Shown piece after piece: positions 1 to 64,000 of a stretch of DNA of 64,000 nt; positions within the stretch are counted from its first letter, which is position 1, and each line of letters opens with the position of its first letter. Under the pieces are notes generated by a model that was given only the letters and a program-made list of their open reading frames with translations, ran no database searches and was not told where the DNA came from. This DNA comes from Candidatus Uhrbacteria bacterium (GTDB lineage: Bacteria > Patescibacteriota > Patescibacteriia > UBA9934 > GWF2-40-263), in contig JAERTI010000043.1 of the NCBI GenBank assembly GCA_016844925.1, forward strand, positions 66,642 through 130,641, given 5' to 3'. The translations under genes and the position numbers were made by a program.

Positions 1-594
1 GTATCTGTTGCGTGGACAGTGGACGGAGAGGTGAACCCCTCGGAGACGTATGAATATGCTATGGACAAAGAGGCCCGTGGGACACTCTCTTCCATGCAAT
101 TCATGACTCTGGCACCTCATCTTCAGTTTCGTCTTGAGGATGGGACACACTTTTTTCACGTGGCAAGAAAGCGAGAGGATGGCCATAGTGGCATTACTAA
201 TTTTAAGATTAATGTCGATACAACACCTCCAGAGCTTTTCGAGCCGGTCATCGAGACAAAAATTTCGGCATTTGCTAATTTGTACCATACGATATTCTTC
301 CCTACGTGGGATAAGCATTCGGGCATGGACACGTATCAGGTTTATGAGGATGGGAAGCTACTGATAGAGACAAGAGATGACAAATTCGAGCTTCCACATG
401 TTTCCGTTGGAGTACATAAATACGAGATCCGTGCGATTGATCAGGTGGGGAATATACGTGAACAATCTATTGAGTTAACCATTGATAAAAACATAGCTCA
501 TGGGCCTTGGTTGGAGGGTATTTTTACGGCGCTTGCTGGGGTGTTCCTGCAGGGGACATACTTAGCAGCTCGACTTCGATTTACATCTCTCTAA
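1..594 (+). CDS. hypothetical protein, 5' truncated by window edge, C-terminal hydrophobic segment
   Basis: open frame runs from position 1 with no upstream stop; no recognisable family. Confidence 0.35.
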   Translation, partial: VSVAWTVDGEVNPSETYEYAMDKEARGTLSSMQFMTLAPHLQFRLEDGTHFFHVARKREDGHSGITNFKINVDTTPPELFEPVIETKISAFANLYHTIFFPTWDKHSGMDTYQVYEDGKLLIETRDDKFELPHVSVGVHKYEIRAIDQVGNIREQSIELTIDKNIAHGPWLEGIFTALAGVFLQGTYLAARLRFTSL

Positions 595-610
595 TCTTGT
601 GTGACGTCAT

Positions 611-2380
611 ATGACTATTCGTTGGTTTACCCTTCTTCCTTCCTTAATCTTTTTTTTCGCGCTTCAGTGTTTCTATCCTAGCGTTGCACACGCTGGTGCC
701 ATTGCATTAAGTCCGTCACAGATCTATCTCACGATTGTTCCAGGAGAGAAGGTGACAGGAGAATTTTATGTACAAAGAGCATTTCCTGGAGAGGATGAAT
801 TGATGGACGTTTCGGTTCGCGGTGAGGATGTTTCCATGGTCTCTCTTGATGGCGGTGAGGAGCTGTTGCTTCCTGTTGGTGAACCAGCGGTTTCCTATCC
901 GTTCTCTATTGAGACAAGTGGACTGGAGATAGGGAACTCTTATCAGTGGTCCATTAGTTTCATCAAGCAAGATACGGAGGTTGCGGGTGTGGGGAGCGAA
1001 GTGTATCTGGGAGTTTCTGGAGCGATTCAATTGAACGTTGTTGATGAGTTGCCCCCCGAGCAGCAGGCGGTTGATTTGTATTCTGAAGATGAACCAGGTG
1101 CTTACGTAACCCTGCAAGACATCGAGCCTTCGTTCAGTGAAGGTGCGGGTTTGTTTGATGGTTTTATCTGGTCCTTTCAAAATGTTAGTGATACCTACGT
1201 AAAGAATGTTCCCTACGTTTATGAACTTGAGCGCGAGGGGCGCGTCGTGATGAGTGGAAGGGGGAAGGTTATTCAGGTGGTTGCACCGGGAGAATCATTG
1301 GAGGTTGATGTTTCGGCTTTTGCACGTAAATCCGGTGAGTACAAGATTACAGTTAGGGTCGGTGACAAGGAGGTCAGTACAGATCAAAGATTCTATTATT
1401 GGGACCTTCACGAATGGCAAATGTCCACGTCTCAACTTGTGTTGATACTGACGGGAATTCTCGTTCTCCTTGCTTTCATGGTTGCAAGGAGGAAAAAGCT
1501 CACGCTCGTCATCCTATTAGCCGTTCTGCTTCTTGCAGCGTTTGGATTCGTTCTTTTTCAGTCATCTCAAACGTTTACGCTGGCTGAGTTGGGGGGCATG
1601 TCCACGGAGAGCGCGCCACTTGCGCTGGTGGTCACACCGGAGGGCGAGAGTATTTTTGTGCGGCTGCAAGATGGTGAGCAGCAAGTGTTCAATGGATCGT
1701 GGAATATCTTTGGTGTAAGCACTGGGCGCGCATACGCGTTTTCTAATGATGTTGAGACTCCAGCGGGGCATCTTGTCGGTTCTGCGGCTGTAGCTTCGTT
1801 CGACCTCACAAGACTTCCTGGAATTGTTGATGCTGTCGAGGAGAATACGTACAGGTCGCACGTGTTGTTTGAGGGAGTTGATGGAGAGACGGAGAAGCGG
1901 TTCGCGTGTGTTGCGGAAATCGTTCATGCATATGCTCCCGACTGCGTTATGTTAGACAGTTTGATTTCTACAGATTTGAGTGACGCCACGTTTGCGTCAG
2001 GAGATAGTCGTCTTGTCCTTTTTCAGGAGGGAGAGTTGACGTGGCAATATGATCTTTGGACAGCGGCCTTAACGCAAGTGAATACGGATCAGGAAGAATT
2101 TTCCGACGAACAGATCAAGGTGGCTAATGTGTCTAGCGACGCTGTTCTGCCTCAGGTGTACCGTGTCTTTAGTTACGAGAATCAATTACATTGGATTCCA
2201 GAAGGCATGCGGGTTGCCGTTTTGTCTGATCGGTTGTTTCTTTTGCAAAAAGAAGAGAATGAAAAAAGACACCTGTATCTAGCTGATATCGATACTGGTG
2301 CCTATGCATTTCTTACAACGGTGCCGTCTGGTGGAGACCTTTATACGTTTCAAAAGGGGAGCTTCATGACGAGTCCGTAG
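611..2380 (+). CDS. hypothetical secreted/membrane-anchored protein
   Basis: N-terminal signal peptide ending AHA, internal TM helix followed by RRKK; no recognisable domain. Confidence 0.5.
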   Translation: MTIRWFTLLPSLIFFFALQCFYPSVAHAGAIALSPSQIYLTIVPGEKVTGEFYVQRAFPGEDELMDVSVRGEDVSMVSLDGGEELLLPVGEPAVSYPFSIETSGLEIGNSYQWSISFIKQDTEVAGVGSEVYLGVSGAIQLNVVDELPPEQQAVDLYSEDEPGAYVTLQDIEPSFSEGAGLFDGFIWSFQNVSDTYVKNVPYVYELEREGRVVMSGRGKVIQVVAPGESLEVDVSAFARKSGEYKITVRVGDKEVSTDQRFYYWDLHEWQMSTSQLVLILTGILVLLAFMVARRKKLTLVILLAVLLLAAFGFVLFQSSQTFTLAELGGMSTESAPLALVVTPEGESIFVRLQDGEQQVFNGSWNIFGVSTGRAYAFSNDVETPAGHLVGSAAVASFDLTRLPGIVDAVEENTYRSHVLFEGVDGETEKRFACVAEIVHAYAPDCVMLDSLISTDLSDATFASGDSRLVLFQEGELTWQYDLWTAALTQVNTDQEEFSDEQIKVANVSSDAVLPQVYRVFSYENQLHWIPEGMRVAVLSDRLFLLQKEENEKRHLYLADIDTGAYAFLTTVPSGGDLYTFQKGSFMTSP

Positions 2381-2862
2381 ATATCCGACCGGTGGAACGC
2401 ACCAGATGCTCTTGAGTCAACGCTCATGGTCCGGTTGTCTCCGACGAGGAAGTAGGCGTGATCAGGAATTTTTGTAAATCGTGTTGGTTCTCCAGTCACA
2501 GACAGGGTGATGACACCTTCATCTAGGTAGGGTTCGTGCAGGAGTGTTTCAGATCCATCAGCTCCTATCAAATAAATGTGGTTGTCGTGAATAGCGAGTT
2601 CTTCTCCAGGGAGTCCTATGACGCGTTTGATGATCACCTCACCAGGATCGAGTCCCTTTGCTTGCACAATGTCTCCTCTTTCTGGGGTTCGAAAAAATAA
2701 CGCCAACTTATTGACGAGGAACATTTCATTGTCCAGGAAGGTGGTTTCCATTGAGCGTCCGTTCACAGCTCCCGGTTCAATGATGATTGTCCTGGTGAAG
2801 AGAAGAACTAAAACGACAAGACCAACCAGCTTAAATGTTCTTTTGATGTAGCGAAGAAACAT
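2350..2862 (-). CDS. lepB: signal peptidase I
   Basis: N-terminal TM anchor, GDNRxxSxDSR box and GLPGE motif typical of the S26 family. Confidence 0.85.
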   Translation of the reverse strand: MFLRYIKRTFKLVGLVVLVLLFTRTIIIEPGAVNGRSMETTFLDNEMFLVNKLALFFRTPERGDIVQAKGLDPGEVIIKRVIGLPGEELAIHDNHIYLIGADGSETLLHEPYLDEGVITLSVTGEPTRFTKIPDHAYFLVGDNRTMSVDSRASGAFHRSDIYGLVMKLPF

Positions 2863-2914
2863 GTGGATGGCTGTAGAGCCTTTGAAAGTAGAACCATGAT
2901 ATCATATTCCCTAT

Positions 2915-3262
2915 ATGGACCTTGATAATTTTTTCTTTGGCCTGCAGTCCGTGAGTCACGGTGCTATCGACTTGGCTAGGCTGATAACCAAGTTCGAGCT
3001 GTTTTGGGGATTCACTCTTGGATTTATTGTCTCAACTCTCGTACATGGATTTTTGATGACAGACAACCCAAGAGATGTTCCGTCCATGGTGTTGCAGGAT
3101 AAGGCAACGAGTTTTCAAAAAATTTACGATCGACAAGAGGGGGATTCTTACAAACAATCATTTCATTCTTATTCACAAAATGTAAATAAGATGAAATTAA
3201 CTTTTGCCCTTGCTGGCCTTCTCGTTGTCCTAGTCTTACTAATTGCTCTTTTGTCATTTTAA
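2915..3262 (+). CDS. hypothetical small membrane protein
   Basis: ORF with C-terminal TM helix; weak start context. Confidence 0.3.
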   Translation: MDLDNFFFGLQSVSHGAIDLARLITKFELFWGFTLGFIVSTLVHGFLMTDNPRDVPSMVLQDKATSFQKIYDRQEGDSYKQSFHSYSQNVNKMKLTFALAGLLVVLVLLIALLSF

Positions 3263-3273
3263 TTTTACGTCTT

Positions 3274-4680
3274 ATGCCTACACGATCAGTTCGATCCTTG
3301 GCCTCAGTGTGCGCGGTAGCATTGTTTGGTGCTCTCCTTTTTTGTTTAGGGATGATCCAGCAAGTTCAAGCTATCGGTCTCTCGCCTCCAACCATTATTA
3401 TTGATTCCATTCTTCGAAATACCTCTCAACAGAGAACAGTGACGATCTCCAGGGCTGCGGGTGAGACGGGGAATATTTACATTCACGTCGAGCCTGATGC
3501 TATAGACGGGACGTTTCTTTCTACAAATGGCGTTGAGGATATAGTGATTTTGGATGGTCAGCCGTCCGTGGACTACACGTTTACGATCAATCCTGGGGAT
3601 GCTGCTAACGGAGATTATGAGCAGAAGTTACGTTTCTTGAAGCAAGCTGGTCCCTCTGGAGCTGAATCAGGTGGTTCTGCCGTTGCTGTGATTACGGGAG
3701 TAACTGCACAGATCCTGGTTACGGTTGGTGGAGTCGAGTCGCTTTCTTACGAGTTGTTTAGCGTGTCAGGTGAACCAACAGAAGTAGGGCAGGAGGTTCC
3801 CGTTTCGTATGTTGTAGATAACACAGGAAACGTCGATTGGCAGCCGGAAAGCATTTTGTTCTCATTCATAGGAACGGCATCTGGTGGAGTGGTTGATACC
3901 TATGAGGCTACAGATGCTGAGGTTGATCTTGTGACAGCAGGCACGTTGAAACAAGAGTTTGATCTAAGGATCCCCGTCGACCTTGCAGAGGGGGAGTACG
4001 GTGTTTCTGCCACGTTCTTTTACGACGGAGTTCAGGTTGGGGTTGTTGAATCCGCAACAACGTTTAGCATATTAAAGGAGGGGACTCTTGCGCAGGCTGG
4101 GGAGTTGGAATCTCTTACGGCGAATAAAGATTCCTATGGTCGCGGAGAGAAGATTAAACTCGATGCGGTTTTCACGAATACGGGTGAGATTGCCGTCGAT
4201 GCTATTTTGATCTCAAATGTGTATCTTGATGGGGAATTCGTTGATCTGATCCGAGGCCAGGAGTTTGACGTGAATACAAGTGAGTCGTTGGTCATGACAG
4301 AGATTCTGGAATTTGATGATGCGGGTGAGTATACCATCGAGGCCTATGTTGAATTCGGAAACAAGAAGACACGACCAGAAGAGGTTTCATTTACGGTAAC
4401 AGATGAAATTGTGTTGGGTGACGATGGGGCTGCTGCTGCCGTTGGAGCTCTTGGATCAGCCTTGAATACCTATATTGGATTGGGTGTACTAATCCTCCTC
4501 ATTTTGATCATTGTCATTCTTCTTAAGAGGAAAAAGAGAAAAGATATTGAGAAACAGCGTATTTTGATGGCGCAACAGGCACAAAGAGCCTCTGTTGCTC
4601 AGCCGGCTGCCGCGCAACCTCCGGCACAGCCACCAACGCCACCGGCACCACCGACGCCTCCAGCGCAACCTCCGGCGTAA
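3274..4680 (+). CDS. hypothetical secreted protein with C-terminal TM anchor and Pro/Ala-rich tail
   Basis: signal peptide, C-terminal TM followed by KRKKRK and AQPPA repeats. Confidence 0.5.
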   Translation: MPTRSVRSLASVCAVALFGALLFCLGMIQQVQAIGLSPPTIIIDSILRNTSQQRTVTISRAAGETGNIYIHVEPDAIDGTFLSTNGVEDIVILDGQPSVDYTFTINPGDAANGDYEQKLRFLKQAGPSGAESGGSAVAVITGVTAQILVTVGGVESLSYELFSVSGEPTEVGQEVPVSYVVDNTGNVDWQPESILFSFIGTASGGVVDTYEATDAEVDLVTAGTLKQEFDLRIPVDLAEGEYGVSATFFYDGVQVGVVESATTFSILKEGTLAQAGELESLTANKDSYGRGEKIKLDAVFTNTGEIAVDAILISNVYLDGEFVDLIRGQEFDVNTSESLVMTEILEFDDAGEYTIEAYVEFGNKKTRPEEVSFTVTDEIVLGDDGAAAAVGALGSALNTYIGLGVLILLILIIVILLKRKKRKDIEKQRILMAQQAQRASVAQPAAAQPPAQPPTPPAPPTPPAQPPA

Positions 4681-4805
4681 TTGATGTGGATAATAATTGT
4701 TCTCAAGGGGTCAAAAAACTGCTATAATTAGAGCCACTAAGTCAGAATTATTCACATCAGATGTGTTTAATTCAATTAATTCAGCACATTTAAATAAACA
4801 TATAT

Positions 4806-5768
4806 ATGCCTGAATCAAATTCTTCCAGTTCCTTGCACTGGATTCTCGGAGCCGCTTTGCTCCTCATTGGGCTGTTCGTTGTTGTCGCACTCGTGAGTGT
4901 AAACTCACAGGCTGACACCGTGAACACTCAGACCGACGTTACGAACAACGCTCCAACCGTGGAGGACGTGTTCATTAACGATGCTGCATTTACCTTCGCA
5001 GACTCTTACTCCGGAGGAACCATTAACACGCTTGTTGCTGGTGGTCAGAAGACCATCTACGTGAATGGAAACGCGCGTGACACCAACGGACGAGGGGACA
5101 TTAAGGGCATCTCTACCGTATTATATCGAACGGCTGTAGGTGACGGATGTTCACCTGACTCCAACGACTGTTACGGTGTTGCTAGCTGTGGTACTCAGAA
5201 TGACACAGAGGGTGATCTCGAGGTTCTCGAGTACTCTTGCCCAATCAACCTTGACTACTGGGCAGACTCTACCAGTGCCGGTGGTACAGATGCTGGTGGT
5301 AACTGGACCGTAAAAGTAAGTGTTGAGGATAATGGTGGTGAGCATGGAACAGACTCCTCTCTCACAAAGGAGATGCAGACCCTCTTGGCTCTGAACATTC
5401 CTACTTCCATCAACTACGGAACCCTCACAAAGGGACAGAAGACAACTTCTTCTAACAACCAGACTCAGACCATGACTCAGCAGGGGAACGACCAGGCTGA
5501 CGTAGAGGTTTCATCTGCTTCTGACATGACTTGTACCAACACTGGTACCATTCCTGTAGCTAACCAGGAGTGGAGCCTTACAGATGAGGACCACTCACAC
5601 GGTTCTATGACAGACCTCTCAGGTTCTGCTACGGACACCAACTTGGCTGTTGGCTACAAGACAGCAGGTGACGTTACTGTAGACCTCTACTGGAACATCG
5701 AGCTTCCAGCACAGGACATTTCCGGTACCTGCACAGGTACAACAACCGTTACAGCAATCGCTGCTTAA
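4806..5768 (+). CDS. secreted Cys-containing protein, paralog 1 of a duplicated pair
   Basis: N-terminal TM/signal; shares motifs with 6070..7029 (NAPTV..., CSPDSNDCYGVASCG, ALNIP..., LYWNIELP...). Confidence 0.55.
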   Translation: MPESNSSSSLHWILGAALLLIGLFVVVALVSVNSQADTVNTQTDVTNNAPTVEDVFINDAAFTFADSYSGGTINTLVAGGQKTIYVNGNARDTNGRGDIKGISTVLYRTAVGDGCSPDSNDCYGVASCGTQNDTEGDLEVLEYSCPINLDYWADSTSAGGTDAGGNWTVKVSVEDNGGEHGTDSSLTKEMQTLLALNIPTSINYGTLTKGQKTTSSNNQTQTMTQQGNDQADVEVSSASDMTCTNTGTIPVANQEWSLTDEDHSHGSMTDLSGSATDTNLAVGYKTAGDVTVDLYWNIELPAQDISGTCTGTTTVTAIAA

Positions 5769-5790
5769 TTACTTAGGAGGAACGTATCTT

Positions 5791-6021
5791 ATGAATACAA
5801 AAGCATTAGCCGTACTCGGAGTAGTCGTGGCGTTGCTTATGGGGTGGCTCCTCGTATCGATGAGCGCACCACAGCTTGACACCTCAGATGGAACCCGTGA
5901 TGTAGATACAGAAGCTGCAGCTCCATCACCAGAAGGTGTAACTGAAGGCGATTCACTTGTTGAGACATCTGTCATCGTCGGTGATGACAACGTCGAAACA
6001 TCCGTAAAGGTAGCTGAATAA
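5791..6021 (+). CDS. small membrane protein
   Basis: AGGAGG RBS 8 nt upstream, one TM helix, acidic tail. Confidence 0.4.
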   Translation: MNTKALAVLGVVVALLMGWLLVSMSAPQLDTSDGTRDVDTEAAAPSPEGVTEGDSLVETSVIVGDDNVETSVKVAE

Positions 6022-6066
6022 CCCATCAGCATAAAAACATCCCCGGTTGGGGATGTTTTTATTTTT
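6017..6066 (+). terminator. rho-independent terminator
   Basis: perfect hairpin aaaaacatcccc/ggggatgttttt followed by a T-run. Confidence 0.65.
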
Positions 6067-6069
6067 AGG

Positions 6070-7029
6070 ATGAGGCATAATGTGAAAAATTATTGTATGT
6101 CATATTCATCCCTAAGTTCATTGCGTTATTGGTCGGCTGCCTGTATTGCCCTAGCTGTTCTATTTTTTACTCATCAGGTTGTCGTAACCGCACAATCAAA
6201 CCAAGCACCTACTGTTCAGTCTGTTTATATTAGCTCCACGACGGGGGCAAAAACTGATGCTTATCCATCAGGCACGATTGATAATCTTAGTCCTGGTTCC
6301 ACGTTAAACATTCATGTTAATGGTGAAGTTGAAGATCTAGATGGCCGAGATGACATCAGCTTTGTAAGTGTCGTATTTAGGCGTTCAGGTGCATCCGGTG
6401 GGAATAGTTGTACGGCCGATAACAATGATTGCTACCGTCTTGCCTCCTGTAGTCTGTCTAACAACGAAGACTCGAATCAGAAGGATTATAACTGCATGCT
6501 ATCGATTGCTTATTATGCAGATTCAACCGTGGCTACAACAGGACGGTTTCCTGACGATAACTGGGTCACAGAAGTGTTTGTAGAAGACCTTCAGGCGGCG
6601 TCAGGTAGTGACACTTCCGTGACAAAGGAGATGGGTGAAATTTTGTCATTGAATATTGGTAGCTCATTAGATTTTGGAAGCATGGATATGGGTGATACAT
6701 CTACTGCTCTAACAAATGCAGAGCAGACTATTACTCAAAATGGAAATGATGTCGCCGATGTAGAAGTGAATGGATTGGGTTCAATGACATGTGATTTTGG
6801 CTCCATCCCCGTTGCGAATCATCAGTGGGCTCTGACCGATGTTGCCTATGACGATGTTGCTTCCACGCCATTGTCTGCAATTTCTACAGATACAGATTTA
6901 GCTGTGTCCTATCGAGATGATGATGCGACGGAGATGGCGAAAACACTTTATTGGAATTTGGAAATCCCATCGATCGATATTGCTGGGTCGTGCACAGGAT
7001 CAATCGTCGTTAATGCCATAGCGAGTTAA
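6070..7029 (+). CDS. secreted Cys-containing protein, paralog 2
   Basis: signal peptide; motifs conserved with 4806..5768. Confidence 0.55.
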   Translation: MRHNVKNYCMSYSSLSSLRYWSAACIALAVLFFTHQVVVTAQSNQAPTVQSVYISSTTGAKTDAYPSGTIDNLSPGSTLNIHVNGEVEDLDGRDDISFVSVVFRRSGASGGNSCTADNNDCYRLASCSLSNNEDSNQKDYNCMLSIAYYADSTVATTGRFPDDNWVTEVFVEDLQAASGSDTSVTKEMGEILSLNIGSSLDFGSMDMGDTSTALTNAEQTITQNGNDVADVEVNGLGSMTCDFGSIPVANHQWALTDVAYDDVASTPLSAISTDTDLAVSYRDDDATEMAKTLYWNLEIPSIDIAGSCTGSIVVNAIAS

Positions 7030-7086
7030 CTCGCTATGGCATTAAGCTGCTTAGGATCAACTTTTTTGTTATAATGAAGATAGCTT

Positions 7087-7941
7087 ATGGGGGATATGCT
7101 CTTCATTGACCAGACACTTTTTGATGTCTACTTGGTACCCTTACTTTTAGTGGGGTTATTTTTAGTTGGGCTATCCATGATCTTCATGTATCAGGCTGCG
7201 AAAGATCAAAAAGGCGATTTAGGAAAAGGGAAAGTAGATGATTTCAAAAAGGATTTTATCTCCGTGGCATCACATCAGCTGCGAGCGCCCCTTGCTTCTT
7301 TAAAGTGGTACGGTGAGTTGTTGGAAAATGAGGAGTCGGGAAAGTTAAACAAAAAGCAAAAAGAATTTGTTCGCAGGATGAATGTCTCAACGGAGCGTAT
7401 GCATCATCTTATTGATGATTTTCTGAATGCGTCACGTATTGAAGAGGGACAAATGAAAAATGAGCCAAGGCGTTTCTACACACTTCAAATGCTCAAAGGG
7501 ATTGTCGATAGCAATCGTCACACCATTAAGGAGAAGCAACTTCGTGTTTCCGTAAAGAATGAGGCTCGCACAAAGATGATGTTTCAGGATCCTGAATTGG
7601 TGCGTGAGCTGTTTGCAAATGTTATTTCCAATGCCGTTAAATACACAAAAGATAAGGGGAGAGTAAAGATTACGATCGCTGATGAGGGTCCGATGGTTCT
7701 CGTTCGGGTAACTGATACGGGTATGGGTATTCCAGAAGACGAACATGATCAGGTGTTTTCAAAGTTCTTCCGAGCGCGTAATATTGTGGAAGCTGGTTAT
7801 AAGGGGACAGGCCTTGGGCTGTATGCAGCAAAAGAAATTGCAAAGCACTTAGGTGGGGACATCGTCTTTGTCTCTGTTCCAGATCAAGGCTCAACGTTCA
7901 CTATTAAGCTACCGAGAACAGGTAAGAAACAACGTAAGTAG
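7087..7941 (+). CDS. sensor histidine kinase
   Basis: TM helix, H-box SHQLRAPL, N/G1/G2 boxes (NAVKYT, DTGMGIP, GTGLGL). Confidence 0.8.
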   Translation: MGDMLFIDQTLFDVYLVPLLLVGLFLVGLSMIFMYQAAKDQKGDLGKGKVDDFKKDFISVASHQLRAPLASLKWYGELLENEESGKLNKKQKEFVRRMNVSTERMHHLIDDFLNASRIEEGQMKNEPRRFYTLQMLKGIVDSNRHTIKEKQLRVSVKNEARTKMMFQDPELVRELFANVISNAVKYTKDKGRVKITIADEGPMVLVRVTDTGMGIPEDEHDQVFSKFFRARNIVEAGYKGTGLGLYAAKEIAKHLGGDIVFVSVPDQGSTFTIKLPRTGKKQRK

Positions 7942-7946
7942 ATCGT

Positions 7947-8324
7947 ATGTCAAAGAAGCACCACATCCTGATTGTTGAAGACGAGGTTTTTCTCGCCGAT
8001 GCGTACAAAGAGGCACTTGCAGGGAAGGGTTATGAGGTGAGTGATGTTCGTAATGGTTTGGAGGCGTTGAAGTGGTTAAAAAAAGAAAAGGCAGATCTTA
8101 TCCTACTCGATCTAATCATGCCGAAGATGACAGGGTTTGAGTTTCTTGAGGAGTTGAAGAGATTAGAACATCATGCGCATGTCCCTGTTATTGTTCTTAC
8201 AAATCTCGGGCAGGAAAAAGACCGAGAGGTGTGCGACAGTTTTGGAAGATGTCATTACTTGATAAAAACAGAGGTCTCATTAGATGAGATTCTGAAAGAG
8301 ATTGGAAAGACCTTCTCGAAATAA
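7947..8324 (+). CDS. single-domain response regulator (CheY-like receiver)
   Basis: ILIVEDE..., DLILLDLIMP, VIVLTN receiver motifs; no output domain. Confidence 0.8.
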   Translation: MSKKHHILIVEDEVFLADAYKEALAGKGYEVSDVRNGLEALKWLKKEKADLILLDLIMPKMTGFEFLEELKRLEHHAHVPVIVLTNLGQEKDREVCDSFGRCHYLIKTEVSLDEILKEIGKTFSK

Positions 8325-8325
8325 A

Positions 8326-8366
8326 AACAAACACCCTCATGGCGAGGGTGTTTTTGATGATGGCAG
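8326..8366 (+). terminator. rho-independent terminator
   Basis: hairpin acaccctc...gagggtgt followed by TTTTT. Confidence 0.6.
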
Positions 8367-8427
8367 TTGTTTGTGTTGATCTGTGCATTTTTTTGACCCT
8401 CCTTCCATGCTAAACTTGTTCTAATCT

Positions 8428-10119
8428 ATGCCTACAACACAGGCACAATTAAAAGCACTTCTCGTGGAGGCCCATGTTTTAGATGGGGAAGCGTTTGATG
8501 AACTTGCACTACGTGCGAAGGAGGAGGGGGTGGCGATCTCAGATTTGCTGACGGACCTCGGTTTGGTGACGGACGAACAGCTTGGGCAATTACTTGCTCA
8601 TGAGTACGCCGTGAGATTTGTGCGTCTGGGTCAGGAGCGTATCAGTGATGAGATCTTGTCGCTAATCCCAGAGTCGTTTGCTCGCGCGCAGCTGTTGATT
8701 CCCGTGAGTCAGACGGCGTCACATGTTGTTATTGCTACGGCTCAGCCCGACGATGTCATCATGCGGTCGCTGTTGGAAAAGTACTTGCGCACGCAGGTGG
8801 TGTTCGCCTACGCAACACCAAGGGATTTACAAAACAATCTCTTCCTTTTTCGCCGAGATCCACGAGAAGAATTTGAGCGAATTGTCGCCATGAAAGAACA
8901 GGGGGGTGTTGAGGCTGCGGGGGCCATCATTGAGTTGGTTGATATAATGATGGACTCTGCCTATCAGGCTGGCTCTTCTGATATCCATGTTGAACCTGAA
9001 GACGATTACACGGTGGTCCGTTATCGCACCGACGGTGTCTTGCATGACATCGCCAGGCTCCCACTAAGCGTCCATCAGAGCATCATCACGCGTTTAAAGG
9101 TATTGGGACGTTTAGCTACGGATGAGCATCGAACCGCGCAGGATGGAAAGATTACGCACAAAGGACCATGGGGAGATGAAGTGGAGATTCGATTGTCGAT
9201 TGTGCCCACCACACACGATGAGAAGGCTGTCATGCGACTACTCTCAGACAAGGCAAGGCGTTTCCACTTAACGGACTTAGGTCTTTCAAAAGAAGATTTT
9301 GCACAGTTCGAGGAAGGAATTGAACGGCCATGGGGCTTGATTCTCGTCACAGGACCGACAGGATCAGGAAAAACAACCTCGCTTTATGCTGCGCTGAAGG
9401 TGTTAAACAAGCGAGAGGTAAACATCACGACCATTGAAGATCCTGTTGAGTACGATATCGAGGGAGTGAATCAGATACAGGTGAATGAAAAGACGGGCCT
9501 GACGTTTGCTAAGGGGCTGCGGTCAATCGTTCGCCAAGACCCCGATGTCATCATGGTGGGTGAGATTCGTGATAAAGAAGCTGCGGGTATCGCTGTGAAC
9601 GCGGCCATGACCGGGCATATTGTTCTCTCTACATTACACACCAACGATGCGGCAACAGCATTTCCAAGATTAGTCGATATGGATGTGGAGGACTTCCTCA
9701 TCGCTTCAACGGTTAATATGGTTATTGCACAGCGACTTGTGCGTAGGGTGTGCATGAGGTGCATTCTTAGCTATGCCATGACCAGCACAGAGAAAAAGAT
9801 GATCGAGGGGAATTCAATCATCCAGAAGTACTTAAAACAGATTACAGGCAAGGCGGATCTTACAAAGGTAAGGTTGTTTAAAGGAAAGGGGTGTCCTGTG
9901 TGTCACTATAGTGGATATGCAGGTCGTGTCGGAGTGTTTGAGGTGCTAGAAATGTCCGATGCCGTTCGAGAGGCTGTTATGGCTCGGAAAAATGCGGACG
10001 AGATTCATGAAATTGCTTTGGGTGAGGGTATGACCACGATGATGCATGATGGCCTGCGTAAGGTGGTAGAAGGGGTGACGACCCTTGAGGAGGTATTACG
10101 CGTCATTATGGAGAAATAA
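8428..10119 (+). CDS. pilB: type IV pilus assembly ATPase (GspE/PilB family)
   Basis: Walker A GPTGSGKTT, Asp/His boxes, C-terminal CxxC...CxxC, N-terminal GspII_E_N-like region, 563 aa. Confidence 0.85.
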   Translation: MPTTQAQLKALLVEAHVLDGEAFDELALRAKEEGVAISDLLTDLGLVTDEQLGQLLAHEYAVRFVRLGQERISDEILSLIPESFARAQLLIPVSQTASHVVIATAQPDDVIMRSLLEKYLRTQVVFAYATPRDLQNNLFLFRRDPREEFERIVAMKEQGGVEAAGAIIELVDIMMDSAYQAGSSDIHVEPEDDYTVVRYRTDGVLHDIARLPLSVHQSIITRLKVLGRLATDEHRTAQDGKITHKGPWGDEVEIRLSIVPTTHDEKAVMRLLSDKARRFHLTDLGLSKEDFAQFEEGIERPWGLILVTGPTGSGKTTSLYAALKVLNKREVNITTIEDPVEYDIEGVNQIQVNEKTGLTFAKGLRSIVRQDPDVIMVGEIRDKEAAGIAVNAAMTGHIVLSTLHTNDAATAFPRLVDMDVEDFLIASTVNMVIAQRLVRRVCMRCILSYAMTSTEKKMIEGNSIIQKYLKQITGKADLTKVRLFKGKGCPVCHYSGYAGRVGVFEVLEMSDAVREAVMARKNADEIHEIALGEGMTTMMHDGLRKVVEGVTTLEEVLRVIMEK

Positions 10120-10150
10120 CAACTTAAGTACGACGAAACATCATGGTGCT

Positions 10151-11230
10151 ATGGATACAATCCCCTGGTACAAGCGTGAGTATTTTCTGCTGCCCATCTT
10201 GCGAACAGATATCGTAACGATGGCAGAGAATTTTGCTGTCATGCTTGAGGCTGGGCTGATTGTGCCAGAGGCACTCGATACGCTTGCGGATCAGAGTACA
10301 GGCGCATTGAAAAGCGTACTTGTGCGAGTGCACACAAAGGTGTGTGCTGGTGAGACACTCACAGATGCGATTAAAAAAGAGAAACGTGTCTTTGATCCGG
10401 TCTTTGTGAGTTCCGTGCGTGTTGGTGAGACATCTGGAACGTTGGCAGAAAATCTTCGGCATGTGGCTGGACAGCTGGAGCGGGATTTAGAAATCCGTCG
10501 GAATGTTCAGGGGGCAATGCTCTATCCAAGTATCGTCATCATAACGACATTGAGCATCGGTCTTGCACTGGCAACATTCGTTCTTCCTCAGATGGCGGAT
10601 GTGTTTTCTTCATTGGGGACCGAGCTCCCTGTTTCAACACAGGTTGTGATCTGGCTTGCTGAGATGTTTAACCTGTACGGGTTTATCATCACACCAGGTT
10701 TTGTTTTATTGGTAGCGGGTTTATTCGTGTTAGCACGCAGTCGTTTCATGCAGCCCTTGGTGGATACGTTCACATTGAAGATTCCCGGGGTGAATACGTT
10801 TTTATACGACCTTAACCTCGCGCGCTTTTCTCGTTCCCTTGGGACCATGCTTAAAAGCGGTGTCCCAATCCAAGAAGCGTTGGAGATTACGAGTGTTGTG
10901 CTCTCAAATTACAGGTATCGTGATTCAGTGAAAACGATGCACCAGAAGATTGCTTCCGGCGAGAGCTTCTCTGAACTCGTAGCAGAATACCCGAGGCTGT
11001 ACCCCAAGATTATTCAGCGTATGATCGCCGTGGGAGAACGTTCTGGCGGCATGAGTGACACGTTGGAATACATGGCACGTCATTACGAGCAAAAGGTGGA
11101 GATCCGTGCCAAGAACCTCTCGACGATTGTCGAGCCAATCCTACTTCTTGTTATTGGTCTTGCTGTGGCGTTCCTGGCAATGGCAATCTTTACACCGATT
11201 TATTCGATTACGGAGGGATTGAGTCTATGA
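10151..11230 (+). CDS. pilC: type IV pilus inner-membrane platform protein (GspF/PilC family)
   Basis: two T2SS-F-like repeats, three TM segments, located after pilB; start could be 10085. Confidence 0.7.
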   Translation: MDTIPWYKREYFLLPILRTDIVTMAENFAVMLEAGLIVPEALDTLADQSTGALKSVLVRVHTKVCAGETLTDAIKKEKRVFDPVFVSSVRVGETSGTLAENLRHVAGQLERDLEIRRNVQGAMLYPSIVIITTLSIGLALATFVLPQMADVFSSLGTELPVSTQVVIWLAEMFNLYGFIITPGFVLLVAGLFVLARSRFMQPLVDTFTLKIPGVNTFLYDLNLARFSRSLGTMLKSGVPIQEALEITSVVLSNYRYRDSVKTMHQKIASGESFSELVAEYPRLYPKIIQRMIAVGERSGGMSDTLEYMARHYEQKVEIRAKNLSTIVEPILLLVIGLAVAFLAMAIFTPIYSITEGLSL

Positions 11231-11658
11231 ACAGGCGAGGGTTCACAGTCGTCGAGTTGATGATAGCCATAGCACTTCTCGGAATCCTTGTTGGGGCCGC
11301 TTTGGCAGCCTATTTACCGTTTCAGGAAAGGAATAAAGTCGACCTCGCCGTTCAGTCGAGTGTGCAAGAACTGAGGAGAGCTCAGATTCTTTCTCAGGCA
11401 GTTGATGGAGATGCGTCCTGGGGTGTTTCTGTGCAGGTGGGTACCATTACGCTTTTTCAGGGAGCGAGTTATGCTCTGCGAGATACGAGTCTCGATGAGG
11501 AGATAGCGATTGATGATTCGCTTACCCCCTCTGGATTGACAGAGGTGGTGTTTACAAAATTTACAGGTGTTCCACAGTCAACAGGCACACTTACTCTAAC
11601 GGGAACGTATGAGACAAGAGCCGTCACAATTAATGCCAGGGGAGTGCTCGACTACTAG
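11227..11658 (+). CDS. prepilin-type minor pilin/pseudopilin
   Basis: N-terminal MNRRG|FTVVELMIAIALLGIL class III signal peptide. Confidence 0.65.
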   Translation: MNRRGFTVVELMIAIALLGILVGAALAAYLPFQERNKVDLAVQSSVQELRRAQILSQAVDGDASWGVSVQVGTITLFQGASYALRDTSLDEEIAIDDSLTPSGLTEVVFTKFTGVPQSTGTLTLTGTYETRAVTINARGVLDY

Positions 11659-13045
11659 ATTAGGATTTTCTTTGATCGAGATCGTGCTCAGTATTGCTCT
11701 TTTTGGATTATTTTTTGTTGGTCTTGTGCCGGTGGTTATTGATGGACAGCAGTTTATTGCTGAGTCTGGTGCTCGTACGCGCGCTGTTTTTTTGGCAGAG
11801 GAAGGATTGGAGGCGGCAAAAAATATACGAGACGAGGGGTTCGTGAATTTGACTCTGGGCACACATGGGTTAGCAGATTCATCAAACACATGGGTTTTTT
11901 CTGGGAGTTCGGACACCGTTGATACCTATACGCGTTCTGTGACGGTCAGCCCCGTGGATTCAGATCGCAAAGACATTACTTCCACGGTGACATGGGACCA
12001 GACACCTGGGAGGGTTGGAAGTGTGAGTTTGGTGACACGTTTAACAAACTGGCAGGCCGGGACGGGGAAACCTATTCCAATTACACCAGGAGCAACGTTG
12101 GACCTTGGAGGTGTTGCCGATGGACAAGAGATTGGCCTTTATGTTGATGGGGGAACAACGTACGCTATTGTTGGCCGAAAGAAATCTTCGGATGAAGAGC
12201 TGTATATTATTGATGTATCAGACCCTACATCGCCATCAGTTGCCGCTTCTTTAGAAATTGGAAGCGATGTAAATGATATAGCTATCGTGGGGACAAATGC
12301 ATTCTTGGCGACATCCTCAAATACGGCAGAGCTCCAGGTTGTGAGTTTGCTTACACCAACAAGTCCATCAGTAACAGGAAGCCTTAATCTTGCAGGAACA
12401 CCCGATGCTGAGACGGTCGTTGCTGAAGGGAGTAATTTGTACCTAGGTCGAAGTGTTTATAGTGCTGGTCCAGAAATGTATTCGATCTCTATTGCCACAC
12501 CGACGTTACCAAGTGAACTCTCAAGTTTGGAGGTTGGTGACACGGTATGGAAGATAGTTTTGGCTCAGAGTAATACGTACGTTTATGCCGCCACTGGTAG
12601 TGATACGGCAGAAATGGCTGTTATAGACGTCTCGGCGCCGGGAAGCATTTCTCAAACAGCGGTTCTGGATGTTAGCGGACCGAGTGATGGAACAGCTATC
12701 CATGCGTTTTCCACATATGGATTACTTGGTACGGACGATGGGTATCTCCGTGTGGTTGATGTCTCAACACCATCTTCTCCGTCAGTGATCGGTACTGTAT
12801 TAAATGGAAACAAGATTAACGATATTGCTTTGGGGGTAGATAATGATTATGTCTTTTTGGGGAATAGTGCCGTTGGGGCTGAGGTAACCATTGTGAATAT
12901 TGTTGATCCAACAATACCGACCATTCATTACTCGATCGACCTTTCCGGAAACGAGGCTAAGGGCCTGATTTGGAGTGAGCCACTCAACGCCACGTTTGGA
13001 GTGGGTACCGGTAACACCGAAGAATTTTTTGCTATAACCCCATGA
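11633..13045 (+). CDS. large pilin-like protein with LVIVD-type beta-propeller repeats
   Basis: prepilin N-terminus G|FSLIEIVLSIALFG; repeated DVSDPTSPSV...G...A motifs resembling LVIVD repeats. Confidence 0.5.
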   Translation: MPGECSTTRLGFSLIEIVLSIALFGLFFVGLVPVVIDGQQFIAESGARTRAVFLAEEGLEAAKNIRDEGFVNLTLGTHGLADSSNTWVFSGSSDTVDTYTRSVTVSPVDSDRKDITSTVTWDQTPGRVGSVSLVTRLTNWQAGTGKPIPITPGATLDLGGVADGQEIGLYVDGGTTYAIVGRKKSSDEELYIIDVSDPTSPSVAASLEIGSDVNDIAIVGTNAFLATSSNTAELQVVSLLTPTSPSVTGSLNLAGTPDAETVVAEGSNLYLGRSVYSAGPEMYSISIATPTLPSELSSLEVGDTVWKIVLAQSNTYVYAATGSDTAEMAVIDVSAPGSISQTAVLDVSGPSDGTAIHAFSTYGLLGTDDGYLRVVDVSTPSSPSVIGTVLNGNKINDIALGVDNDYVFLGNSAVGAEVTIVNIVDPTIPTIHYSIDLSGNEAKGLIWSEPLNATFGVGTGNTEEFFAITP

Positions 13046-13563
13046 TGTTGAGACGTGCAGACAATCGAAGTGGTTTTACGCTGATAGAGCTCTCCATTTA
13101 TATTGGAGTTATGGGGTTCGTGCTGATTGCGCTTATCGGTTTCTTTCTGTTTCTCACTCAGCACAGAGTAAAGAATCAGGTTATTGTCGATGTCGAGCAG
13201 CAGGGGGCTCAAGCCATGCAACTTATATTGCAAACAATCCGTAATGCCGACGCGATTAACTCACCGGTTCCCGCGGCATCAGCCACCTCAACGTCCGTTG
13301 ATGTGTTCGATGTGGCAAACGACCCAACCATTTTTTCTCTTAGTGGAGGGGTGATTCAAATGACAGAGGCGGGTGGTTCGGCTGTTGATCTTACCTCCTC
13401 CAACGTGACGGCCTCAGAGCTTCGTTTCGAGAATGTTGCCCGGACTGGTACAGAAGATTTTTTAAAGGTTGAGTTTACCGTGACTCATCCAGAGGCGGGA
13501 GTTTCATCAGTTTATAATTACCAACGAACGTTCTACGGTTCGGCTGCAGTTCGAGAACCATGA
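13042..13563 (+). CDS. prepilin-type pseudopilin
   Basis: N-terminus NRSG|FTLIELSIYIGVMG. Confidence 0.6.
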   Translation: MMLRRADNRSGFTLIELSIYIGVMGFVLIALIGFFLFLTQHRVKNQVIVDVEQQGAQAMQLILQTIRNADAINSPVPAASATSTSVDVFDVANDPTIFSLSGGVIQMTEAGGSAVDLTSSNVTASELRFENVARTGTEDFLKVEFTVTHPEAGVSSVYNYQRTFYGSAAVREP

Positions 13564-13961
13564 TGTTGCCTAACGACAACAACGGCTTCATGTCATTACT
13601 AACCGTTCTCGTTGTAGGTGCGGTGGGGGTTTTGATTGTCACCACGTTTACTCTGCTTGCCATTGATGCATCCAGGTTGGGGTTTGCCTTAGAACAATCA
13701 TTTCAAGCAAAGGCCTTATCAAACGCCTGTACGGAGGAGGCGCTACAGCAAATAAGCGATTCTGTACCGTTTTCCGGCGCAGGAACCCTTTCCTTGGGGG
13801 AAGGGGATTGCGGATATAATGTGACGGCTTTGTCTGGGCAGAGCAGGACCTTAGATGCAACAGGAGTTGTTGATACAATGATCAGGAAGGTGGATGTAAG
13901 TCTTGATAGCATTACGCCGGACATAAATATCACCTCATGGCAGGAGGTAGCGGACTTTTAA
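13560..13961 (+). CDS. pilin-like/PilX-like protein
   Basis: N-terminal G|FMSLLTVLVVG hydrophobic segment, adjacent to pseudopilins. Confidence 0.4.
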   Translation: MMLPNDNNGFMSLLTVLVVGAVGVLIVTTFTLLAIDASRLGFALEQSFQAKALSNACTEEALQQISDSVPFSGAGTLSLGEGDCGYNVTALSGQSRTLDATGVVDTMIRKVDVSLDSITPDINITSWQEVADF

Positions 13962-13967
13962 AACGAT

Positions 13968-14954
13968 ATGACTATATTCAACGGAGTCGGTATTGATGTC
14001 TCAAACCATCACGTGCGCCTGGCTGAGGTGTCTTTGCTTGGGAACGTGCTACAGACGTATGAGATTGTGCTTGAAGAAGGATTGGTGCGTGACGAGCAGG
14101 TGGTGGATGTCGATGGGTTAGCAAAGGTTCTGAGACAAAAACTAAAAAAGACATCTTTTGCCCAAGGGGTACGGCGGACGACGCTTCTTGTTCCTGAATC
14201 TCGTGTTCTGTCCTCTGGGGGGCTTTTTGAAAAACGTTTGCGGGGCAGTGCGCTGGACGAGGTTGTAACAGAGCGGGCACAGCAAGATATTCCGCTCCCA
14301 TTTAAAGATGCGTATATTTCAATTTCTTGCGGAGGCAAAGAAGAAGGCAAGGTTCGAACAACGTTATATGCGTCACAAAAAGAAGTGATCGATAGTCTTA
14401 GGGGGATCGTTGATCCTGAGCAATTTCGACTCGTCGCCATGGAGGCAAATAGCAAGGCGCTGTTGCGCTTATTCTTGCAGTTTGCCTCAGGGGAGCTTCA
14501 GCCGTGTTCTGAAAACGAGCTCGTGGGGATCGTTGACGTGGGACATAGTTGGACAACGGTTTCGTTCTATACACCGTCTGGGTCAAATGTCTTATCTCGC
14601 ACGCTTTCACACCCAGAGGCCATTAAACGGGGTGAAGAAAATGACGGGAAGCTACCTATGGAGGTTCTGGATAACATTCGTACAACAATTGATGAATCCG
14701 TTGTATACTTTAAGCAACATGAACAAGTGGTTTCGACGGTTGTTTTAGCTGGCGTCGAAGCGCACGACGATATGGTTCTGGAGGTAATGGGGAGAAGTGA
14801 GGGAGACTTTCAGGTTGTGCGGATGGGGGAGGTGGTAGAGATTTCTGGATTAACTCCAAAAGACGTACATACATTTGGCGCCGCCATCGGCGCTGCATTA
14901 CGTGCAGTCCGGCCATGGCGTTACGGCTATCAACATAATTTCACTTCAAAGTAG
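13968..14954 (+). CDS. pilM: PilM-like actin-fold pilus assembly protein
   Basis: N-terminal GIDVS..VRLAEV actin-like motif, about 330 aa, pilus locus context. Confidence 0.5.
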   Translation: MTIFNGVGIDVSNHHVRLAEVSLLGNVLQTYEIVLEEGLVRDEQVVDVDGLAKVLRQKLKKTSFAQGVRRTTLLVPESRVLSSGGLFEKRLRGSALDEVVTERAQQDIPLPFKDAYISISCGGKEEGKVRTTLYASQKEVIDSLRGIVDPEQFRLVAMEANSKALLRLFLQFASGELQPCSENELVGIVDVGHSWTTVSFYTPSGSNVLSRTLSHPEAIKRGEENDGKLPMEVLDNIRTTIDESVVYFKQHEQVVSTVVLAGVEAHDDMVLEVMGRSEGDFQVVRMGEVVEISGLTPKDVHTFGAAIGAALRAVRPWRYGYQHNFTSK

Positions 14955-14955
14955 T

Positions 14956-15498
14956 ATGATTGAAAAACAAAGAGGCACTCAGCAAGGGTTCACGTTGGTT
15001 GAGCTCCTTGTCGTGATTGCGATCATTGGTGTATTGGTCGCGATTATTTTTGTGGCACTTGATCCGTCAACACGTTTCCAGCAGGCACGAGATGCTGTTC
15101 GACAGAATGATGTGCAAGAGATTCTTTCAGCCGTGAAGCTGGATCAGGTGGACAACAATGGAACGTATCTCACAGCTATTGCCGACGCAACGGCCACGGA
15201 GGTAACGATGATTGTAAATGGGGCAACCATGACTTCTGGCTGTGATGATAATAACAGCGCCTGTGATACGAACGTCACAGGTGATACGAGTTGTGTAAAC
15301 CTCGCTGGACTAGTAAGCGAAGGGTATCTTCATGAGATTCCAGTGAGTCCTACAGGAAGTGTCACTTGGGATGATGGAAGTGGTGCTACTGACGAAGGAA
15401 CTGGTTACACGCTTTCGCGTTCAGCTACGGGCATCATTACGATTCGCGCATGTGAGTCAGAGTACAGTGGTAACTCAGAGATTGATGCTGCACGGTAG
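14956..15498 (+). CDS. type IV major pilin (PilA-like)
   Basis: G|FTLVELLVVIAIIGVL N-terminus, C-terminal Cys pair. Confidence 0.7.
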   Translation: MIEKQRGTQQGFTLVELLVVIAIIGVLVAIIFVALDPSTRFQQARDAVRQNDVQEILSAVKLDQVDNNGTYLTAIADATATEVTMIVNGATMTSGCDDNNSACDTNVTGDTSCVNLAGLVSEGYLHEIPVSPTGSVTWDDGSGATDEGTGYTLSRSATGIITIRACESEYSGNSEIDAAR

Positions 15499-15503
15499 TT
15501 TTT

Positions 15504-16037
15504 ATGGGATCTACGTCACGGCAAACAAAAGGATTTACTCTAGTGGAGCTTTTGATCGTTGTTGCAATTATTGGGATCCTTGTGGCGGTTGTTCTTGTGG
15601 CTCTTAACCCTGCACAGCGGTTTCAGCAGGCACGTGACGGCGTGAGGCAAAATGATGTGCAGGCAATTCTCTCGTCAATTAGATTGCATGAGGTGGATAA
15701 CGGTGAGCTGCTATCTGATATCGCGAACTTAACCGATGCGGATGTGTATATGGCGGTTGATGGGATTGGTATGAATAACGGTTGTGATGACAATAACGAT
15801 TACTGTTCAACAAACGTTTCTCTCGATACACACTGTGTCGACATCTCGGATCTTCTTGATGATGGGTATTTAGCAGAGATGCCTGTTAGTCCGGCGGGAG
15901 ATGTGACGTGGGATCGAGGTGAGCAAGATGGAAGAGAGGGGTCTGGTTATACAATATCGATCAGTCATGATGATATTGTGACGGTCAGGGCCTGTGAGAA
16001 TGAGGCCACAACAACAGAGATCGAAGTTTCCGGGTAA
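15504..16037 (+). CDS. type IV pilin, tandem paralog
   Basis: G|FTLVELLIVVAIIGIL N-terminus; conserved FQQARDxVRQNDVQ with the upstream pilin. Confidence 0.7.
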   Translation: MGSTSRQTKGFTLVELLIVVAIIGILVAVVLVALNPAQRFQQARDGVRQNDVQAILSSIRLHEVDNGELLSDIANLTDADVYMAVDGIGMNNGCDDNNDYCSTNVSLDTHCVDISDLLDDGYLAEMPVSPAGDVTWDRGEQDGREGSGYTISISHDDIVTVRACENEATTTEIEVSG

Positions 16038-16134
16038 GTAAAACATGGGTTTAACCCGTGTTTTTTGATTCTAAACAAGGGGAATTAACGCCTTGACCCA
16101 TGCGGCCGGATTCAGTACACTACTGTCGTCTTTT

Positions 16135-16211
16135 GGGCATGTAGCTCAGCTGGTTAGAGCGCATCCCTGATAAGGATGAGGTCGGAGGTTCGAGTCCTCC
16201 CATGCCCACCA
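16135..16211 (+). tRNA. tRNA-Ile(GAT), CCA encoded
   Basis: cloverleaf with anticodon loop cTGATAa; acceptor gggcatg/catgccc. Confidence 0.85.
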
Positions 16212-16217
16212 GAAGGC

Positions 16218-16292
16218 GCCGAGGTAGCTCAGGGGTAGAGCAGTGGACTGAAAATCCACGTGTCGTGAGTTCAAATCTCACCCTCGGCACCA
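16218..16292 (+). tRNA. tRNA-Phe(GAA), CCA encoded
   Basis: acceptor gccgagg/cctcggc, anticodon loop cTGAAAa. Confidence 0.85.
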
Positions 16293-16295
16293 TGG

Positions 16296-16327
16296 AAAAA
16301 CTCTCCTAGTCAGGAGAGTTTTTGCTT
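16296..16327 (+). terminator. rho-independent terminator after tRNAs
   Basis: ctctcct agtc aggagag hairpin followed by TTTTT. Confidence 0.6.
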
Positions 16328-16341
16328 TTCCACAGTTGTCG

Positions 16342-16370
16342 TTGACACGGCCCTGGGGGTCAGACACAAT
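16342..16370 (+). promoter_or_regulatory. candidate sigma70 promoter of thr leader
   Basis: TTGACA -35, 17-nt spacer, CACAAT -10-like, about 10 nt upstream of leader ATG. Confidence 0.35.
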
Positions 16371-16379
16371 AGGATTGTT

Positions 16380-16433
16380 ATGCACTTGAGCATCACCACA
16401 ACCACGACTACTACGACGACCCTTGGTCGTTGA
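16380..16433 (+). CDS. thrL: thr operon leader peptide (MHLSITTTTTTTTTLGR)
   Basis: AGGA RBS, 17-codon ORF with 9 consecutive Thr codons plus Ile, immediately upstream of thrA. Confidence 0.7.
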   Translation: MHLSITTTTTTTTTLGR

Positions 16434-16464
16434 GGTTCGTGTTGTTGGGAGGATTTAAAGACAA

Positions 16465-16495
16465 CCGCGGCCCTCAATGGGGTCCGTTTTATTTC
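16465..16495 (+). terminator. attenuator terminator
   Basis: cggccc..gggtccg hairpin followed by ttttatttct directly before thrA ATG. Confidence 0.4.
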
Positions 16496-16496
16496 T

Positions 16497-18929
16497 ATGA
16501 AAATATTGAAGTTTGGAGGGTCATCTGTTGCATCGGCAGAAAGGATTCGGTCGGTGGTGAACATTATTCGATCTCAGGATGATGAGAGTCTTGTTGTTGT
16601 CTGTTCTGCCCTTGGCGGAGTTACGGATAAGTTGATTGAAGCGAGTGGGCTGGCGGCGGCGGGCGACGATGCCTACCTTCGGGTCTTCGATGAGCTTTCT
16701 TCGCGTCACTTGGGGTGTGTGAACGAGCTTTTGGCTGGGCCTGAGCTTGAGGGGGCCAGGAAGCATCTTCAGGAACAGCTCGAGTCACTGGAAGAGGTCT
16801 TGCGCGGCATTTACTTGATTCAAGAATGCACTCTTCGTTCAAAAGATCTGGTGATGAGCTTTGGTGAGCGTCTGTCGAATTTTCTTGTATGTGAGCATCT
16901 TAAGCAGTTTGTCCCGGATGCTGTCATGCTCGATGCACGTCACGTAGTCAAGACGGACGACCAGTTTGGAAATGCGCGGGTTAGGATGAGTGAGAGTTTC
17001 CAAAATATTCGTAACCACTCCAATGGCTATGCACGGATCCGAGTGGTCACAGGGTTCATTGCTTCTACAGAGAAAGGGGAGACCACGACACTTGGTCGTG
17101 GAGGCTCAGATTACACAGCCTCTCTTTTTGGAGCCGCGCTTGGGGCAGAAGAGATTCAGATTTGGACGGATGTCGACGGGGTTCTCTCGGCCGACCCTCG
17201 AGTCGTGTCAGATGCTCAGCCCGTCTCCCACATGAGTTACGAGGAGGCCATGGAGATGTCACATTTTGGAGCAAAGGTGATTTACCCACCAACCATGCAA
17301 CCGGCATTAGATGCTGGTATTCCAATTCGGATCAAGAACACCTTTAACCCTCAGGTGGAAGGAACCCTTATCGGTGCACAGCAATCAGGGGGTGTTAATC
17401 AACCTGTGACAGGAATATCGTCGATTAAGGAAATAGCATTTATTCGCGTGCATGGCTCTGGGCTTGTGGGGGTTACTGGAACGGCTGGTCGGATGTTCTC
17501 TGCGCTCGCTCGGGCCGGAATCAACATCATCATGATTACACAGGGCTCTAGTGAACATTCGATTTGTTTTGCTGTAGGGCCGGGAGATGCGGAACGTTCC
17601 GTAGCAGCCATCAAGGAGGAATTTGCGCTGCAGATTCTCCAGAGGCAGATTGAAGAGATCTTAGTCGAGAAGGATTTGTCGATCGTGGCGGTGATTGGAG
17701 AGCGCATGCGGCAGACGCCGGGGATTAGCGGGAGACTGTTTGGGGCACTTGGTGACGCCGGGGTGAATGTGATTGCTATTGCCCAAGGTTCAAGTGAGCG
17801 AAATATCTCTATTGTGGTGAAGAAAGATCAGGTGGCAGGGGCTATGCAAGCCATTCATCAGGATTTCTTCGGTGATTCTAGGGGGGGAAAAACTCAGAAA
17901 TCTGACGCTCGCATATATCTTGTCGGAACGGGGCTTATCGGTTCAACATTGTTGAACCAGATCGCTTCACTTGCCAAGTCGACAGTGAGGGTTCATGGCT
18001 TAGCTGATTCACGGAATATGATGGTTTCTGATCGAGCGATCAATCCAGAGATGTGGAAGCAGGCTCTTGAGGCTGGTGAGCCAAGTAGCCTTGATTCGTT
18101 TATTGAACAGATGCTAGCTCATGACGGAGGTGTGAAGATATTTGTCGACTGTACGGCAAGTGAGGTGATCGCCAAGCGGTATCCAGAGATTCTTGCTGCA
18201 GGAGCGAAGATCGTGACACCAAATAAAAAAGCGGCGTCTGGTCCTCAAGAGGACTTCGACAAGATTGCTGATGCCCTTATGAGGGGTGACATGCGCCACG
18301 AGACAAATGTCGGCGCGGGGCTTCCGGTAATGTCAACGATTCGGTCGCTCAGAGAGACGGGGGATGAGATTCTTGAGATAAGCGGTGTGTTTTCAGGGAC
18401 ACTGTCGTATCTGTTCAATACATATGACGGGCACTCCTCATTTGCTGAGCTTGTTTCTCAGGCTCGTGAGAAGGGTTTCACGGAGCCAGATCCTCGTGAT
18501 GATCTTTCTGGCATGGATGTGGCACGTAAGCTTGTCGTGCTCGCGCGCGAGCTTGGTATGCGAGTGGAGTTGTCGGATGTAGAGGTGGAGAATCTAACGC
18601 CAGAGCCTTGTCGATCAATTGAGTCGATAGATGAATTCCTTGAGCGCCTTGAAGATTACGATGATGAGTTTGCGCAGAGAGCCCTGTCGGCTCAGGAGGG
18701 TGGAAAACGACTCCGGTACGTTGGATCAATTAAGGGAGGGGAGTTGTCGGTACAACTTAAAGCGGTTGGACCAGCGGCTTCTACGTACGGTCTATCAGGC
18801 TCTGACAACCTTGTCGCGATTCGGACGCGTCGTTATCATGATCGACCGCTCGTTATCCAGGGGCCAGGCGCTGGGGCGGAGGTGACGGCCGCTGGTGTAC
18901 TCACAGATATTCTTTCACTCACAACATAA
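16497..18929 (+). CDS. thrA: bifunctional aspartokinase/homoserine dehydrogenase
   Basis: N-terminal KFGGSSV aspartokinase, ACT region, C-terminal homoserine DH domain, 810 aa. Confidence 0.9.
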   Translation: MKILKFGGSSVASAERIRSVVNIIRSQDDESLVVVCSALGGVTDKLIEASGLAAAGDDAYLRVFDELSSRHLGCVNELLAGPELEGARKHLQEQLESLEEVLRGIYLIQECTLRSKDLVMSFGERLSNFLVCEHLKQFVPDAVMLDARHVVKTDDQFGNARVRMSESFQNIRNHSNGYARIRVVTGFIASTEKGETTTLGRGGSDYTASLFGAALGAEEIQIWTDVDGVLSADPRVVSDAQPVSHMSYEEAMEMSHFGAKVIYPPTMQPALDAGIPIRIKNTFNPQVEGTLIGAQQSGGVNQPVTGISSIKEIAFIRVHGSGLVGVTGTAGRMFSALARAGINIIMITQGSSEHSICFAVGPGDAERSVAAIKEEFALQILQRQIEEILVEKDLSIVAVIGERMRQTPGISGRLFGALGDAGVNVIAIAQGSSERNISIVVKKDQVAGAMQAIHQDFFGDSRGGKTQKSDARIYLVGTGLIGSTLLNQIASLAKSTVRVHGLADSRNMMVSDRAINPEMWKQALEAGEPSSLDSFIEQMLAHDGGVKIFVDCTASEVIAKRYPEILAAGAKIVTPNKKAASGPQEDFDKIADALMRGDMRHETNVGAGLPVMSTIRSLRETGDEILEISGVFSGTLSYLFNTYDGHSSFAELVSQAREKGFTEPDPRDDLSGMDVARKLVVLARELGMRVELSDVEVENLTPEPCRSIESIDEFLERLEDYDDEFAQRALSAQEGGKRLRYVGSIKGGELSVQLKAVGPAASTYGLSGSDNLVAIRTRRYHDRPLVIQGPGAGAEVTAAGVLTDILSLTT

Positions 18930-18933
18930 TCCT

Positions 18934-19974
18934 ATGGACAAAAAAATCCCTGTCGCCATTTTGGGCGCGACCGGCAGTGTCGGTCAGAAGTTTATCGAAC
19001 TGTTAAAAGATCATCCATGGTTTGAGATTGCAGCGCTCTGTGCATCTGAGCGCTCAGCTGGAAAGCCCTATCACGAGGCGGCCAACTGGTTTCAAGCCAG
19101 TGAGTTACCAAAACATATTGGAGAAATGATCGTTCAGCCGTGTGAACCATCTGTCCCGGGACGAATTGTGTTTTCTGGCTTGGACTCCAGTGTTGCTGGA
19201 GAGATAGAACAGGCCATGGCTAAGGCGGGGAAGATTGTCGTCTCAAACTCGAAGAACCATCGGATGCACGATGATGTCCCGCTCCTGGTTCCGGAGATCA
19301 ATGCTGATCACTTAGCGCTTCTTAAGAAGCAGGCTTTTGGTGACGGTATGATTGTGACTAACCCAAACTGCTCGACCATTGGGCTTGTTCTAGCTCTGAA
19401 GCCCCTTGTAGATGCGTTTGGTGTGCGTGAGGTGTCTGTTGTGACAATGCAAGCGCTCTCAGGTGCTGGGTATCCTGGGGTGGCTTCTCTCGACATCATT
19501 GATAATGCTGTTCCATATATCGGTGGGGAAGAGGATAAGATTGAAACAGAGCCCTTAAAGATTTTCGGGGATTTAATTAATGATCATGTAGAGCCAGCTG
19601 TAATGAACATCTCCGCAAGTTGCAATCGAATTGCCGTTGTGGATGGGCATATGGAGTGTGTGAGTGTGCGACTTGGTAGACAAGCGAGTGCAAAGGAGAT
19701 TATTGAGGCTTGGGAAGATTATCGTGCGGAGCCTCAGGAGATGGGATTGCCAACAGCACCAGGGCGACCTGTGCACTACCATCGTGAAGAGCATTATCCT
19801 CAACCACGTAAACATCGCATGCTCGATAAGGGGATGGCAGTATCTATTGGGCGTTTGCGTGAGTGTTCCATTCTAGAATGGAAGTTCACTTTGCTTTCAC
19901 ACAATACAATTCGAGGTGCGGCTGGTGGAGCGCTCTTAAACGCAGAGCTCATGGTCGAGATGGGACTTGTATGA
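18934..19974 (+). CDS. asd: aspartate-semialdehyde dehydrogenase
   Basis: ILGATGSVGQ NAD motif, NPNCSTI active-site Cys region. Confidence 0.9.
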   Translation: MDKKIPVAILGATGSVGQKFIELLKDHPWFEIAALCASERSAGKPYHEAANWFQASELPKHIGEMIVQPCEPSVPGRIVFSGLDSSVAGEIEQAMAKAGKIVVSNSKNHRMHDDVPLLVPEINADHLALLKKQAFGDGMIVTNPNCSTIGLVLALKPLVDAFGVREVSVVTMQALSGAGYPGVASLDIIDNAVPYIGGEEDKIETEPLKIFGDLINDHVEPAVMNISASCNRIAVVDGHMECVSVRLGRQASAKEIIEAWEDYRAEPQEMGLPTAPGRPVHYHREEHYPQPRKHRMLDKGMAVSIGRLRECSILEWKFTLLSHNTIRGAAGGALLNAELMVEMGLV

Positions 19975-20591
19975 TCATCTCACTGATAGGGATGAGTAAT
20001 TGTGGGAAATCGCATTGGTCAAAGAAACTTGAGGACGAGCGGGGGTATGAGCGTCGGTGTTGTGATGATTTGATTGCTGGGCAATTGAATGATCTGTTGC
20101 CTGAAGTTGATATTACTGACATGGATGCGTTTGCTGCCTGGATGGGGATGCCGCATGAGTTCGGCTATGCTGAGCGAGAGGGGGCGTACTTGGCCGGGGA
20201 AGAGGGGGCCCTGTTGGAGGCGGTGAAGGTGTCTCAGGGGGATGTAGTGATCGATACGACAGGAAGTGTCATCTACTTATCCGAGAATCGACTACGCCAC
20301 CTAAAGCAGATTTCGACAGTGGTTTATCTGTCGACGACAGACGACCAAGTCGCGTCAATGACAGAAAAGTTTTTTGCGTGCCCAAAGCCCCTTGTGTGGG
20401 GAGAGTGTTTTGACCAACGTTCGGTAGAATCGAATGAACAGGCGCTAAGAAGGTGCTATCCAGATTTATTACGATGGCGACGGGAGCGATATAAAACCCT
20501 TGCGGACGTCACGATTCCTTATGAGCGTTCTCATGACCCCAGCTATTCAGTCGACAAATTTCTTTATGATGTACTACAGCACAAACGATAA
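19971..20591 (+). CDS. P-loop kinase of shikimate-kinase-like fold; candidate alternative homoserine kinase
   Basis: IISLIGMSNCGKSH Walker A near N-terminus; ATGA overlap with asd stop; sits between asd and thrC. Confidence 0.5.
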   Translation: MIISLIGMSNCGKSHWSKKLEDERGYERRCCDDLIAGQLNDLLPEVDITDMDAFAAWMGMPHEFGYAEREGAYLAGEEGALLEAVKVSQGDVVIDTTGSVIYLSENRLRHLKQISTVVYLSTTDDQVASMTEKFFACPKPLVWGECFDQRSVESNEQALRRCYPDLLRWRRERYKTLADVTIPYERSHDPSYSVDKFLYDVLQHKR

Positions 20592-21843
20592 GTTTCACAG
20601 GGTCGACGCACGTCAGGCGGTGCTTGCAGGTCTTGCTCCAGACGGTGGGCTCTACATGCCCGAGTCGATTCCCAGATTGCCGCAACGATTCTTTGATGAG
20701 CTGAGAGGAAAGTCTTTGCAAGAGATAGGCTATATCGTCTCCAGCATTTTCTTGGGAGATGTTGTTCCAAGTGACAAGCTTCATGAGATTGTTGCCGGCA
20801 CGTTAGATTTTGAAATACCCCTAAGGCAGGTCGGGGAGGCTCAAGTCCTCGAGCTCTTTCACGGACCAACGCTCGCCTTTAAAGATGTGGGTGCCAGATT
20901 CATGGCTCGTCTCATGAGTTATTTTGTTGAGGAGGACGATCGTGAGCTTACAATCCTTGTTGCGACATCAGGAGATACAGGTTCTGCCGTGGCTCACGGA
21001 TTTCACAATGTTCCAGGGATTAAGGTTGTGGTGCTTTATCCAAGTGGGAAGGTGAGCGATCTGCAAGAGAAGCAGATGACAACCCTTGGAGGCAATATTA
21101 CGGCTCTTGAGGTGGATGGGGTGTTTGATGATTGCCAACGACTCGTGAAGAAGGCATTCGTCGATTCAGAGCTTTCACAGGCCCTCCGACTTTCTAGTGC
21201 GAACTCGATCAACATCGCCCGGCTGATCCCGCAGAGCTTTTATTACTTCTGGGCCATGGCGCAGTTACCCAAGGGGGAGCCACAGGTAATTACAGTTCCG
21301 TCTGGTAACTTTGGGAACCTCACTGCTGGTCTGATGGCAAAGCGTATGGGACTTCCAGTGGATAGGTTTATTGCTGCAACAAATGAGAACGATGTCGTAC
21401 CTGAATACCTCATCACGGAGCAATTCAATCCACGCCCATCTGTTGCAACGATCTCTAATGCTATGGACGTCGGCAATCCATCGAACTTCGTTCGCATGCT
21501 CGAGTTATACGATCGCAACGCTCAGAAGATGCGTGAGGACGTGGTGGGAATCAAGGTGAGTGAGAAGCAGACACGCGAGACAATCGCACGTGTTCATCGT
21601 GAGTATGGTTATGTGCTCGATCCGCACGGAGCTGTTGCCTACAACGCCTGCGAGCGATCTGTGAAACGAGGGGTGGTGATTGAGACTGCACATCCAGCAA
21701 AGTTTAAGGATGTGGTGGAGGAGGAGACGGGTGAACCTGTTGAGATTCCCGACAGTCTAGCTAAGTGCATGGAGAAGGAGAAGAAGAGTCAGAGAATTTC
21801 ATCTGACTTCACAGAGTTAAAACAGTTCCTACTTACTCGATAA
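20566..21843 (+). CDS. thrC: threonine synthase
   Basis: PLP-binding AFKD lysine motif, about 425 aa. Confidence 0.9.
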   Translation: MMYYSTNDKFHRVDARQAVLAGLAPDGGLYMPESIPRLPQRFFDELRGKSLQEIGYIVSSIFLGDVVPSDKLHEIVAGTLDFEIPLRQVGEAQVLELFHGPTLAFKDVGARFMARLMSYFVEEDDRELTILVATSGDTGSAVAHGFHNVPGIKVVVLYPSGKVSDLQEKQMTTLGGNITALEVDGVFDDCQRLVKKAFVDSELSQALRLSSANSINIARLIPQSFYYFWAMAQLPKGEPQVITVPSGNFGNLTAGLMAKRMGLPVDRFIAATNENDVVPEYLITEQFNPRPSVATISNAMDVGNPSNFVRMLELYDRNAQKMREDVVGIKVSEKQTRETIARVHREYGYVLDPHGAVAYNACERSVKRGVVIETAHPAKFKDVVEEETGEPVEIPDSLAKCMEKEKKSQRISSDFTELKQFLLTR

Positions 21844-21860
21844 CTAACGATAAGTAATAA

Positions 21861-21897
21861 CAAAAACACCTGCCATCGGGCAGGTGTTTTGAACTGA
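21861..21897 (+). terminator. rho-independent terminator after thrC
   Basis: acacctgcc atcg ggcaggtgt hairpin followed by TTTT. Confidence 0.6.
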
Positions 21898-22029
21898 TAT
21901 CTCCAAATAGTTCTCCACTAAGTGATTGCAACGGTTATTCCGGGTGCATTCTCACAGAATGCGTTCCGATCAAGCGAACTTGATCTCGACCTAGGACCAT
22001 GTCTAGTCCGTAGACTAGATATCTCCCTA

Positions 22030-23525
<1,496 letters not shown>

Positions 23526-23530
23526 ATATA

Positions 23531-23592
23531 TCTCTGACCGAAGTCAGAGACTCTGCTAATGATGTCCGAAGACATCGTGACGTCCGAAGACG
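23531..23592 (-). other. 16S leader: three consecutive hairpins with UUCG loops on the transcribed strand
   Basis: tctctgac-cgaa-gtcagaga, gatgtc-cgaa-gacatc, gacgtc-cgaa-gacgtc on the plus strand. Confidence 0.4.
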
Positions 23593-23673
23593 TCTAGGAA
23601 TAAACGTTACAATCACACAGTAGATAACTGTCTGATTTGGAGATGTTCAGTTGTAAAGATCAACTGCGGCAGC

Positions 23674-23702
23674 ATTGTAAATGTAAGTGAAAAACGTGTC
23701 AA
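23674..23702 (-). promoter_or_regulatory. candidate rRNA promoter
   Basis: minus strand TTGACA, 17-nt spacer, TACAAT, about 140 nt upstream of the 16S 5' end. Confidence 0.5.
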
Positions 23703-23871
23703 TAGCTGGCGGGTGAAGGGCGGGGATATGGTGTGGACATTGGATTTTTGACTATTTTCAGGTAGACTATATGCGTTCACTGCCCTCTGTCTGTGTTCGC
23801 TTCCATGCAGCATAGGTCGACAGACTTCTCCGGGCAATGCACAGAACATGTAAACAACTGTTGTTATAGCT

Positions 23872-24222
23872 ATGGCTGACAAGTACTTTGACCAGGAGTT
23901 CGTTGAATACATCGTGCGCGGAATCGTCAACAATCCAGATGACGTCCGTACCGAGCGTATTGTTGACGAGCGTGGCGTCCTTATTACCCTCCACATCAAC
24001 CAGGAGGACATGGGATACGTCATCGGTCGACAGGGTCAGACAGCTCGCGCAGTCCGCACATTGCTCAAGATCGTTGGCGCTAAGGAGAATGCCCGCGTCA
24101 ACCTCAAGATCTATGAGCCAGAAGGATCACGTCGCCCACCACGTCGCACAGAAGACGAGGGAGGCAACGATGACTTCGGCGGATCTGACGACGATACGTC
24201 TGTAGACGACCTGGGAATCTAG
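23872..24222 (+). CDS. khpA: KH-domain RNA-binding protein (KhpA-like) with acidic tail
   Basis: VIGRQGQTARAVRTLL GXXG KH motif. Confidence 0.7.
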   Translation: MADKYFDQEFVEYIVRGIVNNPDDVRTERIVDERGVLITLHINQEDMGYVIGRQGQTARAVRTLLKIVGAKENARVNLKIYEPEGSRRPPRRTEDEGGNDDFGGSDDDTSVDDLGI

Positions 24223-24235
24223 TCCTAGATCAAAC

Positions 24236-24273
24236 ATATAAAACCGGTTACCATAGAGGTAATCGGTTTTTTG
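24236..24273 (+). terminator. rho-independent terminator
   Basis: aaaccggttacc...gtaatcggttt hairpin followed by TTTTT. Confidence 0.6.
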
Positions 24274-25386
24274 TATATGCTTGCAACAAAAACACAAAAG
24301 TTCATTTATCGACGGGCACTTAAGCCTTATTTTTTTTCTCAAGATCCGGAGCATGTTCATGATCGGATGTGCGCACTCGGAAAACGGATAGGAGAATCTG
24401 CCATCGGGCGATCTCTTTGCAAGAGATTGTTTACCTATGCCCATCCTTCTCTGGAGCAGGAGCTGCTTGGTATGCATTTTAGGAACCCAGTGGGACTTAC
24501 GGCAGGATTCGACAAAAATGCTGAACTAACCGGAGTCATGCCAGCAGTAGGATTTGGATTCGAGGTGGTTGGTTCTGTCACCGGAGAACCTTGTGCTGGA
24601 AATGCAAAACCTAGACTATGGCGCCTGCCAAAGTCTAAAGGGCTGCTCGTCTATTACGGGTTAAAGAACGATGGCTGTGAGGCGATTGCTTCTCGGCTTT
24701 CCAGAAAACAGTTCGAGATCCCAATCGGCATTAGTATTGCAAAGACGAATTCACCTGAGACGGTTGAATTTACAAAAGGAATTGCCGATTACAAGAAAGC
24801 CATGGAGCAGATGAGTGATGTGGGAGACTATTTTGTCGTGAACATTAGCTGCCCCAATGCATTTGGTGGTGAGCCGTTTGCTGATCCCAAACGTTTAGAT
24901 GAGCTTCTCTCTGTTCTCGATGAGGTGCAAACAACGAAGCCTGTTCTTCTTAAGATAGCGGTCGACATCTCGTCTCGTGAACTTGATGAGTTGGTGGAGG
25001 TGAGCGATCGTCATCGAGTGCATGGGTTCATTCTCTCGAATCTTACGAAGAAACATGATCGGCCAACGATTAATCAAGATGAGCTCGGTGGGATTGAAAA
25101 AGGAGGGATCAGCGGTCGTCCAACCTCTGAGCCATCCAATCAGCTTATCTCTCACCTCTATAAGACGGCGGGAGACCGTTATGTTATCGTCGGGGTCGGT
25201 GGGATTTTTTCTGCTGAGGATGCTTACGAGAAGATCTGTTCAGGGGCATCGCTTGTGCAGCTGGCTACCGGAATGATTTTTGAGGGGCCTCAGCTCATTG
25301 GAGAGATTAATAAAGGACTGGTGCAACTCTTAAAAAAGGATGGGTTTGAGTCGATTGCTCAGGCCGTGGGGAGTAAACACTCATAG
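24271..25386 (+). CDS. pyrD: dihydroorotate dehydrogenase (quinone, class 2)
   Basis: GFDKNAE, VVNISCPN, GGI..G FMN motifs. Confidence 0.85.
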   Translation: MYMLATKTQKFIYRRALKPYFFSQDPEHVHDRMCALGKRIGESAIGRSLCKRLFTYAHPSLEQELLGMHFRNPVGLTAGFDKNAELTGVMPAVGFGFEVVGSVTGEPCAGNAKPRLWRLPKSKGLLVYYGLKNDGCEAIASRLSRKQFEIPIGISIAKTNSPETVEFTKGIADYKKAMEQMSDVGDYFVVNISCPNAFGGEPFADPKRLDELLSVLDEVQTTKPVLLKIAVDISSRELDELVEVSDRHRVHGFILSNLTKKHDRPTINQDELGGIEKGGISGRPTSEPSNQLISHLYKTAGDRYVIVGVGGIFSAEDAYEKICSGASLVQLATGMIFEGPQLIGEINKGLVQLLKKDGFESIAQAVGSKHS

Positions 25387-25388
25387 GT

Positions 25389-26045
25389 ATGTCTAAAAAG
25401 AAGCAATTTGAAATCGTGACGATTTTTCCAGAGACAGTGGCGCCATACATTGAGGCGTCTATTTTGGGACGTGCCCAGAAGGATAATTTGATCCAGATTC
25501 AGGCACATGATTTACGTAATTGGACGCAGGACAAGCATCGAACCGTGGATGATACGCCTTATGGGGGTGGTGCTGGTATGGTGATGAAGGTAGAGCCGTT
25601 TGATAAAGCCGTAGAAGATTTGCGTGGAAAGGGGACAACCCGCGTGATCGTTACGAGCGCCTCGGGTAAGACGTTCACACAAGAGGATGCCAAGCGTCTG
25701 TCGGAATACGATCAACTTATTTTTCTCTGTGGGCGCTACGAGGGGATCGATCATCGCGTGCAGGAACACATTGCCGACGAGGCACTGTCGATTGGAAACT
25801 ACGTTCTCACCGGCGGGGAGCTTCCTGCGTTGGTTATGACTGATGCGATTGCACGTCTCGTGCCTGGGGTCATCGAGGCGGAGAGTCTAGAACAAGAGTC
25901 GCATGATCAGCAGGGGTATCTCGAGTATCCGCAATACACCAAACCAAGTACTTATAAAGATTGGGAGGTGCCTGAGGTGCTTCTTAGTGGTGATCACAAA
26001 AAGATTCATGACTGGCGGACTGAACAATCAGAACGAAACGACTAG
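25389..26045 (+). CDS. trmD: tRNA (guanine37-N1)-methyltransferase
   Basis: FPE, DTPYGGGAGMVM, CGRYEGIDHRV TrmD motifs. Confidence 0.9.
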   Translation: MSKKKQFEIVTIFPETVAPYIEASILGRAQKDNLIQIQAHDLRNWTQDKHRTVDDTPYGGGAGMVMKVEPFDKAVEDLRGKGTTRVIVTSASGKTFTQEDAKRLSEYDQLIFLCGRYEGIDHRVQEHIADEALSIGNYVLTGGELPALVMTDAIARLVPGVIEAESLEQESHDQQGYLEYPQYTKPSTYKDWEVPEVLLSGDHKKIHDWRTEQSERND

Positions 26046-27315
26046 TTCCCTCGGCAGTCACACACGTCTATTGCTGATTGTGGCGGCAGTCTTGCTTGTG
26101 GTGGTGGCTGTGATGGGTACGCTCCTCTACAGAAGCTCGACACAAGTTCTTGATGAGCTTCCTTATGTAATAGATCAAGAACAAGAAGTTTTTCAGGGTC
26201 GTGAGAGTGAGGAGCGGCAGCCACGTGAGGAGCAACTCACTGCTAAAGAGCAGTGCTCTTACTCTTTAGACTGGCAACCCACAAACTTTCGTCAGTCGAT
26301 TGACCAGTTACCTTACAATGTCACGGACATGCTCGTTGCAGAGGATGGAACAGTCTACGCAGCGTATAATGATGACAACAATGCGACATTTGTTGCGGGG
26401 ACGAAGGATGGTGGCTCAAGCTGGGAAGTGAGTAGTCTCCCTGATGCAGTAGTGACGATCCGAGTATTGCGTGAGATGCAAGACGGGCGTTTCCTTCTCG
26501 GGGCAACGGGGCGTGCACAGACAGCGGTCCTTTATGAGAGTCACGACGGCCTCACGTGGGAGGAGCTTGCTCAAGATGCAGGTAATGGAATTGTTCTTCC
26601 AAATGAGACATCGACAAGTGTTTGGGATATCGTGGAGCTTCCTGGTGGAGAGGTACTCATTGTTACAGATTCAAGAGACAACAATCCTGATCGAGAGAAC
26701 ATGACGCTTTACCTCTTGGAAGGGGATCGGCTTTCAGAACTCGCATCGTTCCCTGGCCTTGGGCTCTTGGCTGCGGCAGTAAATGATGAGGGACTCATCG
26801 TTGTGGCAACGGAAGAGAGCGATGAGCATGATGATCCTGAGCTTGCAGGCCAGGCGCGGATCTTCATCTCGGCAGATAACGGAGTGACGTGGGATGAAGG
26901 TGGTATCCCTCAGGGGGCGAATCGTATCTATGACCTTCACTTTCACTCTTCCGGTGTGCTCTATGCGGGAACCGGCATTAACGGCGAGCTTCTGTATTCA
27001 AGTGATAATGGTTTGACCTGGAGGGCGGCGACGCATGTACCAGAGATAGAATTGCCGTTTGGCGACGAGGGAGGGATGCGTGTTGTTGAGGTGAGTCGTG
27101 TGTATCAAATCTTAGAACTCTGTGATGGCTCAATGCTTGTTGGCACAGGAAATAACGGCGGGGCTATCTTCTACACCGATGACGCTGGAAAGACTTGGCA
27201 GGAGACTGAGGATACCGGACCGAATAATGTTGTCTGGGGACTCGCCCAGGAAGAAGATGGCACGATCTGGATCGGAACCGGGTCTCGTGGGGGTGACGTG
27301 CTGACAACAAAATAA
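26008..27315 (+). CDS. membrane-anchored BNR/Asp-box repeat beta-propeller protein
   Basis: N-terminal TM, then at least 5 SxDxGxTW Asp-box repeats; start may be alternative. Confidence 0.55.
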   Translation: MTGGLNNQNETTSSLGSHTRLLLIVAAVLLVVVAVMGTLLYRSSTQVLDELPYVIDQEQEVFQGRESEERQPREEQLTAKEQCSYSLDWQPTNFRQSIDQLPYNVTDMLVAEDGTVYAAYNDDNNATFVAGTKDGGSSWEVSSLPDAVVTIRVLREMQDGRFLLGATGRAQTAVLYESHDGLTWEELAQDAGNGIVLPNETSTSVWDIVELPGGEVLIVTDSRDNNPDRENMTLYLLEGDRLSELASFPGLGLLAAAVNDEGLIVVATEESDEHDDPELAGQARIFISADNGVTWDEGGIPQGANRIYDLHFHSSGVLYAGTGINGELLYSSDNGLTWRAATHVPEIELPFGDEGGMRVVEVSRVYQILELCDGSMLVGTGNNGGAIFYTDDAGKTWQETEDTGPNNVVWGLAQEEDGTIWIGTGSRGGDVLTTK

Positions 27316-27330
27316 AAACCCCGATGAACA
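27304..27330. terminator. bidirectional hairpin terminator at GC boundary
   Basis: ccccgatg..catcgggg palindrome with A/T runs on both sides. Confidence 0.5.
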
Positions 27331-27376
27331 TCGGGGGAGAGCGACTCGCTGCGTGCGGGTCGCTTTTCTGTTTGAG

Positions 27377-28774
27377 CTACTCGAGCTCGCCGAACCACTC
27401 GTTGTGGAGCTGGTCGAAGCGACCGTCGCCCATCATGGTCAGCAGAGCCACGTTGGCACTCTCGCGCAGGGGGCTGTCCGGCGGGAAGAGCATGCCGTAG
27501 CGCTCGGTGGTGAAGGGCTCGCCCGTCACCACGACCTCGCCGGAGCCTTCGCCCCTGGCGTGGTGGATGAGGACCGGCTCGTCGAAGACGACTGCTTCGA
27601 CGCCGCCACCCTTGAGCAGGTCGAAGCCCTGGTCGATTCGGGAGACGGCGGTGACCTTGGCACCGGCCTTGCGAGCGGCGACCTCACTGGTTGTGCCAGC
27701 CTCGACGGCGACGTGAACGCCAGCGAGGTCCGCAGCGGTGTTCATGTGGGCCGTGTTCGCCTCGTCGATCCTGATCTCGGCGATGACGCCCACGACCAGA
27801 CCGACGAAGATGAAGCCGACGTACATCATCAGCGAGGTGAGGATGCGGGCCGGCCACGAGCGGGCCGTGTAGTGACCGTAGCCCACCGTGGTGGAGGTTA
27901 CGTTCATGAAGTAGACCGACTGGGGGAAGCCCTTCCAGAACTCGTAGGCGATCTCGCCAGGCTCGCGTTCCTTCTTGGGGTAGAAGAACCGCTCGCAGAC
28001 CCAGACCAGGAACCCGGCGAAGCACAGGAACGTGGCGTAGGAGAGGAAGACCTTGATCAGGTCCCAGTTGGTGAGGATGTTCCAGAACCCCTTGAGCATC
28101 GAGGTCTCTTCGCTGATGACCATGATGGCCAGGCCGCTGTCGTAGTACGGCAGGGAGAAGTCGACGCGCTCTTCGCGCTCACCGGTGATGGTGATGCCGG
28201 CGATGCCGACGTCTGCCTCGCCCTCAGCGACGGTGTCGATGAGGGTGGGGACGCTCTCGACGGCGATGGGCTCGTAGTCGCAGCCCATCTCCTCGGCGAT
28301 CATGTCCCAGAGCTCGATGTCGAAGCCGGTGAGCTCACCGCGCTCGTACATCACCATGGGCTCGAGCTCGTGCACCACCAGGGTGACGGGCTCGTCCACG
28401 GGGCAGGGGTCCTGCTTGTGCTCGATGACCTCGAACTCGACTTCCTCGAGCTCCACATCCGGCTCGGTGGCCGGTGGGTCCTCGGTGGCAGGGAGCTCGC
28501 CCGTCTCTCCGATGAGGGGCTCTTCTGTCGGCTCGGTCTCGTCTTCCGAGGGAAGGAGCTCTTCCTCGCCTTCTTCGTCGATCAGCTCGGGCACCACGGG
28601 TGCCGGCTCGGGATCGTCGTCCTGGGCCCACGCATCGGTCAGCGCGGGGGACAAGAGCAGGCCAAGGAGCACGAGCCCCACGGCGATGGTCTTCTGGCGG
28701 GGGCTGAGATGTCGCACGTGTACCTCCGTTTCAAGTGCAGTCAGAACAAACGCGGACGAGCGACCGTACGTCAT
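27377..28774 (-). CDS. GluR0-like ligand-gated potassium channel (SBP lobe, M1-P-M2 pore, SBP lobe)
   Basis: K+ selectivity filter TVGYG flanked by two TM helices, inserted between two halves of a periplasmic substrate-binding domain; signal peptide. Confidence 0.7.
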   Translation of the reverse strand: MTYGRSSAFVLTALETEVHVRHLSPRQKTIAVGLVLLGLLLSPALTDAWAQDDDPEPAPVVPELIDEEGEEELLPSEDETEPTEEPLIGETGELPATEDPPATEPDVELEEVEFEVIEHKQDPCPVDEPVTLVVHELEPMVMYERGELTGFDIELWDMIAEEMGCDYEPIAVESVPTLIDTVAEGEADVGIAGITITGEREERVDFSLPYYDSGLAIMVISEETSMLKGFWNILTNWDLIKVFLSYATFLCFAGFLVWVCERFFYPKKEREPGEIAYEFWKGFPQSVYFMNVTSTTVGYGHYTARSWPARILTSLMMYVGFIFVGLVVGVIAEIRIDEANTAHMNTAADLAGVHVAVEAGTTSEVAARKAGAKVTAVSRIDQGFDLLKGGGVEAVVFDEPVLIHHARGEGSGEVVVTGEPFTTERYGMLFPPDSPLRESANVALLTMMGDGRFDQLHNEWFGELE

Positions 28775-28853
28775 TTGGGTGGGTTTGTCAATAGAAATAG
28801 CCTGTATTTTGCAAAAAGAAAAGCGAGACCAGATTGGTCTCGCGCCGCGCCTC

Positions 28854-29564
28854 TCAGGAAGCTGCGGCCGTCTCGTCCTCCGGGAACAGCAGGACCGTGC
28901 CGTGGTACTGCTTTCCGACGGAGATGGAGCATCCTCCGTCCCAGAGCTCGACGCTCATGACACGGGTGCCCTTGGTGCCGTCCGTGGTGAAGGACTGGTA
29001 CTCCGCCACCTGCGTGATGTACTCGGAGGGCTTGCGTCGGTCCGCGCGCTCGGAACGGACGTGCACGGTGTAGTCGTACTCGTCCTCCACGGCGCGCCAG
29101 ACCAGGCCCTGGAACTCGAACTCCTCGGGCGGGGCGCCGTCGTCACCATGGAACCCCACGCCTTCGAAGGCGTCGAGCTGACGGACCTTCTCGGTCACGT
29201 CCTCCATGAGCCAGAACTCCCAGCGGTCCTCGTCGTCCTGCTCGCAGGTCAGGTGCATGATCGCCCCTTCCATGGGCTCACGCAGGGTGAGGCACCACCA
29301 GTACTCGTCCGGGTCGGGGTTCATGTCGTCGTCGACCAGGCTGTGCTTGTCGCGGGCGTCCACGACGTAGCTGTCGGAGCCGACGTAGATGGAGCTACCC
29401 AGGGGCACCTCGTTGTCTTCGACGACCTCTTCGGCCGTGTGCTTGCGGGGGCGCTTGCTCAGCTCCAGGTCGCGCAGCTTGCGCTTGTGGCGCCAGTACA
29501 GCACGCCTCCGAGGGTCAGGAGCGCCAGCGCTCCCAGGCTGATGCCTACCGAGATTTCGATCAT
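28854..29564 (-). CDS. membrane-anchored protein, DUF4178-like by context
   Basis: N-terminal TM followed by soluble acidic domain; neighbours are SpeE-like and DUF350. Confidence 0.35.
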   Translation of the reverse strand: MIEISVGISLGALALLTLGGVLYWRHKRKLRDLELSKRPRKHTAEEVVEDNEVPLGSSIYVGSDSYVVDARDKHSLVDDDMNPDPDEYWWCLTLREPMEGAIMHLTCEQDDEDRWEFWLMEDVTEKVRQLDAFEGVGFHGDDGAPPEEFEFQGLVWRAVEDEYDYTVHVRSERADRRKPSEYITQVAEYQSFTTDGTKGTRVMSVELWDGGCSISVGKQYHGTVLLFPEDETAAAS

Positions 29565-29583
29565 CTCTCTCTCCTTGGGGGGT

Positions 29584-31122
29584 CTAGGGAATGGTCTTCC
29601 AGGCCTGCTTGTAGGCCTCGTGAACCGTGGGGTGAATCAATCGACTCACCGCCAGATCATCCGGGCTCTCCGGAAAGATACCCTTCTCGAACCGGGTGGC
29701 TGCCTGCATGGCATCGCGATTGAGGATGTGGAGCTCCGTGCGCTCCTCGAACTGATCCAGGCGAGCCTGCAGCTCCTCGGGGCTCAGGTGATCCTCGCGT
29801 ACAGCGAGGTTGAACCCCCAGTCACCGAAGCTCGGGACGTTGATGCGGTACGGCAGGACGCTGAGTCCCGACGCATCGATGGTCGCCCAGATCGACGTGA
29901 ACGCCTCTCTGGCATGGATCGGAGACGTGGACTGGATCGCAGCGACCCCCTCAGGGAAGAGGTGGTTGCGCATGTTCCAGTAGAACTCCGTGGAGTACAG
30001 CTTGGCCAGCTCCACCCGACGCGGGTCGGGCAGGTCCACGATGATGACGTCCCACAGCTCGTCGTTTCCTTGGAGCCAGGTGTAGGCATCGTCGTGGATG
30101 ATGTGCACGCGCGGATCGTCCAGTGAACCCTCGTTGAGCTCGCTGATGACCGGGTGCGTGCGGCACAGCTCGGTCATGGCCGGATCCAAGTCCACCAAGG
30201 TGACCTGGGTGACCTGATCGTACTTGAGGATCTCGCGAATGGCCAGACCGTCACCACCGCCGAGTACCAGCACCTTGCGGGCGTCCGGGTTCACCCAGAA
30301 GGCCGGGTGGACCAGGAGCTCGTGGTAGCGGCGCTCGTCATGGCTGGCGAACTGCGTCCCGCCGTTGAGGTAGAGCCGGTAGCGGCCCTGGCTCTCTGTC
30401 AGCAGGATCTTCTGGTACGGCGTCTGCTGTGCGTAGACGATGGGGTCCTTGAAGAGCTTGGACTCGGCCTCGAAGGCCACGTCCTCGCCATGGATGCCCA
30501 ACAGGCCCACGGCCATGGTCGCGCACAATCCCATCGCCATCAGGGGCTTCGGGATGCGGCTGCGCAGGAAGTAGGCTCCCATGAATACGGCGATGGCCAG
30601 GTTGATGGCACCGCTGATCACGGGGGTGGTCACCGTCCCGAAGGTTGGGAGCAGGAAGGTGGCGTAGAGGAGTCCCGCCGCGAAGCTGCCGATGTAGTCG
30701 GCGGCGAACACGCGAGCAAGGTTCTCCTTGAGCACCACCTGACGTCGCTCGTTGAAGCGCGCCAGAAGCGGAATCTCCAACCCGATCAACAGACCGAGCA
30801 GAAGGGAGATGAAGATCGTGGCCGTCCAGGCCTGTCCCAGGCGGGCGGCCTGAGTGATGAAGATCGTGCTTCCCGCCGCGGCGACGGAGAGCATCAACTC
30901 GACGAACAGGAACAGCTTGAGCTCGCGTCCCTCAGTCAGGGACTTGCTCAGTCCAGCGCCTAGGCCCATGCCCAGCATGCACACGGAGATCGACACCGTG
31001 TAGGCGGCAATGGAGTTCCCCAGCAGGTACGACACCGTCGTTCCCACCGAGTATTCCGCCACCATTCCACAGAAGCCGGACGCGAAGATCGCGGCCATGA
31101 GGATCAGTTGGTCGGTTTTCAC
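29584..31122 (-). CDS. spermidine synthase-like aminopropyltransferase fused to an N-terminal multi-TM domain
   Basis: about 6 TM helices, then VLVLGGGDGLAIREILKY and DVIIVDLPDP SpeE signatures. Confidence 0.75.
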   Translation of the reverse strand: MKTDQLILMAAIFASGFCGMVAEYSVGTTVSYLLGNSIAAYTVSISVCMLGMGLGAGLSKSLTEGRELKLFLFVELMLSVAAAGSTIFITQAARLGQAWTATIFISLLLGLLIGLEIPLLARFNERRQVVLKENLARVFAADYIGSFAAGLLYATFLLPTFGTVTTPVISGAINLAIAVFMGAYFLRSRIPKPLMAMGLCATMAVGLLGIHGEDVAFEAESKLFKDPIVYAQQTPYQKILLTESQGRYRLYLNGGTQFASHDERRYHELLVHPAFWVNPDARKVLVLGGGDGLAIREILKYDQVTQVTLVDLDPAMTELCRTHPVISELNEGSLDDPRVHIIHDDAYTWLQGNDELWDVIIVDLPDPRRVELAKLYSTEFYWNMRNHLFPEGVAAIQSTSPIHAREAFTSIWATIDASGLSVLPYRINVPSFGDWGFNLAVREDHLSPEELQARLDQFEERTELHILNRDAMQAATRFEKGIFPESPDDLAVSRLIHPTVHEAYKQAWKTIP

Positions 31123-31243
31123 TCAGGTTTCTCCCGGTTGAAGATGGTGAATTGTAGATTGCTTCTCTTGAGGGGCGCACCGTTTGCGCATCTCAAGAAA
31201 AAGCTCCAGAGCGTATCTGGAGCAGCGTCTGAGGTGAAAGACG

Positions 31244-32128
31244 CTAGACGAAGGTGGCCACGAGCAGGATCGCCGAGCCGATGGTCAGCGCGGCGTCCAT
31301 GAAGCCAGCGCCGGTGTTGTTCTGCTCGAAGATCTCATCGTGCATGTTGGTCTTCTGCGTCAGGTTGATGGCGCCCATGAAGACCGCCCGCAGGATCCCG
31401 AGCAGGATCACCAGGACCAGCGAGAGGCCGGCCACCCACACGACACCTTCCATCAGCGAGAGGTTCTCGGCCTTGATGGACTCCGCGACGCCGGCCAGCA
31501 TGTAGTTGGCGGCGAAGGCGAAGCCCAGCAGGCTGACGCCCGCGGCCGGGTTGTCGTCGGCGAAGAACTCCTTGAAGAAGCTCGCGCCGCGCAGGTGGGT
31601 GAAGCGGTAGAGCAGCACCACGGTCAGCGCGCAGAGCATCACGGTCACGGCGATGGCCGCGTCCTCCAGCGGGGCCGGACCGAGGGTGTTCTCCTCGGTC
31701 ATCCCGTTGACCACACCCATCATGAGCGCGAGGCTCACGCAGGCGGCGGCCCAGTTGTGCTGGGTGAAGATCTCGTGGTTGAGGTCGTCACCGCCGTTGA
31801 AGGCGGCCACGGCCTTGGACAGGATGGTTCGCGCGACCACCACCAGGGCGATCGACATGACCACCGCCAGGGCAGCGGCGCCGACGTCGTGGGCGAAGGA
31901 AGCGAGCGACGGTCCGCTGATGGCGCTGTAGCTGACGTACAGCAGCGCCATGAGGAACCCGCCGGTCTCCAGACCCGCCACGGGGTTGTCCTTCTCGAAG
32001 AGCGCGTCACGCAGGGAGATCCCCGGCGTGAGCACCCGGTTCATGACCGGGAACCCGACGAGCAGGACCAGGCCGACAGCGACAGCCAGGTACGGCAGGT
32101 CGAACTTCAGGGCTTCGATGATGTTCAT
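31244..32128 (-). CDS. DUF350-like polytopic membrane protein (four repeats)
   Basis: repeated hydrophobic GL..G..L modules, no soluble domain; context with SpeE-like. Confidence 0.45.
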   Translation of the reverse strand: MNIIEALKFDLPYLAVAVGLVLLVGFPVMNRVLTPGISLRDALFEKDNPVAGLETGGFLMALLYVSYSAISGPSLASFAHDVGAAALAVVMSIALVVVARTILSKAVAAFNGGDDLNHEIFTQHNWAAACVSLALMMGVVNGMTEENTLGPAPLEDAAIAVTVMLCALTVVLLYRFTHLRGASFFKEFFADDNPAAGVSLLGFAFAANYMLAGVAESIKAENLSLMEGVVWVAGLSLVLVILLGILRAVFMGAINLTQKTNMHDEIFEQNNTGAGFMDAALTIGSAILLVATFV

Positions 32129-32161
32129 GAGTGTGTCCTCAGATGTCTGTTGGAGGGTTGT

Positions 32162-33112
32162 CTACTTGCCACCGCCGCCGGAGCCGCGGGAGCGAGAGCT
32201 CGAGCCTCCGGAGCGGACGGACTTGCTGGGCTTGGAGCTGGAGCTCGATCGCGAGGACGTGGACTTCTTGGTGGAAGACCCGCTCGTGGACGAGGTGCTC
32301 TTGGTGCTCGAGGCCTTGGACCGGGTCGACTTCACGTAGGTGCTGCCGGTGGTCGACGCCTTGGTCGAGCTCGTCTTGTACGTGCTCGGCCGCGTGGTCT
32401 TGGTGGCCGTCTGCGAGCTCAGCGTGCTCTTGGACCCGACGTAGGTGTTGCGGGTGCTGTTGATCACCGTGACCGAGCGCACCGGGCGGCTGTAGTAGCT
32501 GCCGCCGTAGTACCCAGCGTTGTAGTAGCCCCAGCCGTAGCCGTAGTAGGGGCTGCGTCCGGGGGACAGCAGGTAGCCCCACAGGAAGCCACTCGTGAAG
32601 CCGCTGCTTCCGTGGTAGTGGTCGTGGTAGTAGTGGTTGTCGTACCCGCTGACGTAGTCGGGGTACCCACCGTAGATCTCCACGTCCTCGCTCTCGGTCG
32701 TGTGCTGGACCGTCAGCTCTGCCACGGCGGTGTAGCCGTCTTCCTTCTCCGGGGCGCTGGAGGGGTAGGCGATGAAGGCCAGGTTGATCTTCCCGTCCTT
32801 CTGCTCTTCCTCCACGGCCACGAAGTCCACGGAACCATCACCGTCGATGTCGACGTTGTTGATCCCGGTCTCGGGGTCGTTGATCTTGGCCTCGAGCTCC
32901 GGCATGTCCGAGATTTCCTCGGACTTGATGAGCTTGATGATCGTCTCCAGGTCGAAGGCGCTGGCGTCCAGGAGGAACACCTGGCCCTGGGCCTCGGTAC
33001 TGGTCGTCGTCGTGCTGCTCTTCTGCGGCGAGCTGTTGCTGCTGCTCGACGGCCCACAGGCCGTCATCATGGCCAGCGCCATCAGCGCTGCCAGCAGGTG
33101 ACTGATTCGCAT
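32162..33112 (-). CDS. lipoprotein with Gly/Tyr-rich and Ser/Thr/Lys-rich low-complexity regions
   Basis: lipobox LAMMTAC; GYYGGSYY and STKSTSS tracts. Confidence 0.5.
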   Translation of the reverse strand: MRISHLLAALMALAMMTACGPSSSSNSSPQKSSTTTTSTEAQGQVFLLDASAFDLETIIKLIKSEEISDMPELEAKINDPETGINNVDIDGDGSVDFVAVEEEQKDGKINLAFIAYPSSAPEKEDGYTAVAELTVQHTTESEDVEIYGGYPDYVSGYDNHYYHDHYHGSSGFTSGFLWGYLLSPGRSPYYGYGWGYYNAGYYGGSYYSRPVRSVTVINSTRNTYVGSKSTLSSQTATKTTRPSTYKTSSTKASTTGSTYVKSTRSKASSTKSTSSTSGSSTKKSTSSRSSSSSKPSKSVRSGGSSSRSRGSGGGGK

Positions 33113-33116
33113 CTTC

Positions 33117-33671
33117 TCACTCCCTCTCGGTCAAAGACGTGTGGGAGAGGACAACCCTCACCCCCACATCAGGTGTGTAGTACTCGTGAACGGTTTTGAT
33201 CTGGACCTGTCCGGATGGATCCACGGACACGGCAACGAGCGTTCTGGGCTCGGCCGGACCGGGGAAGGTCTGATCGAGGGTCAGGTCTGCCCCCTCGAAC
33301 AGTTCATCTCGCAGAGTCTGTCGACGCGCGGCGTCGGCAAGCTCAAGTTGAAGGGTTGCCATGACACGGTGCGTTCCCAGTCGGTAGCTCAGCCGTGGCG
33401 TCGCGGCGATGTCACGTGACCAGTGCACGGGATGGAACCCGTACTGGTGCACGTCGACGCACGCGAGCAATTCCACGAAGCTCAGCGCTCCGGTGAGTCG
33501 CACGAAGTGGCTCTCGCCAATGATGGCTGCCTCCACAGACAAGCCATCGGGGAACCCACGCACTTCGCGCTTGAGCACTGTCAGCGCGCTCGGATCGAAC
33601 GTGCCAACGGATGCTTCCGTGCTGAAGTGGGCGAAGGTCAGGCCCTCTGGGGTCTGGAAGACTGGTTTCAT
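33117..33671 (-). CDS. hypothetical protein (185 aa)
   Basis: ORF track gives 326 aa but the N-terminal 142 residues look spurious; internal ATG at 33671 gives a plausible 185-aa product; TTGACA promoter upstream. Confidence 0.4.
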   Translation of the reverse strand: MKPVFQTPEGLTFAHFSTEASVGTFDPSALTVLKREVRGFPDGLSVEAAIIGESHFVRLTGALSFVELLACVDVHQYGFHPVHWSRDIAATPRLSYRLGTHRVMATLQLELADAARRQTLRDELFEGADLTLDQTFPGPAEPRTLVAVSVDPSGQVQIKTVHEYYTPDVGVRVVLSHTSLTERE

Positions 33672-33732
33672 CTGATGTTTCACCTCAGTTGTAAGGGACG
33701 CAAACAGCACAAAAATTTGGCCATTTGACGCG

Positions 33733-33800
33733 ACAGAGTAGAATTTTTTGCCAGTTTTGTCAATGGATAAAAAGAAAAACCCGCCTGTGTTGGCGGGGAG
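33733..33800 (-). promoter_or_regulatory. terminator+promoter module (minus strand)
   Basis: hairpin cccgcc/ggcggg with T-run, then TTGACA, 17-nt spacer, TACTCT. Confidence 0.45.
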
Positions 33801-33801
33801 C

Positions 33802-34281
33802 TCAGCAAGCGACGTATTCGCTGCTGAAAGGGAGCTTGGAGACGTGGAAGCCCTGCCCGAGATCGGGGTCGAACTCGTCGATCTCGAGGATCTCCAGTAC
33901 CTCGATGATGTGCAGAGCGCTCTTGCCCAGGGGGCTCTTGGCTCGCTCCTCTGGCTCGGCTGCGCGTGCCAATACGATGGCGTCGCACTGCCGCAACTGG
34001 ATGCTGTGCAGGGGCTGGTCCGTATCCCTGCGGATGGCCAGGACCCCAACGACGTCAGTGGAGGACGAGTTCGTTCCCAGTGGGTGACTGATGCCAACTA
34101 GGCAGAGACAGTCGTCGCCCCAATCCTCTGCGGCGCACAGGATGCGTCGGGACTTCTCGAGTTTCTTCTCTGGGGTGAGGGCCAGTGCCTGTTCGATGGC
34201 GTGGCGCTGCTGTGCGATGAGGGCCATGGGTATCTCCTTGGTAGATGAGTCTTCTGCATCCGGTTGCGACGGTCCTGTCAC
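33802..34281 (-). CDS. small cytoplasmic protein, paralog A (possible roadblock/LC7-like fold)
   Basis: C-terminal half aligns with 36286..36714 (CDAxVLxR ... KLP..E.FVAC). Confidence 0.45.
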   Translation of the reverse strand: MTGPSQPDAEDSSTKEIPMALIAQQRHAIEQALALTPEKKLEKSRRILCAAEDWGDDCLCLVGISHPLGTNSSSTDVVGVLAIRRDTDQPLHSIQLRQCDAIVLARAAEPEERAKSPLGKSALHIIEVLEILEIDEFDPDLGQGFHVSKLPFSSEYVAC

Positions 34282-34309
34282 AATCGGGTGAAAAAGGTCC
34301 TGGCGTAGG

Positions 34310-35086
34310 TCAGGACAGGGCGTTGAGTAGTCGTCGCCAAAGCGCTTTCTGAAAGCTTGTTTCTTGTCGCATGATCCCAGCTGTGAGCTCGGCTCGATTG
34401 AGACCTTTTAGGGCGCTCAGGCAGCGGGCTTGTTCCATGCGCAGCGCCCGGGCCTCTCGGCGCTGGGCGATCTGCGTAAGAAGCGCCTCCTCTTCTTGGA
34501 TCTGCTGAGCGACACGAGTGTGCCAGGCGTGGTCCTCGTTCGGGCACTTAGCCTCCAGCTCCTCAACACGGTGTGTGTGCCGTGGTCTGCGGAAGTGTGT
34601 CTGGCAGATGGGGCAGGTTTGGGTCCCCATCTCATTGCCACGACGTCGCTCTAGGGCGATATGTGACGTGTCGAGCTTCCAGGTCGGAACGTTGGGGGAC
34701 TGATCGAACGGTCCGAATTCCTCGAGGGTATCCCATGGGACAGGGGCAGAAGGATCAAATACTTCGGGGAATACGTCTGCCTCGTGCAGGACGCCTCGTA
34801 TGAGCTGCTCGTTGGTGAGCGCAGCTAGGGCCGCTTGCTTCCGTTGGTGCCTCTGTTTGGTTGCTTCCTGTCGCTTGCGTTCCTGTTTCTTGCGGAAGGC
34901 TTTCACCTTCTCGATGTGCCAATCCTGCCCCGCATTTGGACACAGGTGCGAGACAAAGGCTCCGTACTTCCCCCGGTACTTGGGGCCGCGATCTGCAAGG
35001 CAGTAAGAACAAGGGTTGCTGAGCAAGGTTCCTCCCATCCGGTCATGATGTCGTTCACGAGCGGATGAAAAGGGTCGAGCGAGCAA
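34310..35086 (-). CDS. hypothetical basic protein with two Cys4 zinc-ribbon-like motifs
   Basis: CSYC...C.N and CPIC...CPNEDH motifs; start uncertain. Confidence 0.35.
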   Translation of the reverse strand: MLARPFSSARERHHDRMGGTLLSNPCSYCLADRGPKYRGKYGAFVSHLCPNAGQDWHIEKVKAFRKKQERKRQEATKQRHQRKQAALAALTNEQLIRGVLHEADVFPEVFDPSAPVPWDTLEEFGPFDQSPNVPTWKLDTSHIALERRRGNEMGTQTCPICQTHFRRPRHTHRVEELEAKCPNEDHAWHTRVAQQIQEEEALLTQIAQRREARALRMEQARCLSALKGLNRAELTAGIMRQETSFQKALWRRLLNALS

Positions 35087-35105
35087 AGAACTCGACCGCG
35101 TGGGG

Positions 35106-36008
35106 TTAGTAGCTCGGGATCGAGGTGTGCGGCTTGACGCGCCGACATTCCGCGATCACGTGAGCCGGGAGGTCTTCCTCGCACTGGCAGTCAGTGCAGT
35201 AGGTGCGACCTTCCTTCAAGCGAGGGAAGGTGTTTCCCGGACGTTGGTTGTCACGTTGCCACTGGCGCTGCGCTTCAGGTCCGCTGGAGAGTGTGCCGCC
35301 GCATGAGCATTGCGTGGTCGCCCAAGCCTTGGCGCTGTTTCCACCAGACGCTGGGCGCGTATGGATCTTCCATCGGCGATTCTTGTGTGCCGCTGCGAGT
35401 ACCTCCTGAGGATCGAATGTTGCCGAGCTGGTCCACGGGAAGTCTTCCTTGCGAACTCGCGGCTGATGCGAGGTGCACCAGGCGTTGGTAGACGTGAATC
35501 CACGCTGCAGCTCGTCAATGGTGACGAGTACGGACTTTTCTGGAAACAAGATGGTCATGCATTGCTGCTCCCATGGATCCACGGTGCCGATCACAGACGA
35601 GATGTTGTGCTGCCGGCAAATCTGTACCAAGTGCACGTGGTCGATGCGCCTCAAGTTCGCCTGAGGGATCCGCTTGCTGGGCAAGCTAGAAAAGCGAACA
35701 GCAGGATGGCGATCTGCACGAGGCTTGGCTCGCAGCTCAACGAGAATCGCTAACGGGGCGTTCAGTCCCAGGATGAGCCGGGTGTCGAACCGTTCGTTCT
35801 GGGTGACTACCGCAACCTTCGGTCGGTTGGCCTCAGGGAGGTGATCGATGAGCTCTTCAATGCTCACGGCAGCTTCCAGGTCGGGAGCAAGAACGCGCGA
35901 TGCTCCTAGGGCTTGTGTGAGCCGAGCGATTTCAGCACGAGCCTTCAGGGCCTTGATGAGGGACATGTCCTCTCCTTGTGGGTGAACAACAAAAGACGTC
36001 TTCTCCAC
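35106..36008 (-). CDS. hypothetical protein
   Basis: long ORF with upstream TTGACA/TATTCT promoter; no family recognised. Confidence 0.35.
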   Translation of the reverse strand: MEKTSFVVHPQGEDMSLIKALKARAEIARLTQALGASRVLAPDLEAAVSIEELIDHLPEANRPKVAVVTQNERFDTRLILGLNAPLAILVELRAKPRADRHPAVRFSSLPSKRIPQANLRRIDHVHLVQICRQHNISSVIGTVDPWEQQCMTILFPEKSVLVTIDELQRGFTSTNAWCTSHQPRVRKEDFPWTSSATFDPQEVLAAAHKNRRWKIHTRPASGGNSAKAWATTQCSCGGTLSSGPEAQRQWQRDNQRPGNTFPRLKEGRTYCTDCQCEEDLPAHVIAECRRVKPHTSIPSY

Positions 36009-36214
36009 AGAAAAGACGCCTGGTATCGGAGGAAGTAGAAAACGACGGGGCCAGCGTGAAAATAAAATCAGACGCCGGGGCGTCGTATTCAGTCTTCCTT
36101 TGCATCTTTCCCTTGCGGGATGGAGTTCGCACCTTATCGATTACTCGACAGGTTGCGGGCAGGTCATAGGGCCAATTCCCTCACTGCTCTCTGAATACGT
36201 TTCTTCAGTTGTTG

Positions 36215-36285
36215 AGAAGAGAATAGCTCGATTTTGGGCATTTGTCAAGAAAAACAAAAACCCCGCACGTCTTGCGGGGGGTGGC
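36215..36285 (-). promoter_or_regulatory. terminator+promoter module (minus strand), homologous to 33733..33800
   Basis: hairpin ccccgcaagacgtgcgggg with T-run, then TTGACA, 17-nt spacer, TATTCT. Confidence 0.45.
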
Positions 36286-36714
36286 CTAGCAGGCCACGAA
36301 GGTCTCGGTGGCCGGCAGCTTGGCCAGCTTCAGGGGGCTTGTCTGATCCTCGGGCTCGGCGAAGGTGAGCGCCTGGACGATCTTCATCGCGCTGCGGCTC
36401 AGCACGCTGGCCTCGCGCTCGTCCGCCGTGGGCGACCGCACCAGCACCATCGCGTCGCAGGCGGACAGCTTGATGGTGTCGTCCTGCTTCAGGTCCTTCT
36501 TGCCCAGGACGAACACGCCGACGGCGCGGTCCGAGCTCGCGTTCGGGCCCTGGCCCTTGCTCACGCCGGCGAACTTGATCTGCTTGCCATCCACGCTCCA
36601 CTGCTGGGGCAGCTCTCCCTCCCTCAGCACGGCTCCCACGTTGATCTGCCCGTCGACACCCAGCCGCCTGAGCAGCGTGTCGATCGCGGGTCGTTCGTTG
36701 GCCATGACACCCAT
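36286..36714 (-). CDS. small cytoplasmic protein, paralog B
   Basis: paralog of 33802..34281. Confidence 0.45.
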   Translation of the reverse strand: MGVMANERPAIDTLLRRLGVDGQINVGAVLREGELPQQWSVDGKQIKFAGVSKGQGPNASSDRAVGVFVLGKKDLKQDDTIKLSACDAMVLVRSPTADEREASVLSRSAMKIVQALTFAEPEDQTSPLKLAKLPATETFVAC

Positions 36715-36830
36715 GGACGTTCTCCTTTGCTCTGCGTTGAGCTGGCGGAGTGTAGGGGGTTTTGAGGCTTTTTGTCAAGGGGTGGGAAAAGAAAAAAGAG
36801 CCGACGAATCGACTCGGTGCTGAGCGTGTC

Positions 36831-38003
36831 TCAGCGGGCGTAGGGCTTGCAGGAGCTCGCCTTGTGGTCCTGCACGTACAGGCGGATGACGCCTGGCTTG
36901 AGCGAGAACTTGGGGAGCGTGCGGCTCCCGCGGGGTCGGGCCTCATCCTCACAGTCGCCGCCCTCGGTGCAGGTGATGAACTCGCGTCCATCCTTGCGCT
37001 GGTACCAGGGCGGAGCGTCCGGGGTCCGGTTCTTGTAGTTGTGCCACGCGGTGGACGCGTAGGGCAGGGCCACTTTCGTGATCAGGCTCAGGACGCCGAT
37101 GACGATCATCAGGCCCACAGCCAGCTCCAGGGTCCAGAGCACGGCGATCCACCAGACGAACTGGTGACCCGATCCGGTCATGAGCATCGAGCAGATCCCC
37201 AAGCAGATCAGGAGGCTCATGGGCGAGGCCAGCATCGGTAGCCAGCCCAGTGAGCTGTACCACTTGTGCTTGGGAACGTTCAGGTCCAGGTAGTAGCCCT
37301 TCTGCTGCGCCCAGATGTCGTTGGTGCTGTCACGCAGCGGGTGGAGCAGGGGCTGGTAGTTCAGGTTGCGCACCGTCAGCAGGGTCAGAATCAGCGCGAC
37401 GAACACGCGGAACGTGTAGAAGAGCGCGAAGATTGGGATCTGCACGGTGAAGGCTCCACCGCAGCGGCGGTAGAACTGACAGGTGTCCACTGGTCGTTCT
37501 TCCCACAGCCAGTTCACCCAGTCGGCGAGCATGGGGTGGGGCTCCTTGGCGAAGCAGCCCTGCGGGACGTCCACGCTGGTGCTGGAGCCGTAGATCGTTG
37601 GGCCCGCCAGCATCCAGTTGTCCGTGATGTAGTCGTCGCCCGTGAGGATCTCCGAGCCGCTTGCCTTCAGGACCGTGTTGACCCAGTCACCGTTCTTCTT
37701 GGACAGCAGGTAGTCCTCGAGTGACTTGTCGTCGTCCGGGTCCTCCCACACCACCGCGGCGTGGATCTTGTTCGGACCGTCCCGCCTGAACCCGACGAAG
37801 GCCAGGCCATCGCGCAGCGGCACCAGGCGCCGCTCTTCGTGCTTGGAGTGGTAGCTTTCGTCGCCAGGGGCGGTGACGATGAGCAGCATCGGTTCTTCAA
37901 TGCGCTTCTCGGCGAGTGCGTCTACGGCACTCGGACCGATGCACCAGCTGATCTGGATGGCCCCCCGAGAGATGTCGGGGTCGGTAACGGACAGTGCGAG
38001 CAT
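36831..38003 (-). CDS. hypothetical polytopic membrane protein with N-terminal soluble domain and C-terminal Cys-rich tail
   Basis: about 5 TM helices; CTEGGDCEDE tail. Confidence 0.4.
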   Translation of the reverse strand: MLALSVTDPDISRGAIQISWCIGPSAVDALAEKRIEEPMLLIVTAPGDESYHSKHEERRLVPLRDGLAFVGFRRDGPNKIHAAVVWEDPDDDKSLEDYLLSKKNGDWVNTVLKASGSEILTGDDYITDNWMLAGPTIYGSSTSVDVPQGCFAKEPHPMLADWVNWLWEERPVDTCQFYRRCGGAFTVQIPIFALFYTFRVFVALILTLLTVRNLNYQPLLHPLRDSTNDIWAQQKGYYLDLNVPKHKWYSSLGWLPMLASPMSLLICLGICSMLMTGSGHQFVWWIAVLWTLELAVGLMIVIGVLSLITKVALPYASTAWHNYKNRTPDAPPWYQRKDGREFITCTEGGDCEDEARPRGSRTLPKFSLKPGVIRLYVQDHKASSCKPYAR

Positions 38004-38131
38004 GTGACCTCCTTGTCGCTCTCTGTTAAGCGAACAGGGGATTCTTGCATCAGCAAGAGTGATACGTCAAGTGAAGCAAGCGCGTGTAAACAAAAAAGCG
38101 ATCAAGATGATCGCGGCGACGTGCGTTGTCG

Positions 38132-38638
38132 CTAGAGCACCAGACCCATGGCGAGGCCGGGGTTGATGCTGCCGCTCTGGTAGCGCAGGTCCCAGAAGGC
38201 AACGCAGTACCCAGAGAGGAAGAAGTCGTCGGTGGCGTACCAGGTGAACCCGGGGCCCGATCCGACGCCCACACCCATCTGACTGAACTCTCCTCGGACT
38301 TGCTCCTGGGAGACCTCGAACAGCAGGTCCATGCCCAGCGTGTCGGTGACCATCCACTCGAAGGTGGTGGTCAAGCCCACACCCCAGTAGCCGGTGTCCG
38401 GGGACAGCTTCGCGTAGGGGTTGAAGGCGAGCCAGAACTTGGGCGACGGCTCGAAGTACCACATCGGTCCGGCCCAGAGGTAGCTGGCGCCGTAGCCGTC
38501 CGTGGTCAGCATGGGGGACGCCCCCACGACCAGAGCCTTGCTCACCTCCAGGGAGGTCTCGCTCTGAGTCGGTTCGTCCGCGTGGGCGGGGGTGCTCATC
38601 AGGCCCAAGGCCATCAGAGCGAGAAACAGGTAGCGCAT
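38132..38638 (-). CDS. secreted beta-rich protein, possible small outer-membrane barrel
   Basis: signal peptide MRYLFLALMALGLMSTPAHA; alternating aromatic/Gly pattern. Confidence 0.4.
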   Translation of the reverse strand: MRYLFLALMALGLMSTPAHADEPTQSETSLEVSKALVVGASPMLTTDGYGASYLWAGPMWYFEPSPKFWLAFNPYAKLSPDTGYWGVGLTTTFEWMVTDTLGMDLLFEVSQEQVRGEFSQMGVGVGSGPGFTWYATDDFFLSGYCVAFWDLRYQSGSINPGLAMGLVL

Positions 38639-38742
38639 GGCAGTCTCCTCTACTGGTGTTGCGGCGGCACGATAGCCACTTCATCACGTTTGGTCAAGGG
38701 GTAATAGAAAACCGCCCACGATGGACGGGTACGTTTGAGACC

Positions 38743-39237
38743 CTAGGATCGGGTCCCAATGATGGCCATGGGTTGGAGCTTGAACAGCTCGCCGATGGTC
38801 AGGGTGCCACGTCGCCAAGCGGCCATGGCCTGCTCGTGCAGCTTGCCACCCTGGGGGTGGGCGAGCCAGGTTGCGTGGCTCGTGCCTTCGCGCTCCAGGT
38901 CAGCGTCGATGCGCTCCAGGGCGGGGCGGAGTCTGGGGAGAATCGAGTGAGTGATCTCGTGCTGCTTCCTCCGCGCTTGCTCGCGAAGTCCTTCTTCTTC
39001 GGTCAGGGCATCGATGATCTGGACGTGCCAACCTTCCGCGTAGGTCACGTGAGAGACGGCCAGTCGCGCGCTGACGATGGTGCGCGGCGTGACGAGGTTG
39101 GGGGCGTGGGGCTGCAGGGCCTGTGCCAGCGCCTGTGTGTACTGCCCGAACACGCGAGTGTGCTCTTCGTTCGTTTGGGTTTCCGATCCCGCGCACGTCA
39201 TGAACGCCACTCGAATCCCTTCTGCTGTAATTGCCAC
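38743..39237 (-). CDS. hypothetical protein
   Basis: ORF in high-GC island, no family recognised. Confidence 0.35.
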   Translation of the reverse strand: MAITAEGIRVAFMTCAGSETQTNEEHTRVFGQYTQALAQALQPHAPNLVTPRTIVSARLAVSHVTYAEGWHVQIIDALTEEEGLREQARRKQHEITHSILPRLRPALERIDADLEREGTSHATWLAHPQGGKLHEQAMAAWRRGTLTIGELFKLQPMAIIGTRS

Positions 39238-39304
39238 CGTCCGTTCTCCTTGAGCTAAGAGGGAAGCGTTTGGACCCTAGCAGCCGGCCGTGGGAGCGTC
39301 AATC

Positions 39305-39340
39305 AAAAAACCACTGAACGGGTCAGTGGTTTTGTTGTTA
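39305..39340. terminator. bidirectional terminator at GC boundary
   Basis: ccactga acggg tcagtgg hairpin with T-runs on both strands. Confidence 0.5.
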
Positions 39341-40372
39341 CGTTTTGTTATCCTCGACGATGAGCTGGCCACAGGCGGCCTCGATGTCATCTCCCATGGT
39401 ATGTCGAATGGTTGTGACAACCCCCTTCTCTTTGAGGATGTCTTGAAACATGTGCGTAGCTGAATCTGTTGAGCAAGTGAATTCGACTCCTGTGAGGTTG
39501 TAGGGAATGAGGTTTACACGGACGTTTCCAATGCGCTTTACAAAGTTTGCCAGCGTACGTGCGTGTTTTTCTGTGTCGTTTACATCCTTGAGCATGACAT
39601 ACTCAAAGGTGAGGTGGTGTCGACGGTTTCCAAACTTTTTGAGATAGGCCTTTGCCCAAGCTTCTAGCTTAGGGAGGAATTCGTCAAAAGACGTTGGAAC
39701 GATTTGTTTGCGTGTTGTTGGTATGGCGCTATGGAGGGAGACCGCAAGGCGGATGTGCGGCCACTCGTCGTCTGTGAGAATTTGCTCCAGGCGCGGAAGG
39801 ACGCCGACGGTTGACACAGTAATGCGTGTGCGGCCGATGTCTGTGTGTTTCAAAATGGTGTTGAGCGTCTTTTTTACTTCCGGGTAGTTTGCCAATGGCT
39901 CACCCATCCCCATGAAGACGATGTTGCTGATGCGACCCTCAAGACCCTCGTCCTCAATATAGTGCTGCCAAAATCTGAGCTGATCGATGATTTCGTCGGC
40001 GATGAGACTGCGGCTGAGCCCCATCTTTCCCGTGGCACAGAACCCACAGCGCATAGCGCAACCAATTTGCGAGGAAACGCAGATGGTCCAGGCCTCACGT
40101 TTGTTTTTCATGAGCACGGTCTCGATCTGTTTGTCGCCAGCGACCGTAAGGATGGCCTTATGAGTATCACCGTTGCCGCTCTTGAACGTCTGCTTTGCCT
40201 CGACAGACATCCAGGGGATCTCGGTGATCTGTTCACGCATGGATTTTGAGAGGGTGGTGAGGTCACTCCAATCCCGCGCAGACGAAAAGAATCCCTGTTC
40301 GATTTGTTTCCAGCGGAAGGCTGGCTCGTTCGGGAAGAGGTGGTCAAATTGTTCTTTGCGAGATTGAATCAT
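39338..40372 (-). CDS. rlmN: 23S rRNA m2A2503 / tRNA m2A37 methyltransferase (radical SAM)
   Basis: CAMRCGFCATGK radical-SAM Cys cluster, RlmN/Cfr-like length and motifs. Confidence 0.85.
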   Translation of the reverse strand: MIQSRKEQFDHLFPNEPAFRWKQIEQGFFSSARDWSDLTTLSKSMREQITEIPWMSVEAKQTFKSGNGDTHKAILTVAGDKQIETVLMKNKREAWTICVSSQIGCAMRCGFCATGKMGLSRSLIADEIIDQLRFWQHYIEDEGLEGRISNIVFMGMGEPLANYPEVKKTLNTILKHTDIGRTRITVSTVGVLPRLEQILTDDEWPHIRLAVSLHSAIPTTRKQIVPTSFDEFLPKLEAWAKAYLKKFGNRRHHLTFEYVMLKDVNDTEKHARTLANFVKRIGNVRVNLIPYNLTGVEFTCSTDSATHMFQDILKEKGVVTTIRHTMGDDIEAACGQLIVEDNKT

Positions 40373-40416
40373 AGAAACGAAGAGACGAGAGCGTTGGCTC
40401 TCGTCTCAGGCAGTCA

Positions 40417-40953
40417 TTACTCAGCAGCCTCTTCGGCTGGCTTCTCTTCTTCCGCAGGTGCTTCCTCTGCAGGAGCCTCCTCGGCCGGAGCTTCAGCCTC
40501 TGCGGCTGGTTCCTCTGCAGGAGCCTCTTCAGCTGGAGCTTCAGCTTCTGCCTTAGCAGCCTCGGCCTCAGCCTTAGCAGCCTCTGCAGCAGCAGCCTTC
40601 TCTTCTTCAGCCTTTGCCTTTGCAGCCTCTTCCTTCTCCTTAGCAGCAGCAGCCTTTTCTTCGATCTTTGCTGCGCGCTTCTTGGAGATGTGTGTAGAGC
40701 CACGCTTTTCACCTTCGACGATCTTTTGGTCGACGAGGAGGTTCCAGACGCTGTTAGAAGGCTGGGCACCCTGGCTGATCCAGTACTTTACGCGGTCAGC
40801 CTTGATGACGATTTCCTTAGGATTTGAGCGAGGGTTGTAGTGGCCAAGGATCTCGTTTGAGTCGGCCCATGGGTCGCGGTGCTTAGGCATTACAACAATG
40901 CGGTAAACCGGACGCTTTTTTGACCCCACGCGGGAGAGTCGAATAGAAAGCAT
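40417..40953 (-). CDS. rpsP: 30S ribosomal protein S16 with about 95-aa Ala/Glu/Lys-rich C-terminal extension
   Basis: MLSIRLSRVGSKKRPVYRIVV S16 N-terminus; repetitive AEEAPAEE tail encoded by tandem DNA repeats. Confidence 0.85.
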   Translation of the reverse strand: MLSIRLSRVGSKKRPVYRIVVMPKHRDPWADSNEILGHYNPRSNPKEIVIKADRVKYWISQGAQPSNSVWNLLVDQKIVEGEKRGSTHISKKRAAKIEEKAAAAKEKEEAAKAKAEEEKAAAAEAAKAEAEAAKAEAEAPAEEAPAEEPAAEAEAPAEEAPAEEAPAEEEKPAEEAAE

Positions 40954-41001
40954 AATGAAATTGATGTTTTTGTCTTAAGTGAGCGCTTAGACAGTGCGGC
41001 G

Positions 41002-41030
41002 AGTATAAGGGTAAGGGGCGGTCAAGTCAA
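41002..41030 (-). promoter_or_regulatory. candidate rpsP promoter
   Basis: minus strand TTGACT, 17-nt spacer, TATACT, about 50 nt upstream of rpsP ATG. Confidence 0.5.
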
Positions 41031-41087
41031 TGGTTGTGGGGGGTGTGGGTCTTGCTATGGTTGGGCGAGCTGATCACTGGGACGAAT

Positions 41088-41142
41088 TTTGAGATCTGTA
41101 GGGACACTGTCCGACTCAAAATTGTCCCAGCGCTCGTTCGTC
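41088..41142. repeat. long inverted repeat (about 16-bp stem)
   Basis: ctgggacgaattttgag ... ctcaaaattgtcccag. Confidence 0.6.
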
Positions 41143-41254
41143 TTGGTTGACCGCGGTGGAGGTGGGGTGGTGGGAGTAGATAACTGCGCTTGTCAGGGAC
41201 AGTGAACATTTACAAGAAAAAGGCCTAATTTAAGCTTAATATCTGTCACTAAGT

Positions 41255-41284
41255 ATTGACAAAAGTGTCAAAAGATGGTATTGT
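41255..41284 (+). promoter_or_regulatory. near-consensus sigma70 promoter with embedded palindrome, pointing into the high-GC array
   Basis: TTGACA, 17-nt spacer, TATTGT; palindrome TGACAaaagTGTCA overlapping the -35 and spacer. Confidence 0.45.
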
Positions 41285-41511
41285 ACACACGTAATGATGA
41301 GAACTCAACAGAAGCTCATCGATCACTACAACTGCATATTTCTCTGGGGAGAGAGTATAAAAAGGACTAAATCCTAAGGGTTTAGGGCCGGTTGTTATGT
41401 ATTTCTTTCCAGAAGTACCTAGCAATCGGCCTTTTTTGTTCGCCGGGCATGGACTGAGGATCACGTCCCCAGTCTTGTCCCAACGAGCTCAACGCCTAGG
41501 AGGCCCTGCTC

Positions 41512-41745
41512 ATGCTCCGTCTGTCCTTCATCTCCCTCGTCGCCCTCGCCACCGTCGCTCTCTTCGCCACCCGGGTCGAGACCGAGCGCGAGACCGAGAT
41601 CGCGGCCGACATCGTCTTCACCGACGACGAGGTCGGCGTCATCACCATCGACGTCCAGAGCAACAACATCAGCACCGTCACCCACGACGGCGACGCCAAC
41701 GTCACCGAGATCACCGTCCACGAGGCGATGCGCATCTCGGGCTGA
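41512..41745 (+). CDS. small secreted acidic protein
   Basis: AGGAGG RBS, signal peptide. Confidence 0.45.
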   Translation: MLRLSFISLVALATVALFATRVETERETEIAADIVFTDDEVGVITIDVQSNNISTVTHDGDANVTEITVHEAMRISG

Positions 41746-42069
41746 TCCCCACCAACCCTAACGGAGCCGCCGGCTACGCGCGCCGCCCGGCTCGCCCGCC
41801 CCCCTGCGTCACTTGTGACAATGGGCGGCGGGCACTCCAAATGAGTTTCTCAGCTTGTTCTGTGAGACTCCGAGGAGTCTGCAACGTGTAGGCCGAACCT
41901 TACAACTGAATACTTCCAGGGCGTAGAATACGTTGTACATCCTGGAAGGCCGGTGAGTGTTCCTCCTAACATCTCGCCGGTCTCGTTCTTTCCAGCGCAG
42001 TCGTCCCGCCCGGAGCATCTCGCTCAGGGTCGGACTCTCTGCGCCGGCACCCCCGGCGAAGGAAATCAC

Positions 42070-42363
42070 ATGCGCGACATCGACGACCTCTCGCTCGACG
42101 AGCTCATCACCGCCATGGTGTGGGTCAAGAGTCTGAAGTGTGAGGCTTACAGTGCGCTGTGTTGGAAGCAGTTCGTCTGGGAGGCGAACAACCCCAACGA
42201 AGAGTTCACGTTCACCGAGGACGAGAAAGAGATCTGGGATGAGTGGCATCCCTTCGTCTCGCAGTACGGCCCGATGTGGAACGAGCTGATCATCTACGAG
42301 CGGATGGGAATCATCACCTGGAATGAGTACCAGGAGATCCTGGCTCTGGTGAAGCAGGGCTAA
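42070..42363 (+). CDS. hypothetical protein (97 aa)
   Basis: AAGGA RBS 7 nt upstream of ATG. Confidence 0.45.
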   Translation: MRDIDDLSLDELITAMVWVKSLKCEAYSALCWKQFVWEANNPNEEFTFTEDEKEIWDEWHPFVSQYGPMWNELIIYERMGIITWNEYQEILALVKQG

Positions 42364-42777
42364 GCTTCTGCAGAAGAGGCTGCTGGTAAATCAATGCTAC
42401 AAGTGTTCCTTGGAGTGTTCGTGACAACACGCATAAACATGTCACAGACGAATATCCTCGACACACGCAACGTCGAGGACCTCAACTGAGCCCCTGAGTC
42501 CGCTCGGGTGCTCTGAGAGATTCTTTCCAGAAATCCGGAAGAAGAACTTTCGTCCTTCGTGGTAGTCCCTGAGGGGAGTCTGCCAAGGAGGAGAGAGACA
42601 ACCGTCCGATGTCTGCGCAACAGCACAGGCTCGGTGGCGAAGATCAATTGGTTTGACTAGGCCTAGCTTACTCAATCCATACTCCCGGTCTTCACGCATG
42701 ACACTTTGCTTGCAAAGTCACTCACGCATTTCTTCTCCGGATTCCTGGAATGAATCCCCTCCAGGCATGGAAGAGCA

Positions 42778-43134
42778 GTGGCTGCAAAAAAGCAGGGTGC
42801 GGAACAGTTCAACAGAGCGATGAATCAGCAAAAGATCCAGATGAGTATCGCTCGTGCTGAGTACTGCCGCAACAACGAGGAGTTCACGGTCGTCATCTCT
42901 AGGCATCGTGAAGTCCTGTACGTCCTCAGTGTCGCTTACGGCGTTCACACAAACCCTCTCAAGGGCAGAAATGAGGATGGTGAAGTGGTGTTTTCTGGGA
43001 TGACCTTTATGGGCTCTGAGGGTGAAGAAGTGGTCAAGATGACCGTTGCTCACCCCGCCGAAGGTTTTGTCCTCCAGAACAACAGCATCACCATGTACAA
43101 AGATTGGGACATCATGGTTATGCGGCGCAAGTAG
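42778..43134 (+). CDS. hypothetical protein
   Basis: ORF; start uncertain (GTG 42778 or ATG 42820). Confidence 0.4.
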   Translation: MAAKKQGAEQFNRAMNQQKIQMSIARAEYCRNNEEFTVVISRHREVLYVLSVAYGVHTNPLKGRNEDGEVVFSGMTFMGSEGEEVVKMTVAHPAEGFVLQNNSITMYKDWDIMVMRRK

Positions 43135-43160
43135 ACCCATAACAACCCAATCCGCGAAGG

Positions 43161-43265
43161 CTAGTGAGGAACACGTCCTCACTAGCCACCAGAAATCTGT
43201 TCACGATCAGTGATCGTGACTGGGTTCTTGGGAAGAATGAGTCAACCCAGGAAAGGAGCCAAGGA
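43161..43265 (+). promoter_or_regulatory. duplicated leader region, copy 1: CTAG-hairpin, 19-bp perfect palindrome TCACGATCAgTGATCGTGA, CTGGGTT/AACCCAG stem, AAGGAG RBS
   Basis: near-identical copy at 43645..43750. Confidence 0.6.
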
Positions 43266-43625
43266 ATGGCTGAAGAGATCAAGACCGCTAAGGAGCTCAA
43301 TGACTACCTCGAAGAGATGGAGGTACAGATGAATGCTCAGCGGGCTGTGTGGATGGAGCGCAACGCCACCGGCGAGGTGTTCATCCTCGAGAATGGAACG
43401 GTCACCGACCGCTACCTGGTCGCTGAGGGGGTCGAGAATGGTGGGCTGTGCTTTGGATCGGAAGATCCCAAAAAAGCTTTCCACAACATGACCTTTAAGA
43501 TTGAGGGCAGGACCGTGGAGATCACGATTGAGTGTCCCAGCTTCCGGGCGCACATCGACTTCAACACCATCACGGAGGTTAGGGGCATGACGCTCCTGGC
43601 CGTTCCACGCAGTGTTCGTGGGTAG
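43266..43625 (+). CDS. hypothetical protein, paralog (GGLC...ECP Cys motifs)
   Basis: AAGGAG RBS; paralog of 43751..44128. Confidence 0.55.
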   Translation: MAEEIKTAKELNDYLEEMEVQMNAQRAVWMERNATGEVFILENGTVTDRYLVAEGVENGGLCFGSEDPKKAFHNMTFKIEGRTVEITIECPSFRAHIDFNTITEVRGMTLLAVPRSVRG

Positions 43626-43644
43626 AGACCCGTGAACACGAAGG

Positions 43645-43750
43645 GCTAGCGAGGAGTACGTCCAAGCTAGCCACCAGAAATCTGTTCACGATCAGTGATC
43701 GTGACTGGGTTCCTGGTAAGAATGAGCAAACCCAGGAAAGGAGCCAAGGA
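43645..43750 (+). promoter_or_regulatory. duplicated leader region, copy 2, with the same 19-bp palindrome
   Basis: about 90% identical to 43161..43265. Confidence 0.6.
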
Positions 43751-44128
43751 ATGGCTGAAGCAGCACTCGTCGCCCTCAAATCTCGACTCGCAGACATTCG
43801 ACTGAACATCTCTCAGCTGGAAGAGGCTGAGGAGAAGGCAATCCGAGAGTACTGTGATGAGAACGCGATGGCTGAGGTGAAGGTAATCGAGAAGAGCAGC
43901 GGAAAAGTGATTCGCACTTACCGCGTTGCGCGCGGTGTCTACAGCGGTGGTCTCTGCAACAGCTCGAACGTCGAAGAGCTGTGCTACGAGAACATGCAGT
44001 TCACCGTGAAGGACAACGAGAAGACCGTCCTCATGCGGGTCGAGTGCCCGCACTACATCACGGAGCTGCCCAACGACCAGCTCTTCAACTACAAGGACGT
44101 GCAGATCCTCGTGATCTGGCTGTCGTAG
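43751..44128 (+). CDS. hypothetical protein, paralog
   Basis: AAGGAG RBS; shares GGLC and ECP motifs with 43266..43625. Confidence 0.55.
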   Translation: MAEAALVALKSRLADIRLNISQLEEAEEKAIREYCDENAMAEVKVIEKSSGKVIRTYRVARGVYSGGLCNSSNVEELCYENMQFTVKDNEKTVLMRVECPHYITELPNDQLFNYKDVQILVIWLS

Positions 44129-44149
44129 TTACGACCTTAGACGAAGGGG

Positions 44150-44240
44150 GCTAGCAAAGATGACGTCTTGCTAGCCACTACCGGCCTGAGCTCGAGTTCC
44201 CTGCCTGCCGGCAGGCAGGTCGAGACCAGATCGGTGGAAC
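44150..44240 (+). repeat. hybrid cassette-boundary element: CTAG hairpin, GAGCTCGAG, 20-bp palindrome CCTGCCTGCCGGCAGGCAGG, TCGAGACC, AGATCGGTGGA
   Basis: combines the L-box of A-type repeats with the GATCGGTGGA end of G-type repeats. Confidence 0.5.
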
Positions 44241-44255
44241 TTCTACCAACAAACA

Positions 44256-44305
44256 ACCTCGTGCCCGCTCCCCCGGGATGTAGCCGTATAAAGACGGTGA
44301 GAGGA
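44256..44305 (+). promoter_or_regulatory. conserved 5'-UTR motif M, copy 1 (CCTCGTGCCCGC ... GATGTAGCC-hairpin-GGTGAGAGGA)
   Basis: recurs at 47441..47486 and 48074..48124 with compensatory stem changes. Confidence 0.55.
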
Positions 44306-44338
44306 AGCTCGATTCAAGATCGGGCACCAGAGATCGAC

Positions 44339-44527
44339 ATGCTGTTCTTCGTCCTCAACATGGTGGCCCTTGCGGCCGGCAGCGTTGGCTTCATCACCTG
44401 CCAGGTGATTCGGAGCAAGCGCCTGCTTACTGACCTGGAGGAGAAGGTGTACATGGGAAGCTTCGCGCTGGTCGCCTACGGAAGCATCTTCGGATGCGTC
44501 TCCGGCCTCGCGGTCTTCTACGGCTAG
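44339..44527 (+). CDS. small membrane protein (62 aa)
   Basis: two hydrophobic helices. Confidence 0.4.
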   Translation: MLFFVLNMVALAAGSVGFITCQVIRSKRLLTDLEEKVYMGSFALVAYGSIFGCVSGLAVFYG

Positions 44528-44664
44528 GACTTGAGCATCTGCTCAAACGGTCCTCCCTCTCCTGGACAACACAGGAGGGGGCTAACGACCCGGCCTCGAG
44601 TCTCTCGAGACTGGATCGGTGGAGTCCTCTGAGACAAAACCAAACCCTGCTGGAGCTCCTGCTG

Positions 44665-44892
44665 ATGCTGAACGAAAAGCTGCTGAACCTGCTGAAGATC
44701 CTCGGTCACGTCCTCGTGACCATCATCCTTTTGATCCCGACCATGGTCGCGCCGAGCTTCATGCTCGCGGACTACTTCGGGTTCGACCTGATGTACCTCA
44801 TCTCCACGACCAGCTGCGTGCTGGCGATCGCCTACGCGTTCATGGCGTTTGGTGAGAAGATGGGTGTGCGTTGGGAGATCATCCTCAACTAG
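44665..44892 (+). CDS. small membrane protein
   Basis: two TM helices; start uncertain. Confidence 0.35.
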   Translation: MLNEKLLNLLKILGHVLVTIILLIPTMVAPSFMLADYFGFDLMYLISTTSCVLAIAYAFMAFGEKMGVRWEIILN

Positions 44893-44900
44893 GAGAGCCC

Positions 44901-45098
44901 ATGCTCTTTTCCGCCCTCACGGGCTCGCTGGTCTTCCTCTGGCGTCTGCGCTCGCGCAGCCCCAAGGATGAGACCGAGCGTCGAATGCTGCAAAGCAAAC
45001 GGCGCCGGGCCCTGGCCGTGGCGGGAGGCGTGCTCGCGATCTACCTCATCGAGGTACTCGCGCTCGCCTTCGGAGCTTCGGCTCTGGCCTTCCACTAG
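44901..45098 (+). CDS. small membrane protein (65 aa)
   Basis: AGGAG RBS, two TM helices. Confidence 0.4.
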   Translation: MLFSALTGSLVFLWRLRSRSPKDETERRMLQSKRRRALAVAGGVLAIYLIEVLALAFGASALAFH

Positions 45099-45132
45099 CG
45101 CTCGACCGAGGAGAACGTCCTCGTGTCGGGCT

Positions 45133-45174
45133 CCTCAACGTAGAGCTCGAGCTTGCTTGAGACCTGCGTTGAGG
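45133..45174 (+). repeat. attC-like repeat, A-type (CCTCAAC gtagag CTCGAG n4 CTCGAG acctgc GTTGAGG)
   Basis: preceded by GAGGAgaacgTCCTC hairpin. Confidence 0.6.
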
Positions 45175-45260
45175 GGAACACTGTGCATTACCGATTCCTT
45201 CTTGAAACATTCGAGGATGTATCGGTGATGCAACGGAGTGTCACCTCAGAGGAATCTTTC

Positions 45261-45614
45261 ATGTACAAGTACATCGTCGCACTGGCGATCTTCCTGTTCG
45301 CCGCCAACCCCGCCTACGCCTGCTCGCAGGACACTGGCAAGCAGATCCACTTTGAGTGGGAGGGGGAGACCTACGTGGTCGAGGCGCACAGGGATGTCAA
45401 CGCGACCGTGACCAAAGCGGTCACCGGAACCGAGTTCGAGGTCGAGATCGTCAACGCGACGACGCTGATCCTCAAGCAGGGGCGCAGGACGCTCGCTACT
45501 GGGAGCATCTGGGCCTGCACCAAGTGCTTCATCGGTTCGCCCGGCTATGTGACGTGGGAAGGTGAGGAGAGTGCCAAGAACGCCTACGACGCTTGCATCG
45601 ACGCCGCCGGCTAG
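45261..45614 (+). CDS. small secreted protein
   Basis: signal peptide ...ANPAYA|C; alternative ATG at 45228. Confidence 0.5.
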   Translation: MYKYIVALAIFLFAANPAYACSQDTGKQIHFEWEGETYVVEAHRDVNATVTKAVTGTEFEVEIVNATTLILKQGRRTLATGSIWACTKCFIGSPGYVTWEGEESAKNAYDACIDAAG

Positions 45615-45699
45615 AGAAGACAGATAAGTGAGCCCCCGGCTTGCTTCTGCTCTGACGTGGCTACGTCAGACGCGCTCGGTATGGGAATGAACTATTCTC

Positions 45700-45753
45700 T
45701 GCCGAGCTTCACAGCATAGTGGTTGATTACAAAAATCGACCCCTGCGCTGGGG
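45700..45753 (+). repeat. degenerate attC-like repeat (GGTTGATT...TCGAC...GCTGGGG)
   Basis: B-type L-boxes retained, R-boxes diverged. Confidence 0.4.
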
Positions 45754-45801
45754 AAGACTGATCTTCCTTTGAGGCCCGTTCATTCGGGCAAGGATAGCAA
45801 C

Positions 45802-46314
45802 ATGCTGCTGATCGCTCTGACGATCGTGTCCACCATCGCCCACGCTGACCTCACTCCCGTTGGCGCCACCGCCGACGAGGTCAAGGTGGAGGCGGAGCTC
45901 GTGATGGTGAGCTGGTACCGCGACCACGGGGAGACCTGCGAGGTCGAGGGTCCCCACGGTCACATTCAGTACGCCGACGGCACCGACGAGGTCGTGATGC
46001 CGAGCGAGTCCAGCGACGAGTACGTGCTCGACTTCACGTTCTCTCGTGAGCAGTTCGAGGGCAAGAAGCCCGAGGCGAGCTCGGACGATTCCAACGAGAA
46101 GACCGAGGCCATCGACCCCGAGCTGACCCTCAAGTCCCACCCGTTCTTCGAGGAGTGGGACCGCCAGCTCAAGGAGAATGATAGCTTCGGCGAGGCTTTC
46201 GACAAGCAGCTCAAGCTCCAGCTCGCCAAGGAGCAGGCCGAGATCGAGGAGCCCACCGAGTCCGCCACCATCGAGGAGCCCGCCGAGTCCACCGAGGACA
46301 GCCCCTCGAAGTAG
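45802..46314 (+). CDS. secreted acidic protein
   Basis: AAGGA RBS, signal peptide ...TIAHA|D. Confidence 0.5.
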   Translation: MLLIALTIVSTIAHADLTPVGATADEVKVEAELVMVSWYRDHGETCEVEGPHGHIQYADGTDEVVMPSESSDEYVLDFTFSREQFEGKKPEASSDDSNEKTEAIDPELTLKSHPFFEEWDRQLKENDSFGEAFDKQLKLQLAKEQAEIEEPTESATIEEPAESTEDSPSK

Positions 46315-46411
46315 CTCGCCGGAGGTTCTCCTGCACATCCTCTGCGGCCAGATACGCTGGCACGCAGAGCGTCGCATCCCGCGACACGTCCTGAGCAACG
46401 TCTGCTCGGGA

Positions 46412-46453
46412 TTTCAACGTAGAGCTCGAGTTTGCTCGAGACCTGCGTTGAGG
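46412..46453 (+). repeat. attC-like repeat, A-type
   Basis: TTTCAAC...CTCGAGtttgCTCGAG...GTTGAGG. Confidence 0.6.
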
Positions 46454-46506
46454 GCTGAGGCTCTCTTGATCAAATCCTCAGTGCTACTGGGGTAAAGGAA
46501 CACGAC

Positions 46507-46770
46507 ATGTTGATGATCGCTCTGACCCTCCTGATGGGCAACGCGAACGCTGGCATGAAGCGCGGTAAGGCTTCGGCCTCGGACACTACTCCCGTCAGCC
46601 TCTACCACAACGGTGAGGTGGCGGAGCTGGACCGCCAGGAGCTGGTGCAGACTCTGCACGACCTGATGCATCCCAGCTGCGAGGTGAATACCTCGCACGT
46701 CCACCGCGTGAACAAGCATGGTCTGGAAGAGGTCATCCTCATGCCGACCGAGCCGACCACCACCAACTGA
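46507..46770 (+). CDS. small secreted protein
   Basis: GGGTAAAGGA leader, signal peptide. Confidence 0.45.
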   Translation: MLMIALTLLMGNANAGMKRGKASASDTTPVSLYHNGEVAELDRQELVQTLHDLMHPSCEVNTSHVHRVNKHGLEEVILMPTEPTTTN

Positions 46771-46799
46771 CCCGACGAGGTGAACGACTTCGTCGGGAT

Positions 46800-46841
46800 C
46801 CTCAACGTAGAGCTCGAGTTTGCTCGAGACCTGCGTTGGGG
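46800..46841 (+). repeat. attC-like repeat, A-type
   Basis: CCTCAAC...GTTGGGG; preceded by cccgacgagg..ttcgtcggg hairpin. Confidence 0.6.
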
Positions 46842-46950
46842 AACCGCCCCTAAGTAAGATAACCGTCCGTGATCTGCAGCGCGCCGACATTTCCGTCGAG
46901 CAGCGCATATTGCAGCACTGGCAACTTCTGTGCGAGAGCGCGGGGGTATC

Positions 46951-47271
46951 ATGTTTCTGACTCAGATCTACAGCGCCGTGGAAGGTGACTTCAAGGCCAA
47001 CGCCGTCCGTATCACTGAGGTGGAGGCTGGCACAGGTATCTGGCTCGATCCTGAAGCTGATCCGCTCCTGGTCGTCGGTGAGTACATTCTGATGACTTCC
47101 GAAGGGAGGATTCTGGATGAGGATGAGTCCATCGAGGTCACGGTGAGGTCGCAGGGCATTCGTGTCCGCGTTCGTCTGTTCCATGATGGGCATGAGGCGG
47201 CAGCCTGGTGTCTGCTCCAGACAATCGGTAACGCGTCCATCAACACTGTCACGATCGATTGCGATGACTAA
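46951..47271 (+). CDS. hypothetical protein
   Basis: ORF within cassette. Confidence 0.45.
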   Translation: MFLTQIYSAVEGDFKANAVRITEVEAGTGIWLDPEADPLLVVGEYILMTSEGRILDEDESIEVTVRSQGIRVRVRLFHDGHEAAAWCLLQTIGNASINTVTIDCDD

Positions 47272-47380
47272 CGTTAAAGCAACCTGCACGAGACAGTACA
47301 TGACCCCGTCAGGCACGGATGACCTGGCGGGTATGACCGGGCTCAGCTCGGCACGCCTCAAGTACACGCAACGCTTGAGG

Positions 47381-47422
47381 ATCGAACGTAGAGCTCGAGT
47401 CTACTCGAGACCTGCGTTGGGG
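47381..47422 (+). repeat. attC-like repeat, A-type
   Basis: ATCGAAC...CTCGAGtctaCTCGAG...GTTGGGG. Confidence 0.55.
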
Positions 47423-47440
47423 AACGTTCCCTAGAACCAA

Positions 47441-47486
47441 ACCTCGTGCCCGCAAGGGATGTAGCCACAGTAAGAGTGGTGAGAGA
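47441..47486 (+). promoter_or_regulatory. conserved 5'-UTR motif M, copy 2 (stem CCAC/GTGG instead of CCGT/ACGG)
   Basis: compensatory change in the hairpin relative to copies 1 and 3. Confidence 0.55.
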
Positions 47487-47529
47487 ATGTGCGCCTGGGC
47501 GCACGCGGACTTGTCCGCACGGGATACAG

Positions 47530-47952
47530 ATGAAGACGCAAGCGTGTACGGCACTGGCGGTTACCCGCCGGAGTGAGCTGTACATCACGGTTCAGATCTA
47601 CGGAAGTCGCGCGATCGATGAGCCCAACATCAAGGTGCTCGCCCTGAGCGATTTCGTTCGATGGATCGCACCGGGTGTGACCGTTCAGCGCATCGCACAG
47701 AACCTGGTCCGTGTCCGTGAAATCGCCCCCGATTGGACTGCGAAGGTGGTCTACGGTGACGCCATCGGTTTGGGTGAGCCCTGCCTGCTTTCTGACAATC
47801 GCGCCGTAGTGTGTGTCTGGGCGACGGAGGAGGAGGCCTGGGATCACTGGGACGAGGTCATGGATCGCTGGCATCGGATGATGGAAGAAGATGCTCGTTA
47901 CTGGGACGAGCGGACTCTGGAAGAGCTGAGTGACTCGAGCCTGATGGCTTAA
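47530..47952 (+). CDS. hypothetical protein (141 aa)
   Basis: downstream of motif M. Confidence 0.45.
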   Translation: MKTQACTALAVTRRSELYITVQIYGSRAIDEPNIKVLALSDFVRWIAPGVTVQRIAQNLVRVREIAPDWTAKVVYGDAIGLGEPCLLSDNRAVVCVWATEEEAWDHWDEVMDRWHRMMEEDARYWDERTLEELSDSSLMA

Positions 47953-47987
47953 CGAGCCGACACTGGGAGAACGTCCCCGTGTCGGAC

Positions 47988-48058
47988 TCCCAACGTAGAG
48001 GTTGATTAACCACGTAAAACCCTTCGGGTCACGTGGCACGTCGACACCTGCGTTGGGG
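47988..48058 (+). repeat. attC-like repeat, B-type (GTTGAT ... ccacgt-aaaaccCTTCGgggt-cacgtgg ... GTCGAC acctgc GTTGGGG)
   Basis: internal UUCG-type tetraloop hairpin. Confidence 0.6.
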
Positions 48059-48073
48059 AAACCCTGCAACCAT

Positions 48074-48124
48074 CCCTCGCGCTTGGCCTGGCCAAGATGT
48101 AGCCGTGTAAAGACGGTGAGAGAA
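48074..48124 (+). promoter_or_regulatory. conserved 5'-UTR motif M, copy 3
   Basis: GATGTAGCCGTGTAAAGACGGTGAGAGAA followed by GCGGAggtTTCCGC hairpin. Confidence 0.55.
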
Positions 48125-48149
48125 CGCGGAGGTTTCCGCACGGATACGA

Positions 48150-48677
48150 ATGAAACTACGAACACCGGATGTGCACGAGGTTCGTCGGCGGGTCTACCAG
48201 TCCTGCTACGAGCTTCAGCACGCCAGGCAGGTCGTTGATGACGCCTGTCGAGCTGGTAGTTACTGGGCACTGGGCTGCGCACTCCGCGTGGAACAGATCG
48301 CTCAGCAGGCGCTGGCTGAGAATGAGAGAGCTCTGGAGAGGGAGCGTGATTACGCCATCTTCATAGAGCATTTGCGCAAGCATAGTACCGAGATTGCTCG
48401 TAGGCTTTCTCTGGTGCAGGCCCTGGAAGAAGAGTGTGCGTTCCTGGAGAAGAAGTGGGACGACGCTCGAGCTGATTTGGCCCATCAGCTGCGCCTTGCC
48501 AAGCGCCCCGGCCGCCCCGGAAAGAACGCGGCCGATCTCATTGGTGGTTTTGAGGCGGAGGTGGAGATTCACTGCCGCAACTATTTCGAGAAAGAAAGGG
48601 AACTCAGGTGCGCGCGTGAGTGGTGGTACAGGCTCATGTACCCCTGCCACCATAGGCATCTCAAGGTACGCGCGTAA
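48150..48677 (+). CDS. hypothetical helical protein (175 aa)
   Basis: downstream of motif M. Confidence 0.45.
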   Translation: MKLRTPDVHEVRRRVYQSCYELQHARQVVDDACRAGSYWALGCALRVEQIAQQALAENERALERERDYAIFIEHLRKHSTEIARRLSLVQALEEECAFLEKKWDDARADLAHQLRLAKRPGRPGKNAADLIGGFEAEVEIHCRNYFEKERELRCAREWWYRLMYPCHHRHLKVRA

Positions 48678-48726
48678 GACCTTGAGCGAGCTTGCTCGAC
48701 AGAGGAGTACGTCCTCCTGTCGGGCT

Positions 48727-48797
48727 CCTCAACACAGAGGTTGATTAACCACGTAAAACCCTTCGGGTCACGTGGCACGTCGACATCTGCGTTGGGG
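48727..48797 (+). repeat. attC-like repeat, B-type
   Basis: near-identical to 47988..48058. Confidence 0.6.
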
Positions 48798-48828
48798 AAA
48801 CCCTGACTCAGACCTATAGGAGGCCTTT

Positions 48829-49197
48829 GTGCCGCACACCGACAATCAGACTCTCTTCCTTCGGCTGACTCTTGCGGCGTGGATCGCCCAGGAGTTCGGG
48901 ATCGAGCCAGATATGGCCGAGATCGACGCGTTCCTCGCGAAGCTGCAGGACGAAGAGGCCCTGAATAACTTCGATGACCGGGACTCCCGACCGGGGTTCT
49001 GGATCATGGAGAACAAGCTCTTCCAGTACCACCATCACCACAAGCCCGGCTTCTACATCTACAACGTCGACGGTGAGAACTGGCACCGCGACTACAACCG
49101 CATCGACGATCTCAACCGGATCGTCTGGCCCAACCCGGTGATGACCGGCTCGGTTGGCAGCGACTGTGGTCGCTGGGGCTGCTGGGGTCGCTACTAG
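48829..49197 (+). CDS. hypothetical protein with HHHH tract
   Basis: AGGAGG RBS followed by GTG start. Confidence 0.45.
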   Translation: MPHTDNQTLFLRLTLAAWIAQEFGIEPDMAEIDAFLAKLQDEEALNNFDDRDSRPGFWIMENKLFQYHHHHKPGFYIYNVDGENWHRDYNRIDDLNRIVWPNPVMTGSVGSDCGRWGCWGRY

Positions 49198-49298
49198 CAC
49201 CCAGCACACAACCCCGTTAGGCACGGACGACCTAGCGGGCACCCACGTAAAGACCTTCGGTCCACGTGGCACGGCCCAAGTCACGACGCGACTTGGGA

Positions 49299-49340
49299 CC
49301 TGAACGTAGAGCTCGAGTTTGCTCGAAACCTGCGTTGAGG
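49299..49340 (+). repeat. attC-like repeat, A-type
   Basis: preceded by H1 hairpin, UUCG hairpin and cccaagt/acttggg hairpin. Confidence 0.6.
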
Positions 49341-49392
49341 GCTGAGGCTCTCTTGAACACACCCCCGGCAATGTCCGGGTAAAGGCTGCGAG

Positions 49393-49599
49393 ATGTGGAA
49401 TTGGCTGAACCGACTTCTGGGCATCAACCCCAAGAAGAAGGAGTCCACCACCAGGACGAGGACTGGGCTCGGCTCTCAGAACGACGCTTGGCGTCGTGAG
49501 CGCTGCCCGCTTCCTGAGTTCGATTTCAGGGGCCCCACGCGTCGCCGGATTGAGCGAGAGCTCGCCGAACGAGCGCACGCCCGCACCGAACGCTACTAG
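49393..49599 (+). CDS. small basic protein (68 aa)
   Basis: cccggc..ccggg-TAAAGG leader. Confidence 0.35.
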   Translation: MWNWLNRLLGINPKKKESTTRTRTGLGSQNDAWRRERCPLPEFDFRGPTRRRIERELAERAHARTERY

Positions 49600-49628
49600 C
49601 CCGACGAGGTGAACGACCTTGTCGGGAT

Positions 49629-49670
49629 CCTCAACGGAGTTCTCGATAAGATCGAGAGTTCCGTTGAGAG
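49629..49670 (+). repeat. attC-like repeat, C-type (CCTCAAC ggagtt CTCGAT aaga TCGAGA gttcc GTTGAGA)
   Basis: same architecture, different L-boxes. Confidence 0.55.
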
Positions 49671-49805
49671 ATTTTCAAAAATGATTGTTCTTCCGGGGCG
49701 CAGAATACAATTGTGCTCCCTGGAAGGCTGGTCAGTAATCGGGATTGATCAGTCTCTTCTGCTTAGGCAGAGCCAGCATTTGCTGGAACACACGAAGGAG
49801 AAACA

Positions 49806-50135
49806 GTGACCCGCTGTGATAAATGTGGTCTCCCTGTAACAAGGGAAAACAACGCACTTCTGCTTTCGATCGTCGTCAAGCGCATGGTGAAGCACGGAGT
49901 GGATTACGTTCCTGGCGAGTGTAACGCCCTCGATCTCATGGCCATTGTTGTGCTCAGGGGTCGACACTTGCTGCCGGTAACCGAAGGTGATGAGGTGGTT
50001 TGCACTGGCTCCCCAAGCCGCGCACAGTACCTGCCTGGTCAGCCTGAGGATACGCGCGGGTTTCCGCTTGATGAGAATCTTCGTCCCGTCTACGACGCGG
50101 CTTACAATCGTCTGACATCCGGCAGGCCGATCTGA
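49806..50135 (+). CDS. hypothetical protein with N-terminal CxxC
   Basis: AAGGAG RBS followed by GTG; AT-richer cassette. Confidence 0.45.
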   Translation: MTRCDKCGLPVTRENNALLLSIVVKRMVKHGVDYVPGECNALDLMAIVVLRGRHLLPVTEGDEVVCTGSPSRAQYLPGQPEDTRGFPLDENLRPVYDAAYNRLTSGRPI

Positions 50136-50203
50136 TGTAGTCTCATCACTTGCTACGCCCCCCCGACCGAGGACCCGTCTGACAGCAGATGGGGAACGTC
50201 CTC

Positions 50204-50244
50204 GTTCGGGCTCCCAATGGAGCGTTCGATAAGATCGAATGTTC
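50204..50244 (+). repeat. attC-like repeat, C-type variant with compensatory R-box change (CCCAAT / ATTGAGG)
   Basis: C to T in R'' matched by G to A in R'. Confidence 0.5.
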
Positions 50245-50320
50245 CATTGAGGGAAACCTCTTGCACGACAGCTGACGGCTTGCCGTCATAACCATAAGCA
50301 GTCCCTCCCTGGAGTAACAC

Positions 50321-50575
50321 ATGTGGACTGACTGGTTTGAGAACGAGCACGTTGACGCTCTGCTGCAGAGCGCCGCATCGAACTTCCACCTGGTGCAGGT
50401 GGAGATGGTGGACGGAACGATCCACGAGGGTGAAGTCAGCCTCAACGGCGGCATCGAGATCGTCCGTGAGGGTGAGGGAACGACGGAGCTCGACAGCGAG
50501 CAGATCGCCCGCATGCGCCTGACGACCTGGCGCGAGGTCCCGCCCGAGGACCCGTTCAAGGTCGACTGGGACTGA
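50321..50575 (+). CDS. hypothetical acidic protein (84 aa)
   Basis: ORF within cassette. Confidence 0.45.
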   Translation: MWTDWFENEHVDALLQSAASNFHLVQVEMVDGTIHEGEVSLNGGIEIVREGEGTTELDSEQIARMRLTTWREVPPEDPFKVDWD

Positions 50576-50663
50576 GTCCCACCGCACACCCGCCCAGGCA
50601 CACACGACCTGGCGGGTACGACCGAGCTCAGCTCGGCACGCCTCAAGTGAGACGCACTTGAGG

Positions 50664-50705
50664 ACCGAACGTAGAGGTTGAGCCTGCTCGACCCTTACGT
50701 TGGGA
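50664..50705 (+). repeat. attC-like repeat, D-type (ACCGAAC gtagag GTTGAG cctg CTCGAC ccttac GTTGGGA)
   Basis: preceded by H1, CCGAGCTcAGCTCGG and cctcaagtg/cacttgagg hairpins. Confidence 0.5.
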
Positions 50706-50733
50706 AACTTGAAACAGCTAAAGGGGAAAACCC

Positions 50734-51279
50734 ATGAGTGACATGGATACGAGAGTGGGGACGGAGTGCCTCGTGCAGATCGAAGAGATCGACGAGCAGA
50801 TTGAGCGGCTGCAGCAGCGACAGAAGGAGCTGATGGAGCAGGCTCGCGTCTCCACGGCCGTGGCCTACGTGGCCATTCTGGACGTGCAGACCCAGGCCGT
50901 AGACATCTTCCCGGTGTCGTCGGACGACCGGCTCAACGCGTACGGGAACCAGTGCGACTGCGACTTGATGCTCAACACGTGCTACTGCGACGAGAAGTGG
51001 ACGTCGGTCCGCAACTTCTCGTTCGAGGTCATGCTCGACGACCGTCCGTCCTGGCAGAGGCGCCACTCGCCTCGCAAGGATGGTGTCCAGCTCGCCTTCG
51101 AGTACTGGTGCGACAAGCGCGACTACTTCAAGACCTCCACGAGGGGTCTGCCGTACGGTGAGGAGTGTGAGCAGGTGGACTGGGAACGACCTCGCCGCAA
51201 GATGCTGCTGTACGCCACCAGGACCGAAGAAGAGGCTCGCACCTGGGCCGCGTCCAAGACGCAGCAGGCCGCTGGCTAG
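50734..51279 (+). CDS. Cys-rich hypothetical protein (181 aa; CDCD...CYCDEKW)
   Basis: ORF within cassette. Confidence 0.5.
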   Translation: MSDMDTRVGTECLVQIEEIDEQIERLQQRQKELMEQARVSTAVAYVAILDVQTQAVDIFPVSSDDRLNAYGNQCDCDLMLNTCYCDEKWTSVRNFSFEVMLDDRPSWQRRHSPRKDGVQLAFEYWCDKRDYFKTSTRGLPYGEECEQVDWERPRRKMLLYATRTEEEARTWAASKTQQAAG

Positions 51280-51325
51280 AGTCAGAACAACGGCTCGACC
51301 GAGGAGTACGTCCTTGTGTCGGGCT

Positions 51326-51367
51326 CCTCAACGTAGAGCTCGAGCTGACTCGAGACCTGCGTTGGGG
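51326..51367 (+). repeat. attC-like repeat, A-type
   Basis: CCTCAAC...CTCGAGctgaCTCGAG...GTTGGGG. Confidence 0.6.
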
Positions 51368-51438
51368 AGTGCGATGGATGCCCGTAGGGCAACGCACAAC
51401 CTGTACCCGTCCTGGAGAGTCCGGGAAGGAGAGCCAAC

Positions 51439-51654
51439 ATGGCTTGGAAGATTGTGAGTGTGGTGCTGGGCGTGAGTGCGTTCGTGCTCGGTTGCGTCTG
51501 GTTTGTTCTGCTGTGCATCATGACCTTTGGTGTGCTCACCCCTGAGGGGAGCATCGACCAGGTGCTGGACGGCATCTGCTGGACGCTCGCTTGCGGAGCC
51601 ATTGGCATTCCGCTGGCGACGCTGTCGTTGAAGGCTTGGGAGCGCGGAGCGTAG
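51439..51654 (+). CDS. small membrane protein (71 aa)
   Basis: AAGGAG RBS, two TM helices. Confidence 0.45.
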   Translation: MAWKIVSVVLGVSAFVLGCVWFVLLCIMTFGVLTPEGSIDQVLDGICWTLACGAIGIPLATLSLKAWERGA

Positions 51655-51736
51655 CTCCAACACACAAACTCCTGTCAAAGGAGTACGGCCGATACTTATC
51701 GGCACGGCGGGCATAAGAGACATCACGTCTCGCCCG

Positions 51737-51790
51737 TCGCCACTGACTTGGTTTCGATGCAGTAAGATCGAGATCAGATCAGTGGTGTGA
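51737..51790 (+). repeat. possible highly diverged attC-like repeat (CCACTGA ... TCGAT gcagtaag ATCGA ... TCAGTGG)
   Basis: architecture conserved, R-boxes unrelated. Confidence 0.3.
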
Positions 51791-51919
51791 AAACCACTTC
51801 GCAGGATGTTCGTGGGGATTGGTCGACCACGGACGCGAAATTTCTAATCCGAAAGGTACTCTAAGCAGGCTTGCTCGGCTTGCTGCGACCAAAGAGTTGA
51901 GTTCTACAAGTGAGGACTC

Positions 51920-52651
51920 ATGAGCAAGATGGAAGAGATCCGCCAGACGGTGGCGGACAACATGCATCGCGTGGCCAAGCTCGGCCAGTGGCCCAGCCAC
52001 ATCAACGCCGAGAAGAGCCTGCTGAGCCGCATTCCCGAGCCGGGCAAGGAAGCCCCTGGGTTCGACGCCGGCATCGCCTGCGCGCTGGGCCTGATCCCGC
52101 GCGACAAGCAGCAGCTGGCGGCGCAGCTGCACGCCAACTACACCCCCAAGGCGGTGAAGCTGGTGCGGCGCCAGTCCGTTCAGATGCACGAGGACGCCCC
52201 CACCACCTGGTGGCTCGCCGCGTGCTGGCTCTGCGACGAGGCCGGTGTGAGTCAGCGAGACTTCCTGCGCCAGGTGAGTGCGTTCAAGCGCCTCGCTGCG
52301 GATCCGCAGACCAGGCGCAAGGTCGCCCGGGAGGAGCTGGAGCGCAAGAAGAAGCTCTTCGTCGTTCTGGACGGCATCGCCTACGGCGCTCAGGATGGTG
52401 CTGCGCAGGGAGCGTACATCGCTGGGGTGGACCTCGCGGTGGTGTGGATGGAGAAGTACGGTATCTACTTCGTCAGCACCTACCACGAGAGCCTCGGCCT
52501 GGAGGACTTCGTCTGGTCCGACCGTGTCGACGACCAGGGGCGGCTCATGAGCGGCCCGATCCACGGCTCGCGCCAGTTCGTGAAGACCGGCTCCCAGGAG
52601 GAGCTCGGCAAGATGCTGGAGATCGCCAAGGCCCACCTGGCCATCGGCTAG
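51920..52651 (+). CDS. hypothetical protein, paralog family X (PGFDAGIACAL, TWWLAA, SLGLEDF.WSD)
   Basis: about 45% identical to 53453..54202. Confidence 0.6.
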   Translation: MSKMEEIRQTVADNMHRVAKLGQWPSHINAEKSLLSRIPEPGKEAPGFDAGIACALGLIPRDKQQLAAQLHANYTPKAVKLVRRQSVQMHEDAPTTWWLAACWLCDEAGVSQRDFLRQVSAFKRLAADPQTRRKVAREELERKKKLFVVLDGIAYGAQDGAAQGAYIAGVDLAVVWMEKYGIYFVSTYHESLGLEDFVWSDRVDDQGRLMSGPIHGSRQFVKTGSQEELGKMLEIAKAHLAIG

Positions 52652-52737
52652 ATCTCGTCGAGCTCAGCTCGACAAACGACCCTGTTAGGCACGGACGACC
52701 TGACAGGAGCACTCCCAAGTCATCACGCGACTTGGGG

Positions 52738-52847
52738 ACTCAACGGAGAGGTTGATACGAATATTCCTCGAGCAACGTCGAGAGGCTGTATATGCAGCAC
52801 TTCGACAGGCTCAGTGAATATTCGCGTGATTGACACCTGCGTTGGGG
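52738..52847 (+). repeat. attC-like repeat, long B-type variant (110 bp) with nested 10-bp stem ACGAATATTC/GAATATTCGT
   Basis: ACTCAAC...GTTGAT...TTGAC acctgc GTTGGGG. Confidence 0.5.
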
Positions 52848-52897
52848 AAACTGCTTTTCCCACGGTCCGGTTCACGCCGGAAAAGGCAATAGCTGAA

Positions 52898-53239
52898 ATG
52901 TTTGAGTCCGAGGTCCTTAACGGGCTTGCGGTGGTTCTAGTCTACGTTCTGCCGTTTGGATGCGCGTTCCTTATCGCCTACAAAGGAGAGTGGTTCGAGA
53001 GGGTGCGTGCGTTCAGTTCATGGTTCGAGATGGCGATCGGAGACGAGAGTCTCGATGGTTCTCGAAAGAGGCGTGGTGACAGGTACCTGTACCTGGCCAA
53101 CGCGATACTCATCGGCATCTGCACCGGCATGCTCGTGACAACTGGTACACGTGAGTTCAGTGCCTCCGCAACGATCAATCTGGTGGTGTGTCTACTTTGG
53201 GGGGTCTTCCAGATTTACCTCCTGAGGAAGCGACGGTAA
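52898..53239 (+). CDS. membrane protein (113 aa)
   Basis: three hydrophobic helices. Confidence 0.45.
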   Translation: MFESEVLNGLAVVLVYVLPFGCAFLIAYKGEWFERVRAFSSWFEMAIGDESLDGSRKRRGDRYLYLANAILIGICTGMLVTTGTREFSASATINLVVCLLWGVFQIYLLRKRR

Positions 53240-53329
53240 GCACACGGGCCGACTGACGTCGCTCTCGGTTTGCAAGATGACCGAGGGTAGACGATGCCTG
53301 GCGCGAGGAGAACGTCCTTGTGTCGGGCT

Positions 53330-53400
53330 CCTCAACACAGAGGTTGATGAACCACGTAAAACCCTTCGGGTCACGTGGCAGGTCGACACCTGCGTTGGGG
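53330..53400 (+). repeat. attC-like repeat, B-type
   Basis: followed by palindrome ACCTGCCGGCAGGCAGG. Confidence 0.6.
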
Positions 53401-53452
53401 ACTTACCTGCCGGCAGGCAGGAACCCATCTTTCAACTTCAAGGAGGGGTCAC

Positions 53453-54202
53453 ATGACCTTCGACATCAGGGGTGCCGCAGAGGCACTGGAGACCGTGCGT
53501 GACAACGTGGAGCGCGTGGCAGCGCTGGGTGAGTGGAGCGCGAACGAGCACGCCAAGGGGCGTCTGATCGGGCGCGTCCCGCAGGACAACGATGGTGAGG
53601 ACGAGGTACTGGCTCCCGGCTTCGACGCCGGCATCGCCTGCGCGCTGAGCATGATCCCCGAGGACAAGCAGCGGCTCAGCGCCGTCCTGCACGCGGCGTA
53701 CACGCCCGAGGCCATCGCGCAGCTGCGTGGTGAGCTCGAGAACATGACCCCCGGCACCGAGACCACCTGGTGGCTCGCTGCCAGCTCGCTGTGCGAGGAG
53801 GGGAACATCTCCGTGCTCAGCTTCATGGCCCAGGTGCGCCAGTTCGAGCAGCTGATGCTGGATCCGGCCAAGCGCCTGATGGCCGCCAAGGCCGAGTGGA
53901 ACAAGCTCAAGGGCAGCTTCCAGGACATGAACGGTGTCGCCTACACCACGGTGGATGGTGGCATGCAGGCTGGCTACATCGCTGGTCACAAGCTGGCGGT
54001 GGGATACGCCGAGAACTACGGCATCCACTTCGTGGGCACCTACCTGCCCAGCCTGGGCCTCGAGGACTTCGAGTGGTCCGACGTCTGTGACAAGCAGGGT
54101 CGCTCCACCAGCGGCCTGCTCGGACCGAACTTCGCCAAGGTCGGCGATCTGGTCGAGCTCGGTGAGGTCATCAAGATCGCCCGGGCCCACCTGAAGATCT
54201 AG
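53453..54202 (+). CDS. hypothetical protein, paralog family X
   Basis: AAGGAGG RBS. Confidence 0.6.
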   Translation: MTFDIRGAAEALETVRDNVERVAALGEWSANEHAKGRLIGRVPQDNDGEDEVLAPGFDAGIACALSMIPEDKQRLSAVLHAAYTPEAIAQLRGELENMTPGTETTWWLAASSLCEEGNISVLSFMAQVRQFEQLMLDPAKRLMAAKAEWNKLKGSFQDMNGVAYTTVDGGMQAGYIAGHKLAVGYAENYGIHFVGTYLPSLGLEDFEWSDVCDKQGRSTSGLLGPNFAKVGDLVELGEVIKIARAHLKI

Positions 54203-54209
54203 GAGACAG

Positions 54210-54371
54210 ATGAAAGAATGGATTCAGGGGCTGCTGAAAAAGTACTTCAGCCCCCCACCACCGCGACGTCCAACCGTCTACGTGGTGCACGGACCCGCTT
54301 ACCGCTCGCGCTGGAGCTGCCGGTGCGACGAGACGGAACCCGATTGGCAGGACAGCTGCTACTGCGGGTAA
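54210..54371 (+). CDS. small Cys-rich peptide (53 aa; C.C.ETEPDWQDSCYC)
   Basis: AGGAG RBS 4 nt upstream; not in ORF track (under 60 aa); C-terminus resembles 55849..56067. Confidence 0.4.
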   Translation: MKEWIQGLLKKYFSPPPPRRPTVYVVHGPAYRSRWSCRCDETEPDWQDSCYCG

Positions 54372-54414
54372 GAGTCTGACGGCTCGACCGAGGAGAACGT
54401 CCTCGTGTCGGGCT

Positions 54415-54456
54415 CCTCAACGGAGTTCTCGATTTCGGTCGAGACCTGTGTTGGGG
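54415..54456 (+). repeat. attC-like repeat, A/C hybrid (CCTCAAC ggagtt CTCGAT ttcg GTCGAG acctgt GTTGGGG)
   Basis: mixed L-boxes. Confidence 0.55.
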
Positions 54457-54540
54457 AATATCCTGAGTAGGATTGACCTAAATCGTCGCAGATTGGTGTT
54501 GCCTGCAATGCCGATGCTGCACTTCACAGGAGAAGGACAC

Positions 54541-54930
54541 ATGCTGAGGGAACGGCTCGAACAAGGTCGAGGGATCCCTGCCAAGACCGACCACAACAGG
54601 GTTCGGCAGGTGAAGGATGCGCTGGTTCAGGAGCTCGGTGAGCATCTGGGGCGTGAGTACCGATGGCTGGCGGCCTGCACGGTTGCGGTCGAGGGCGGCC
54701 GGTGGGGTGGCGAGCGCCGCCGCAAGCGACGTCTCAAGCTCGCCGCGATGATCGGCGAATGCTACGCTCACCTGGGTGAGCCCAACCCGTTGGCGGAGCT
54801 GCCCAAGGACTGGGAGATGACTGGGCTGTACTACGGCTACGGTGCCATGCAGCGCTACCAGGAGGATCGCGGTGGCAGCATCGAGGGACTCGTCATGATC
54901 GGGCTGCTGGACAGCGGCAAGCTCGGCTAG
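54541..54930 (+). CDS. hypothetical protein (129 aa)
   Basis: AGGAGAAGGA RBS. Confidence 0.45.
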   Translation: MLRERLEQGRGIPAKTDHNRVRQVKDALVQELGEHLGREYRWLAACTVAVEGGRWGGERRRKRRLKLAAMIGECYAHLGEPNPLAELPKDWEMTGLYYGYGAMQRYQEDRGGSIEGLVMIGLLDSGKLG

Positions 54931-55038
54931 CTCCACCTCTGGAGCACACGACCCCGTCAGGCACGGACGACCTGACGGGCGCCCACGTAAAGACCTTCGG
55001 TCCACGTGGCACGCCCCAAGTCACTACGCGACTTGGGG

Positions 55039-55080
55039 ACTGAACGTAGAGCTCGATTGTGATCGAGACCTGCGTTGGGG
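55039..55080 (+). repeat. attC-like repeat, A-type
   Basis: preceded by perfect H1 hairpin CCCGTCAGG/CCTGACGGG and UUCG hairpin. Confidence 0.6.
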
Positions 55081-55163
55081 ACCTGTCCACCGACAGGGGG
55101 GAAACCCAATCGAAACAACGGGCGTCGGCCCGTAAGTCCAGCAGCGCTGGAAGAAAGGAAGAC

Positions 55164-55481
55164 GTGCTTGTTGATGTAATGATCTACTTGGCATGTTGGT
55201 TGGTCGGAGCGGTGTCTGGTCAGCTGATCAGGTTTCTTCCCAAGAGAGATCGGTTTGGCATGAGGCAGGTGGGTTTGATGGCCTTCATTGGTCTGGGCTG
55301 CATGTTGTCTTTGAACGTGATGTTTCTCGATTTCGATGATGCCGCCAAGGTGGCTTCATGGTCGCGGGATGTCACTGGGACCTACGGAACCTTGTTCGGT
55401 TTTTACTTCGGGTCTCTTCACGTCTTCGAGGCGATGGTGAAGTCGAAGAATTCTTCCTCACAACAGGAAAGAAAGAGTTAA
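55164..55481 (+). CDS. small membrane protein
   Basis: start GTG 55164 or ATG 55179. Confidence 0.4.
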   Translation: MLVDVMIYLACWLVGAVSGQLIRFLPKRDRFGMRQVGLMAFIGLGCMLSLNVMFLDFDDAAKVASWSRDVTGTYGTLFGFYFGSLHVFEAMVKSKNSSSQQERKS

Positions 55482-55483
55482 AG

Positions 55484-55693
55484 ATGAAGAAGAATAAGAT
55501 GAGCGAGTGCCGCCAGTTGATTCTTGGCTTAGCCCTCGAATGGTTCTTGTTCCTTCTGGTTGCCATGGCGATTTTCTTCGCAATAAAGTCCAGTGTTTGC
55601 TCAGGTGCTGTTGCTGCTGAACGGTCGGCGATGGAAGGCTATTCGATCTTGAGAGAGGTTCTTTGCGAGGCTATACAGTCAAGCGACACGTAG
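55484..55693 (+). CDS. small membrane protein (69 aa)
   Basis: immediately follows previous ORF; AT-richer. Confidence 0.4.
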   Translation: MKKNKMSECRQLILGLALEWFLFLLVAMAIFFAIKSSVCSGAVAAERSAMEGYSILREVLCEAIQSSDT

Positions 55694-55800
55694 ACCACAT
55701 ATCCTCACACCTGTTACGTTCTTCTGGGCCGCGTGCGTTTCTATCGTACGAGCAGAAGAGGGCAGGGTGAGACGACCTCAAGCGCACGCAATGCTTGGGG

Positions 55801-55842
55801 ACTGAACGGAGAGCTCGATTTCGATCGAGACCTGCGTTGAGG
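55801..55842 (+). repeat. attC-like repeat, A-type; R' GTTGAGGTG doubles as SD for next ORF
   Basis: ATG 6 nt after GAGGTG. Confidence 0.55.
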
Positions 55843-55848
55843 TGAATC

Positions 55849-56067
55849 ATGGAGAACGAAGAAACCATCGAGACAGAAAGGACGGCCATGGACCGATTCA
55901 TTCAGGGGCTGCGGAGTTTCTTCCGCTGGGACCCCGAGTCTGAAAAGGTGCAAGAGATCGCGTTGGTCCCCACCGGACCCAAGCGGAAGCGTCCGCGTCA
56001 CCCCGAGACCGGCTGCTACTGCGAACCGGACCCTGAGTGGCAGGAGTACTGCCACTGCTGGCACTGA
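55849..56067 (+). CDS. small Cys-rich protein (72 aa; GCYCEPDPEWQEYCHCWH)
   Basis: C-terminal motif shared with 54210..54371. Confidence 0.45.
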   Translation: MENEETIETERTAMDRFIQGLRSFFRWDPESEKVQEIALVPTGPKRKRPRHPETGCYCEPDPEWQEYCHCWH

Positions 56068-56109
56068 GCCCTACGGCTCGACCCGAGGAGAACGTCCTCG
56101 CGTCGGGCT

Positions 56110-56151
56110 CCTCAACGGAGTTCTCGATTTCGATCGAAACCTGCGTTGAGG
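56110..56151 (+). repeat. attC-like repeat, A-type
   Basis: CCTCAAC ggagtt CTCGAT ttcg ATCGAA acctgc GTTGAGG. Confidence 0.6.
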
Positions 56152-56185
56152 TGAATCCATCACCTAAAGAAACAGGAGGCAAGGC

Positions 56186-56728
56186 ATGCAAATCGACAGA
56201 GACAGGCACCTGCTGAAAAACATGAGAACGTGGAGCGCGGCTCTGGTGGAAGCGTTCAAGGGGATCTACAAGGAGCCTCTCAAGAACCAGCCCACCGGCA
56301 AGCCCTGGCCCGAAGGGACCAAGCAGTCGCTGGGTCACAGTGGTGGCCTGTGGAACATTGAGCTGCCCACCGGTGAGAAGCTGCAGATCCACATCTCGGA
56401 CAACGTCTCGCGCGAGCCGCTTCCGGAGATTCCGCTGCGATGGTTCCCGGTCGTGGAGATCGAGACGCGCCAGGTTCTGCTGCTCCCCAGGCTGCAGCTG
56501 CAGCTGTGGCAGGGTCACATGGAACCCGAGGAGCTCGACGAGCTTCTCATTCCGGATCTCGATCTGGTGCGCCTGGGCACGCTGGACATCGCGCCGATGC
56601 TGCCCCTCAAGGCCATCGCGCTCATGCTCCTGGTCAAGATGCCGACGCCGATGGGCTACGGCACTCGGGCAGAGGCGCAGACGTTCCGACAGGCACTGAT
56701 GCGAACCTGCGCGGAGCACACCATCTGA
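56186..56728 (+). CDS. hypothetical protein (180 aa)
   Basis: AGGAGG RBS. Confidence 0.5.
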   Translation: MQIDRDRHLLKNMRTWSAALVEAFKGIYKEPLKNQPTGKPWPEGTKQSLGHSGGLWNIELPTGEKLQIHISDNVSREPLPEIPLRWFPVVEIETRQVLLLPRLQLQLWQGHMEPEELDELLIPDLDLVRLGTLDIAPMLPLKAIALMLLVKMPTPMGYGTRAEAQTFRQALMRTCAEHTI

Positions 56729-56784
56729 GCGTGAGTACATGAGCCCTACGGCTCGACCCGAGGAGAACGTCCTCGCGTCGGGCT

Positions 56785-56830
56785 CCTCAACGGAGAGGTT
56801 GATTCGCGAGAATCGACACCTGCGTTGAGG
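56785..56830 (+). repeat. attC-like repeat, short B-type
   Basis: CCTCAAC ggagag GTTGAT tcgcgaga ATCGAC acctgc GTTGAGG. Confidence 0.55.
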
Positions 56831-56871
56831 TGTTACTGAACATCTTGAATCGTCCCACACAGGAAGCAAGC

Positions 56872-57054
56872 ATGCACCCGAGACATCACGCAGACACCCA
56901 GTTCGAGGATGACATCCACGACAGGGGTGGCGAACCCTTCAACGCCATCGACGCGGCCGCGGCTGCAGAGATGGAGCGTCAGCTCGAGGTAGAAGCTGCC
57001 CACGCCGAAGCGCTCGAAGAAGAGCGCTGGCTGTGGTCCGTCGACTACTGCTAG
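56872..57054 (+). CDS. small acidic protein (60 aa)
   Basis: AGGAAG RBS. Confidence 0.35.
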   Translation: MHPRHHADTQFEDDIHDRGGEPFNAIDAAAAAEMERQLEVEAAHAEALEEERWLWSVDYC

Positions 57055-57125
57055 GCTGAGGCGAGGCACGTCCTCACGTTGGAGGATGGTGTATAGAGAA
57101 GACGACTTAGCCCAAGGAGGTGCTC

Positions 57126-57260
57126 ATGCACCGAGATGAGTCACAACAGAAAGAGCGAGACGGCATCCACATGGCCACCATGTTCGGTCTTCTCGCGGCG
57201 AGCCTCGCTGTCTGGGGACTGGTGTTCTACGGAGCTTGGCTGCTGCTGGCCTGAGTCGGC
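57126..57260 (+). CDS. small membrane peptide (44 aa)
   Basis: AAGGAGG RBS; hydrophobic C-terminus; not in ORF track. Confidence 0.3.
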
Positions 57261-57451
57261 TGACAGCACACGCTGGCGAGCGCAAACGCAACGGCCGTGC
57301 GCGATTCCTGGTTACGATGACCAGTTGAGTCGCGACACGGCAACCCATCTGACTTCTGGATCTGGATTGAGAAGTCAGATGGGGAAACCCAACACCTGAT
57401 TCACGGGCCAGCGGGCCCACTGACCCCGGTCGCCGGGGAGAAAGGGAGACG

Positions 57452-57658
57452 ATGCTTAAAGGCATCATCACGTTCGTGCTCTCATGGTTCGATGTTGATA
57501 CCGATCGCCCGATGATCACATTCTTCGCGATCATTGTCTTGGCGATTGTGGGCGGGTTTAGCGTTGACTCGCTCAAGGGAGAGGTTGAGGAGCTGAAGCT
57601 GGCCGTGTGTCAGTGTCAGTGCGAGCAAGGCAAAGCGCTTTGTGGAAAGGGTGAGTGA
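57452..57658 (+). CDS. small membrane protein with CQCQCEQ tail
   Basis: first of 4 overlapping small membrane ORFs. Confidence 0.4.
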   Translation: MLKGIITFVLSWFDVDTDRPMITFFAIIVLAIVGGFSVDSLKGEVEELKLAVCQCQCEQGKALCGKGE

Positions 57659-57659
57659 T

Positions 57660-57833
57660 ATGTGGAAAACTGATGAGCGGTTTTACACCAAGTGCACCTT
57701 CATGGTTTCCGTATTGCTCCTATGCGCGCCGTTGTTCTTCGGCACGTGGGAACAGATCAAGACACTCTCTACAGAGCGAGATGCTCTAGAGGTCCAGCTC
57801 TACGAGCTTGGCTGTGCGCAGGAGAAGAAATGA
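57660..57833 (+). CDS. small membrane protein
   Basis: start overlaps preceding stop. Confidence 0.35.
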   Translation: MWKTDERFYTKCTFMVSVLLLCAPLFFGTWEQIKTLSTERDALEVQLYELGCAQEKK

Positions 57834-58120
57834 AACTCAAGATTAAGATGCTACTTTCACTGGCGGTCGTCTACGCCATGTACATGACGGTCATTCAGCT
57901 CGCATGGATGCACTTCATCGGATCGCTTTGGCGAGTTGTGGTGATCTTGGTGGCTTTTGTCATCGGTTGCATCTTTCACGGAATCATCTTGAAGGCTAGC
58001 GGCGAGGTAATCGATTCGTCAGATTCGGTCCTTGTTGGACAGCTTGCATCTGTGGCTCACGCGAGTCTGTACGCGCTGGTGATGTTCGGCATTCCGTTGA
58101 CCATCGCGCAGTTGTTCTAA
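57830..58120 (+). CDS. small membrane protein (96 aa)
   Basis: ATGA start/stop overlap. Confidence 0.4.
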   Translation: MKLKIKMLLSLAVVYAMYMTVIQLAWMHFIGSLWRVVVILVAFVIGCIFHGIILKASGEVIDSSDSVLVGQLASVAHASLYALVMFGIPLTIAQLF

Positions 58121-58130
58121 GGAGATTGAG

Positions 58131-58412
58131 ATGAACGAAGTTCTCAAGGTCTGGCTCTACGCACTTGTGAGCGCACTGTTGATCAACGGCGTGGCTCTCG
58201 GGTTCTCTGTTTTCAAGCTGGCTGATCCCATGATGTGGCAAGCAGCAGGCATGCTTGCAAGCGCGGCATCAGTCGCCGCCTTGGTTCCTACCATCAAGCG
58301 CTTCAAATTCTTGATGGACTACGTGTCTAACACGACATACTTCCAGGTGCTCGGTGTGAGCGCCTATCTCTGGATCATCTTCCCCCTGCAGTGGTGGGAG
58401 TGGATTCAGTAA
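58131..58412 (+). CDS. small membrane protein (93 aa)
   Basis: AAGGAG RBS, three TM helices. Confidence 0.45.
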   Translation: MNEVLKVWLYALVSALLINGVALGFSVFKLADPMMWQAAGMLASAASVAALVPTIKRFKFLMDYVSNTTYFQVLGVSAYLWIIFPLQWWEWIQ

Positions 58413-58644
58413 GGCTCTGACGAGCTAAACCCGTAGCAGGTTCGGAATCAGGATCGTGGTTGTAAAGACCAGTTCTGATTCATCTGAGGCGGGAAACGGT
58501 TTACGCGACCCAAGTTGACGCAGACTTGGGGCTACCTACATGTACTTAAACCTTGAGTGCAGCTAGGTGGTCTTGATCTCAGAAGTTTGAGGCGGTAGGG
58601 TCTTAAACTCCTGGGATGAATGAATCATCCTGGTAGGAGGGTGT

Positions 58645-59127
58645 GTGCCAGGACGGATCTACACGCAGAAAGAGGTGCGCGAGAAGCAAGAAAAACTTCT
58701 CGAGCTCTATCAGGAGGCAAAGCGCATTGCCCTGCAGGTGGCAGAGGCCGCCTTCGAGGAAACCGGTGCGAAAGAGACGCTTTTGCGTCAGTATGATGAT
58801 CTGCAGCTTGAGATCGAGTTCTCAGGCGGTGATCAGATCGGCTGGATGGTGTGCACCGGCAGTGGGCACAATCTCATCTTTGCCAAGCTGTTCCAGTTTG
58901 AGTGCTACTTCTCCGAGAAGAGAGAGGGAAGGCCTCACATCTTTGTCCGGTGGAGCGGTGAAGGGTTCATGGTGGTCGTGGACGACTGCCCCGCGGTGCA
59001 CGTGGACTACGGCGTGGACATCCTTTACGGCGAGTACACGATTCGCATCTTCCGCAACACGGAAGAGATCGACGAGTGGTCAAAGACCAAGCAGGCTGAG
59101 CACATCGCTCGCACACGCGTCGAGTAA
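58645..59127 (+). CDS. hypothetical protein (160 aa)
   Basis: GGAGGG RBS followed by GTG. Confidence 0.5.
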   Translation: MPGRIYTQKEVREKQEKLLELYQEAKRIALQVAEAAFEETGAKETLLRQYDDLQLEIEFSGGDQIGWMVCTGSGHNLIFAKLFQFECYFSEKREGRPHIFVRWSGEGFMVVVDDCPAVHVDYGVDILYGEYTIRIFRNTEEIDEWSKTKQAEHIARTRVE

Positions 59128-59221
59128 TTCGACGAGTCTGCCACGCAGACCAACACCGGCAGGGTGAAGCCGGTACGCTATGACAAGCAGAACACCCGGA
59201 CGCTTGTCACTACTGACCCGC

Positions 59222-59262
59222 GCTCGATAAGTTCGAGAGCGGATCGGTGGATGTTCTATCTG
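59222..59262 (+). repeat. G-type hairpin repeat (ACTGACCCGCGCTCGA n4 TCGAGAGCGGATCGGTGG)
   Basis: 16-bp imperfect stem, variable 4-nt loop; four copies. Confidence 0.55.
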
Positions 59263-59352
59263 CACCAAACACCCGTGATCTGCATGCTCGGGGGTAATGA
59301 TGCCCCTTGAGACAAGCAGCACCGGCCCTTCTGCTGAGAGGCAGGAGCGACA

Positions 59353-59949
59353 ATGGGACGTGAGCAGGAAATTGATGAGCGACTGACGCGCCTAGAGATC
59401 GAGACGCACCTGGATACGTTGTACGCTTACAGAGAGAGACTCAGGGTGAAGATGGATGATCTCCAATGGCACTATGAGCGAATTCCATTCATGCAGTCTG
59501 AGGAGCTTTTTAGGAAGCAGGTTCATGCTGCTGGTCTGGAGATTGCGCATGTGCAGCGGCAGCTTGATGCTAGTGATGAGATGATCAGGAGCTTCAAGCG
59601 ACAGGTCGCCAGTCACAGGGCTGCCCAAGGGCTGGTCGTCGTTCAGGATGTTGATGATGGTGGACTGAGTCTGGTACAGGGAACAAAGTTTCCGACTCCA
59701 AGAACGGTATCTCATCACTGGTTCGTGCGATTGCTGCTGGCAGCCAAGATCCTTGAAGTGGATCACGGTGCGGCCGCAGAGCAGGCCTCTCAGGGGCTTG
59801 AGGTGGTCGACTCCGTTGACCGCGGCGGACTGACCGTCTCGTCCGGGGGAGGGCAGCTCGCCCTTACTGATAACAAGACCACGGAGCCACTCCTTCAGGA
59901 ACCTACACGTTCCTGGTGGCGAAGGTTCACGTCATGGCTGACGTCATGA
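59353..59949 (+). CDS. hypothetical protein (198 aa)
   Basis: AGGAG RBS. Confidence 0.5.
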   Translation: MGREQEIDERLTRLEIETHLDTLYAYRERLRVKMDDLQWHYERIPFMQSEELFRKQVHAAGLEIAHVQRQLDASDEMIRSFKRQVASHRAAQGLVVVQDVDDGGLSLVQGTKFPTPRTVSHHWFVRLLLAAKILEVDHGAAAEQASQGLEVVDSVDRGGLTVSSGGGQLALTDNKTTEPLLQEPTRSWWRRFTSWLTS

Positions 59950-59992
59950 CAAGTAAACATTACGACGGGTGGACAATCGTGTTCACCCGGCT

Positions 59993-60031
59993 ACTGACCC
60001 GCGCTCGACAAGTTCGAGAGCGGATCGGTGG
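59993..60031 (+). repeat. G-type hairpin repeat
   Basis: loop caag. Confidence 0.55.
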
Positions 60032-60085
60032 ACGTGAGTTCACTGGAACACTGTCTCGGCAAGGCCGAGAGAAAGGACTGACGCG

Positions 60086-60601
60086 ATGCGTTGGTTGATC
60101 ATGGTGGTTGTCTTGAACCTGTTGCCAGGCACCGTCCTGGCTGGCGAGTTCATGCACAGTCCACCGCACCTGCAAAAGGTGCAGAGGGCCATGCGAGTGG
60201 TCCATGGTGATGGGTACGTGCCGAGGGAAATCAAGCTGGAACGCTTCGAGTGTTACCAGAATGCGTTTCTCTCTTTTGTGGACGTGCTAGACGCACAAGT
60301 GGAGGCGGCAGAGACGGGGCTGGTTCAGCTCAGTTTCACCGTCGATTTTCTGCGTTGTGCTCAAGTGCATGTTCCTGGAGAAGTCGGCATCTTCATGCCC
60401 GCATGGGAGACGGCCGTCAACATCGCTCTACAGCGAGAGGCCAAGCAGGCACTGAGGCGTCTGCGTAGGGATTACACCCAGCAGGATCGCAAGAAGCTCA
60501 TGAGGCTGCTGCGACTCAGGGGCATCACGCTTCTGGAGATCGGTACGCATCCTGAGGAGCTGCGCAAGTTGCGTCGTTCGACCACGAAGATGCAGAAGTA
60601 A
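60086..60601 (+). CDS. secreted protein (171 aa)
   Basis: signal peptide. Confidence 0.5.
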   Translation: MRWLIMVVVLNLLPGTVLAGEFMHSPPHLQKVQRAMRVVHGDGYVPREIKLERFECYQNAFLSFVDVLDAQVEAAETGLVQLSFTVDFLRCAQVHVPGEVGIFMPAWETAVNIALQREAKQALRRLRRDYTQQDRKKLMRLLRLRGITLLEIGTHPEELRKLRRSTTKMQK

Positions 60602-60628
60602 GTCTGCTTTTCTGAAAGGGTGATAGAG

Positions 60629-60955
60629 ATGAATGACGAGTTTGATCAGTTGCCCCTTCCGTTGATTCGCGTGCTCGCGGAACTTCCAGGGGTGGAGCCA
60701 CCCAATGATCCGTGCTGGATCCAGCTTGATGATGAGGATCTTCAATGGTTCCTCCGTGGGTTGCAAGAAAGGCCCAAGCTCCTCAAGGGAGTGCAGGTGG
60801 AATTGAGCGTTGAGGTTACCGATTTGGGTGATCTGACCAGACGGAGCCTCGTTGAGATGCTCTGCGAAAGATCGGACGAGATCCTTGGATTGAAGGTCAG
60901 GGTCTTTTCCACGCACGAGCAGCTGGGAACGCTGCTCTACGGCCTGAGGCAGTAA
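60629..60955 (+). CDS. hypothetical acidic protein
   Basis: second ORF in the same cassette. Confidence 0.45.
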   Translation: MNDEFDQLPLPLIRVLAELPGVEPPNDPCWIQLDDEDLQWFLRGLQERPKLLKGVQVELSVEVTDLGDLTRRSLVEMLCERSDEILGLKVRVFSTHEQLGTLLYGLRQ

Positions 60956-60974
60956 ACGCTCAGGCAATACCCAC

Positions 60975-61132
60975 AAGCGTTCATGTTCCTTGGTTGACCA
61001 GCTCGGTCAGAGGCAAGGAGGAACAGCGATTGTGGGAGACGGTGAGATACCGTCAACGAGCCCAAGTCATACGGACTTGGGACTACTGACCCGCGCTCGA
61101 GAGATCGAGAGCGGATCGGTGGACACAACGTT
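60975..61132 (+). repeat. about 150-nt structured element ending in a G-type hairpin, copy 1
   Basis: about 85% identical to 61845..61998 with compensatory changes. Confidence 0.55.
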
Positions 61133-61174
61133 CATCGGAATCTCATCTCCGCATCGTGGAGAGAAGGGAAAGAG

Positions 61175-61462
61175 GTGCGTAAGTACTTCGTCTACATTTT
61201 TTTGCTTGGAGCGGTCTTCAACATCTGTCTGATCATTGCCTCTCGGACGCTCACGTTCGAGATGCAGGGATTTTGGCTGGTGATGCTTGGTGGGGTTTTG
61301 TTCGGATTTGGTCTGGGTCTCATGTTGGCGCACCACGGTCGTCAGGTTGTCCAGTACGTGCGGATGTTGCCTTCAGAGCGCTCCATCATCTTCCAACTTC
61401 TGGCCTCCATCATGGTGATGTTCTCCATCTTGCCGGTAGTGCTTGTACTGCTGGTGGGTTAG
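61175..61462 (+). CDS. small membrane protein (95 aa)
   Basis: GTG start, three TM helices. Confidence 0.45.
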   Translation: MRKYFVYIFLLGAVFNICLIIASRTLTFEMQGFWLVMLGGVLFGFGLGLMLAHHGRQVVQYVRMLPSERSIIFQLLASIMVMFSILPVVLVLLVG

Positions 61463-61463
61463 G

Positions 61464-61826
61464 GTGCAGTCGCAGGCAGAGCCCCTGGGTTACCTGGGCA
61501 TCATCCGTCGGCTCAAGGGTGGGGCGTGGCGCTTCAAGGTCTACGAGGTCCTCGACAAGGAACAGGTGGAAACGCTCCCCGGCTTCAAGAAGAAGGTGAA
61601 TCCGCCCATACGCTTTTTCGGCGCGGGCGCACACCTGGAGTTCACTACGCGCGGGTGTACGCACATCATCGGGCACATGCAGGAATTCAGACTTGGCAAG
61701 AGTCTGAAGTTCATCTACTACTGCGCCGCGTTGCACGACAAGGATGTGGACCTCGAGTGGTACGCACGCCAGATGTGCAGCAATCTGATCATGAACGGGT
61801 TCGAGCTGACGCCTGAGTCAACGTGA
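61464..61826 (+). CDS. hypothetical protein (120 aa)
   Basis: GTG start overlapping previous stop. Confidence 0.4.
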   Translation: MQSQAEPLGYLGIIRRLKGGAWRFKVYEVLDKEQVETLPGFKKKVNPPIRFFGAGAHLEFTTRGCTHIIGHMQEFRLGKSLKFIYYCAALHDKDVDLEWYARQMCSNLIMNGFELTPEST

Positions 61827-61844
61827 TCAAGAGTGACAGCCCAC

Positions 61845-61998
61845 CTTCGTTTAGGTTCCTTTGTTGACCAGCTCGGTCAGAGGCAAAGAGGAACATCGGA
61901 TGTGGGAGACGGTGCAATACCGTCGACGACCTCAAGTCAAACGGACTTGAGGGCACTGACCCGCGCTCGAGTAGATCGAGAGCGGATCAGTGGTTAGC
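61845..61998 (+). repeat. about 150-nt structured element ending in a G-type hairpin, copy 2
   Basis: paralog of 60975..61132. Confidence 0.55.
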
Positions 61999-62111
61999 CA
62001 CTGTGAACTCCTCGTGCCCTTTGGGTATAGCTGGGAGGAAAGCCCAGTGAGAGGAATCTGTGCAGGCCGTGAGGTCGCATAGAGCGGGCGAGAGTCCGTG
62101 ATGAGTAGAAG

Positions 62112-62534
62112 ATGAGTGAAGTCTGGTGGGAAATCGCCGTAGTGTTGATGCTTGCCTTGTTGGGACTTGGCATGATGGAAATCCTGATCCTGGTCCTCGG
62201 GCGGATGACCATTCTGTGGTATAGGCGTCAGCCGTTCCACCTGGTCTGGCGCAAGGGCTGTGACTACGAGATCATCCCGCTGCGCGTCGGGCAGATCGTG
62301 GAGCTGGATACGGAGCTCTTCGCCGAAGCGCTCGCCGAGGGTTTCGTGCAAGTGACTCGTGGGGACCATGTCCCCATGATCGTTCGGGAGGGCTATGTGC
62401 ACTCCCGGCGTGTGGATGGCTGCAGCTTCAAGCTGTACGTCGGCTCCAAGTCCTACCAGCGCGCTGAATCGTTCGTCCGGCGCCGCAAGGTCGTCAACGG
62501 GCTCCGTGCCACGTTCGGGTACGATCCCAAGTAA
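62112..62534 (+). CDS. hypothetical protein with N-terminal TM (140 aa)
   Basis: ORF within cassette. Confidence 0.45.
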   Translation: MSEVWWEIAVVLMLALLGLGMMEILILVLGRMTILWYRRQPFHLVWRKGCDYEIIPLRVGQIVELDTELFAEALAEGFVQVTRGDHVPMIVREGYVHSRRVDGCSFKLYVGSKSYQRAESFVRRRKVVNGLRATFGYDPK

Positions 62535-62578
62535 GCAGGCGAGCTACGCGCTCACCGTGAGGATGCTCTCCTCCGGTG

Positions 62579-62645
62579 GGCTCCTCAACAGAGAGGTTGA
62601 CCACGTAAAGCCCTTTGGGCCACGTGGCAAGATCGACAGCTCTGT
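62579..62645 (+). repeat. attC-like repeat, B-type variant (internal gcccTTTGgggc hairpin)
   Basis: compensatory variant of the B-type internal hairpin. Confidence 0.55.
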
Positions 62646-62697
62646 TGGGGAACCATCCCTACAAACGTCCCGGCGTATCCGGGTAAAGGACACAGAG

Positions 62698-62859
62698 ATG
62701 GTAGAACAGGCATTTTTCGCAGGCGTGATCGCCGCGGGACTCGCTCTTCTTCTGGGAGCGCTGCTTCAGCGCTGGTTCAAGCACATCAAGAACAACGCGA
62801 CCCTGGAGACGACCAAGCCCTGGGCGGACGATGGAGGTGAAGATGGAGATGAGTCCTGA
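62698..62859 (+). CDS. small membrane protein (53 aa)
   Basis: cccggc..ccggg-TAAAGGA leader. Confidence 0.4.
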   Translation: MVEQAFFAGVIAAGLALLLGALLQRWFKHIKNNATLETTKPWADDGGEDGDES

Positions 62860-63286
62860 GGCAACGATCTACCTCACTGGAGTGGGCGTCGTAGCAGTAC
62901 TGGCTCTCGGCTTGTACGTGTACTTCCTGATCCGTTCCTCGCAGAAGCTGTGGATCCTCCACACCATGCGGGTGAATAAGGGTCCCGTCTACGCGTTCGC
63001 GTCGGCGGTCTCCTGGGGCGTTCCCTACACCTGGGTTCATGCACAAGACCAGCCTTCGTCATCGTCGCTGTTTGTGAAGCAGGTGAGCAAGACAACTCTG
63101 TGTGCTTCACTCTCGGTTGGTGAGGAGTATCACAAGACCGAGATTGGTCTGGAGCTTGATCAGGAGATGTCGTTCAGCTACAAGACTGGGGTCATGATCC
63201 AGGAAATCCACGTGTTTCCGGATGAGCAGGACGTCCTTCGGTTTTGTCGAGATCACGAGATCCACCTGGCTTCGGTCTTCGACTAG
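62849..63286 (+). CDS. membrane-anchored protein, paralog family Y
   Basis: GGAGGTG RBS; paralog of 63471..63914. Confidence 0.5.
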   Translation: MSPEATIYLTGVGVVAVLALGLYVYFLIRSSQKLWILHTMRVNKGPVYAFASAVSWGVPYTWVHAQDQPSSSSLFVKQVSKTTLCASLSVGEEYHKTEIGLELDQEMSFSYKTGVMIQEIHVFPDEQDVLRFCRDHEIHLASVFD

Positions 63287-63384
63287 TGAACCTACGTCCA
63301 TGGCGGCGGCCTAACGAACACGCAACGAGAGCTGTCCTTGTGACTCCTGGTGACGACAACCGGTAGAGACACAGGACGGCTTCC

Positions 63385-63425
63385 TCTCTGGCTTCTCGAG
63401 TTCGCTCGAGGGGCAGGAGAGGGAA
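63385..63425 (+). repeat. diverged A-type attC-like repeat (CCTCTC ... CTCGAGttcgCTCGAG ... GAGAGG)
   Basis: R-boxes changed but still complementary. Confidence 0.4.
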
Positions 63426-63470
63426 TCATCCCTACGAACGTCCCGGCGTATCCGGGTAAAGGATAGAGAG

Positions 63471-63914
63471 GTGAGTTCCGAGTTCATTACCGTCATGGTA
63501 TGGATCACGGTCATTGGCTTCATTTGCGTGGGGCTGACCTGGTACATGCTCAAGCGTTCGTACAGGAAGTTGTGGGTGCTGCACACGGTGCAGTTCACGG
63601 GCAGCAAGCAGATCCACGGCTACCTCAAGCCTGTGGCCTGGCGCGAGCCTTACGTGCAGCTGTTCCATCCGGTGCACCCGCTGCATGGAAACCGTCTGAC
63701 GGTTCGCTGGATCGGTGAGCATTCTGCGTGGGTGCGCTGGGAGACTAGCGACGGCCGCATGGAGTCCAGGATTGGGCTCGGAAGCGGCTTGAAGACCAAC
63801 GTGGCATTCACTGTTGGCACTATCACCACCGAGGTCCGCGTGTTCGCGGGCCCTGATGGGGTAATGATTTTCTGTCGTGACAACGGCGTTGAGCTGATCA
63901 GAGAGCGGGGATAG
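63471..63914 (+). CDS. membrane-anchored protein, paralog family Y
   Basis: same leader as 62665..62697, GTG start. Confidence 0.5.
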   Translation: MSSEFITVMVWITVIGFICVGLTWYMLKRSYRKLWVLHTVQFTGSKQIHGYLKPVAWREPYVQLFHPVHPLHGNRLTVRWIGEHSAWVRWETSDGRMESRIGLGSGLKTNVAFTVGTITTEVRVFAGPDGVMIFCRDNGVELIRERG

Positions 63915-64000
63915 GTATGTCAGTGTTCACGACATTAGCGAGCGTGTCCTAAAGATACGTGACAAGAGATAATACGTAAGTACCGACGTGCCCTCGGCTC

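What the first reader, a model, noticed from the sequence alone, without database searches (positions are those of the whole stretch)
27377..28774. GluR0-like prokaryotic glutamate-receptor-type potassium channel
The protein has a signal peptide, an acidic linker, then a substrate-binding-domain lobe, two TM helices flanking a pore helix with K+-channel selectivity filter TVGYG, and a second SBP lobe. This is the S1-M1-P-M2-S2 topology of GluR0-type channels. Such ligand-gated K+ channels are sporadic in bacteria.
Basis: partly seen in the sequence, partly recalled or inferred. Interest (0 to 1): 0.6.

Follow-up and report, generated by a model that had tools for sequence, protein, structure and literature searches.

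The report
GluR0-type ligand-gated potassium channel gene
This gene encodes a bacterial relative of glutamate receptors: an outward-facing amino-acid-binding clamshell interrupted by a potassium-channel pore. It is a well-known kind of protein, found here in an unusual host (a tiny, uncultured Uhrbacteria-like bacterium) and in a small divergent branch of the family.

Summary
The minus-strand ORF 27377..28774 encodes a signal peptide, a disordered acidic tail of about 77 residues, and a family-3 solute-binding domain split by an M1, pore-helix, TTVGYG, M2 module. There is no amino-terminal domain and no M4. Pfam, the PDB sequence search, an AlphaFold model (pLDDT 93) and Foldseek all agree. 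The best fold match is the Nostoc GluR0 ligand-binding core (2pyy), and AMPA-receptor LBD-TMD chains align over about 375 columns. The Arg and Asp that anchor the alpha-carboxyl and alpha-amino groups of an amino-acid ligand are conserved.

Corrections:
- The true start is probably GTG at 28717, which has a GGAGG 5 nt upstream.
- The family is not rare: 473 clusters at 50% identity score E<=1e-30.

Specific to this case:
- Only three relatives share more than 40% identity.
- The filter reads GYG-His, not GYG-Asp.
- A Glu sits at a pocket position that is Lys in GlnBP and Thr in Nostoc GluR0.
- The host is Uhrbacteria-like (Patescibacteria).
- In three genomes the gene follows a DUF350, membrane-fused spermidine-synthase, DUF4178-like module, but as its own transcription unit.

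The ligand and the physiological role are unproven. Verdict: a new member of a known kind, of moderate to low interest.

The parts
27377..28774 (-). ORF as reported (465 aa, ATG to stop): the GluR0-type channel gene.
   Evidence: An identical protein (P0001) is present in NCBI and Logan assemblies.
27377..28717 (-). Probable true CDS (446 aa), starting at GTG 28717..28715.
   Evidence: A GGAGG at 28727..28723 lies 5 nt upstream of the GTG, and there is no SD before ATG 28774. Homologues start at the equivalent point.
28625..28717 (-). Signal peptide, residues 20-50 in 465-aa numbering: MRHLSPRQK, then a hydrophobic core, then TDAWA|QDD.
   Evidence: Hydropathy peak at residues 27-50. Helix 6-30 in the full-length model. 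Cleavage is inferred from the AxA motif.
28394..28624 (-). Acidic Pro/Glu-rich disordered N-terminal tail, residues 51-127. It ends with the clade-conserved Cys124.
   Evidence: 31 D/E, 13 P, net charge -30. pLDDT of about 50-54 and no secondary structure. Similar tails occur in P0002 and P0003.
28097..28393 (-). S1 segment of the ligand-binding domain, residues 128-226. It contains T195 and R200, the alpha-carboxylate anchor.
   Evidence: Lig_chan-Glu_bd covers residues 147-219. Alignments to 2pyy and GlnBP. R200 is nearly invariant in the family.
27752..28066 (-). Channel module, residues 237-341: M1 (237-264), cytoplasmic loop, pore helix (279-295), filter, M2 (307-341).
   Evidence: Ion_trans_2 5.2e-11. 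AF2 helices. PDB K+ channel pore matches.
27872..27892 (-). Selectivity filter T295-T-V-G-Y-G-H301.
   Evidence: Read directly from the sequence. TTVGYG|D occurs in 43 of 49 non-redundant channel loci. The His variant occurs only in this protein and P0002.
27380..27751 (-). S2 segment of the ligand-binding domain, residues 342-465. It contains E358, T361, T362, F397 and D398, the alpha-amino anchor.
   Evidence: Alignments to 2pyy and GlnBP. D398 is nearly invariant in the family.
27309..27336 (-). Intrinsic-terminator-like hairpin plus T-run after the channel stop codon.
28813..28843 (-). Intrinsic-terminator-like hairpin plus T-run after the upstream DUF4178-like gene. It separates that gene from the channel.
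   Evidence: The equivalent hairpins in L002 and L167 were read by eye in the sequence, not found by the scan.
28763..28815 (-). Promoter-like region with TTTGCA and TTGACA motifs. It aligns to a TTGACAAA..CTATTT block upstream of the orthologues.
   Evidence: The consensus scan did not call a sigma-70 promoter here, so this is an inference.

Best explanation
The gene encodes a GluR0-type (prokaryotic ionotropic-glutamate-receptor-like) ligand-gated K+ channel subunit.

Shown here:
- The exported protein has a disordered acidic N-terminal tail.
- A bilobed family-3 solute-binding domain is formed by two segments, S1 and S2.
- A K+-channel pore module (M1, pore helix, TTVGYG, M2) is inserted between S1 and S2.
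- There is no amino-terminal domain and no M4.

Inferred from the family (Chen et al. 1999, from my own knowledge; Ger 2010, PMC2950845; Zhang 2026, PMC13099474):
- Four subunits form one pore.
- The binding domains face outward, so the pore is inverted relative to KcsA. The filter and His301 then lie at the cytoplasmic mouth.
- An alpha-amino acid is clamped by Arg200 and Thr195 (carboxylate) and Asp398 (amine).
- Clamshell closure pulls on the S1-M1 and M2-S2 linkers and opens the M2 gate. K+ then flows down its electrochemical gradient.

The ligand is probably an amino acid but need not be glutamate. The host appears to be an Uhrbacteria-like Patescibacteria (CPR) bacterium. In such a cell the binding domain would sit on the cell surface and could report externally supplied (possibly host-derived) amino acids as a K+ or membrane-potential signal.

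The gene is transcribed on its own. In three related genomes it lies directly after a DUF350, 7TM-spermidine-synthase, DUF4178-like envelope module.
For: Architecture and fold:
- Pfam: SBP_bac_3 spans residues 136-463 as a split match. Ion_trans_2 covers 277-333 and Lig_chan-Glu_bd covers 147-219.
- PDB sequence search: the best hit is the Nostoc GluR0 LBD 2pyy at 1.4e-40, matched in two stretches that flank the channel insert. Synechocystis GluR0 (1ii5) scores 1e-18.
- AF2 model: pLDDT 93.0 and pTM 0.79, with helices in the order pre-M1, M1, pore helix, M2.
- Foldseek: 2pyy_A has target TM-score 0.94 and rmsd 1.8. AMPA-receptor LBD-TMD chains align over 372-391 columns.
- The TM module alone matches K+ channel pore domains such as KCNQ3, LmK, K2P, NaK and MlotiK.
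- Only three hydrophobic segments exist: the signal peptide, M1 and M2.

Conserved residues:
- R200 and D398 are nearly invariant across 39 family members. They align with GlnBP R75 and D157.
- By my own alignment to KcsA (read by eye, KcsA numbering from memory), Tyr288 and Phe289 occupy the pore-helix aromatic-cuff positions.

Expression signals:
- SD plus GTG start.
- Terminator-like hairpins on both sides of the gene.

Host:
- RlmN is 71-77% identical to named Candidatus Uhrbacteria proteins.
- The 7TM-SpeE has a graded homologue series that reaches Uhrbacteria GW2011_GWF2_41_16.

Synteny:
- The SpeE, DUF4178-like, channel order is found in the window genome, in L002 and in L167.
Against: - No functional data exist for this protein or its clade.
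- Tetramer formation, gating and K+ selectivity are inferred.
- The residue after GYG is His, not the usual Asp.
- The two other syntenic orthologues carry TIGEG and TVGFG filters, so selectivity may not be conserved in the clade.
- Pocket positions differ from glutamate- or glutamine-binding relatives: GlnBP K115 is E358 here, H156 is F397 and F50 is V175.
- The model's coordinates could not be inspected, so pocket geometry and the proposed Cys124-Cys165 disulfide are unverified.
- The taxonomic assignment rests on two proteins and a divergent 16S.
Confidence: 0.82

Rival explanations
1. The architecture and gating principle are the same, but the physiological ligand is not glutamate. It would be a neutral or basic amino acid or amine, selected by the clade-specific acidic and His residues E358, H135 and E136. 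The ligand might be connected to the neighbouring aminopropyltransferase module.
For: - E358 replaces GlnBP K115 and the Thr of Nostoc GluR0. The Glu is kept in window, P0002 and P0065.
- The VHE motif before the conserved Pro is clade-specific.
- Adjacency to the SpeE-7TM and DUF4178-like genes is retained in three genomes even though the channels are only 42-44% identical.
- Ravi et al. 2024 report a K+ channel in a related DUF350 polyamine operon type.
Against: - The alpha-amino-acid anchors R200, T195 and D398 are intact, so a plain polyamine is unlikely.
- P0003 has Val at the E358 position.
- Whether E358 points into the pocket could not be checked, because no coordinates were available.
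- The channel has its own terminator and promoter.
- Three other related modules lack it.
Confidence: 0.35
2. The protein conducts K+ but is not really ligand-gated in vivo. It would act as a passive or tension- or ion-strength-responsive K+ pathway for volume and osmotic control, with the binding domain mainly structural.
For: - Synechocystis GluR0 complemented K+ uptake in E. coli. It also affected cell shrinkage after KCl upshock, and the authors raise a tension response.
- The long acidic tail could concentrate cations at the outer mouth. This is an inference.
Against: - The ligand-anchoring residues are strictly conserved, which argues for selection on ligand binding.
- According to its section heading (the section itself was not read), the same paper finds that the soluble domains are required for function.
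Confidence: 0.1
3. The protein is a non-conducting, membrane-anchored binding protein, either a sensor or an ABC-transporter SBP tethered by a degenerate channel remnant.
For: - Such derivatives exist in the family. P0044 from Afipia has lost the filter.
- NCBIfam's best model is GlnH.
Against: - The filter TTVGYG is intact, and Tyr288/Phe289 sit at the pore-helix aromatic positions by my own alignment to KcsA.
- Ion_trans_2 passes its Pfam cut-off: 42.7 bits against 22.5.
- The GlnH score of 124 bits is far below its 303-bit cut-off.
- No ABC permease or ATPase gene lies nearby among the neighbours scanned on both sides.
Confidence: 0.04

Closest known systems
Synechocystis sp. PCC 6803 GluR0 (Slr1257; LBD structures 1ii5, 1iit, 1iiw)
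   Same: - S1-M1-P-M2-S2 order, signal peptide, no ATD and no M4.
- TVGYG-type K+ filter.
- Conserved Arg and Asp ligand anchors.
- The outward-facing LBD with an inverted pore was shown experimentally for GluR0.
   Different: - The relation is distant. The sequence-search E-value is 1e-18, against 1.4e-40 for Nostoc GluR0.
- This protein has an acidic N-terminal tail of about 77 residues.
- It has GYG-His, not GYG-Asp, and an insertion in the M1-P loop.
- It has E358 in the pocket region.
- The host is Patescibacteria-like, not a cyanobacterium.
Nostoc punctiforme GluR0 ligand-binding core (PDB 2pyy, L-glutamate complex)
   Same: It is the best sequence match (1.4e-40) and the best fold match (target TM-score 0.94, rmsd 1.8). 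It shares the ITIT-x-ERE motif, the FD-x-P motif and F397.
   Different: Nostoc has Thr where this protein has E358. It has ATRVIPPF where this clade has VHELEPMV. Glutamate specificity therefore cannot simply be transferred.
Periplasmic glutamine-binding protein GlnBP/GlnH (1ggg, 1wdn, 4f3p) and other family-3 amino-acid SBPs
   Same: Same clamshell fold. The A67, G68, T70, R75 and D157 equivalents are conserved. NCBIfam's top model is GlnH.
   Different: - A channel module is inserted between the two segments.
- The GlnH score is far below its cut-off: 124 bits against 303.
- The Gln-specific K115 and H156 are replaced by E and F.
- There is no ABC transporter partner.
Eukaryotic AMPA/kainate/NMDA receptors (LBD-TMD layers, e.g. 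8p3s, 9rn4)
   Same: The LBD plus M1-P-M3 core superposes over about 375 columns, with query TM-score up to 0.67.
   Different: - This protein has no amino-terminal domain and no M4.
- It has no SYTANLAAF gate motif.
- Its filter is K+-type, not a Q/R/N-site non-selective pore.
- Identity is only 18-20%.
K+ channel component of DUF350 (YjfL) polyamine / PspA-type operons (Ravi et al. 2024, PMC11237479)
   Same: A K+ channel gene sits next to a module containing DUF350 and polyamine-type enzymes. The module here also has DUF2617, a lipoprotein and a DUF4178-like gene.
   Different: - The channel described there senses an intracellular ligand. This one has an extracellular amino-acid-binding domain.
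- This gene is separately transcribed.
- It is absent from three other related modules, L165, L166 and the P0331 contig.

Membership tests
GluR0-type prokaryotic iGluR homologue (Ger et al. 2010 Group 1) | The solute-binding domain is split into S1 and S2 by a two-TM channel insert (S1-M1-P-M2-S2). | tested here: met
   SBP_bac_3 spans 136-463 and Ion_trans_2 (277-333) lies inside it. 2pyy matches in two stretches, 128-223 and 337-462. AF2 secondary-structure order agrees.
GluR0-type prokaryotic iGluR homologue (Ger et al. 2010 Group 1) | K+ channel signature filter (T-x-G-Y-G) after a pore helix. | tested here: met
   T295-T-V-G-Y-G300 follows helix 279-295. The module matches solved K+ channel pores. 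The following residue is His, not Asp.
GluR0-type prokaryotic iGluR homologue (Ger et al. 2010 Group 1) | Conserved S1 Arg (alpha-carboxyl) and S2 Asp (alpha-amino) ligand anchors. | tested here: met
   R200 and D398 are nearly invariant in the 39-sequence alignment. They align with GlnBP R75 and D157.
GluR0-type prokaryotic iGluR homologue (Ger et al. 2010 Group 1) | An N-terminal signal peptide places the binding domain outside the cell. | tested here: met
   An n-h-c pattern ends in AWA|QDD, with a hydropathy peak at 27-50. The full-length model has helix 6-30 there. No dedicated signal-peptide predictor was available, and cleavage is inferred.
GluR0-type prokaryotic iGluR homologue (Ger et al. 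2010 Group 1) | No amino-terminal domain and no third TM helix (M4) after S2. | tested here: met
   The protein ends 2 residues after the S2 match. Only three hydrophobic segments are present. Residues 51-127 are disordered and do not form a domain.
GluR0-type prokaryotic iGluR homologue (Ger et al. 2010 Group 1) | The ligand-binding core has the GluR0 / family-3 SBP clamshell fold. | tested here: met
   Foldseek gives 2pyy_A target TM-score 0.94 and rmsd 1.8. The model has pLDDT 93.
GluR0-type prokaryotic iGluR homologue (Ger et al. 2010 Group 1) | Amino-acid (glutamate) gated, K+-selective current from a tetramer. | not testable with these tools
   This needs electrophysiology, flux assays and oligomer determination. 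Only monomer models could be made.
ABC-transporter glutamine-binding protein GlnH | Scores above the NCBIfam equivalog cut-off as a contiguous soluble or lipoprotein SBP. | tested here: not met
   NF007029 scores 124.4 bits against a cut-off of 303, in two stretches interrupted by the channel.
Eukaryotic-type iGluR | Amino-terminal domain, M4 helix and SYTANLAAF gate motif. | tested here: not met
   All three are absent from the sequence. Only the LBD-TMD core superposes.
DUF350 / 7TM-spermidine-synthase / DUF4178 envelope module (Ravi et al. 2024) | The channel is a regular, co-transcribed component of the module. | tested here: not met
   The channel is adjacent in three genomes: the window, L002 and L167. 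It is absent from L165, L166 and the P0331 contig. It is separated from the module by a terminator-like hairpin in the window. Similar hairpins were read by eye in L002 and L167.

The most novel reading that the evidence does not exclude
In a sub-lineage of Uhrbacteria-like CPR bacteria, this divergent GluR0 clade is a surface receptor-channel functionally tied to the neighbouring DUF350, 7TM-aminopropyltransferase, DUF4178 envelope module. In this reading it is gated by a non-acidic amino acid or amino-acid-like amine, such as an ornithine-, arginine- or aminopropyl-type compound recognised by E358, H135 and E136. It would be tuned by cytoplasmic pH through His301 at the inverted filter mouth. 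The result would convert host- or envelope-derived chemical cues into K+ flux in an episymbiont.
Probability: 0.1. Interest if true: 0.6.

Novelty: new member of a known kind. Interest (0 to 1): 0.3.

Why it matters
GluR0-type channels are the accepted prokaryotic model for how glutamate receptors arose from a binding protein plus a K+ pore. Only one member has been studied physiologically, and only recently (PMC13099474).

This member adds a divergent, rare clade in a reduced-genome, probably host-dependent lineage, where few sensory devices are expected. Within one syntenic orthologue group the filter varies naturally: TVGYGH, TVGFGY and TIGEG. The clade also has an altered pocket residue. 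It could therefore be a useful natural series for studying how ligand specificity and ion selectivity drift in this scaffold.

It does not change the understanding of the family.

Tried and rejected
- **Genome scan with the 39-sequence alignment.** I used the 3-sequence alignment instead. The window's own genome is not among the species representatives.
- **JGI metagenome scan.** It gave no relative above 37% identity.
- **Operon with the polyamine-type module.** Across 160 related loci fetched by the genome and metagenome scans, SpeE and DUF350 neighbours occurred only in L002/L005, which are one genome. L167, fetched later, is a further syntenic genome. Other Uhrbacteria-like modules lack the channel. 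Terminator-like hairpins separate the genes. I therefore rejected co-transcription and kept only 'conserved adjacency'.
- **Recent horizontal import as the cause of the GC3 jump.** This is not supported. The SpeE-7TM has a graded Uhrbacteria-like homologue series.
- **Pfam on the neighbouring unknown proteins.** There were no significant hits. The 236-aa protein could be tied to DUF4178 only indirectly, through 27% identity (E 1e-19) to the L166 protein that Pfam assigns to DUF4178.
- **Pocket geometry and the Cys124-Cys165 disulfide.** The model coordinates are not exposed, so neither could be checked.
- **The afdb50 fold library.** It was unavailable.
- **16S classification.** It was possible only negatively: at most 74.5% identity to any full-length rRNA gene among the listed best hits in the plasmid collection.
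- **Sigma-70 promoter scan.** It called nothing upstream of the gene. The promoter proposal rests on a conserved TTGACA-containing block.
Full report
**1. Observation**

The minus-strand ORF 27377..28774 (465 aa) exists exactly as described. An identical protein is recorded from an NCBI contig of 261,502 bp and from an independent Logan assembly of SRR13374099.

The first ATG has no Shine-Dalgarno sequence. Codon 20 is a GTG at 28717 preceded by GGAGG with a 5-nt spacer. Starting there gives MRHLSPRQK, then a hydrophobic core, then TDAWA|QDD. This lines up with the N-termini of the two closest homologues. I therefore take 27377..28717 (446 aa) as the likely CDS.

Hydropathy shows only three hydrophobic segments: residues 27-50, 238-261 and 309-339. 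Residues 51-127 contain 31 Asp/Glu and 13 Pro and have net charge -30. The full-length AlphaFold model gives this stretch no secondary structure and pLDDT of about 50-54.

**2. What it is**

Domain and sequence searches:
- Pfam gives SBP_bac_3 (9.5e-27) spanning residues 136-463. Inside it lie Ion_trans_2 (5.2e-11, residues 277-333) and Lig_chan-Glu_bd (7.6e-10, residues 147-219).
- NCBIfam's best model, GlnH, scores 124 bits against a 303-bit cut-off, in two pieces.
- The best solved relative is the Nostoc punctiforme GluR0 ligand-binding core 2pyy (1.4e-40). It matches as two stretches, 128-223 and 337-462, that flank the membrane insert. Synechocystis GluR0 (1ii5) scores 1e-18.
- The membrane insert alone matches K+ channel pore domains: KCNQ3 3.3e-6, Listeria LmK 4.6e-6, and also K2P, NaK and MlotiK.

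Structure prediction:
- An AlphaFold2 model of residues 115-465, built with 39 family sequences, has pLDDT 93.0 and pTM 0.79.
- In 465-aa numbering it shows pre-M1 226-235, M1 237-264, pore helix 279-295 and M2 307-341.
- Foldseek against the PDB returns 2pyy_A (target TM-score 0.94, rmsd 1.8). It also returns many AMPA-receptor LBD-TMD chains aligned over 372-391 columns, with query TM-score up to 0.67.

That scenario is excluded.

**3. Residue-level reading**

- **Filter.** It reads T295-T-V-G-Y-G-H301. By my own alignment to KcsA (read by eye, KcsA numbering from memory), Tyr288 and Phe289 occupy the aromatic-cuff positions (KcsA W67 and W68).
- **Ligand anchors.** The family alignment shows R200 and D398 nearly invariant. 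These are the Arg (alpha-carboxyl) and Asp (alpha-amino) that Ger et al. give as the conserved ligand anchors. HMMER alignment to E. coli GlnBP maps A67, G68, T70 and R75 to A192, G193, T195 and R200, and D157 to D398.
- **Side-chain positions.** These differ from GlnBP: K115 becomes E358, H156 becomes F397 and F50 becomes V175. Nostoc GluR0 has Thr at the E358 position. The Glu is kept in P0002 and P0065, while P0003 has Val.

The protein almost certainly binds an alpha-amino acid. Which one is open.

**4. Mechanism**

The shown parts are the architecture, the fold and the conserved anchors. The rest is inferred from the family:
- Four subunits form the pore.
- The binding domains are outside and the pore is inverted relative to KcsA. 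This topology was shown experimentally for Synechocystis GluR0. Here it is consistent with the signal peptide and with Lys/Arg-rich loops on either side of the P-loop.
- Ligand-driven clamshell closure opens the M2 gate, and K+ flows passively.
- In TWIK1 the His that follows GYG at the filter mouth (H122) is the proton sensor. In the inverted topology His301 would face the cytoplasm, so sensitivity to internal pH is a reasonable guess.
- Physiologically, Synechocystis GluR0 mediates K+ influx and affects cell volume under KCl stress.

**5. Family size and position**

Against 1.84 billion representative proteins there are 9,665 hits at E<=1e-3 and 473 at E<=1e-30. Most of the best 150 listed are 330-400-aa proteins matched across the whole S1-to-S2 region. 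Genome hits that span S1 to S2 come from Desulfobacterota, Bryobacterales, Poribacteria and others. The family is therefore widespread though patchy, not rare.

This protein's own branch is small: P0002 (52%), P0003 (44%) and P0065 (42%). All others are at most 39% identical. Features of the branch:
- An acidic N-terminal tail. P0065 lacks it.
- A conserved Cys pair, C124 and C165.
- A VH(E/P) motif before the conserved Pro.
- An insertion in the cytoplasmic M1-P loop.
- Non-canonical residues in or after the filter: TVGYGH twice, TVGFGY and TIGEGY. By contrast, TTVGYG|D occurs in 43 of 49 non-redundant channel loci.

**6. Host and context**

Host:
- RlmN at 39338..40372 is 71-77% identical to proteins named Candidatus Uhrbacteria.
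- The membrane-fused spermidine-synthase homologue has a graded series of relatives, from 71% down to 48%, that reaches Uhrbacteria GW2011_GWF2_41_16.
- The 16S rRNA gene at 22031..23527 is at most 74.5% identical to any full-length rRNA gene among the listed best hits in the plasmid collection.

The host is therefore very probably a Patescibacteria (CPR) bacterium. I found no paper linking CPR bacteria with ionotropic glutamate receptor homologues.

Neighbouring genes, all on the same strand upstream of the channel:
- a DUF2617 protein;
- a lipoprotein;
- an 8-TM DUF350 protein;
- a TM-fused Spermine_synth protein;
- a 236-aa protein that is 27% identical (E 1e-19) to a Pfam-assigned DUF4178 protein of L166.

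This matches the module that Ravi et al. 2024 describe. That paper also mentions a K+ channel with an intracellular sensor in a related operon type.

The order SpeE, DUF4178-like, channel recurs in L002 (SpeE 71% identical, channel 43%) and in L167 (SpeE 62%, channel 42%). Three other related modules lack the channel.

In all three syntenic genomes a hairpin plus T-run and then a TTGACA-containing conserved block lie between the DUF4178-like gene and the channel. The hairpins in L002 and L167 were read by eye in the sequence. A second terminator follows the channel. I conclude that the channel is an independent transcription unit with conserved adjacency. This is suggestive of a functional link but is not proof.

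**7. Verdict**

The protein is a new, divergent member of the known GluR0-type family. It has an unusual host and a few clade-specific residues that might alter ligand and ion specificity. Nothing found here points to a new kind of system. Interest is about 0.3.

Noticed in passing
window 36099..36201 (-): A SAM riboswitch (RF00162, 55.5 bits against a gathering score of 44.4). It lies between a 142-aa gene and a 286/300-aa gene of unknown function. It sits at the head of the minus-strand gene string that runs through DUF2617, the lipoprotein, DUF350 and the TM-fused spermidine-synthase homologue. A SAM-sensing leader before an aminopropyltransferase-type module would make metabolic sense. The gene it directly precedes has no recognisable family.
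   Followed up: partly
window 27200..27400 boundary; genes at 27377..33112 compared with 1..27315: There is a sharp compositional step at the convergent gene ends. GC3 is 0.86-0.94 for the channel, DUF4178-like, SpeE-7TM, DUF350 and lipoprotein genes. It is also about 0.9 for two membrane or secreted proteins at 36.8-38.6 kb. By contrast it is 0.36-0.53 for all genes in the left 27 kb, 0.62 for RlmN and 0.52 for bS16. The junction is also present in an independent Logan contig. The SpeE homologue series suggests the module is native to the lineage, so the step is unexplained.
   Followed up: partly
window 22031..23527 (-): A complete bacterial 16S rRNA gene with no 23S or 5S gene anywhere in the 64-kb window, so the rRNA genes appear unlinked. 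It is at most 74.5% identical to any full-length rRNA gene among the listed best hits in the plasmid collection. This is consistent with a deep-branching (CPR) lineage.
   Followed up: partly
window 28854..34097 (-): An envelope module of the type described by Ravi et al. 2024:
- a DUF2617 protein;
- a lipoprotein with a Tyr/Gly-rich region and a Ser/Thr-rich tail (32162..33112);
- a DUF350 protein with two repeats (31244..32128);
- a TM-fused Spermine_synth protein (29584..31122);
- a TM-anchored acidic DUF4178-like protein (28854..29564).

Its function is unknown.
   Followed up: partly
window 36286..36714 (-) and 33802..34281 (-): Two ORFs that look paralogous by eye. Logan gene calls make them 142 and 141 aa. 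Both end in ...VAC and neither has a called family. One lies upstream of the riboswitch. The other overlaps the long N-terminal extension of the mechanically listed DUF2617 ORF, which suggests the real DUF2617 gene is the shorter 184-aa call.
   Followed up: no
L002/L005 10001..11344 and L167 2129..3271: The syntenic orthologues of the channel carry different filter sequences: TTIGEGY in P0003 and TTVGFGY in P0065. Ion selectivity may therefore differ within one orthologue group.
   Followed up: partly
L005 (CAZIDX010000013.1, GCA_964538435.1): The record is titled 'uncultured Gammaproteobacteria bacterium'. It nevertheless carries the same module, with SpeE 71% and DUF350 70% identical to the Uhrbacteria-like window genome. 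The label or the binning of that contig looks doubtful.
   Followed up: no
window 28786..28815; L002 9915..9945; L167 2024..2052: An intergenic block, roughly TTGACAAA(A)T.C...CTATTT..AT, is conserved upstream of the channel gene in three genomes whose channel proteins are only 42-44% identical. It could be a promoter or an operator. L167 also has two tandem copies of a 24-nt unit in the leader.
   Followed up: partly
window 8428..14954 (+): A type IV pilus gene set: PilB-like T2SSE with an MshEN domain, PilC-like T2SSF and PilM. A histidine kinase lies nearby at 7087..7941, and a bifunctional aspartokinase/homoserine dehydrogenase lies at 16497..18929. From my own knowledge, type IV pili are common in CPR genomes.
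   Followed up: no
window 40417..40953 (-): By eye from the ORF translation, this is a ribosomal protein bS16 with a long Ala/Glu/Lys-rich C-terminal extension. A KH-domain (KhpA-like) gene and trmD, which from my own knowledge often sit next to it, lie about 15 kb away on the other strand, with pyrD between them.
   Followed up: no

What the first reader, a model, noticed from the sequence alone, without database searches (positions are those of the whole stretch)
44256..48124. Conserved structured 5'-UTR motif upstream of three unrelated cassette genes
Three copies (44256-44305, 47441-47486, 48074-48124) share CCTCGyGCCCGC ... GATGTAGCC-[stem-loop]-GGTGAGAG. The stem is CCGT/ACGG in two copies and CCAC/GTGG in the third, a compensatory double change. 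Copies 2 and 3 are followed by a GCGGA-loop-TCCGC hairpin and ACGG(G)ATACrr immediately before the ATG.

The downstream proteins are unrelated (62-aa membrane protein, 141-aa, 175-aa). This looks like a cassette-borne cis-regulatory RNA (riboswitch-like, thermosensor or translational operator) or a mobile promoter/leader module.
Basis: seen in the sequence. Interest (0 to 1): 0.7.

Follow-up and report, generated by a model that had tools for sequence, protein, structure and literature searches.

The report
Shared structured leader in integron cassettes
Four unrelated genes in one bacterial gene-cassette array carry the same ~48-base folded leader in front of them and, unlike their neighbours, have no normal ribosome-binding site, so this is probably a new portable RNA element for controlling translation, though its function is untested.

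Summary
The three copies exist, and a fourth, more diverged copy lies at 62010-62054.

- **Structure:** all four read CCUCGYG, a variable hairpin (P2), (A)URUAGC, a second hairpin (P3), then GUGAGAGR. Five base pairs in P2 and P3 keep pairing through changes on both sides. The joining strands never change.
- **Position:** each copy sits 16-24 nt after an attC-like recombination site, on the coding strand. All four leaders share one layout: motif, 2 nt, one or two GC hairpins, 10-13 nt, AUG.
- **Genes:** the four downstream proteins are mutually unrelated and match no known family.
- **Known families:** no Rfam family matches.
- **Other sequences:** the only further copies are the same cassettes in related marine-metagenome strains.
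- **New finding:** the four motif cassettes are the only ones of 36 with essentially no Shine-Dalgarno sequence at the start codon (0/4 against 30/32). In three leaders the tract most complementary to the 16S 3' end is the motif's own tail.

I read it as an RNA-level, cassette-borne translation leader. I found no support for a promoter, and ligand sensing is untested. With four copies in one lineage, confidence is moderate.

The parts
44257..44304 (+). Motif copy c1: CCUCGUG, P2 (CCCG/CGGG), AUGUAGC, P3 (CGU/ACG, loop AUAAAG), GUGAGAGG
   Evidence: Covariance model score 54.1 bits.
47442..47486 (+). Motif copy c2: P2 is CCC-GCAA-GGG; P3 is CAC/GUG with loop AGUAAGA
   Evidence: Score 51.2 bits. 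The related-strain version differs only in the P2 loop, GCAA to UCAA.
48075..48123 (+). Motif copy c3: P2 is CUUGG-CCUGG-CCAAG; P3 is CGU/ACG with loop GUAAAG
   Evidence: Score 57.7 bits. The related-strain version differs only in the P2 loop, CCUGG to CUUGG.
62010..62054 (+).
   Evidence: Score 54.5 bits.
44305..44338 (+). Rest of the c1 leader: AA, hairpin 44307-44325, then a 13-nt spacer with no Shine-Dalgarno sequence before the AUG
   Evidence: Sequence, fold, Shine-Dalgarno energy -2.9 kcal/mol.
47487..47529 (+). Rest of the c2 leader: AU, hairpins 47489-47504 and 47505-47518, then an 11-nt spacer before the AUG
   Evidence: Shine-Dalgarno energy -4.1 kcal/mol.
48124..48149 (+). Rest of the c3 leader: AC, hairpin 48126-48139, then a 10-nt spacer before the AUG
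   Evidence: Shine-Dalgarno energy -3.3 kcal/mol.
62055..62111 (+). Rest of the c4 leader: AA, hairpins 62057-62083 and 62084-62099, then a 12-nt spacer before the AUG
   Evidence: Shine-Dalgarno energy -2.4 kcal/mol.
44339..44527 (+). c1 cassette ORF: 62 aa, hydrophobic, no family match
47530..47952 (+). c2 cassette ORF: 140 aa, no family match
48150..48677 (+). c3 cassette ORF: 175 aa, no family match
62112..62534 (+). c4 cassette ORF: 140 aa with a hydrophobic N-terminus, no family match. The related-strain version is only 71% identical in DNA, while the leader is 99% identical.
44228..44237 (+). End of the attC-like site (AGATCGGTGG) that precedes c1. The motif starts 19 nt later.
47412..47422 (+). 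End of the attC site (CTGCGTTGGGG, R' core GTTGGGG) that precedes c2. The motif starts 19 nt later.
48048..48058 (+). End of the attC site (CTGCGTTGGGG) that precedes c3. The motif starts 16 nt later.
61984..61993 (+). End of the attC-like site (GGATCAGTGG) that precedes c4. The motif starts 16 nt later.

Best explanation
The motif is a ~48-nt element of the cassette mRNA leader.

Fold. It forms two adjacent hairpins, P2 and P3. A short helix, P1, closes them by pairing CUC or CCUC with part of GAGAGR, which makes a small three-way junction. The joining strands (GYG, AURUAG) and the purine-rich 3' tail (GGUGAGAGR-AA) never change.

Proposed role. It is a portable translation-initiation and control module for cassettes that have no Shine-Dalgarno sequence of their own.
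- The invariant tail is complementary to the 3' end of this organism's 16S rRNA.
- I infer that the tail, or a factor that recognises the junction, recruits or holds the small ribosomal subunit at the motif.
- I infer that the hairpins between the motif and the AUG shorten the effective distance to the start codon.
- I infer that forming P1 hides the tail, which would give an on/off point.

Shown: the copies, the two hairpins with compensatory changes, the common leader layout, the missing Shine-Dalgarno sequences, and where the anti-Shine-Dalgarno complementarity lies.

Inferred: that it acts as RNA, that it governs translation, and how it does so.
For: 1. There are four copies, all on the coding strand and all 16-24 nt after an attC-like end. 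None occurs elsewhere in the 64 kb.
2. P2 and P3 pair in 100% of cells. Five pairs keep pairing through changes on both sides. Sliding the partners by 1-3 columns drops pairing to 41-47%. RNAalifold finds P2, P3 and a P1 on its own. RNAfold gives the P2 and P3 pairs probabilities of 0.62-1.0 within the full leaders.
3. Between strains, the only changes inside the motif core fall in the two P2 loops.
4. Copy-to-copy indels are not multiples of three, and only 2 of 4 copies are in frame with the downstream ORF. The motif is therefore not coding (sequence).
5. All four leaders have the same layout: motif, 2 nt, one or two hairpins, 10-13 nt, AUG.
6. Among 36 called cassette genes, the four motif cassettes have the weakest anti-Shine-Dalgarno pairing at -18..-4: -2.4 to -4.1 against a median of -9.0 kcal/mol (Mann-Whitney p=0.0007). 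A core Shine-Dalgarno 4-mer is present in 0/4 against 30/32 (Fisher p=0.0003). In the window, no alternative in-frame start gives c1-c3 a usable Shine-Dalgarno; the best for c4 is a GTG at 62142 at -6.0 kcal/mol.
7. In c1, c2 and c4 the tract most complementary to the 16S 3' end (GAUCACCUCCUUUCU) is the motif tail, at -7.4 to -9.7 kcal/mol.
Against: - There are only four independent copies, all in one lineage's array, and my structural alignment was made by hand.
- P1 never varies, so nothing supports it beyond sequence conservation, and two registers are possible.
- No stem has a covarying G-U pair, so the data cannot tell RNA from single-stranded DNA or one strand from the other.
- After removing the hairpins, the tail is still 12-15 nt from the AUG, longer than the usual 5-9 nt.
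- In c3 the best anti-Shine-Dalgarno match is GGAGG inside the downstream hairpin, not the tail.
- In c4 the tail reads AGUGA, not GGUGA.
- Start sites for the comparison genes come from a gene caller that may favour Shine-Dalgarno-bearing starts.
- There are no transcription or translation data.
Confidence: 0.5

Rival explanations
1. The RNA element acts on the transcript rather than on translation. It could be a processing site or a new small self-cleaving ribozyme that frees each cassette mRNA from the upstream attC hairpin. It could instead be a put-like RNA that keeps RNA polymerase reading through the hairpin-rich array, or a 5' structure that stabilises the mRNA.
For: It shares the same structural evidence: a three-way junction with invariant joining strands. 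It sits at the very start of the cassette, just after the attC site. The array is full of hairpins that could block transcription or translation.
Against: - No Rfam ribozyme or other family matches, even at E<=10.
- The hammerhead core sequences (CUGANGA, GAAA) are absent from the junction strands.
- This reading does not explain why exactly the four Shine-Dalgarno-less cassettes carry the motif.
- Only about 4 of 25-30 cassettes have it.
Confidence: 0.15
2. It is a structure in single-stranded DNA, or a DNA site, that works in cassette recombination or replication. It could be an accessory site for the integrase or a host factor, next to the attC crossover point.
For: - It lies 16-24 nt from the attC-like end.
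- Hairpin covariation fits single-stranded DNA as well as RNA. Weinberg et al. make this point for the DUF1874 motif (PMC5737381).
- In the related strain, the c2 cassette follows a different neighbour, and homology starts only at AACCAAACCTCG, right at the motif's 5' edge.
Against: - It lacks the RYYYAAC/GTTRRRY cores.
- It occurs in only 4 of about 25-30 cassettes, and after both attC types.
- A recombination role would not predict the link with missing Shine-Dalgarno sequences or the constant spacing of the leader relative to the AUG.
- No integrase gene was found next to the array.
Confidence: 0.12
3. It has no function of its own. A leader fragment spread among cassettes by duplication or gene conversion, and the hairpins are incidental in G+C-rich DNA.
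For: - It is confined to one lineage.
- c2 and c3 are adjacent and share their whole leader.
- The c4 leader is 99% identical between strains while its coding sequence is 71% identical, which points to recombination acting on leaders.
- The array holds another shared leader module, a hairpin followed by GGTAAAGG.
Against: - The four copies differ at many positions, yet every stem change is compensated and the joining strands are invariant.
- Similarity ends at the motif's edges in c1 and c4 compared with c2 and c3.
- All four copies have the same orientation and the same leader layout.
- The motif is linked to absence of a Shine-Dalgarno sequence (p about 0.0003).
Confidence: 0.12
4. It is a cassette-borne promoter or operator in double-stranded DNA.
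For: Some cassettes in large chromosomal arrays carry their own promoters (bioRxiv 10.1101/2023.11.21.568050, seen only in the listing). Copy 1 has TATAAA.
Against: - TATAAA is not conserved. It reads TGTAAA, AGTAAG and GGAAAG in the other copies and lies in a hairpin loop.
- P2 varies in length (9-15 nt), which rules out a fixed spacing across it.
- The sigma-70 scan finds nothing at the three motifs in 44000-48800; c4 lay outside the scan.
- Inverted repeats that change sequence but keep complementarity do not fit a sequence-specific operator.
- Caveat: promoters in this phylum may not fit the sigma-70 consensus.
Confidence: 0.08

Closest known systems
attI1 leader of class 1 integrons (the proposed 'aminoglycoside riboswitch') with its ORF-11/ORF-17/ORF-18 translational-coupling elements
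   Same: A conserved leader sits in front of unrelated integron cassettes. It serves cassettes that lack their own translation initiation region, which is about 20% of class 1 cassettes according to the review PMC8876359. As there, unrelated downstream genes argue against a dedicated ligand sensor (PMC9410878).
   Different: - That leader belongs to the integron platform (attI1) and acts only on the first cassette. This motif lies inside individual cassettes anywhere in the array.
- ORF-11 works through a short translated ORF with its own Shine-Dalgarno and ATG. No short ORF is conserved here, because c1 and c3 have no start codon after the tail (sequence).
- The attI1 conservation is explained by the recombination site. 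This motif shows compensatory stem changes.
DUF1874 motif (Weinberg et al. 2017, PMC5737381)
   Same: It is a conserved multi-stem element in the apparent 5' UTRs of successive genes, in an integron-like arrangement with no integrase nearby. It has the same unresolved question of RNA versus single-stranded DNA.
   Different: - DUF1874 occurs in consecutive intergenic regions and is suspected to be the attC site itself.
- Here the attC sites are separate and recognisable, and the motif is in only 4 of about 25-30 cassettes.
- No Rfam family, which I assume includes DUF1874, scores on these regions.
Split or remote ribosome-binding sites and ribosome standby sites, such as phage T4 gene 38 and E. 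coli tisB (from my own knowledge, not checked here)
   Same: A ribosome-binding tract lies far upstream of the start codon, with stable hairpins between them. The start codon itself lacks a usable Shine-Dalgarno sequence.
   Different: - Those are single-gene cases with no conserved three-way junction.
- Here the element is modular and shared among unrelated mobile genes.
- The residual spacing of 12-15 nt is longer than in the T4 case.
- The mechanism is not tested here.
Small riboswitch aptamers built on a three-way junction
   Same: Similar size, a junction with invariant joining nucleotides, variable hairpins, and a position in the 5' leader on the coding strand.
   Different: - The downstream genes share no function.
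- There is no terminator or consistent Shine-Dalgarno-sequestering helix.
- No known class matches.
- No ligand can be inferred.

Membership tests
Any Rfam 15 family (riboswitches, ribozymes, leaders, attC-like motifs) | Covariance-model score at or above the family's gathering threshold | tested here: not met
   No match at gathering level over the whole window. No relevant match at E<=10 over 44100-48300 or 61950-62150.
Riboswitch (general kind) | Conserved aptamer structure supported by covariation | tested here: inconclusive
   P2 and P3 covary at 5 pairs. P1 and the junctions are invariant. Only 4 independent copies exist.
Riboswitch (general kind) | Association with genes of one pathway or function, from which a ligand can be named | tested here: not met
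   The four downstream proteins are mutually unrelated. None matches Pfam, NCBIfam or PADLOC.
Riboswitch (general kind) | Expression platform: a terminator, or a helix that hides the ribosome-binding site and competes with the aptamer | tested here: inconclusive
   No terminator-like site follows the three motifs in the scanned stretch. Complementarity between the 5' strand and the downstream leader is significant only in c1 (p about 0.005); the others give 0.06-0.18.
Riboswitch (general kind) | Direct ligand binding | not testable with these tools
   This needs in-line probing or a similar assay.
Integron attC recombination site | Imperfect palindrome bounded by inverse core sites RYYYAAC and GTTRRRY, at the 3' end of a cassette | tested here: not met
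   The motif lies after the R' core, at the cassette's 5' end, and has neither core. The true attC sites are separate repeats.
ORF-11/ORF-17/ORF-18-type translational-coupling leader | Serves cassettes that lack their own translation initiation region | tested here: met
   A core Shine-Dalgarno 4-mer is present in 0/4 motif cassettes against 30/32 others.
ORF-11/ORF-17/ORF-18-type translational-coupling leader | A short ORF with its own Shine-Dalgarno and start codon, conserved in the leader | tested here: not met
   c2 has an AUG and c4 a GUG after the tail. c1 and c3 have no AUG, GUG or UUG there (sequence).
Sigma-70-type promoter | -35 and -10 hexamers at a 16-18 nt spacing, conserved among copies | tested here: not met
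   The scan finds none at the three motifs in 44000-48800; c4 was not scanned. The TATAAA-like hexamer is not conserved. P2 length varies. The scan does not cover non-canonical promoters.
Hammerhead and other small self-cleaving ribozymes | Family-specific conserved core, e.g. CUGANGA...GAAA around a three-way junction; self-cleavage | tested here: not met
   No Rfam ribozyme match. The junction strands are GYG, AURUAG and (U)GA. Self-cleavage itself cannot be tested here.

The most novel reading that the evidence does not exclude
This would be a new class of mobile, cassette-borne RNA element that gives individual integron cassettes their own ribosome recruitment or translational switch, independent of a Shine-Dalgarno sequence. 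It might respond to a common cellular signal or trans-acting factor. A subset of otherwise silent cassettes could then be switched on together wherever they sit in the array.
Probability: 0.3. Interest if true: 0.75.

Novelty: new variant of a known kind. Interest (0 to 1): 0.5.

Why it matters
Current integron models say cassette expression depends on the platform promoter and on how well upstream cassettes are translated (PMC11511950). Cassettes without their own initiation region are thought to rely on the attI1 short ORFs, and only in first position (PMC8876359).

A structured leader that travels with the cassette and replaces or gates the Shine-Dalgarno sequence would be a third route. 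It would make post-transcriptional control part of the mobile unit. That could explain how genes deep in large chromosomal arrays are kept silent yet inducible.

It would also add a small, well-delimited RNA junction from an under-studied group to the list of orphan RNA motifs. The host is probably a marine planctomycete. The 48-nt element is small enough for direct reporter, probing and 30S-binding tests.

Tried and rejected
**Searches for more copies**
- Exact-pattern scans found nothing real.
  - Viral contigs: 0 hits, then 5 chance hits.
  - One genome per species: 2 chance hits.
  - JGI metagenomes: 29 hits, all lacking the hairpins and scoring 12-23 bits.
- My first patterns required GATGTAGCC, so they would have missed c4-like variants.
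- The metagenome collection is not exhaustive. It missed a JGI contig (L035) that does hold exact matches.
- Homologues of three cassette proteins: only their own near-identical clusters.
- Exact-sequence and cluster look-ups reached related strains only. These carry the same c2, c3 and c4 cassettes and no new copy.
- The plasmid collection gave nothing.

**Readings considered and dropped**
- Protein-coding motif: rejected because of frame-breaking indels and stop codons.
- GUG inside GGUGAGAG as the true start: rejected, because it is in frame in only 2 of 4 copies.
- Conserved upstream short ORF: rejected, because c1 and c3 have no start codon.
- CsrA-type GGA site: rejected, because GGA is not conserved in c3 or c4.
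- Pseudoknot between the 5' flank (CURN) and the junction (NUAG): rejected, because the c2 flank differs in the related strain and cannot pair.
- Kissing loops between P2 and P3: rejected, because c2 has a GCAA loop with no partner.
- Lambda nut-like boxA/boxB: considered from memory only; no sequence support.
- Strand preference from folding energy: none seen.

Full report
**Setting.**
- Window 41-64 kb is an array of short + strand ORFs, each followed by an attC-like imperfect palindrome.
- The sites fall into two families. One ends ...CTGCGTTGRGG, with inverse cores CCTCAAC and GTTGAGG. The other ends ...GGATCRGTGG.
- No integrase gene is nearby. The upstream neighbours are rpsP and a radical SAM gene, and the far end in related contigs holds an SMC/AAA gene. 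The array therefore looks like an attC cluster without an integrase.
- The 16S gene at 22031-23527 carries ACACCUACGGGUGGCUGC. From memory this is the target of the Planctomycetales probe EUB338-II, which I did not check here.
- That 16S gene lies in a 48% G+C stretch, whereas the array is about 60% G+C. The taxonomic label is tentative for that reason.
- Related contigs come from marine metagenomes, including the northern Gulf of Mexico 'dead zone'.

- ATGTAGCC-N(6-16)-GGTGAGAG occurs three times, against none in shuffles.
- While reading every cassette leader I found a fourth, diverged copy at 62010-62054.
- I built a covariance model from a structural alignment. It scores the four copies at 51-58 bits, and nothing else in the window exceeds 11 bits, even with filters off.
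- Each copy lies 16-24 nt after an attC-like end, on the coding strand, and follows either attC type.
- The downstream proteins (62, 140, 175 and 140 aa) are mutually unrelated. None matches Pfam, NCBIfam or PADLOC.

**Anatomy.** The motif reads CCUCGYG, P2, (A)URUAGC, P3, GUGAGAGR-AA.

| Copy | P2 stem | P2 loop | P3 stem | P3 loop |
|---|---|---|---|---|
| c1 | CCCG/CGGG | CUCCCC | CCGU/ACGG | AUAAAG |
| c2 | CCC/GGG | GCAA | CCAC/GUGG | AGUAAGA |
| c3 | CUUGG/CCAAG | CCUGG | CCGU/ACGG | GUAAAG |
| c4 | CCC/GGG | UUU | CUGGG/CCCAG | AGGAAAG |

- Five pairs change on both sides and stay paired, and P2 and P3 are 100% paired. Sliding the 3' partners by 1-3 columns drops pairing to 41-47%.
- RNAalifold recovers P2 and P3 independently, plus a three-pair P1 (CUC/GAG) stacked on P3.
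- P1 is invariant, so it is unsupported by covariation, and two registers are possible.
- The alignment was hand-made, with N padding so that MAFFT kept the columns. That favours the proposed structure.
- The motif is not coding. Indels between copies break the reading frame, and the GUG in the tail is in frame with the gene in only two copies.
- No Rfam 15 family matches.

**Not a whole-cassette duplication.**
- c2 and c3 are adjacent and share their whole leader. c2 has one extra hairpin.
- c1 and c4 share only the core with them.
- In related strains the same c2, c3 and c4 cassettes are present. The only substitutions inside the core fall in the P2 loops.
- The c4 leader is 99% identical between strains, whereas the coding sequence is 71% identical and still clearly homologous as protein. 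That mosaic suggests leaders and attC flanks are exchanged or homogenised separately from the cargo gene.

**Spread.**
- Exact-pattern scans of viral contigs, one genome per species and JGI metagenomes gave only chance matches.
- These negatives are weak. The patterns were strict, and the metagenome collection missed a JGI contig that does hold matches.
- Protein-based routes reached only close relatives of the same organism. Their arrays, scanned in full, hold the same three cassettes and nothing new.

**Link to translation.**
- All four leaders share one layout: motif, 2 nt, one or two G+C-rich hairpins without U-tracts, a 10-13 nt spacer, then AUG.
- Among 36 called cassette genes in these arrays, the four motif cassettes have the weakest pairing to the 16S 3' end at -18..-4.
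  - Their energies are -2.4 to -4.1 kcal/mol, against a median of -9.0 (Mann-Whitney p=0.0007).
  - None has a core Shine-Dalgarno 4-mer, against 30 of 32 others (Fisher p=0.0003).
- In the window, considering every in-frame start in the first 35% of each open frame gives c1-c3 no usable Shine-Dalgarno. The best alternative for c4 is a GTG at 62142, at -6.0 kcal/mol.
- The 16S 3' end is GAUCACCUCCUUUCU. In c1, c2 and c4 the leader tract most complementary to it is the motif tail GGUGAGAGR, at -7.4 to -9.7 kcal/mol. In c3 it is a GGAGG half-buried in the downstream hairpin.

**Interpretation.**
- I conclude that the motif most likely acts as RNA and concerns translation initiation of cassettes that have no Shine-Dalgarno sequence.
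- The tail could act as a remote or standby ribosome-binding tract, or the junction could be the operator for a trans-acting factor.
- The exact mechanism is inferred. After removing the hairpins, the tail-to-AUG distance of 12-15 nt is longer than ideal.
- A competing helix between the motif's 5' strand and the region near the ribosome-binding site is significant only in c1.

**Rivals.**
- A transcript-level role (processing, ribozyme, antitermination or stabilisation) fits the structure but not the Shine-Dalgarno link.
- A single-stranded DNA role near the crossover site cannot be excluded from covariation alone. Weinberg et al. note the same limit for the DUF1874 motif.
- The promoter idea is not supported (the TATAAA is not conserved and P2 length varies).
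- Neutral spread of a leader fragment fits the narrow distribution. It does not fit the fully compensated stems and invariant junctions.

**Comparison with known systems.**
- The nearest analogue is the class 1 integron attI1 leader. It was proposed as an aminoglycoside riboswitch and later refuted (PMC9410878).
- Its ORF-11/17/18 short ORFs help cassettes that lack an initiation region (PMC8876359).
- This motif shares that problem, Shine-Dalgarno-less cassettes, but not that solution. It has no conserved short ORF, it is carried by the cassette rather than the platform, and it shows structural covariation.
- I therefore do not file it in any known family. I rate it a new variant of a known kind (a cis-acting structured leader) with moderate confidence and moderate interest.

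Noticed in passing
window 1-26000 versus 28000-64000: G+C rises from about 48% to about 60% near 26-28 kb. The 16S gene (22031-23527, - strand) and two tRNAs (16135-16289) lie in the low-G+C part, and the cassette array lies in the high part. This could be a genomic island or a chimeric metagenome-assembled contig, so assigning the array to a taxon from the 16S gene is uncertain.
   Followed up: no
window 36099-36201 (-): SAM-I riboswitch, 55.5 bits against a gathering score of 44.4.
   Followed up: no
window 44180-44237, 44586-44622, 59210-59250, 59991-60031, 61082-61122, 61953-61993 versus the other attC sites: Two families of attC-like sites share one array. One is canonical (CCTCAAC...GTTGRGG). 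The other ends GGATCRGTGG and has no GTT core. Motif cassettes follow both types.
   Followed up: partly
window 46491, 49378, 62682, 63455: A second leader module is shared by four other cassettes: a hairpin (e.g. CCCGGCGUAUCCGGG), then GGUAAAGG (a Shine-Dalgarno sequence), then 6-7 nt and the start codon (D9, 83). Leaders in this array seem to be modular in general.
   Followed up: partly
window 61930-62660 versus L033 18790-19530: The c4 cassette is a mosaic between strains. The leader is 99% identical (120/121), and the upstream attC and 3' UTR are also nearly identical in the alignment, but the coding sequence is only 71% identical in DNA. This suggests recombination at the conserved flanks, or unusually fast divergence of the gene.
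   Followed up: partly
window 47412-47441 versus L033 9885-9912: The c2 cassette follows different upstream cassettes in the two strains. Homology begins at AACCAAACCTCG, not at the G|TT crossover point. The 6-10 nt after GTTGGGGAA differ.
   Followed up: no
window 44232-44246, 47419-47430, 48055-48064, 61988-62003: Each motif-bearing cassette begins with a small hairpin that includes the attC R' box and its complement: GGUGGA-ACU-UCUACC, GGGAAC/GUUCCC, GGG-GAAA-CCC and CAGUGG-UUAG-CCACUG. In RNA this could compete with folding of the attC hairpin (sequence).
   Followed up: no
window 47990-48058 versus L033 10470-10580: The attC site after the c2 gene has the same ends in both strains but a different central part. 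The window has a short version and L033 a much longer one.
   Followed up: no
window 40417-40953 (-): Ribosomal protein S16 carries a long low-complexity C-terminal tail encoded by 15-57 nt tandem repeats at 40422-40660 (D5, 15).
   Followed up: no
window 43159-43275 and 43644-43760: A 117-nt direct repeat, 91% identical, lies at the start of two neighbouring cassettes upstream of the finding (D14).
   Followed up: no
L035 (JGI Ga0063241_1001449) 4818-4862 and 5490-5538: This JGI contig holds exact matches to the scanned pattern but was not returned by the metagenome-contig scan. Negative results from that scan are therefore not exhaustive.
   Followed up: yes

What the first reader, a model, noticed from the sequence alone, without database searches (positions are those of the whole stretch)
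45100..64000. Long integron-like cassette array with attC-like repeats but no integrase in the window
About 30 consecutive units each consist of one or two small co-oriented ORFs followed by an imperfect inverted repeat. The repeat has inverse core CCTCAAC, an unpaired spacer, L'' box, variable centre, L' box, spacer, and core GTTGRGG. That matches the R''-L''-L'-R' logic of integron attC sites, and R' approximates the GTTRRRY core.

The ORFs are almost all of unrecognisable families (small membrane, secreted and Cys-rich proteins), as in chromosomal integron arrays. No tyrosine recombinase or attI was found on either strand between 38 kb and 64 kb. The array is therefore CALIN-like, or intI lies outside the window, or this is a cassette system using a different recombinase.

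Several site families coexist (A, B, C, D, G types). That is unusual for a sedentary chromosomal integron, whose attC sites are normally homogeneous.
Basis: partly seen in the sequence, partly recalled or inferred. Interest (0 to 1): 0.9.

Follow-up and report, generated by a model that had tools for sequence, protein, structure and literature searches.

The report
Integron-like cassette array without attC sites
A probable candidate-phyla-radiation bacterium carries a ~27 kb single-promoter string of about 50 tiny orphan genes, each ending in a conserved hairpin repeat; it looks like an integron cassette array, but the hairpins fail every integron test I could run, so it is an independent kind of cassette-structured variable region.

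Summary
A covariance model of the repeat finds 29 same-strand sites, all between 44.2 and 63.4 kb and none in the other 41 kb; one more site was read by eye. The array starts at a strong promoter beside rpsP (41.26 kb). It runs 4.6 kb past the window to a canonical terminator.

A relative with ~90% identical DNA has the same flanks and cassette order. It differs by about 15 cassette-sized insertions or deletions whose breakpoints lie in the repeats.

The repeats are not attC sites:
- A model built from 14 real attC sites finds none of them.
- There are no extrahelical bases.
- Four site families lack the GTT core.
- At every change of site type, the 3' box pairs with its own 5' box, not the next cassette's. 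This excludes the integron crossover point.
- The sense strand folds better in 26 of 29 sites, against 1 of 14 real attC sites.
- No integrase lies within 41 kb upstream or ~8 kb downstream.

Breakpoints fall at varying positions within the repeats. My best reading is sense-strand, probably RNA-level, intercistronic hairpins whose similarity drives homologous recombination. A dedicated unknown recombinase is not excluded.

The parts
40417..40953 (-). rpsP (ribosomal protein S16), conserved left flank of the array
   Evidence: Pfam Ribosomal_S16; same flank in relative L121
39338..40372 (-). radical SAM gene, conserved left flank
   Evidence: Pfam Radical_SAM; syntenic in L121
41256..41284 (+). 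promoter-like site TTGACA-17-TATTGT with TG, pointing into the array
   Evidence: 10/12 match; inside the array promoter-like hits are at chance level
41285..64000 (+). cassette array (continues to about window-equivalent 68,620 in L126, where a hairpin+T-run terminator lies)
   Evidence: GC 58% vs 48-51% core
44175..44241 (+). hairpin site, D-like outer box (..ATCGGTGG), long tip
   Evidence: R1 29.5 bits
44579..44626 (+). hairpin site, D type (CTAACGA/TCGGTGG)
   Evidence: R1 42.8 bits
45130..45178 (+). hairpin site, A type (CCTCAAC/GTTGAGG)
   Evidence: R1 58 bits
45706..45757 (+). hairpin site, A-variant (TCACAGC/GCTGGGG)
   Evidence: R1 40.1 bits
46409..46457 (+). hairpin site, A type
   Evidence: R1 59.4 bits
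46797..46845 (+). hairpin site, A type
   Evidence: R1 61.1 bits
47378..47426 (+). hairpin site, A type
   Evidence: R1 52.5 bits
47985..48062 (+). hairpin site, A type with module b in the tip
   Evidence: R1 40.4 bits; D6/D9
48724..48801 (+). hairpin site, A type with module b in the tip
   Evidence: R1 38.5 bits
49296..49344 (+). hairpin site, A type
   Evidence: R1 56.5 bits
49626..49673 (+). hairpin site, A variant with fully paired spacer (GGAGTT/AGTTCC)
   Evidence: R1 51.4 bits
50209..50256 (+). hairpin site, B type (CCCAATG/CATTGAG)
   Evidence: R1 45.1 bits
50661..50709 (+). hairpin site, A type; ortholog in L121 carries a 70-nt tip module
   Evidence: R1 43.7 bits
51323..51371 (+). 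hairpin site, A type; ortholog in L121 has block of compensatory changes
   Evidence: R1 58.9 bits
51737..51789 (+). hairpin site, D type (CCACTGA/TCAGTGG)
   Evidence: R1 39.6 bits
52735..52851 (+). hairpin site, A type with 70-nt 'T' tip module
   Evidence: read; 3' half D4; too long a tip for R1
53327..53404 (+). hairpin site, A type with module b in the tip
   Evidence: R1 38.7 bits
54412..54460 (+). hairpin site, A type
   Evidence: R1 54.7 bits
55036..55084 (+). hairpin site, A type
   Evidence: R1 55.5 bits
55798..55846 (+). hairpin site, A type
   Evidence: R1 57.8 bits
56107..56155 (+). hairpin site, A type
   Evidence: R1 55.8 bits
56782..56834 (+). hairpin site, A type
   Evidence: R1 48.4 bits
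57340..57388 (+). hairpin site, C type (CCCATCT/AGATGGG)
   Evidence: R1 44.6 bits
58529..58574 (+). weak D-like hairpin (CTACCTA/TAGGTGG)
   Evidence: R1 12.4 bits, E 0.79; boundary of a window-only segment
59207..59254 (+). hairpin site, D type
   Evidence: R1 47.1 bits
59988..60035 (+). hairpin site, D type
   Evidence: R1 47.2 bits
61080..61126 (+). hairpin site, D type
   Evidence: R1 48.8 bits
61950..61997 (+). hairpin site, D type
   Evidence: R1 46.5 bits
62580..62654 (+). hairpin site, A type with module b in tip; ortholog in L121 has the T module instead
   Evidence: R1 32.1 bits
63379..63427 (+). hairpin site, G type (TCCTCTC/GAGAGGG)
   Evidence: R1 45.4 bits
45100..45129 (+). accessory hairpin X (..GAGGAGnACGTCCTC..), one of 9 copies; others start near 43158, 43643, 48694, 51293, 53297, 54382, 56077, 56752
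   Evidence: D1/D3; + strand only, array only
54953..54980 (+). accessory hairpin a (CCCyGTyAGGCACGGAyGACCTrrCGGG), one of 4; others at 47305, 49213, 52681
   Evidence: D17
54983..55009 (+). accessory hairpin b (CCACGTAAAGnCCTTyGGnCCACGTGG) outside a main hairpin; also 49243; four further copies sit inside main-hairpin tips (48010, 48749, 53352, 62601)
   Evidence: D9
55015..55038 (+). accessory mini-hairpin c (CCyCAAG..CTTGrGG), one of 9; others at 47357, 49275, 50642, 52714, 55777, 58509, 61061, 61931
   Evidence: D11; a window/L121 crossover lies just 3' of it
44256..44338 (+). structured 5' leader family 1 (CCTCGyGC-hp-ATGTAGC-hp-TGAGAGrA); other copies 47441-47529, 48074-48149, 62009-62111
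62655..62697 (+). 5' leader family 2 (..CCCGGCGTATCCGGGTAAAGGA..); also 63428-63470; family 3 (GCTGAGGCTCTCTTGA..GGGTAAAGG) at 46454-46506 and 49341-49392
41512..41745 (+). cassette ORF 77 aa (signal-peptide-like N terminus)
42070..42363 (+). cassette ORF 97 aa
42821..43134 (+). cassette ORF ~104 aa (segment absent from L121)
43267..43625 (+). cassette ORF 119 aa, paralog of 43751-44128
43751..44128 (+). cassette ORF 125 aa
44339..44527 (+). cassette ORF 62 aa, membrane-like (absent from L121)
44665..44892 (+). cassette ORF 75 aa
44901..45098 (+). cassette ORF 65 aa
45261..45614 (+). cassette ORF 117 aa, lipoprotein-like signal (absent from L121)
45802..46314 (+). cassette ORF 170 aa, no Pfam/PHROG (absent from L121)
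46507..46770 (+). cassette ORF 87 aa (absent from L121)
46951..47271 (+). cassette ORF 106 aa (absent from L121)
47530..47952 (+). cassette ORF 140 aa
48150..48677 (+). cassette ORF 175 aa (frame/strand uncertain: no third-position excess)
48829..49197 (+). cassette ORF 122 aa (absent from L121)
49393..49599 (+). cassette ORF 68 aa (absent from L121)
49806..50135 (+). cassette ORF 109 aa (absent from L121)
50321..50575 (+). cassette ORF 84 aa
50734..51279 (+). cassette ORF 181 aa, no Pfam/PHROG
51439..51654 (+). cassette ORF 71 aa, membrane-like
51920..52651 (+). cassette ORF 243 aa, member of a family widespread in CPR genomes
52898..53239 (+). cassette ORF 113 aa, membrane-like (absent from L121)
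53453..54202 (+). cassette ORF 249 aa, paralog of 51920-52651
   Evidence: (D7)
54210..54371 (+). cassette ORF 53 aa, Cys-rich C terminus; paralog-like of 55849-56067
54541..54930 (+). cassette ORF 129 aa
55164..55481 (+). cassette ORF 105 aa, membrane-like (absent from L121)
55485..55693 (+). cassette ORF 69 aa (absent from L121)
55849..56067 (+). cassette ORF 72 aa, Cys-rich
56186..56728 (+). cassette ORF 180 aa; only itself found among 5.8 billion proteins; distant paralog beyond the window
56872..57054 (+). cassette ORF 60 aa
57126..57254 (+). cassette ORF 42 aa
   Evidence: L119 gene 361-489
57452..57658 (+). cassette ORF 68 aa (absent from L121)
57660..57833 (+). cassette ORF 57 aa (absent from L121)
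57830..58120 (+). cassette ORF 96 aa, membrane-like (absent from L121)
58131..58412 (+). cassette ORF 93 aa, membrane-like (absent from L121)
58645..59127 (+). cassette ORF 160 aa
59353..59949 (+). cassette ORF 198 aa (absent from L121)
60086..60601 (+). cassette ORF 171 aa
60629..60955 (+). cassette ORF 108 aa
61175..61462 (+). cassette ORF 95 aa, membrane-like (absent from L121)
61464..61826 (+). cassette ORF 120 aa (absent from L121)
62112..62534 (+). cassette ORF 140 aa
62698..62859 (+). cassette ORF 53 aa (absent from L121)
62843..63286 (+). cassette ORF 147 aa, paralog of 63471-63914 (absent from L121)
63471..63914 (+). cassette ORF 147 aa

Best explanation
This is a chromosomal, cassette-structured variable region. 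It looks like a sedentary integron array but is not one.

Anatomy:
- A single consensus promoter next to rpsP drives one ~27 kb transcription unit. It holds about 50 small orphan genes, many membrane- or secretion-like, and ends at one canonical terminator.
- Each cistron or small group of cistrons is followed by a polar, modular stem-loop repeat.
- The main hairpin has 19 bp. It has an invariant TCGA inner stem, a covarying outer box and a conserved ..TTGrGG(A)AAC 3' edge.
- Optional accessory hairpins X, a, b and c precede it, and its tip is exchangeable.

Proposed mechanism:
- The hairpins are selected on the sense strand. They most probably act in the transcript as intercistronic 3'-end stabilising or processing structures.
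- Because they are near-identical over 40-150 nt, they are substrates for homologous recombination, and occasionally microhomology-mediated recombination, and for gene conversion.
- That recombination deletes, duplicates and replaces whole cassettes. It also homogenises the repeats while leaving the order of the remaining cassettes intact.

Shown: the anatomy, the covariation, the confinement to the array, the sense-strand bias, the cassette indels between relatives, the variable crossover positions, and the failure of the attC tests.

Inferred: the RNA-level role, RecA-type recombination as the driver, and single-operon transcription.
For: - Structure is real and polar: 13 of 19 pairs are compensatory. 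There are 29 + strand sites, all inside the array. All accessory modules are + strand only and array only.
- Sense-strand selection: the top strand folds better in 26 of 29 sites, against 1 of 14 genuine attC sites. G.T wobble occurs at 13 pair columns on the top strand against 6 on the bottom.
- One promoter (10/12 match). Internal promoter- and terminator-like hits are at chance level. A hairpin plus T-run terminator lies only at the distal end, followed by a new promoter.
- Relative L121 (~90% identical) is colinear, with about 11 window-only and 4 L121-only cassette segments bounded by repeats.
- Crossovers are not at one fixed point. They lie within accessory modules in junctions at 55080/55794 and 61122/61839. 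They lie at 7-nt or shorter microhomologies in junctions at 42755/43707 and 57382/58567.
- Orthologous hairpins have swapped tips and blocks of compensatory change. The 70-nt tip module has 6 copies in L121 against 1 in the window. This indicates gene conversion.
- Cassette ORFs are mostly unrelated to each other, yet they are real coding sequence. Differences by codon position are 157/122/264.
Against: - There are no transcript data, so the RNA role and read-through are inferred.
- Homologous recombination explains loss and homogenisation. It does not explain how unrelated orphan ORFs each came to carry the same 3' module, nor how lineage-specific cassettes arose. Two positions hold different cassettes in the two genomes, with divergence starting exactly after the 3' box.
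- The invariant TCGA in both arms and the conserved 3' edge suggest recognition by a sequence-specific protein.
- Strict confinement to one locus is more typical of a recombination platform than of generic RNA stem-loops.
- The array is 8-10% richer in G+C than the core genes, which hints at a separate origin.
Confidence: 0.5

Rival explanations
1. A new cassette-capture system, analogous to integrons but independent of them. A dedicated recombinase encoded elsewhere in the genome recognises the folded top-strand hairpin. It could be a tyrosine, serine or HUH/Y1-type single-strand enzyme. It would cut at the 3' edge of the ..TTGrGG box and move units of leader, ORF and hairpin.
For: - The invariant TCGA inner stem, covarying outer box and conserved 3' edge look like a protein recognition site.
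- Sites are strictly confined to one locus behind one promoter.
- Where the two genomes carry different cassettes at the same position, divergence begins directly after the 3' box (junctions at 45179 and 48797). Another crossover lies at the 3' edge of the mini-hairpin CTTGGGG.
- Hairpins belong to the upstream ORF, as attC sites do.
- By GC skew, the better-folding top strand is the lagging-strand template, so it is exposed as single strand.
- Unrelated orphan ORFs share the same 3' module.
Against: - No recombinase of any recognised family lies in the window or in ~8 kb downstream.
- Several junctions lie at non-equivalent positions.
- Cassette order is conserved, with no reshuffling.
- There is no turnover among 99.4-99.9% identical strains.
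- No other array with this site family appeared in the metagenome scan, so no linked enzyme could be found.
Confidence: 0.25
2. A genuine integron array without its integrase (CALIN), or with intI far away. The repeats would be highly divergent attC sites recombined by an IntI-type tyrosine recombinase.
For: - The general layout matches: ORF followed by an imperfect palindrome with a variable tip.
- The A family has CCYCAAC...GTTGRGG, close to RYYYAAC/GTTRRRY.
- A promoter lies at the proximal end.
- Cassettes are orphan genes.
- The orientation relative to replication is the one reported for sedentary chromosomal integrons (PMC5371416, found but abstract only, so the orientation point rests on my own knowledge).
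Against: - A model built from 14 genuine attC sites finds none of the sites, although it recovers real attC sites outside its seed. The reciprocal search is also negative.
- There are no extrahelical bases and the spacers are symmetric. These unpaired features define attC (PMC5027507).
- The D, B, C and G families lack the GTT/AAC triplet needed for strand transfer (PMC5027507).
- At 8 of 8 clear type transitions the 3' box pairs with its own 5' box, so sites are intact and not hybrids. This excludes the G|TT crossover.
- The strand bias of folding is opposite to attC.
- No IntI lies where it should be, upstream of the first cassette, in either genome.
Confidence: 0.08
3. Selfish modular repeat elements of the REP/BIME, BOX or MITE kind have colonised the intergenic spaces of a dispensable gene island. 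A transposase acting in trans would mobilise them. They would have no role for the host.
For: - The architecture is modular and nested. Modules occur in different combinations, and module b is found both beside and inside the main hairpin.
- The 70-nt tip module has expanded in one lineage: 6 copies against 1.
- A GTAG motif lies 5' of the inner palindrome in many A sites, as in REPs (the REP feature is from my own knowledge).
Against: - There are zero copies in ~49 kb of flanking sequence.
- All copies are in one orientation.
- They sit at a constant position just after stop codons.
- No RAYT or other transposase was seen in the available sequence.
Confidence: 0.12
4. Assembly artefact, or a chimera of a low-GC and a high-GC organism.
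For: The G+C content is sharply mosaic.
Against: - Independent short-read contigs from the same sample match the window at 100%, including across the low-GC/high-GC junction (L120) and into the right flank (L126).
- The same rpsP-plus-array junction is present in three other metagenome assemblies.
Confidence: 0.02

Closest known systems
Sedentary chromosomal integron arrays / CALIN (clusters of attC sites lacking an integrase)
   Same: - Long chromosomal string of co-oriented, mostly orphan, promoterless small ORFs behind one proximal promoter.
- Each unit ends in an imperfect palindrome with paired outer and inner boxes and a variable tip.
- The repeat belongs to the upstream ORF.
- Cassette presence or absence differs between relatives.
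- No integrase nearby, as in CALINs.
   Different: - The hairpins are symmetric, with no extrahelical bases.
- The inner box, not the outer core, is the invariant part.
- Four families lack GTT.
- Sites are intact rather than hybrid at type transitions.
- The sense strand, not the bottom strand, is the better folder.
- A model built from real attC sites does not detect them.
- Several accessory hairpins precede the main one.
- Cassette order is fixed between relatives.
PeSL 'mobile regulatory cassettes' in hyperplastic regions of T4-type phages (Arbiol et al. 2010, PMC2839356)
   Same: - Conserved short regulatory repeats containing stem-loops lie between small orphan genes.
- Insertions, deletions and replacements between close relatives are bounded by the repeats.
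- Those changes are attributed to recombination between the repeats.
   Different: - PeSLs combine a strong early promoter with a terminator stem-loop. Here the repeats carry no promoter and no T-run.
- The host is a cellular genome, not a phage.
- The repeats here are longer, modular and show covariation.
REP/BIME elements with RAYT transposases, and modular BOX elements of Streptococcus pneumoniae (own knowledge)
   Same: - Modular, nested, imperfect palindromes in intergenic or 3' positions.
- They can fold in the transcript and stabilise upstream cistrons.
- They are substrates for recombination.
   Different: - Those elements are dispersed genome-wide and occur in both orientations.
- These are confined to one locus, in one orientation, with one per cassette.
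- No RAYT was seen.
IS200/IS605-family single-strand transposition (own knowledge)
   Same: - Hairpins are recognised on one strand, the lagging-strand template.
- Cleavage occurs next to, not inside, the hairpin.
- Insertion occurs 3' of a short conserved motif.
   Different: - Those elements carry hairpins at both ends and encode TnpA.
- Here only a 3' hairpin is present and no TnpA was found.

Membership tests
integron attC site | Inverse core and core RYYYAAC / GTTRRRY with the conserved AAC/GTT triplet used for strand transfer (PMC5027507) | tested here: not met
   The A family (about 20 sites) has YYYCAAC/GTTGRGG. The D (TCRGTGG), C (AGATGGG), G (GAGAGGG) and B (CATTGAG) families lack GTT.
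integron attC site | Extrahelical bases on one arm near L'' that impose bottom-strand selectivity | tested here: not met
   Both arms have equal length (7+6+6 nt). There is no bulge in any of 23 aligned sites. The 14 real attC sites aligned all show the L'' bulge.
integron attC site | Unpaired central spacer between the R and L boxes | tested here: inconclusive
   Only a 2x2 internal loop (columns 17-18 / 39-40) is unpaired in the A family. It is fully paired in some variants.
integron attC site | Variable terminal structure | tested here: met
   Tips range from 3 to about 70 nt and are exchanged between orthologous sites.
integron attC site | Crossover between G and TT of R', so that in an array R' belongs to the downstream cassette (hybrid sites) | tested here: not met
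   At 8 clear type transitions R' matches its own R'' in 6-7 of 7 positions and the next site's R'' in only 3-5 of 7. For 11-nt arms the figures are 9-11 against 3-7. Real class 1 arrays show hybrid sites.
integron attC site | Bottom strand is the favoured folder | tested here: not met
   The top strand is more stable in 26 of 29 sites. In 14 real attC sites the bottom strand is more stable in 12, with one tie and one where the top is more stable.
integron attC site | Detected by an attC covariance model | tested here: not met
   The proxy model R2 was built from 14 class 1 attC sites. It gave no hit at any site at E<=10. It recovers real attC sites, including two not in its seed. The IntegronFinder model itself could not be run.
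integron (complete) | intI (tyrosine recombinase with the IntI-specific insertion) and attI next to the first cassette | tested here: not met
   rpsP and a radical SAM gene occupy that position in both genomes. There is no IntI1-like match in the window, L119-L123 or L126. No Phage_integrase Pfam hit was found in the ORFs scanned. The rest of the genome could not be tested.
integron (complete) | Promoter upstream of the first cassette driving promoterless cassettes | tested here: met
   TTGACA-17-TATTGT at 41256-41284. Internal promoter-like hits are at chance level.
CALIN | At least two attC sites as called by IntegronFinder, with no integrase within about 4 kb | not testable with these tools
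   This depends on the official attC model. The absence of an integrase is met.
REP/BIME with RAYT | Dispersed in intergenic regions across the genome, in both orientations, with a RAYT gene | tested here: not met
   There are no copies in window 1-41000, L120, or L126 beyond the array. The orientation is single. Only about 77 kb of the genome was seen.
PeSL-type regulatory cassettes | Composite of a sigma-70-like promoter plus a terminator stem-loop between orphan genes, with recombination between copies | tested here: not met
   Stem-loops and repeat-bounded indels are present. There is no promoter in the repeats and no T-run.
any curated RNA family (Rfam 15) | Match to a covariance model | tested here: not met
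   No hit in the array at gathering thresholds or at E<=1.

The most novel reading that the evidence does not exclude
An independently evolved counterpart of the integron in candidate-phyla-radiation bacteria. It would be a gene-cassette platform whose recombination sites are symmetric hairpins read on the top strand, the opposite polarity to attC. The sites would be cut at their 3' edge, outside the stem, by a recombinase unrelated to IntI and encoded elsewhere in the genome. It would supply a ~1 Mb episymbiont genome with a reservoir of about 50 fast-evolving surface or secreted mini-proteins.
Probability: 0.22. Interest if true: 0.9.

Novelty: new variant of a known kind. Interest (0 to 1): 0.66.

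Why it matters
Integrons are so far the only well-understood cassette-array system, and their sites and integrase define how such arrays are searched for.

Here a very similar genome architecture has been built from repeats that fail the integron tests. The host is a lineage with tiny genomes, probably the candidate phyla radiation. A ~27 kb array would be a few percent of such a chromosome.

- If the hairpins are only RNA elements plus recombination substrates, this shows that integron-like cassette arrays can arise and be maintained without a dedicated recombinase. It also warns against calling attC sites by eye.
- If a dedicated enzyme exists, it is a second, independent cassette-capture system.

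Either way, the locus is a concentrated source of orphan membrane and secreted proteins. These are candidates for host interaction in an uncultured episymbiont.

I found no description of such arrays in these bacteria in the searchable literature.

Tried and rejected
None had the full hairpin.
- The metagenome-contig scan with TCGAGACCTGCGTTGRGG gave 68 loci. None matched model R1.
- The look-up of the last window ORF failed because its start codon did not match the record. Walking out of the window worked only through a homolog search on an L121 protein.
- More distant members of the 243-aa family lie in ordinary core contexts (L127) or in a small-ORF region without hairpin repeats (L130). 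They gave no lead to a recombinase.
- Ten cassette proteins gave no Pfam or PHROG match. One cassette protein (180 aa) found only itself among 5.8 billion proteins.
- Cluster look-up gave no organism names.
- Rfam gave nothing at either threshold.
- The structure of the 243-aa family was predicted with high confidence (pLDDT 96.8). It showed only weak, non-significant similarity to DHH/DHHA1 phosphoesterases (best E 5e-3, TM 0.34). It is not a recognisable recombinase.
- I considered a DNA-uptake sequence and rejected it, because the sites are absent from 41 kb of core sequence.
- I considered a CRISPR-like array because of the ..TTGGGGAAAC 3' end. I rejected it because spacing is 309-1185 bp, the intervals hold coding ORFs, and there is no CRISPR repeat hit in Rfam.
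- I considered intrinsic terminators and rejected them. The hairpins have no T-run, whereas a canonical terminator exists at the end of the array.

Full report
**1. What is in the sequence**

From 44.2 to 63.4 kb, short + strand ORFs alternate with conserved imperfect palindromes.

The commonest form is CCTCAAC-GTAGAG-CTCGAG-loop-CTCGAG-ACCTGC-GTTGRGG. I aligned 23 short-tip copies and counted pairs on a 19-bp hairpin:
- 86% of cells pair, against 25-45% when the 3' partner is slid by 1-3 columns.
- 13 of 19 pairs show changes on both sides.
- No shuffle out of 500 reaches the observed covariation.

The outer 7-nt box covaries between families:
- CCTCAAC/GTTGAGG
- CCACTGA/TCAGTGG
- CCCATCT/AGATGGG
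- TCCTCTC/GAGAGGG
- CCCAATG/CATTGAG

The TCGA core of the inner stem is invariant.

A covariance model of this alignment (R1) finds 29 + strand sites at E<1e-4, all between 44175 and 63427. Nothing scores better than E~0.9 in the first 41 kb. One site with a 70-nt tip (52735-52851) was added by eye. Scores on the + strand are 15-25 bits higher than on the - strand at the same place, so the sites are polar.

Four accessory hairpin modules precede many sites: X, a, b and c. They occur only on the + strand and only in the array. Module b also sits inside the tip of four main hairpins.

**2. True extent and context**

Left edge:
- The low-GC core genes rpsP and a radical SAM gene end at 41.0 kb.
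- A 10/12 sigma-70-type promoter with an extended -10 lies at 41256-41284 and points into the array.
- The first high-GC cassette ORF starts at 41512.

Right edge:
- A short-read contig from the same sample (L126) overlaps the last 620 nt of the window at 100% and extends it.
- The array continues for 4.6 kb with another repeat family.
- It ends at a hairpin plus T-run, followed by a low-GC spacer with a second 10/12 promoter.
- That promoter precedes a 246-aa gene. After it come SMC, DHH, ClpP, VanW, HSP20 and TrmB genes.

Inside the array, promoter-like and terminator-like hits are at chance level. The locus therefore reads as one ~27 kb transcription unit of about 50 ORFs. This is an inference.

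G+C content:
- array: 58-59%
- core genes: 48-51%
- window 26-39.3 kb: 61%, but without repeats

**3. Organism**

The organism is probably a candidate-phyla-radiation (Patescibacteria) bacterium.
- The only cassette protein with many homologs is the 243-aa ORF at 51920-52651. Its named relatives are Parcubacteria, Uhrbacteria and Magasanikbacteria.
- The window also carries type IV pilus genes and an unlinked 16S rRNA gene.

This taxonomic placement is an inference.

**4. No integrase**

- tblastn with IntI1 finds nothing in the window, L119-L123 or L126. It does find the positive control. The query proved 100% identical to real IntI1.
- Pfam scans of the larger ORFs across the window and the precomputed Pfam hits for the flanks show no recombinase.
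- The position where intI would sit, upstream of the first cassette, is occupied by rpsP in this genome and in the relative.

**5. Comparative evidence**

A protein 88% identical to the 243-aa cassette ORF led to contigs from three other metagenomes (L121-L123).

L121 has the same radical SAM - rpsP - array arrangement. It is colinear with the window in blocks of mostly 90-96% identity. It lacks 11 window segments:
- 42755-43707
- 44235-44643
- 45179-47405
- 48797-50263
- 52848-53385
- 55080-55794
- 56151-56812
- 57383-58567
- 59254-59991
- 61122-61839
- 62700-63421

It carries about 4 segments that the window lacks. All breakpoints lie in or beside the repeats. Cassette order is otherwise identical.

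Three versions of the relative at 99.4-99.9% identity show no cassette difference.

The ORFs are genuine coding sequence in aggregate. Differences at codon positions 1/2/3 are 157/122/264. Most are unrelated to one another; one search detected 4 weak paralog pairs and (D7) a fifth. Those tested have no Pfam or PHROG family. One finds only itself in 5.8 billion proteins.

**6. Are the repeats attC sites?**

I tested the defining features named in Nivina et al. 2016 (PMC5027507).

(a) Detection by an attC model.
- I fetched class 1 integrons from the plasmid collection.
- I extracted 14 genuine attC sites and aligned their R and L boxes.
- I built model R2 from them.
- R2 recovers real attC sites at 33-62 bits, including the orfF attC and another that were not in its seed.
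- It finds none of the window sites at E<=10.
- R1 in turn finds no real attC site.

(b) Real attC sites all show the L'' bulge and a 5/6-nt asymmetric spacer. The window sites are symmetric and have no bulge.

(c) Families D, C, G and B lack the GTT/AAC triplet.

(d) Hybrid-site test.
- In an integron the crossover between G and TT makes the last six bases of R' belong to the downstream cassette. With heterogeneous sites, R' should therefore match the next site's R''.
- At 8 clear changes of site type, R' matches its own R'' in 6-7 of 7 positions. It matches the next site's R'' in only 3-5 of 7.
- The sites are intact units, and any cut must lie outside the stem.

(e) Strand bias.
- With DNA energy parameters, the sense strand is the better folder in 26 of 29 sites.
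- In 14 real attC sites the bottom strand is better in 12, with one tie.
- G.T wobble positions are likewise more widespread on the sense strand.

Membership in the attC/integron family is therefore not supported. The caveat is that the IntegronFinder model itself could not be run.

**7. How the cassettes turn over**

Where the flanking repeats differ enough to locate the crossover, it is not at one fixed position.
- Two junctions place it right after the 3' box (45179, 48797).
- One places it just 3' of mini-hairpin c (55080/55794).
- One places it within the long accessory region (61122/61839).
- Two place it at 7-nt or shorter microhomologies away from equivalent site positions (42755/43707, 57382/58567).

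Orthologous hairpins in the two genomes differ by whole-block replacements:
- Tip module b is swapped for the 70-nt module.
- A short tip is swapped for the 70-nt module.
- A coordinated compensatory change of spacer and inner stem occurs at 51323.
- The 70-nt tip module has 6 copies in L121 and 1 in the window.

These are signatures of homologous recombination and gene conversion among repeats, not of a precise site-specific reaction.

**8. Best explanation and rivals**

I judge it most likely (about 0.5) that the hairpins are sense-strand, probably RNA-level, intercistronic structures of a long operon. Their similarity makes them recombination substrates that delete, duplicate and replace cassettes.

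The closest described parallel is the PeSL regulatory cassettes of T4-type phage hyperplastic regions (PMC2839356). Those carry promoters, and these do not.

This does not explain how unrelated orphan ORFs came to share the same 3' module. It also does not explain the invariant TCGA or the strict confinement to one locus. A dedicated, still unseen recombinase acting on the top-strand hairpin therefore remains a serious rival (about 0.25).

Other rivals:
- A true integron/CALIN is unlikely (about 0.08).
- A REP/BOX-like selfish element is possible (about 0.12) but fits poorly with the single orientation and single locus.
- An assembly artefact is excluded for practical purposes, because independent contigs match at 100% across both edges and the same junction exists in other metagenomes.

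**9. Novelty**

- Full-text searches for integrons or attC together with Patescibacteria, candidate phyla radiation or Parcubacteria returned nothing describing such arrays.
- The repeat family was not found elsewhere in the two large scans.

I rate the finding a new variant of a known kind: an integron-like cassette array built on non-attC hairpins.

Noticed in passing
window 44256-44338, 47441-47529, 48074-48149, 62009-62111 (orthologs L121 6570-6664, 7242-7323, 15529-15635): Four cassettes share a structured 5' leader: CCTCGyGC - hairpin 1 - (G/T)AT(G/A)TAGC - hairpin 2 - TGAGAGrA, then 40-60 nt to the start codon. Both hairpins keep pairing through changes on both sides (CCGT/ACGG, CCAC/GTGG, CTGGG/CCCAG). 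There is no Rfam match. It could be an undescribed cis-regulatory RNA.
   Followed up: partly
window 46454-46506, 49341-49392, 62655-62697, 63428-63470: Two further families of cassette 5' leaders end in a small hairpin followed by GGGTAAAGG and a start codon 5-9 nt later. Leaders and 3' hairpin types are combined in different ways, which suggests modular exchange.
   Followed up: no
window 1-26000 vs 26000-39300 vs 39300-41400 vs 41400-64000: The G+C content is sharply mosaic: 48%, 61%, 51% and 58%. The 26-39 kb block holds ordinary-sized, mostly minus-strand genes (spermine synthase, DUF350, DUF2617; a SAM riboswitch at 36099-36201). It has no hairpin repeats, so high G+C is not restricted to the cassette array.
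   Followed up: partly
window 51920-52651, 53453-54202; L126 5684-6424: A 240-250 aa protein family without a Pfam model occurs three times: twice as a cassette and once with its own promoter just after the array terminator. It is strongly conserved across candidate-phyla-radiation genomes, with 203 hits and invariant motifs PGFDAG, WW, LGL and SG. The AlphaFold model is very confident (pLDDT 96.8). It has only weak similarity to DHH/DHHA1 phosphoesterases (E 5e-3, TM 0.34).
   Followed up: partly
L130 9884-9984 and 10728-10828 (GCA_027425155.1): In a distant relative, the gene of the same 240-aa family is flanked by a 101-nt direct repeat (92% identical). This looks like an inserted or duplicated unit.
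   Followed up: no
window 22031-23527 (-): A complete 16S rRNA gene has no 23S rRNA gene next to it. The neighbours are threonine synthase and dihydroorotate dehydrogenase. The rRNA genes are therefore unlinked.
   Followed up: no
window 40417-40953 (-): Ribosomal protein S16 carries a ~110-residue Ala/Glu/Lys-rich low-complexity C-terminal extension. It is visible as 15-57 nt periodic repeats in the DNA.
   Followed up: no
L121 11990-12125: In the relative, the ortholog of the site at window 54412-54460 has a different, ~85-nt imperfect palindrome made of GCTA/TTAGC-rich units in its tip. Hairpin tips appear to be insertion hot spots for several unrelated small palindromes.
   Followed up: no
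window 41290-41345: Just downstream of the array promoter, the low-GC leader contains, in order, ACTCAAC, ATCGAT, ACTGC and CTGGGGA. These are the same blocks as in the hairpin site but with different spacing. It may be a degenerate or ancestral copy. Model R1 does not detect it.
   Followed up: no
window 63940-64000 and L126 560-720, 1290-1400, 3590-3760, 4580-4700: The last five cassettes use another repeat: ..AATACGTAAGTACCGA..CTCGATTGGGAAAC GGGGCAGCAAyGACGCGCTGCCC.. It keeps only the TCGA plus TTGGGAAAC part of the main site and adds a new leader hairpin.
   Followed up: partly
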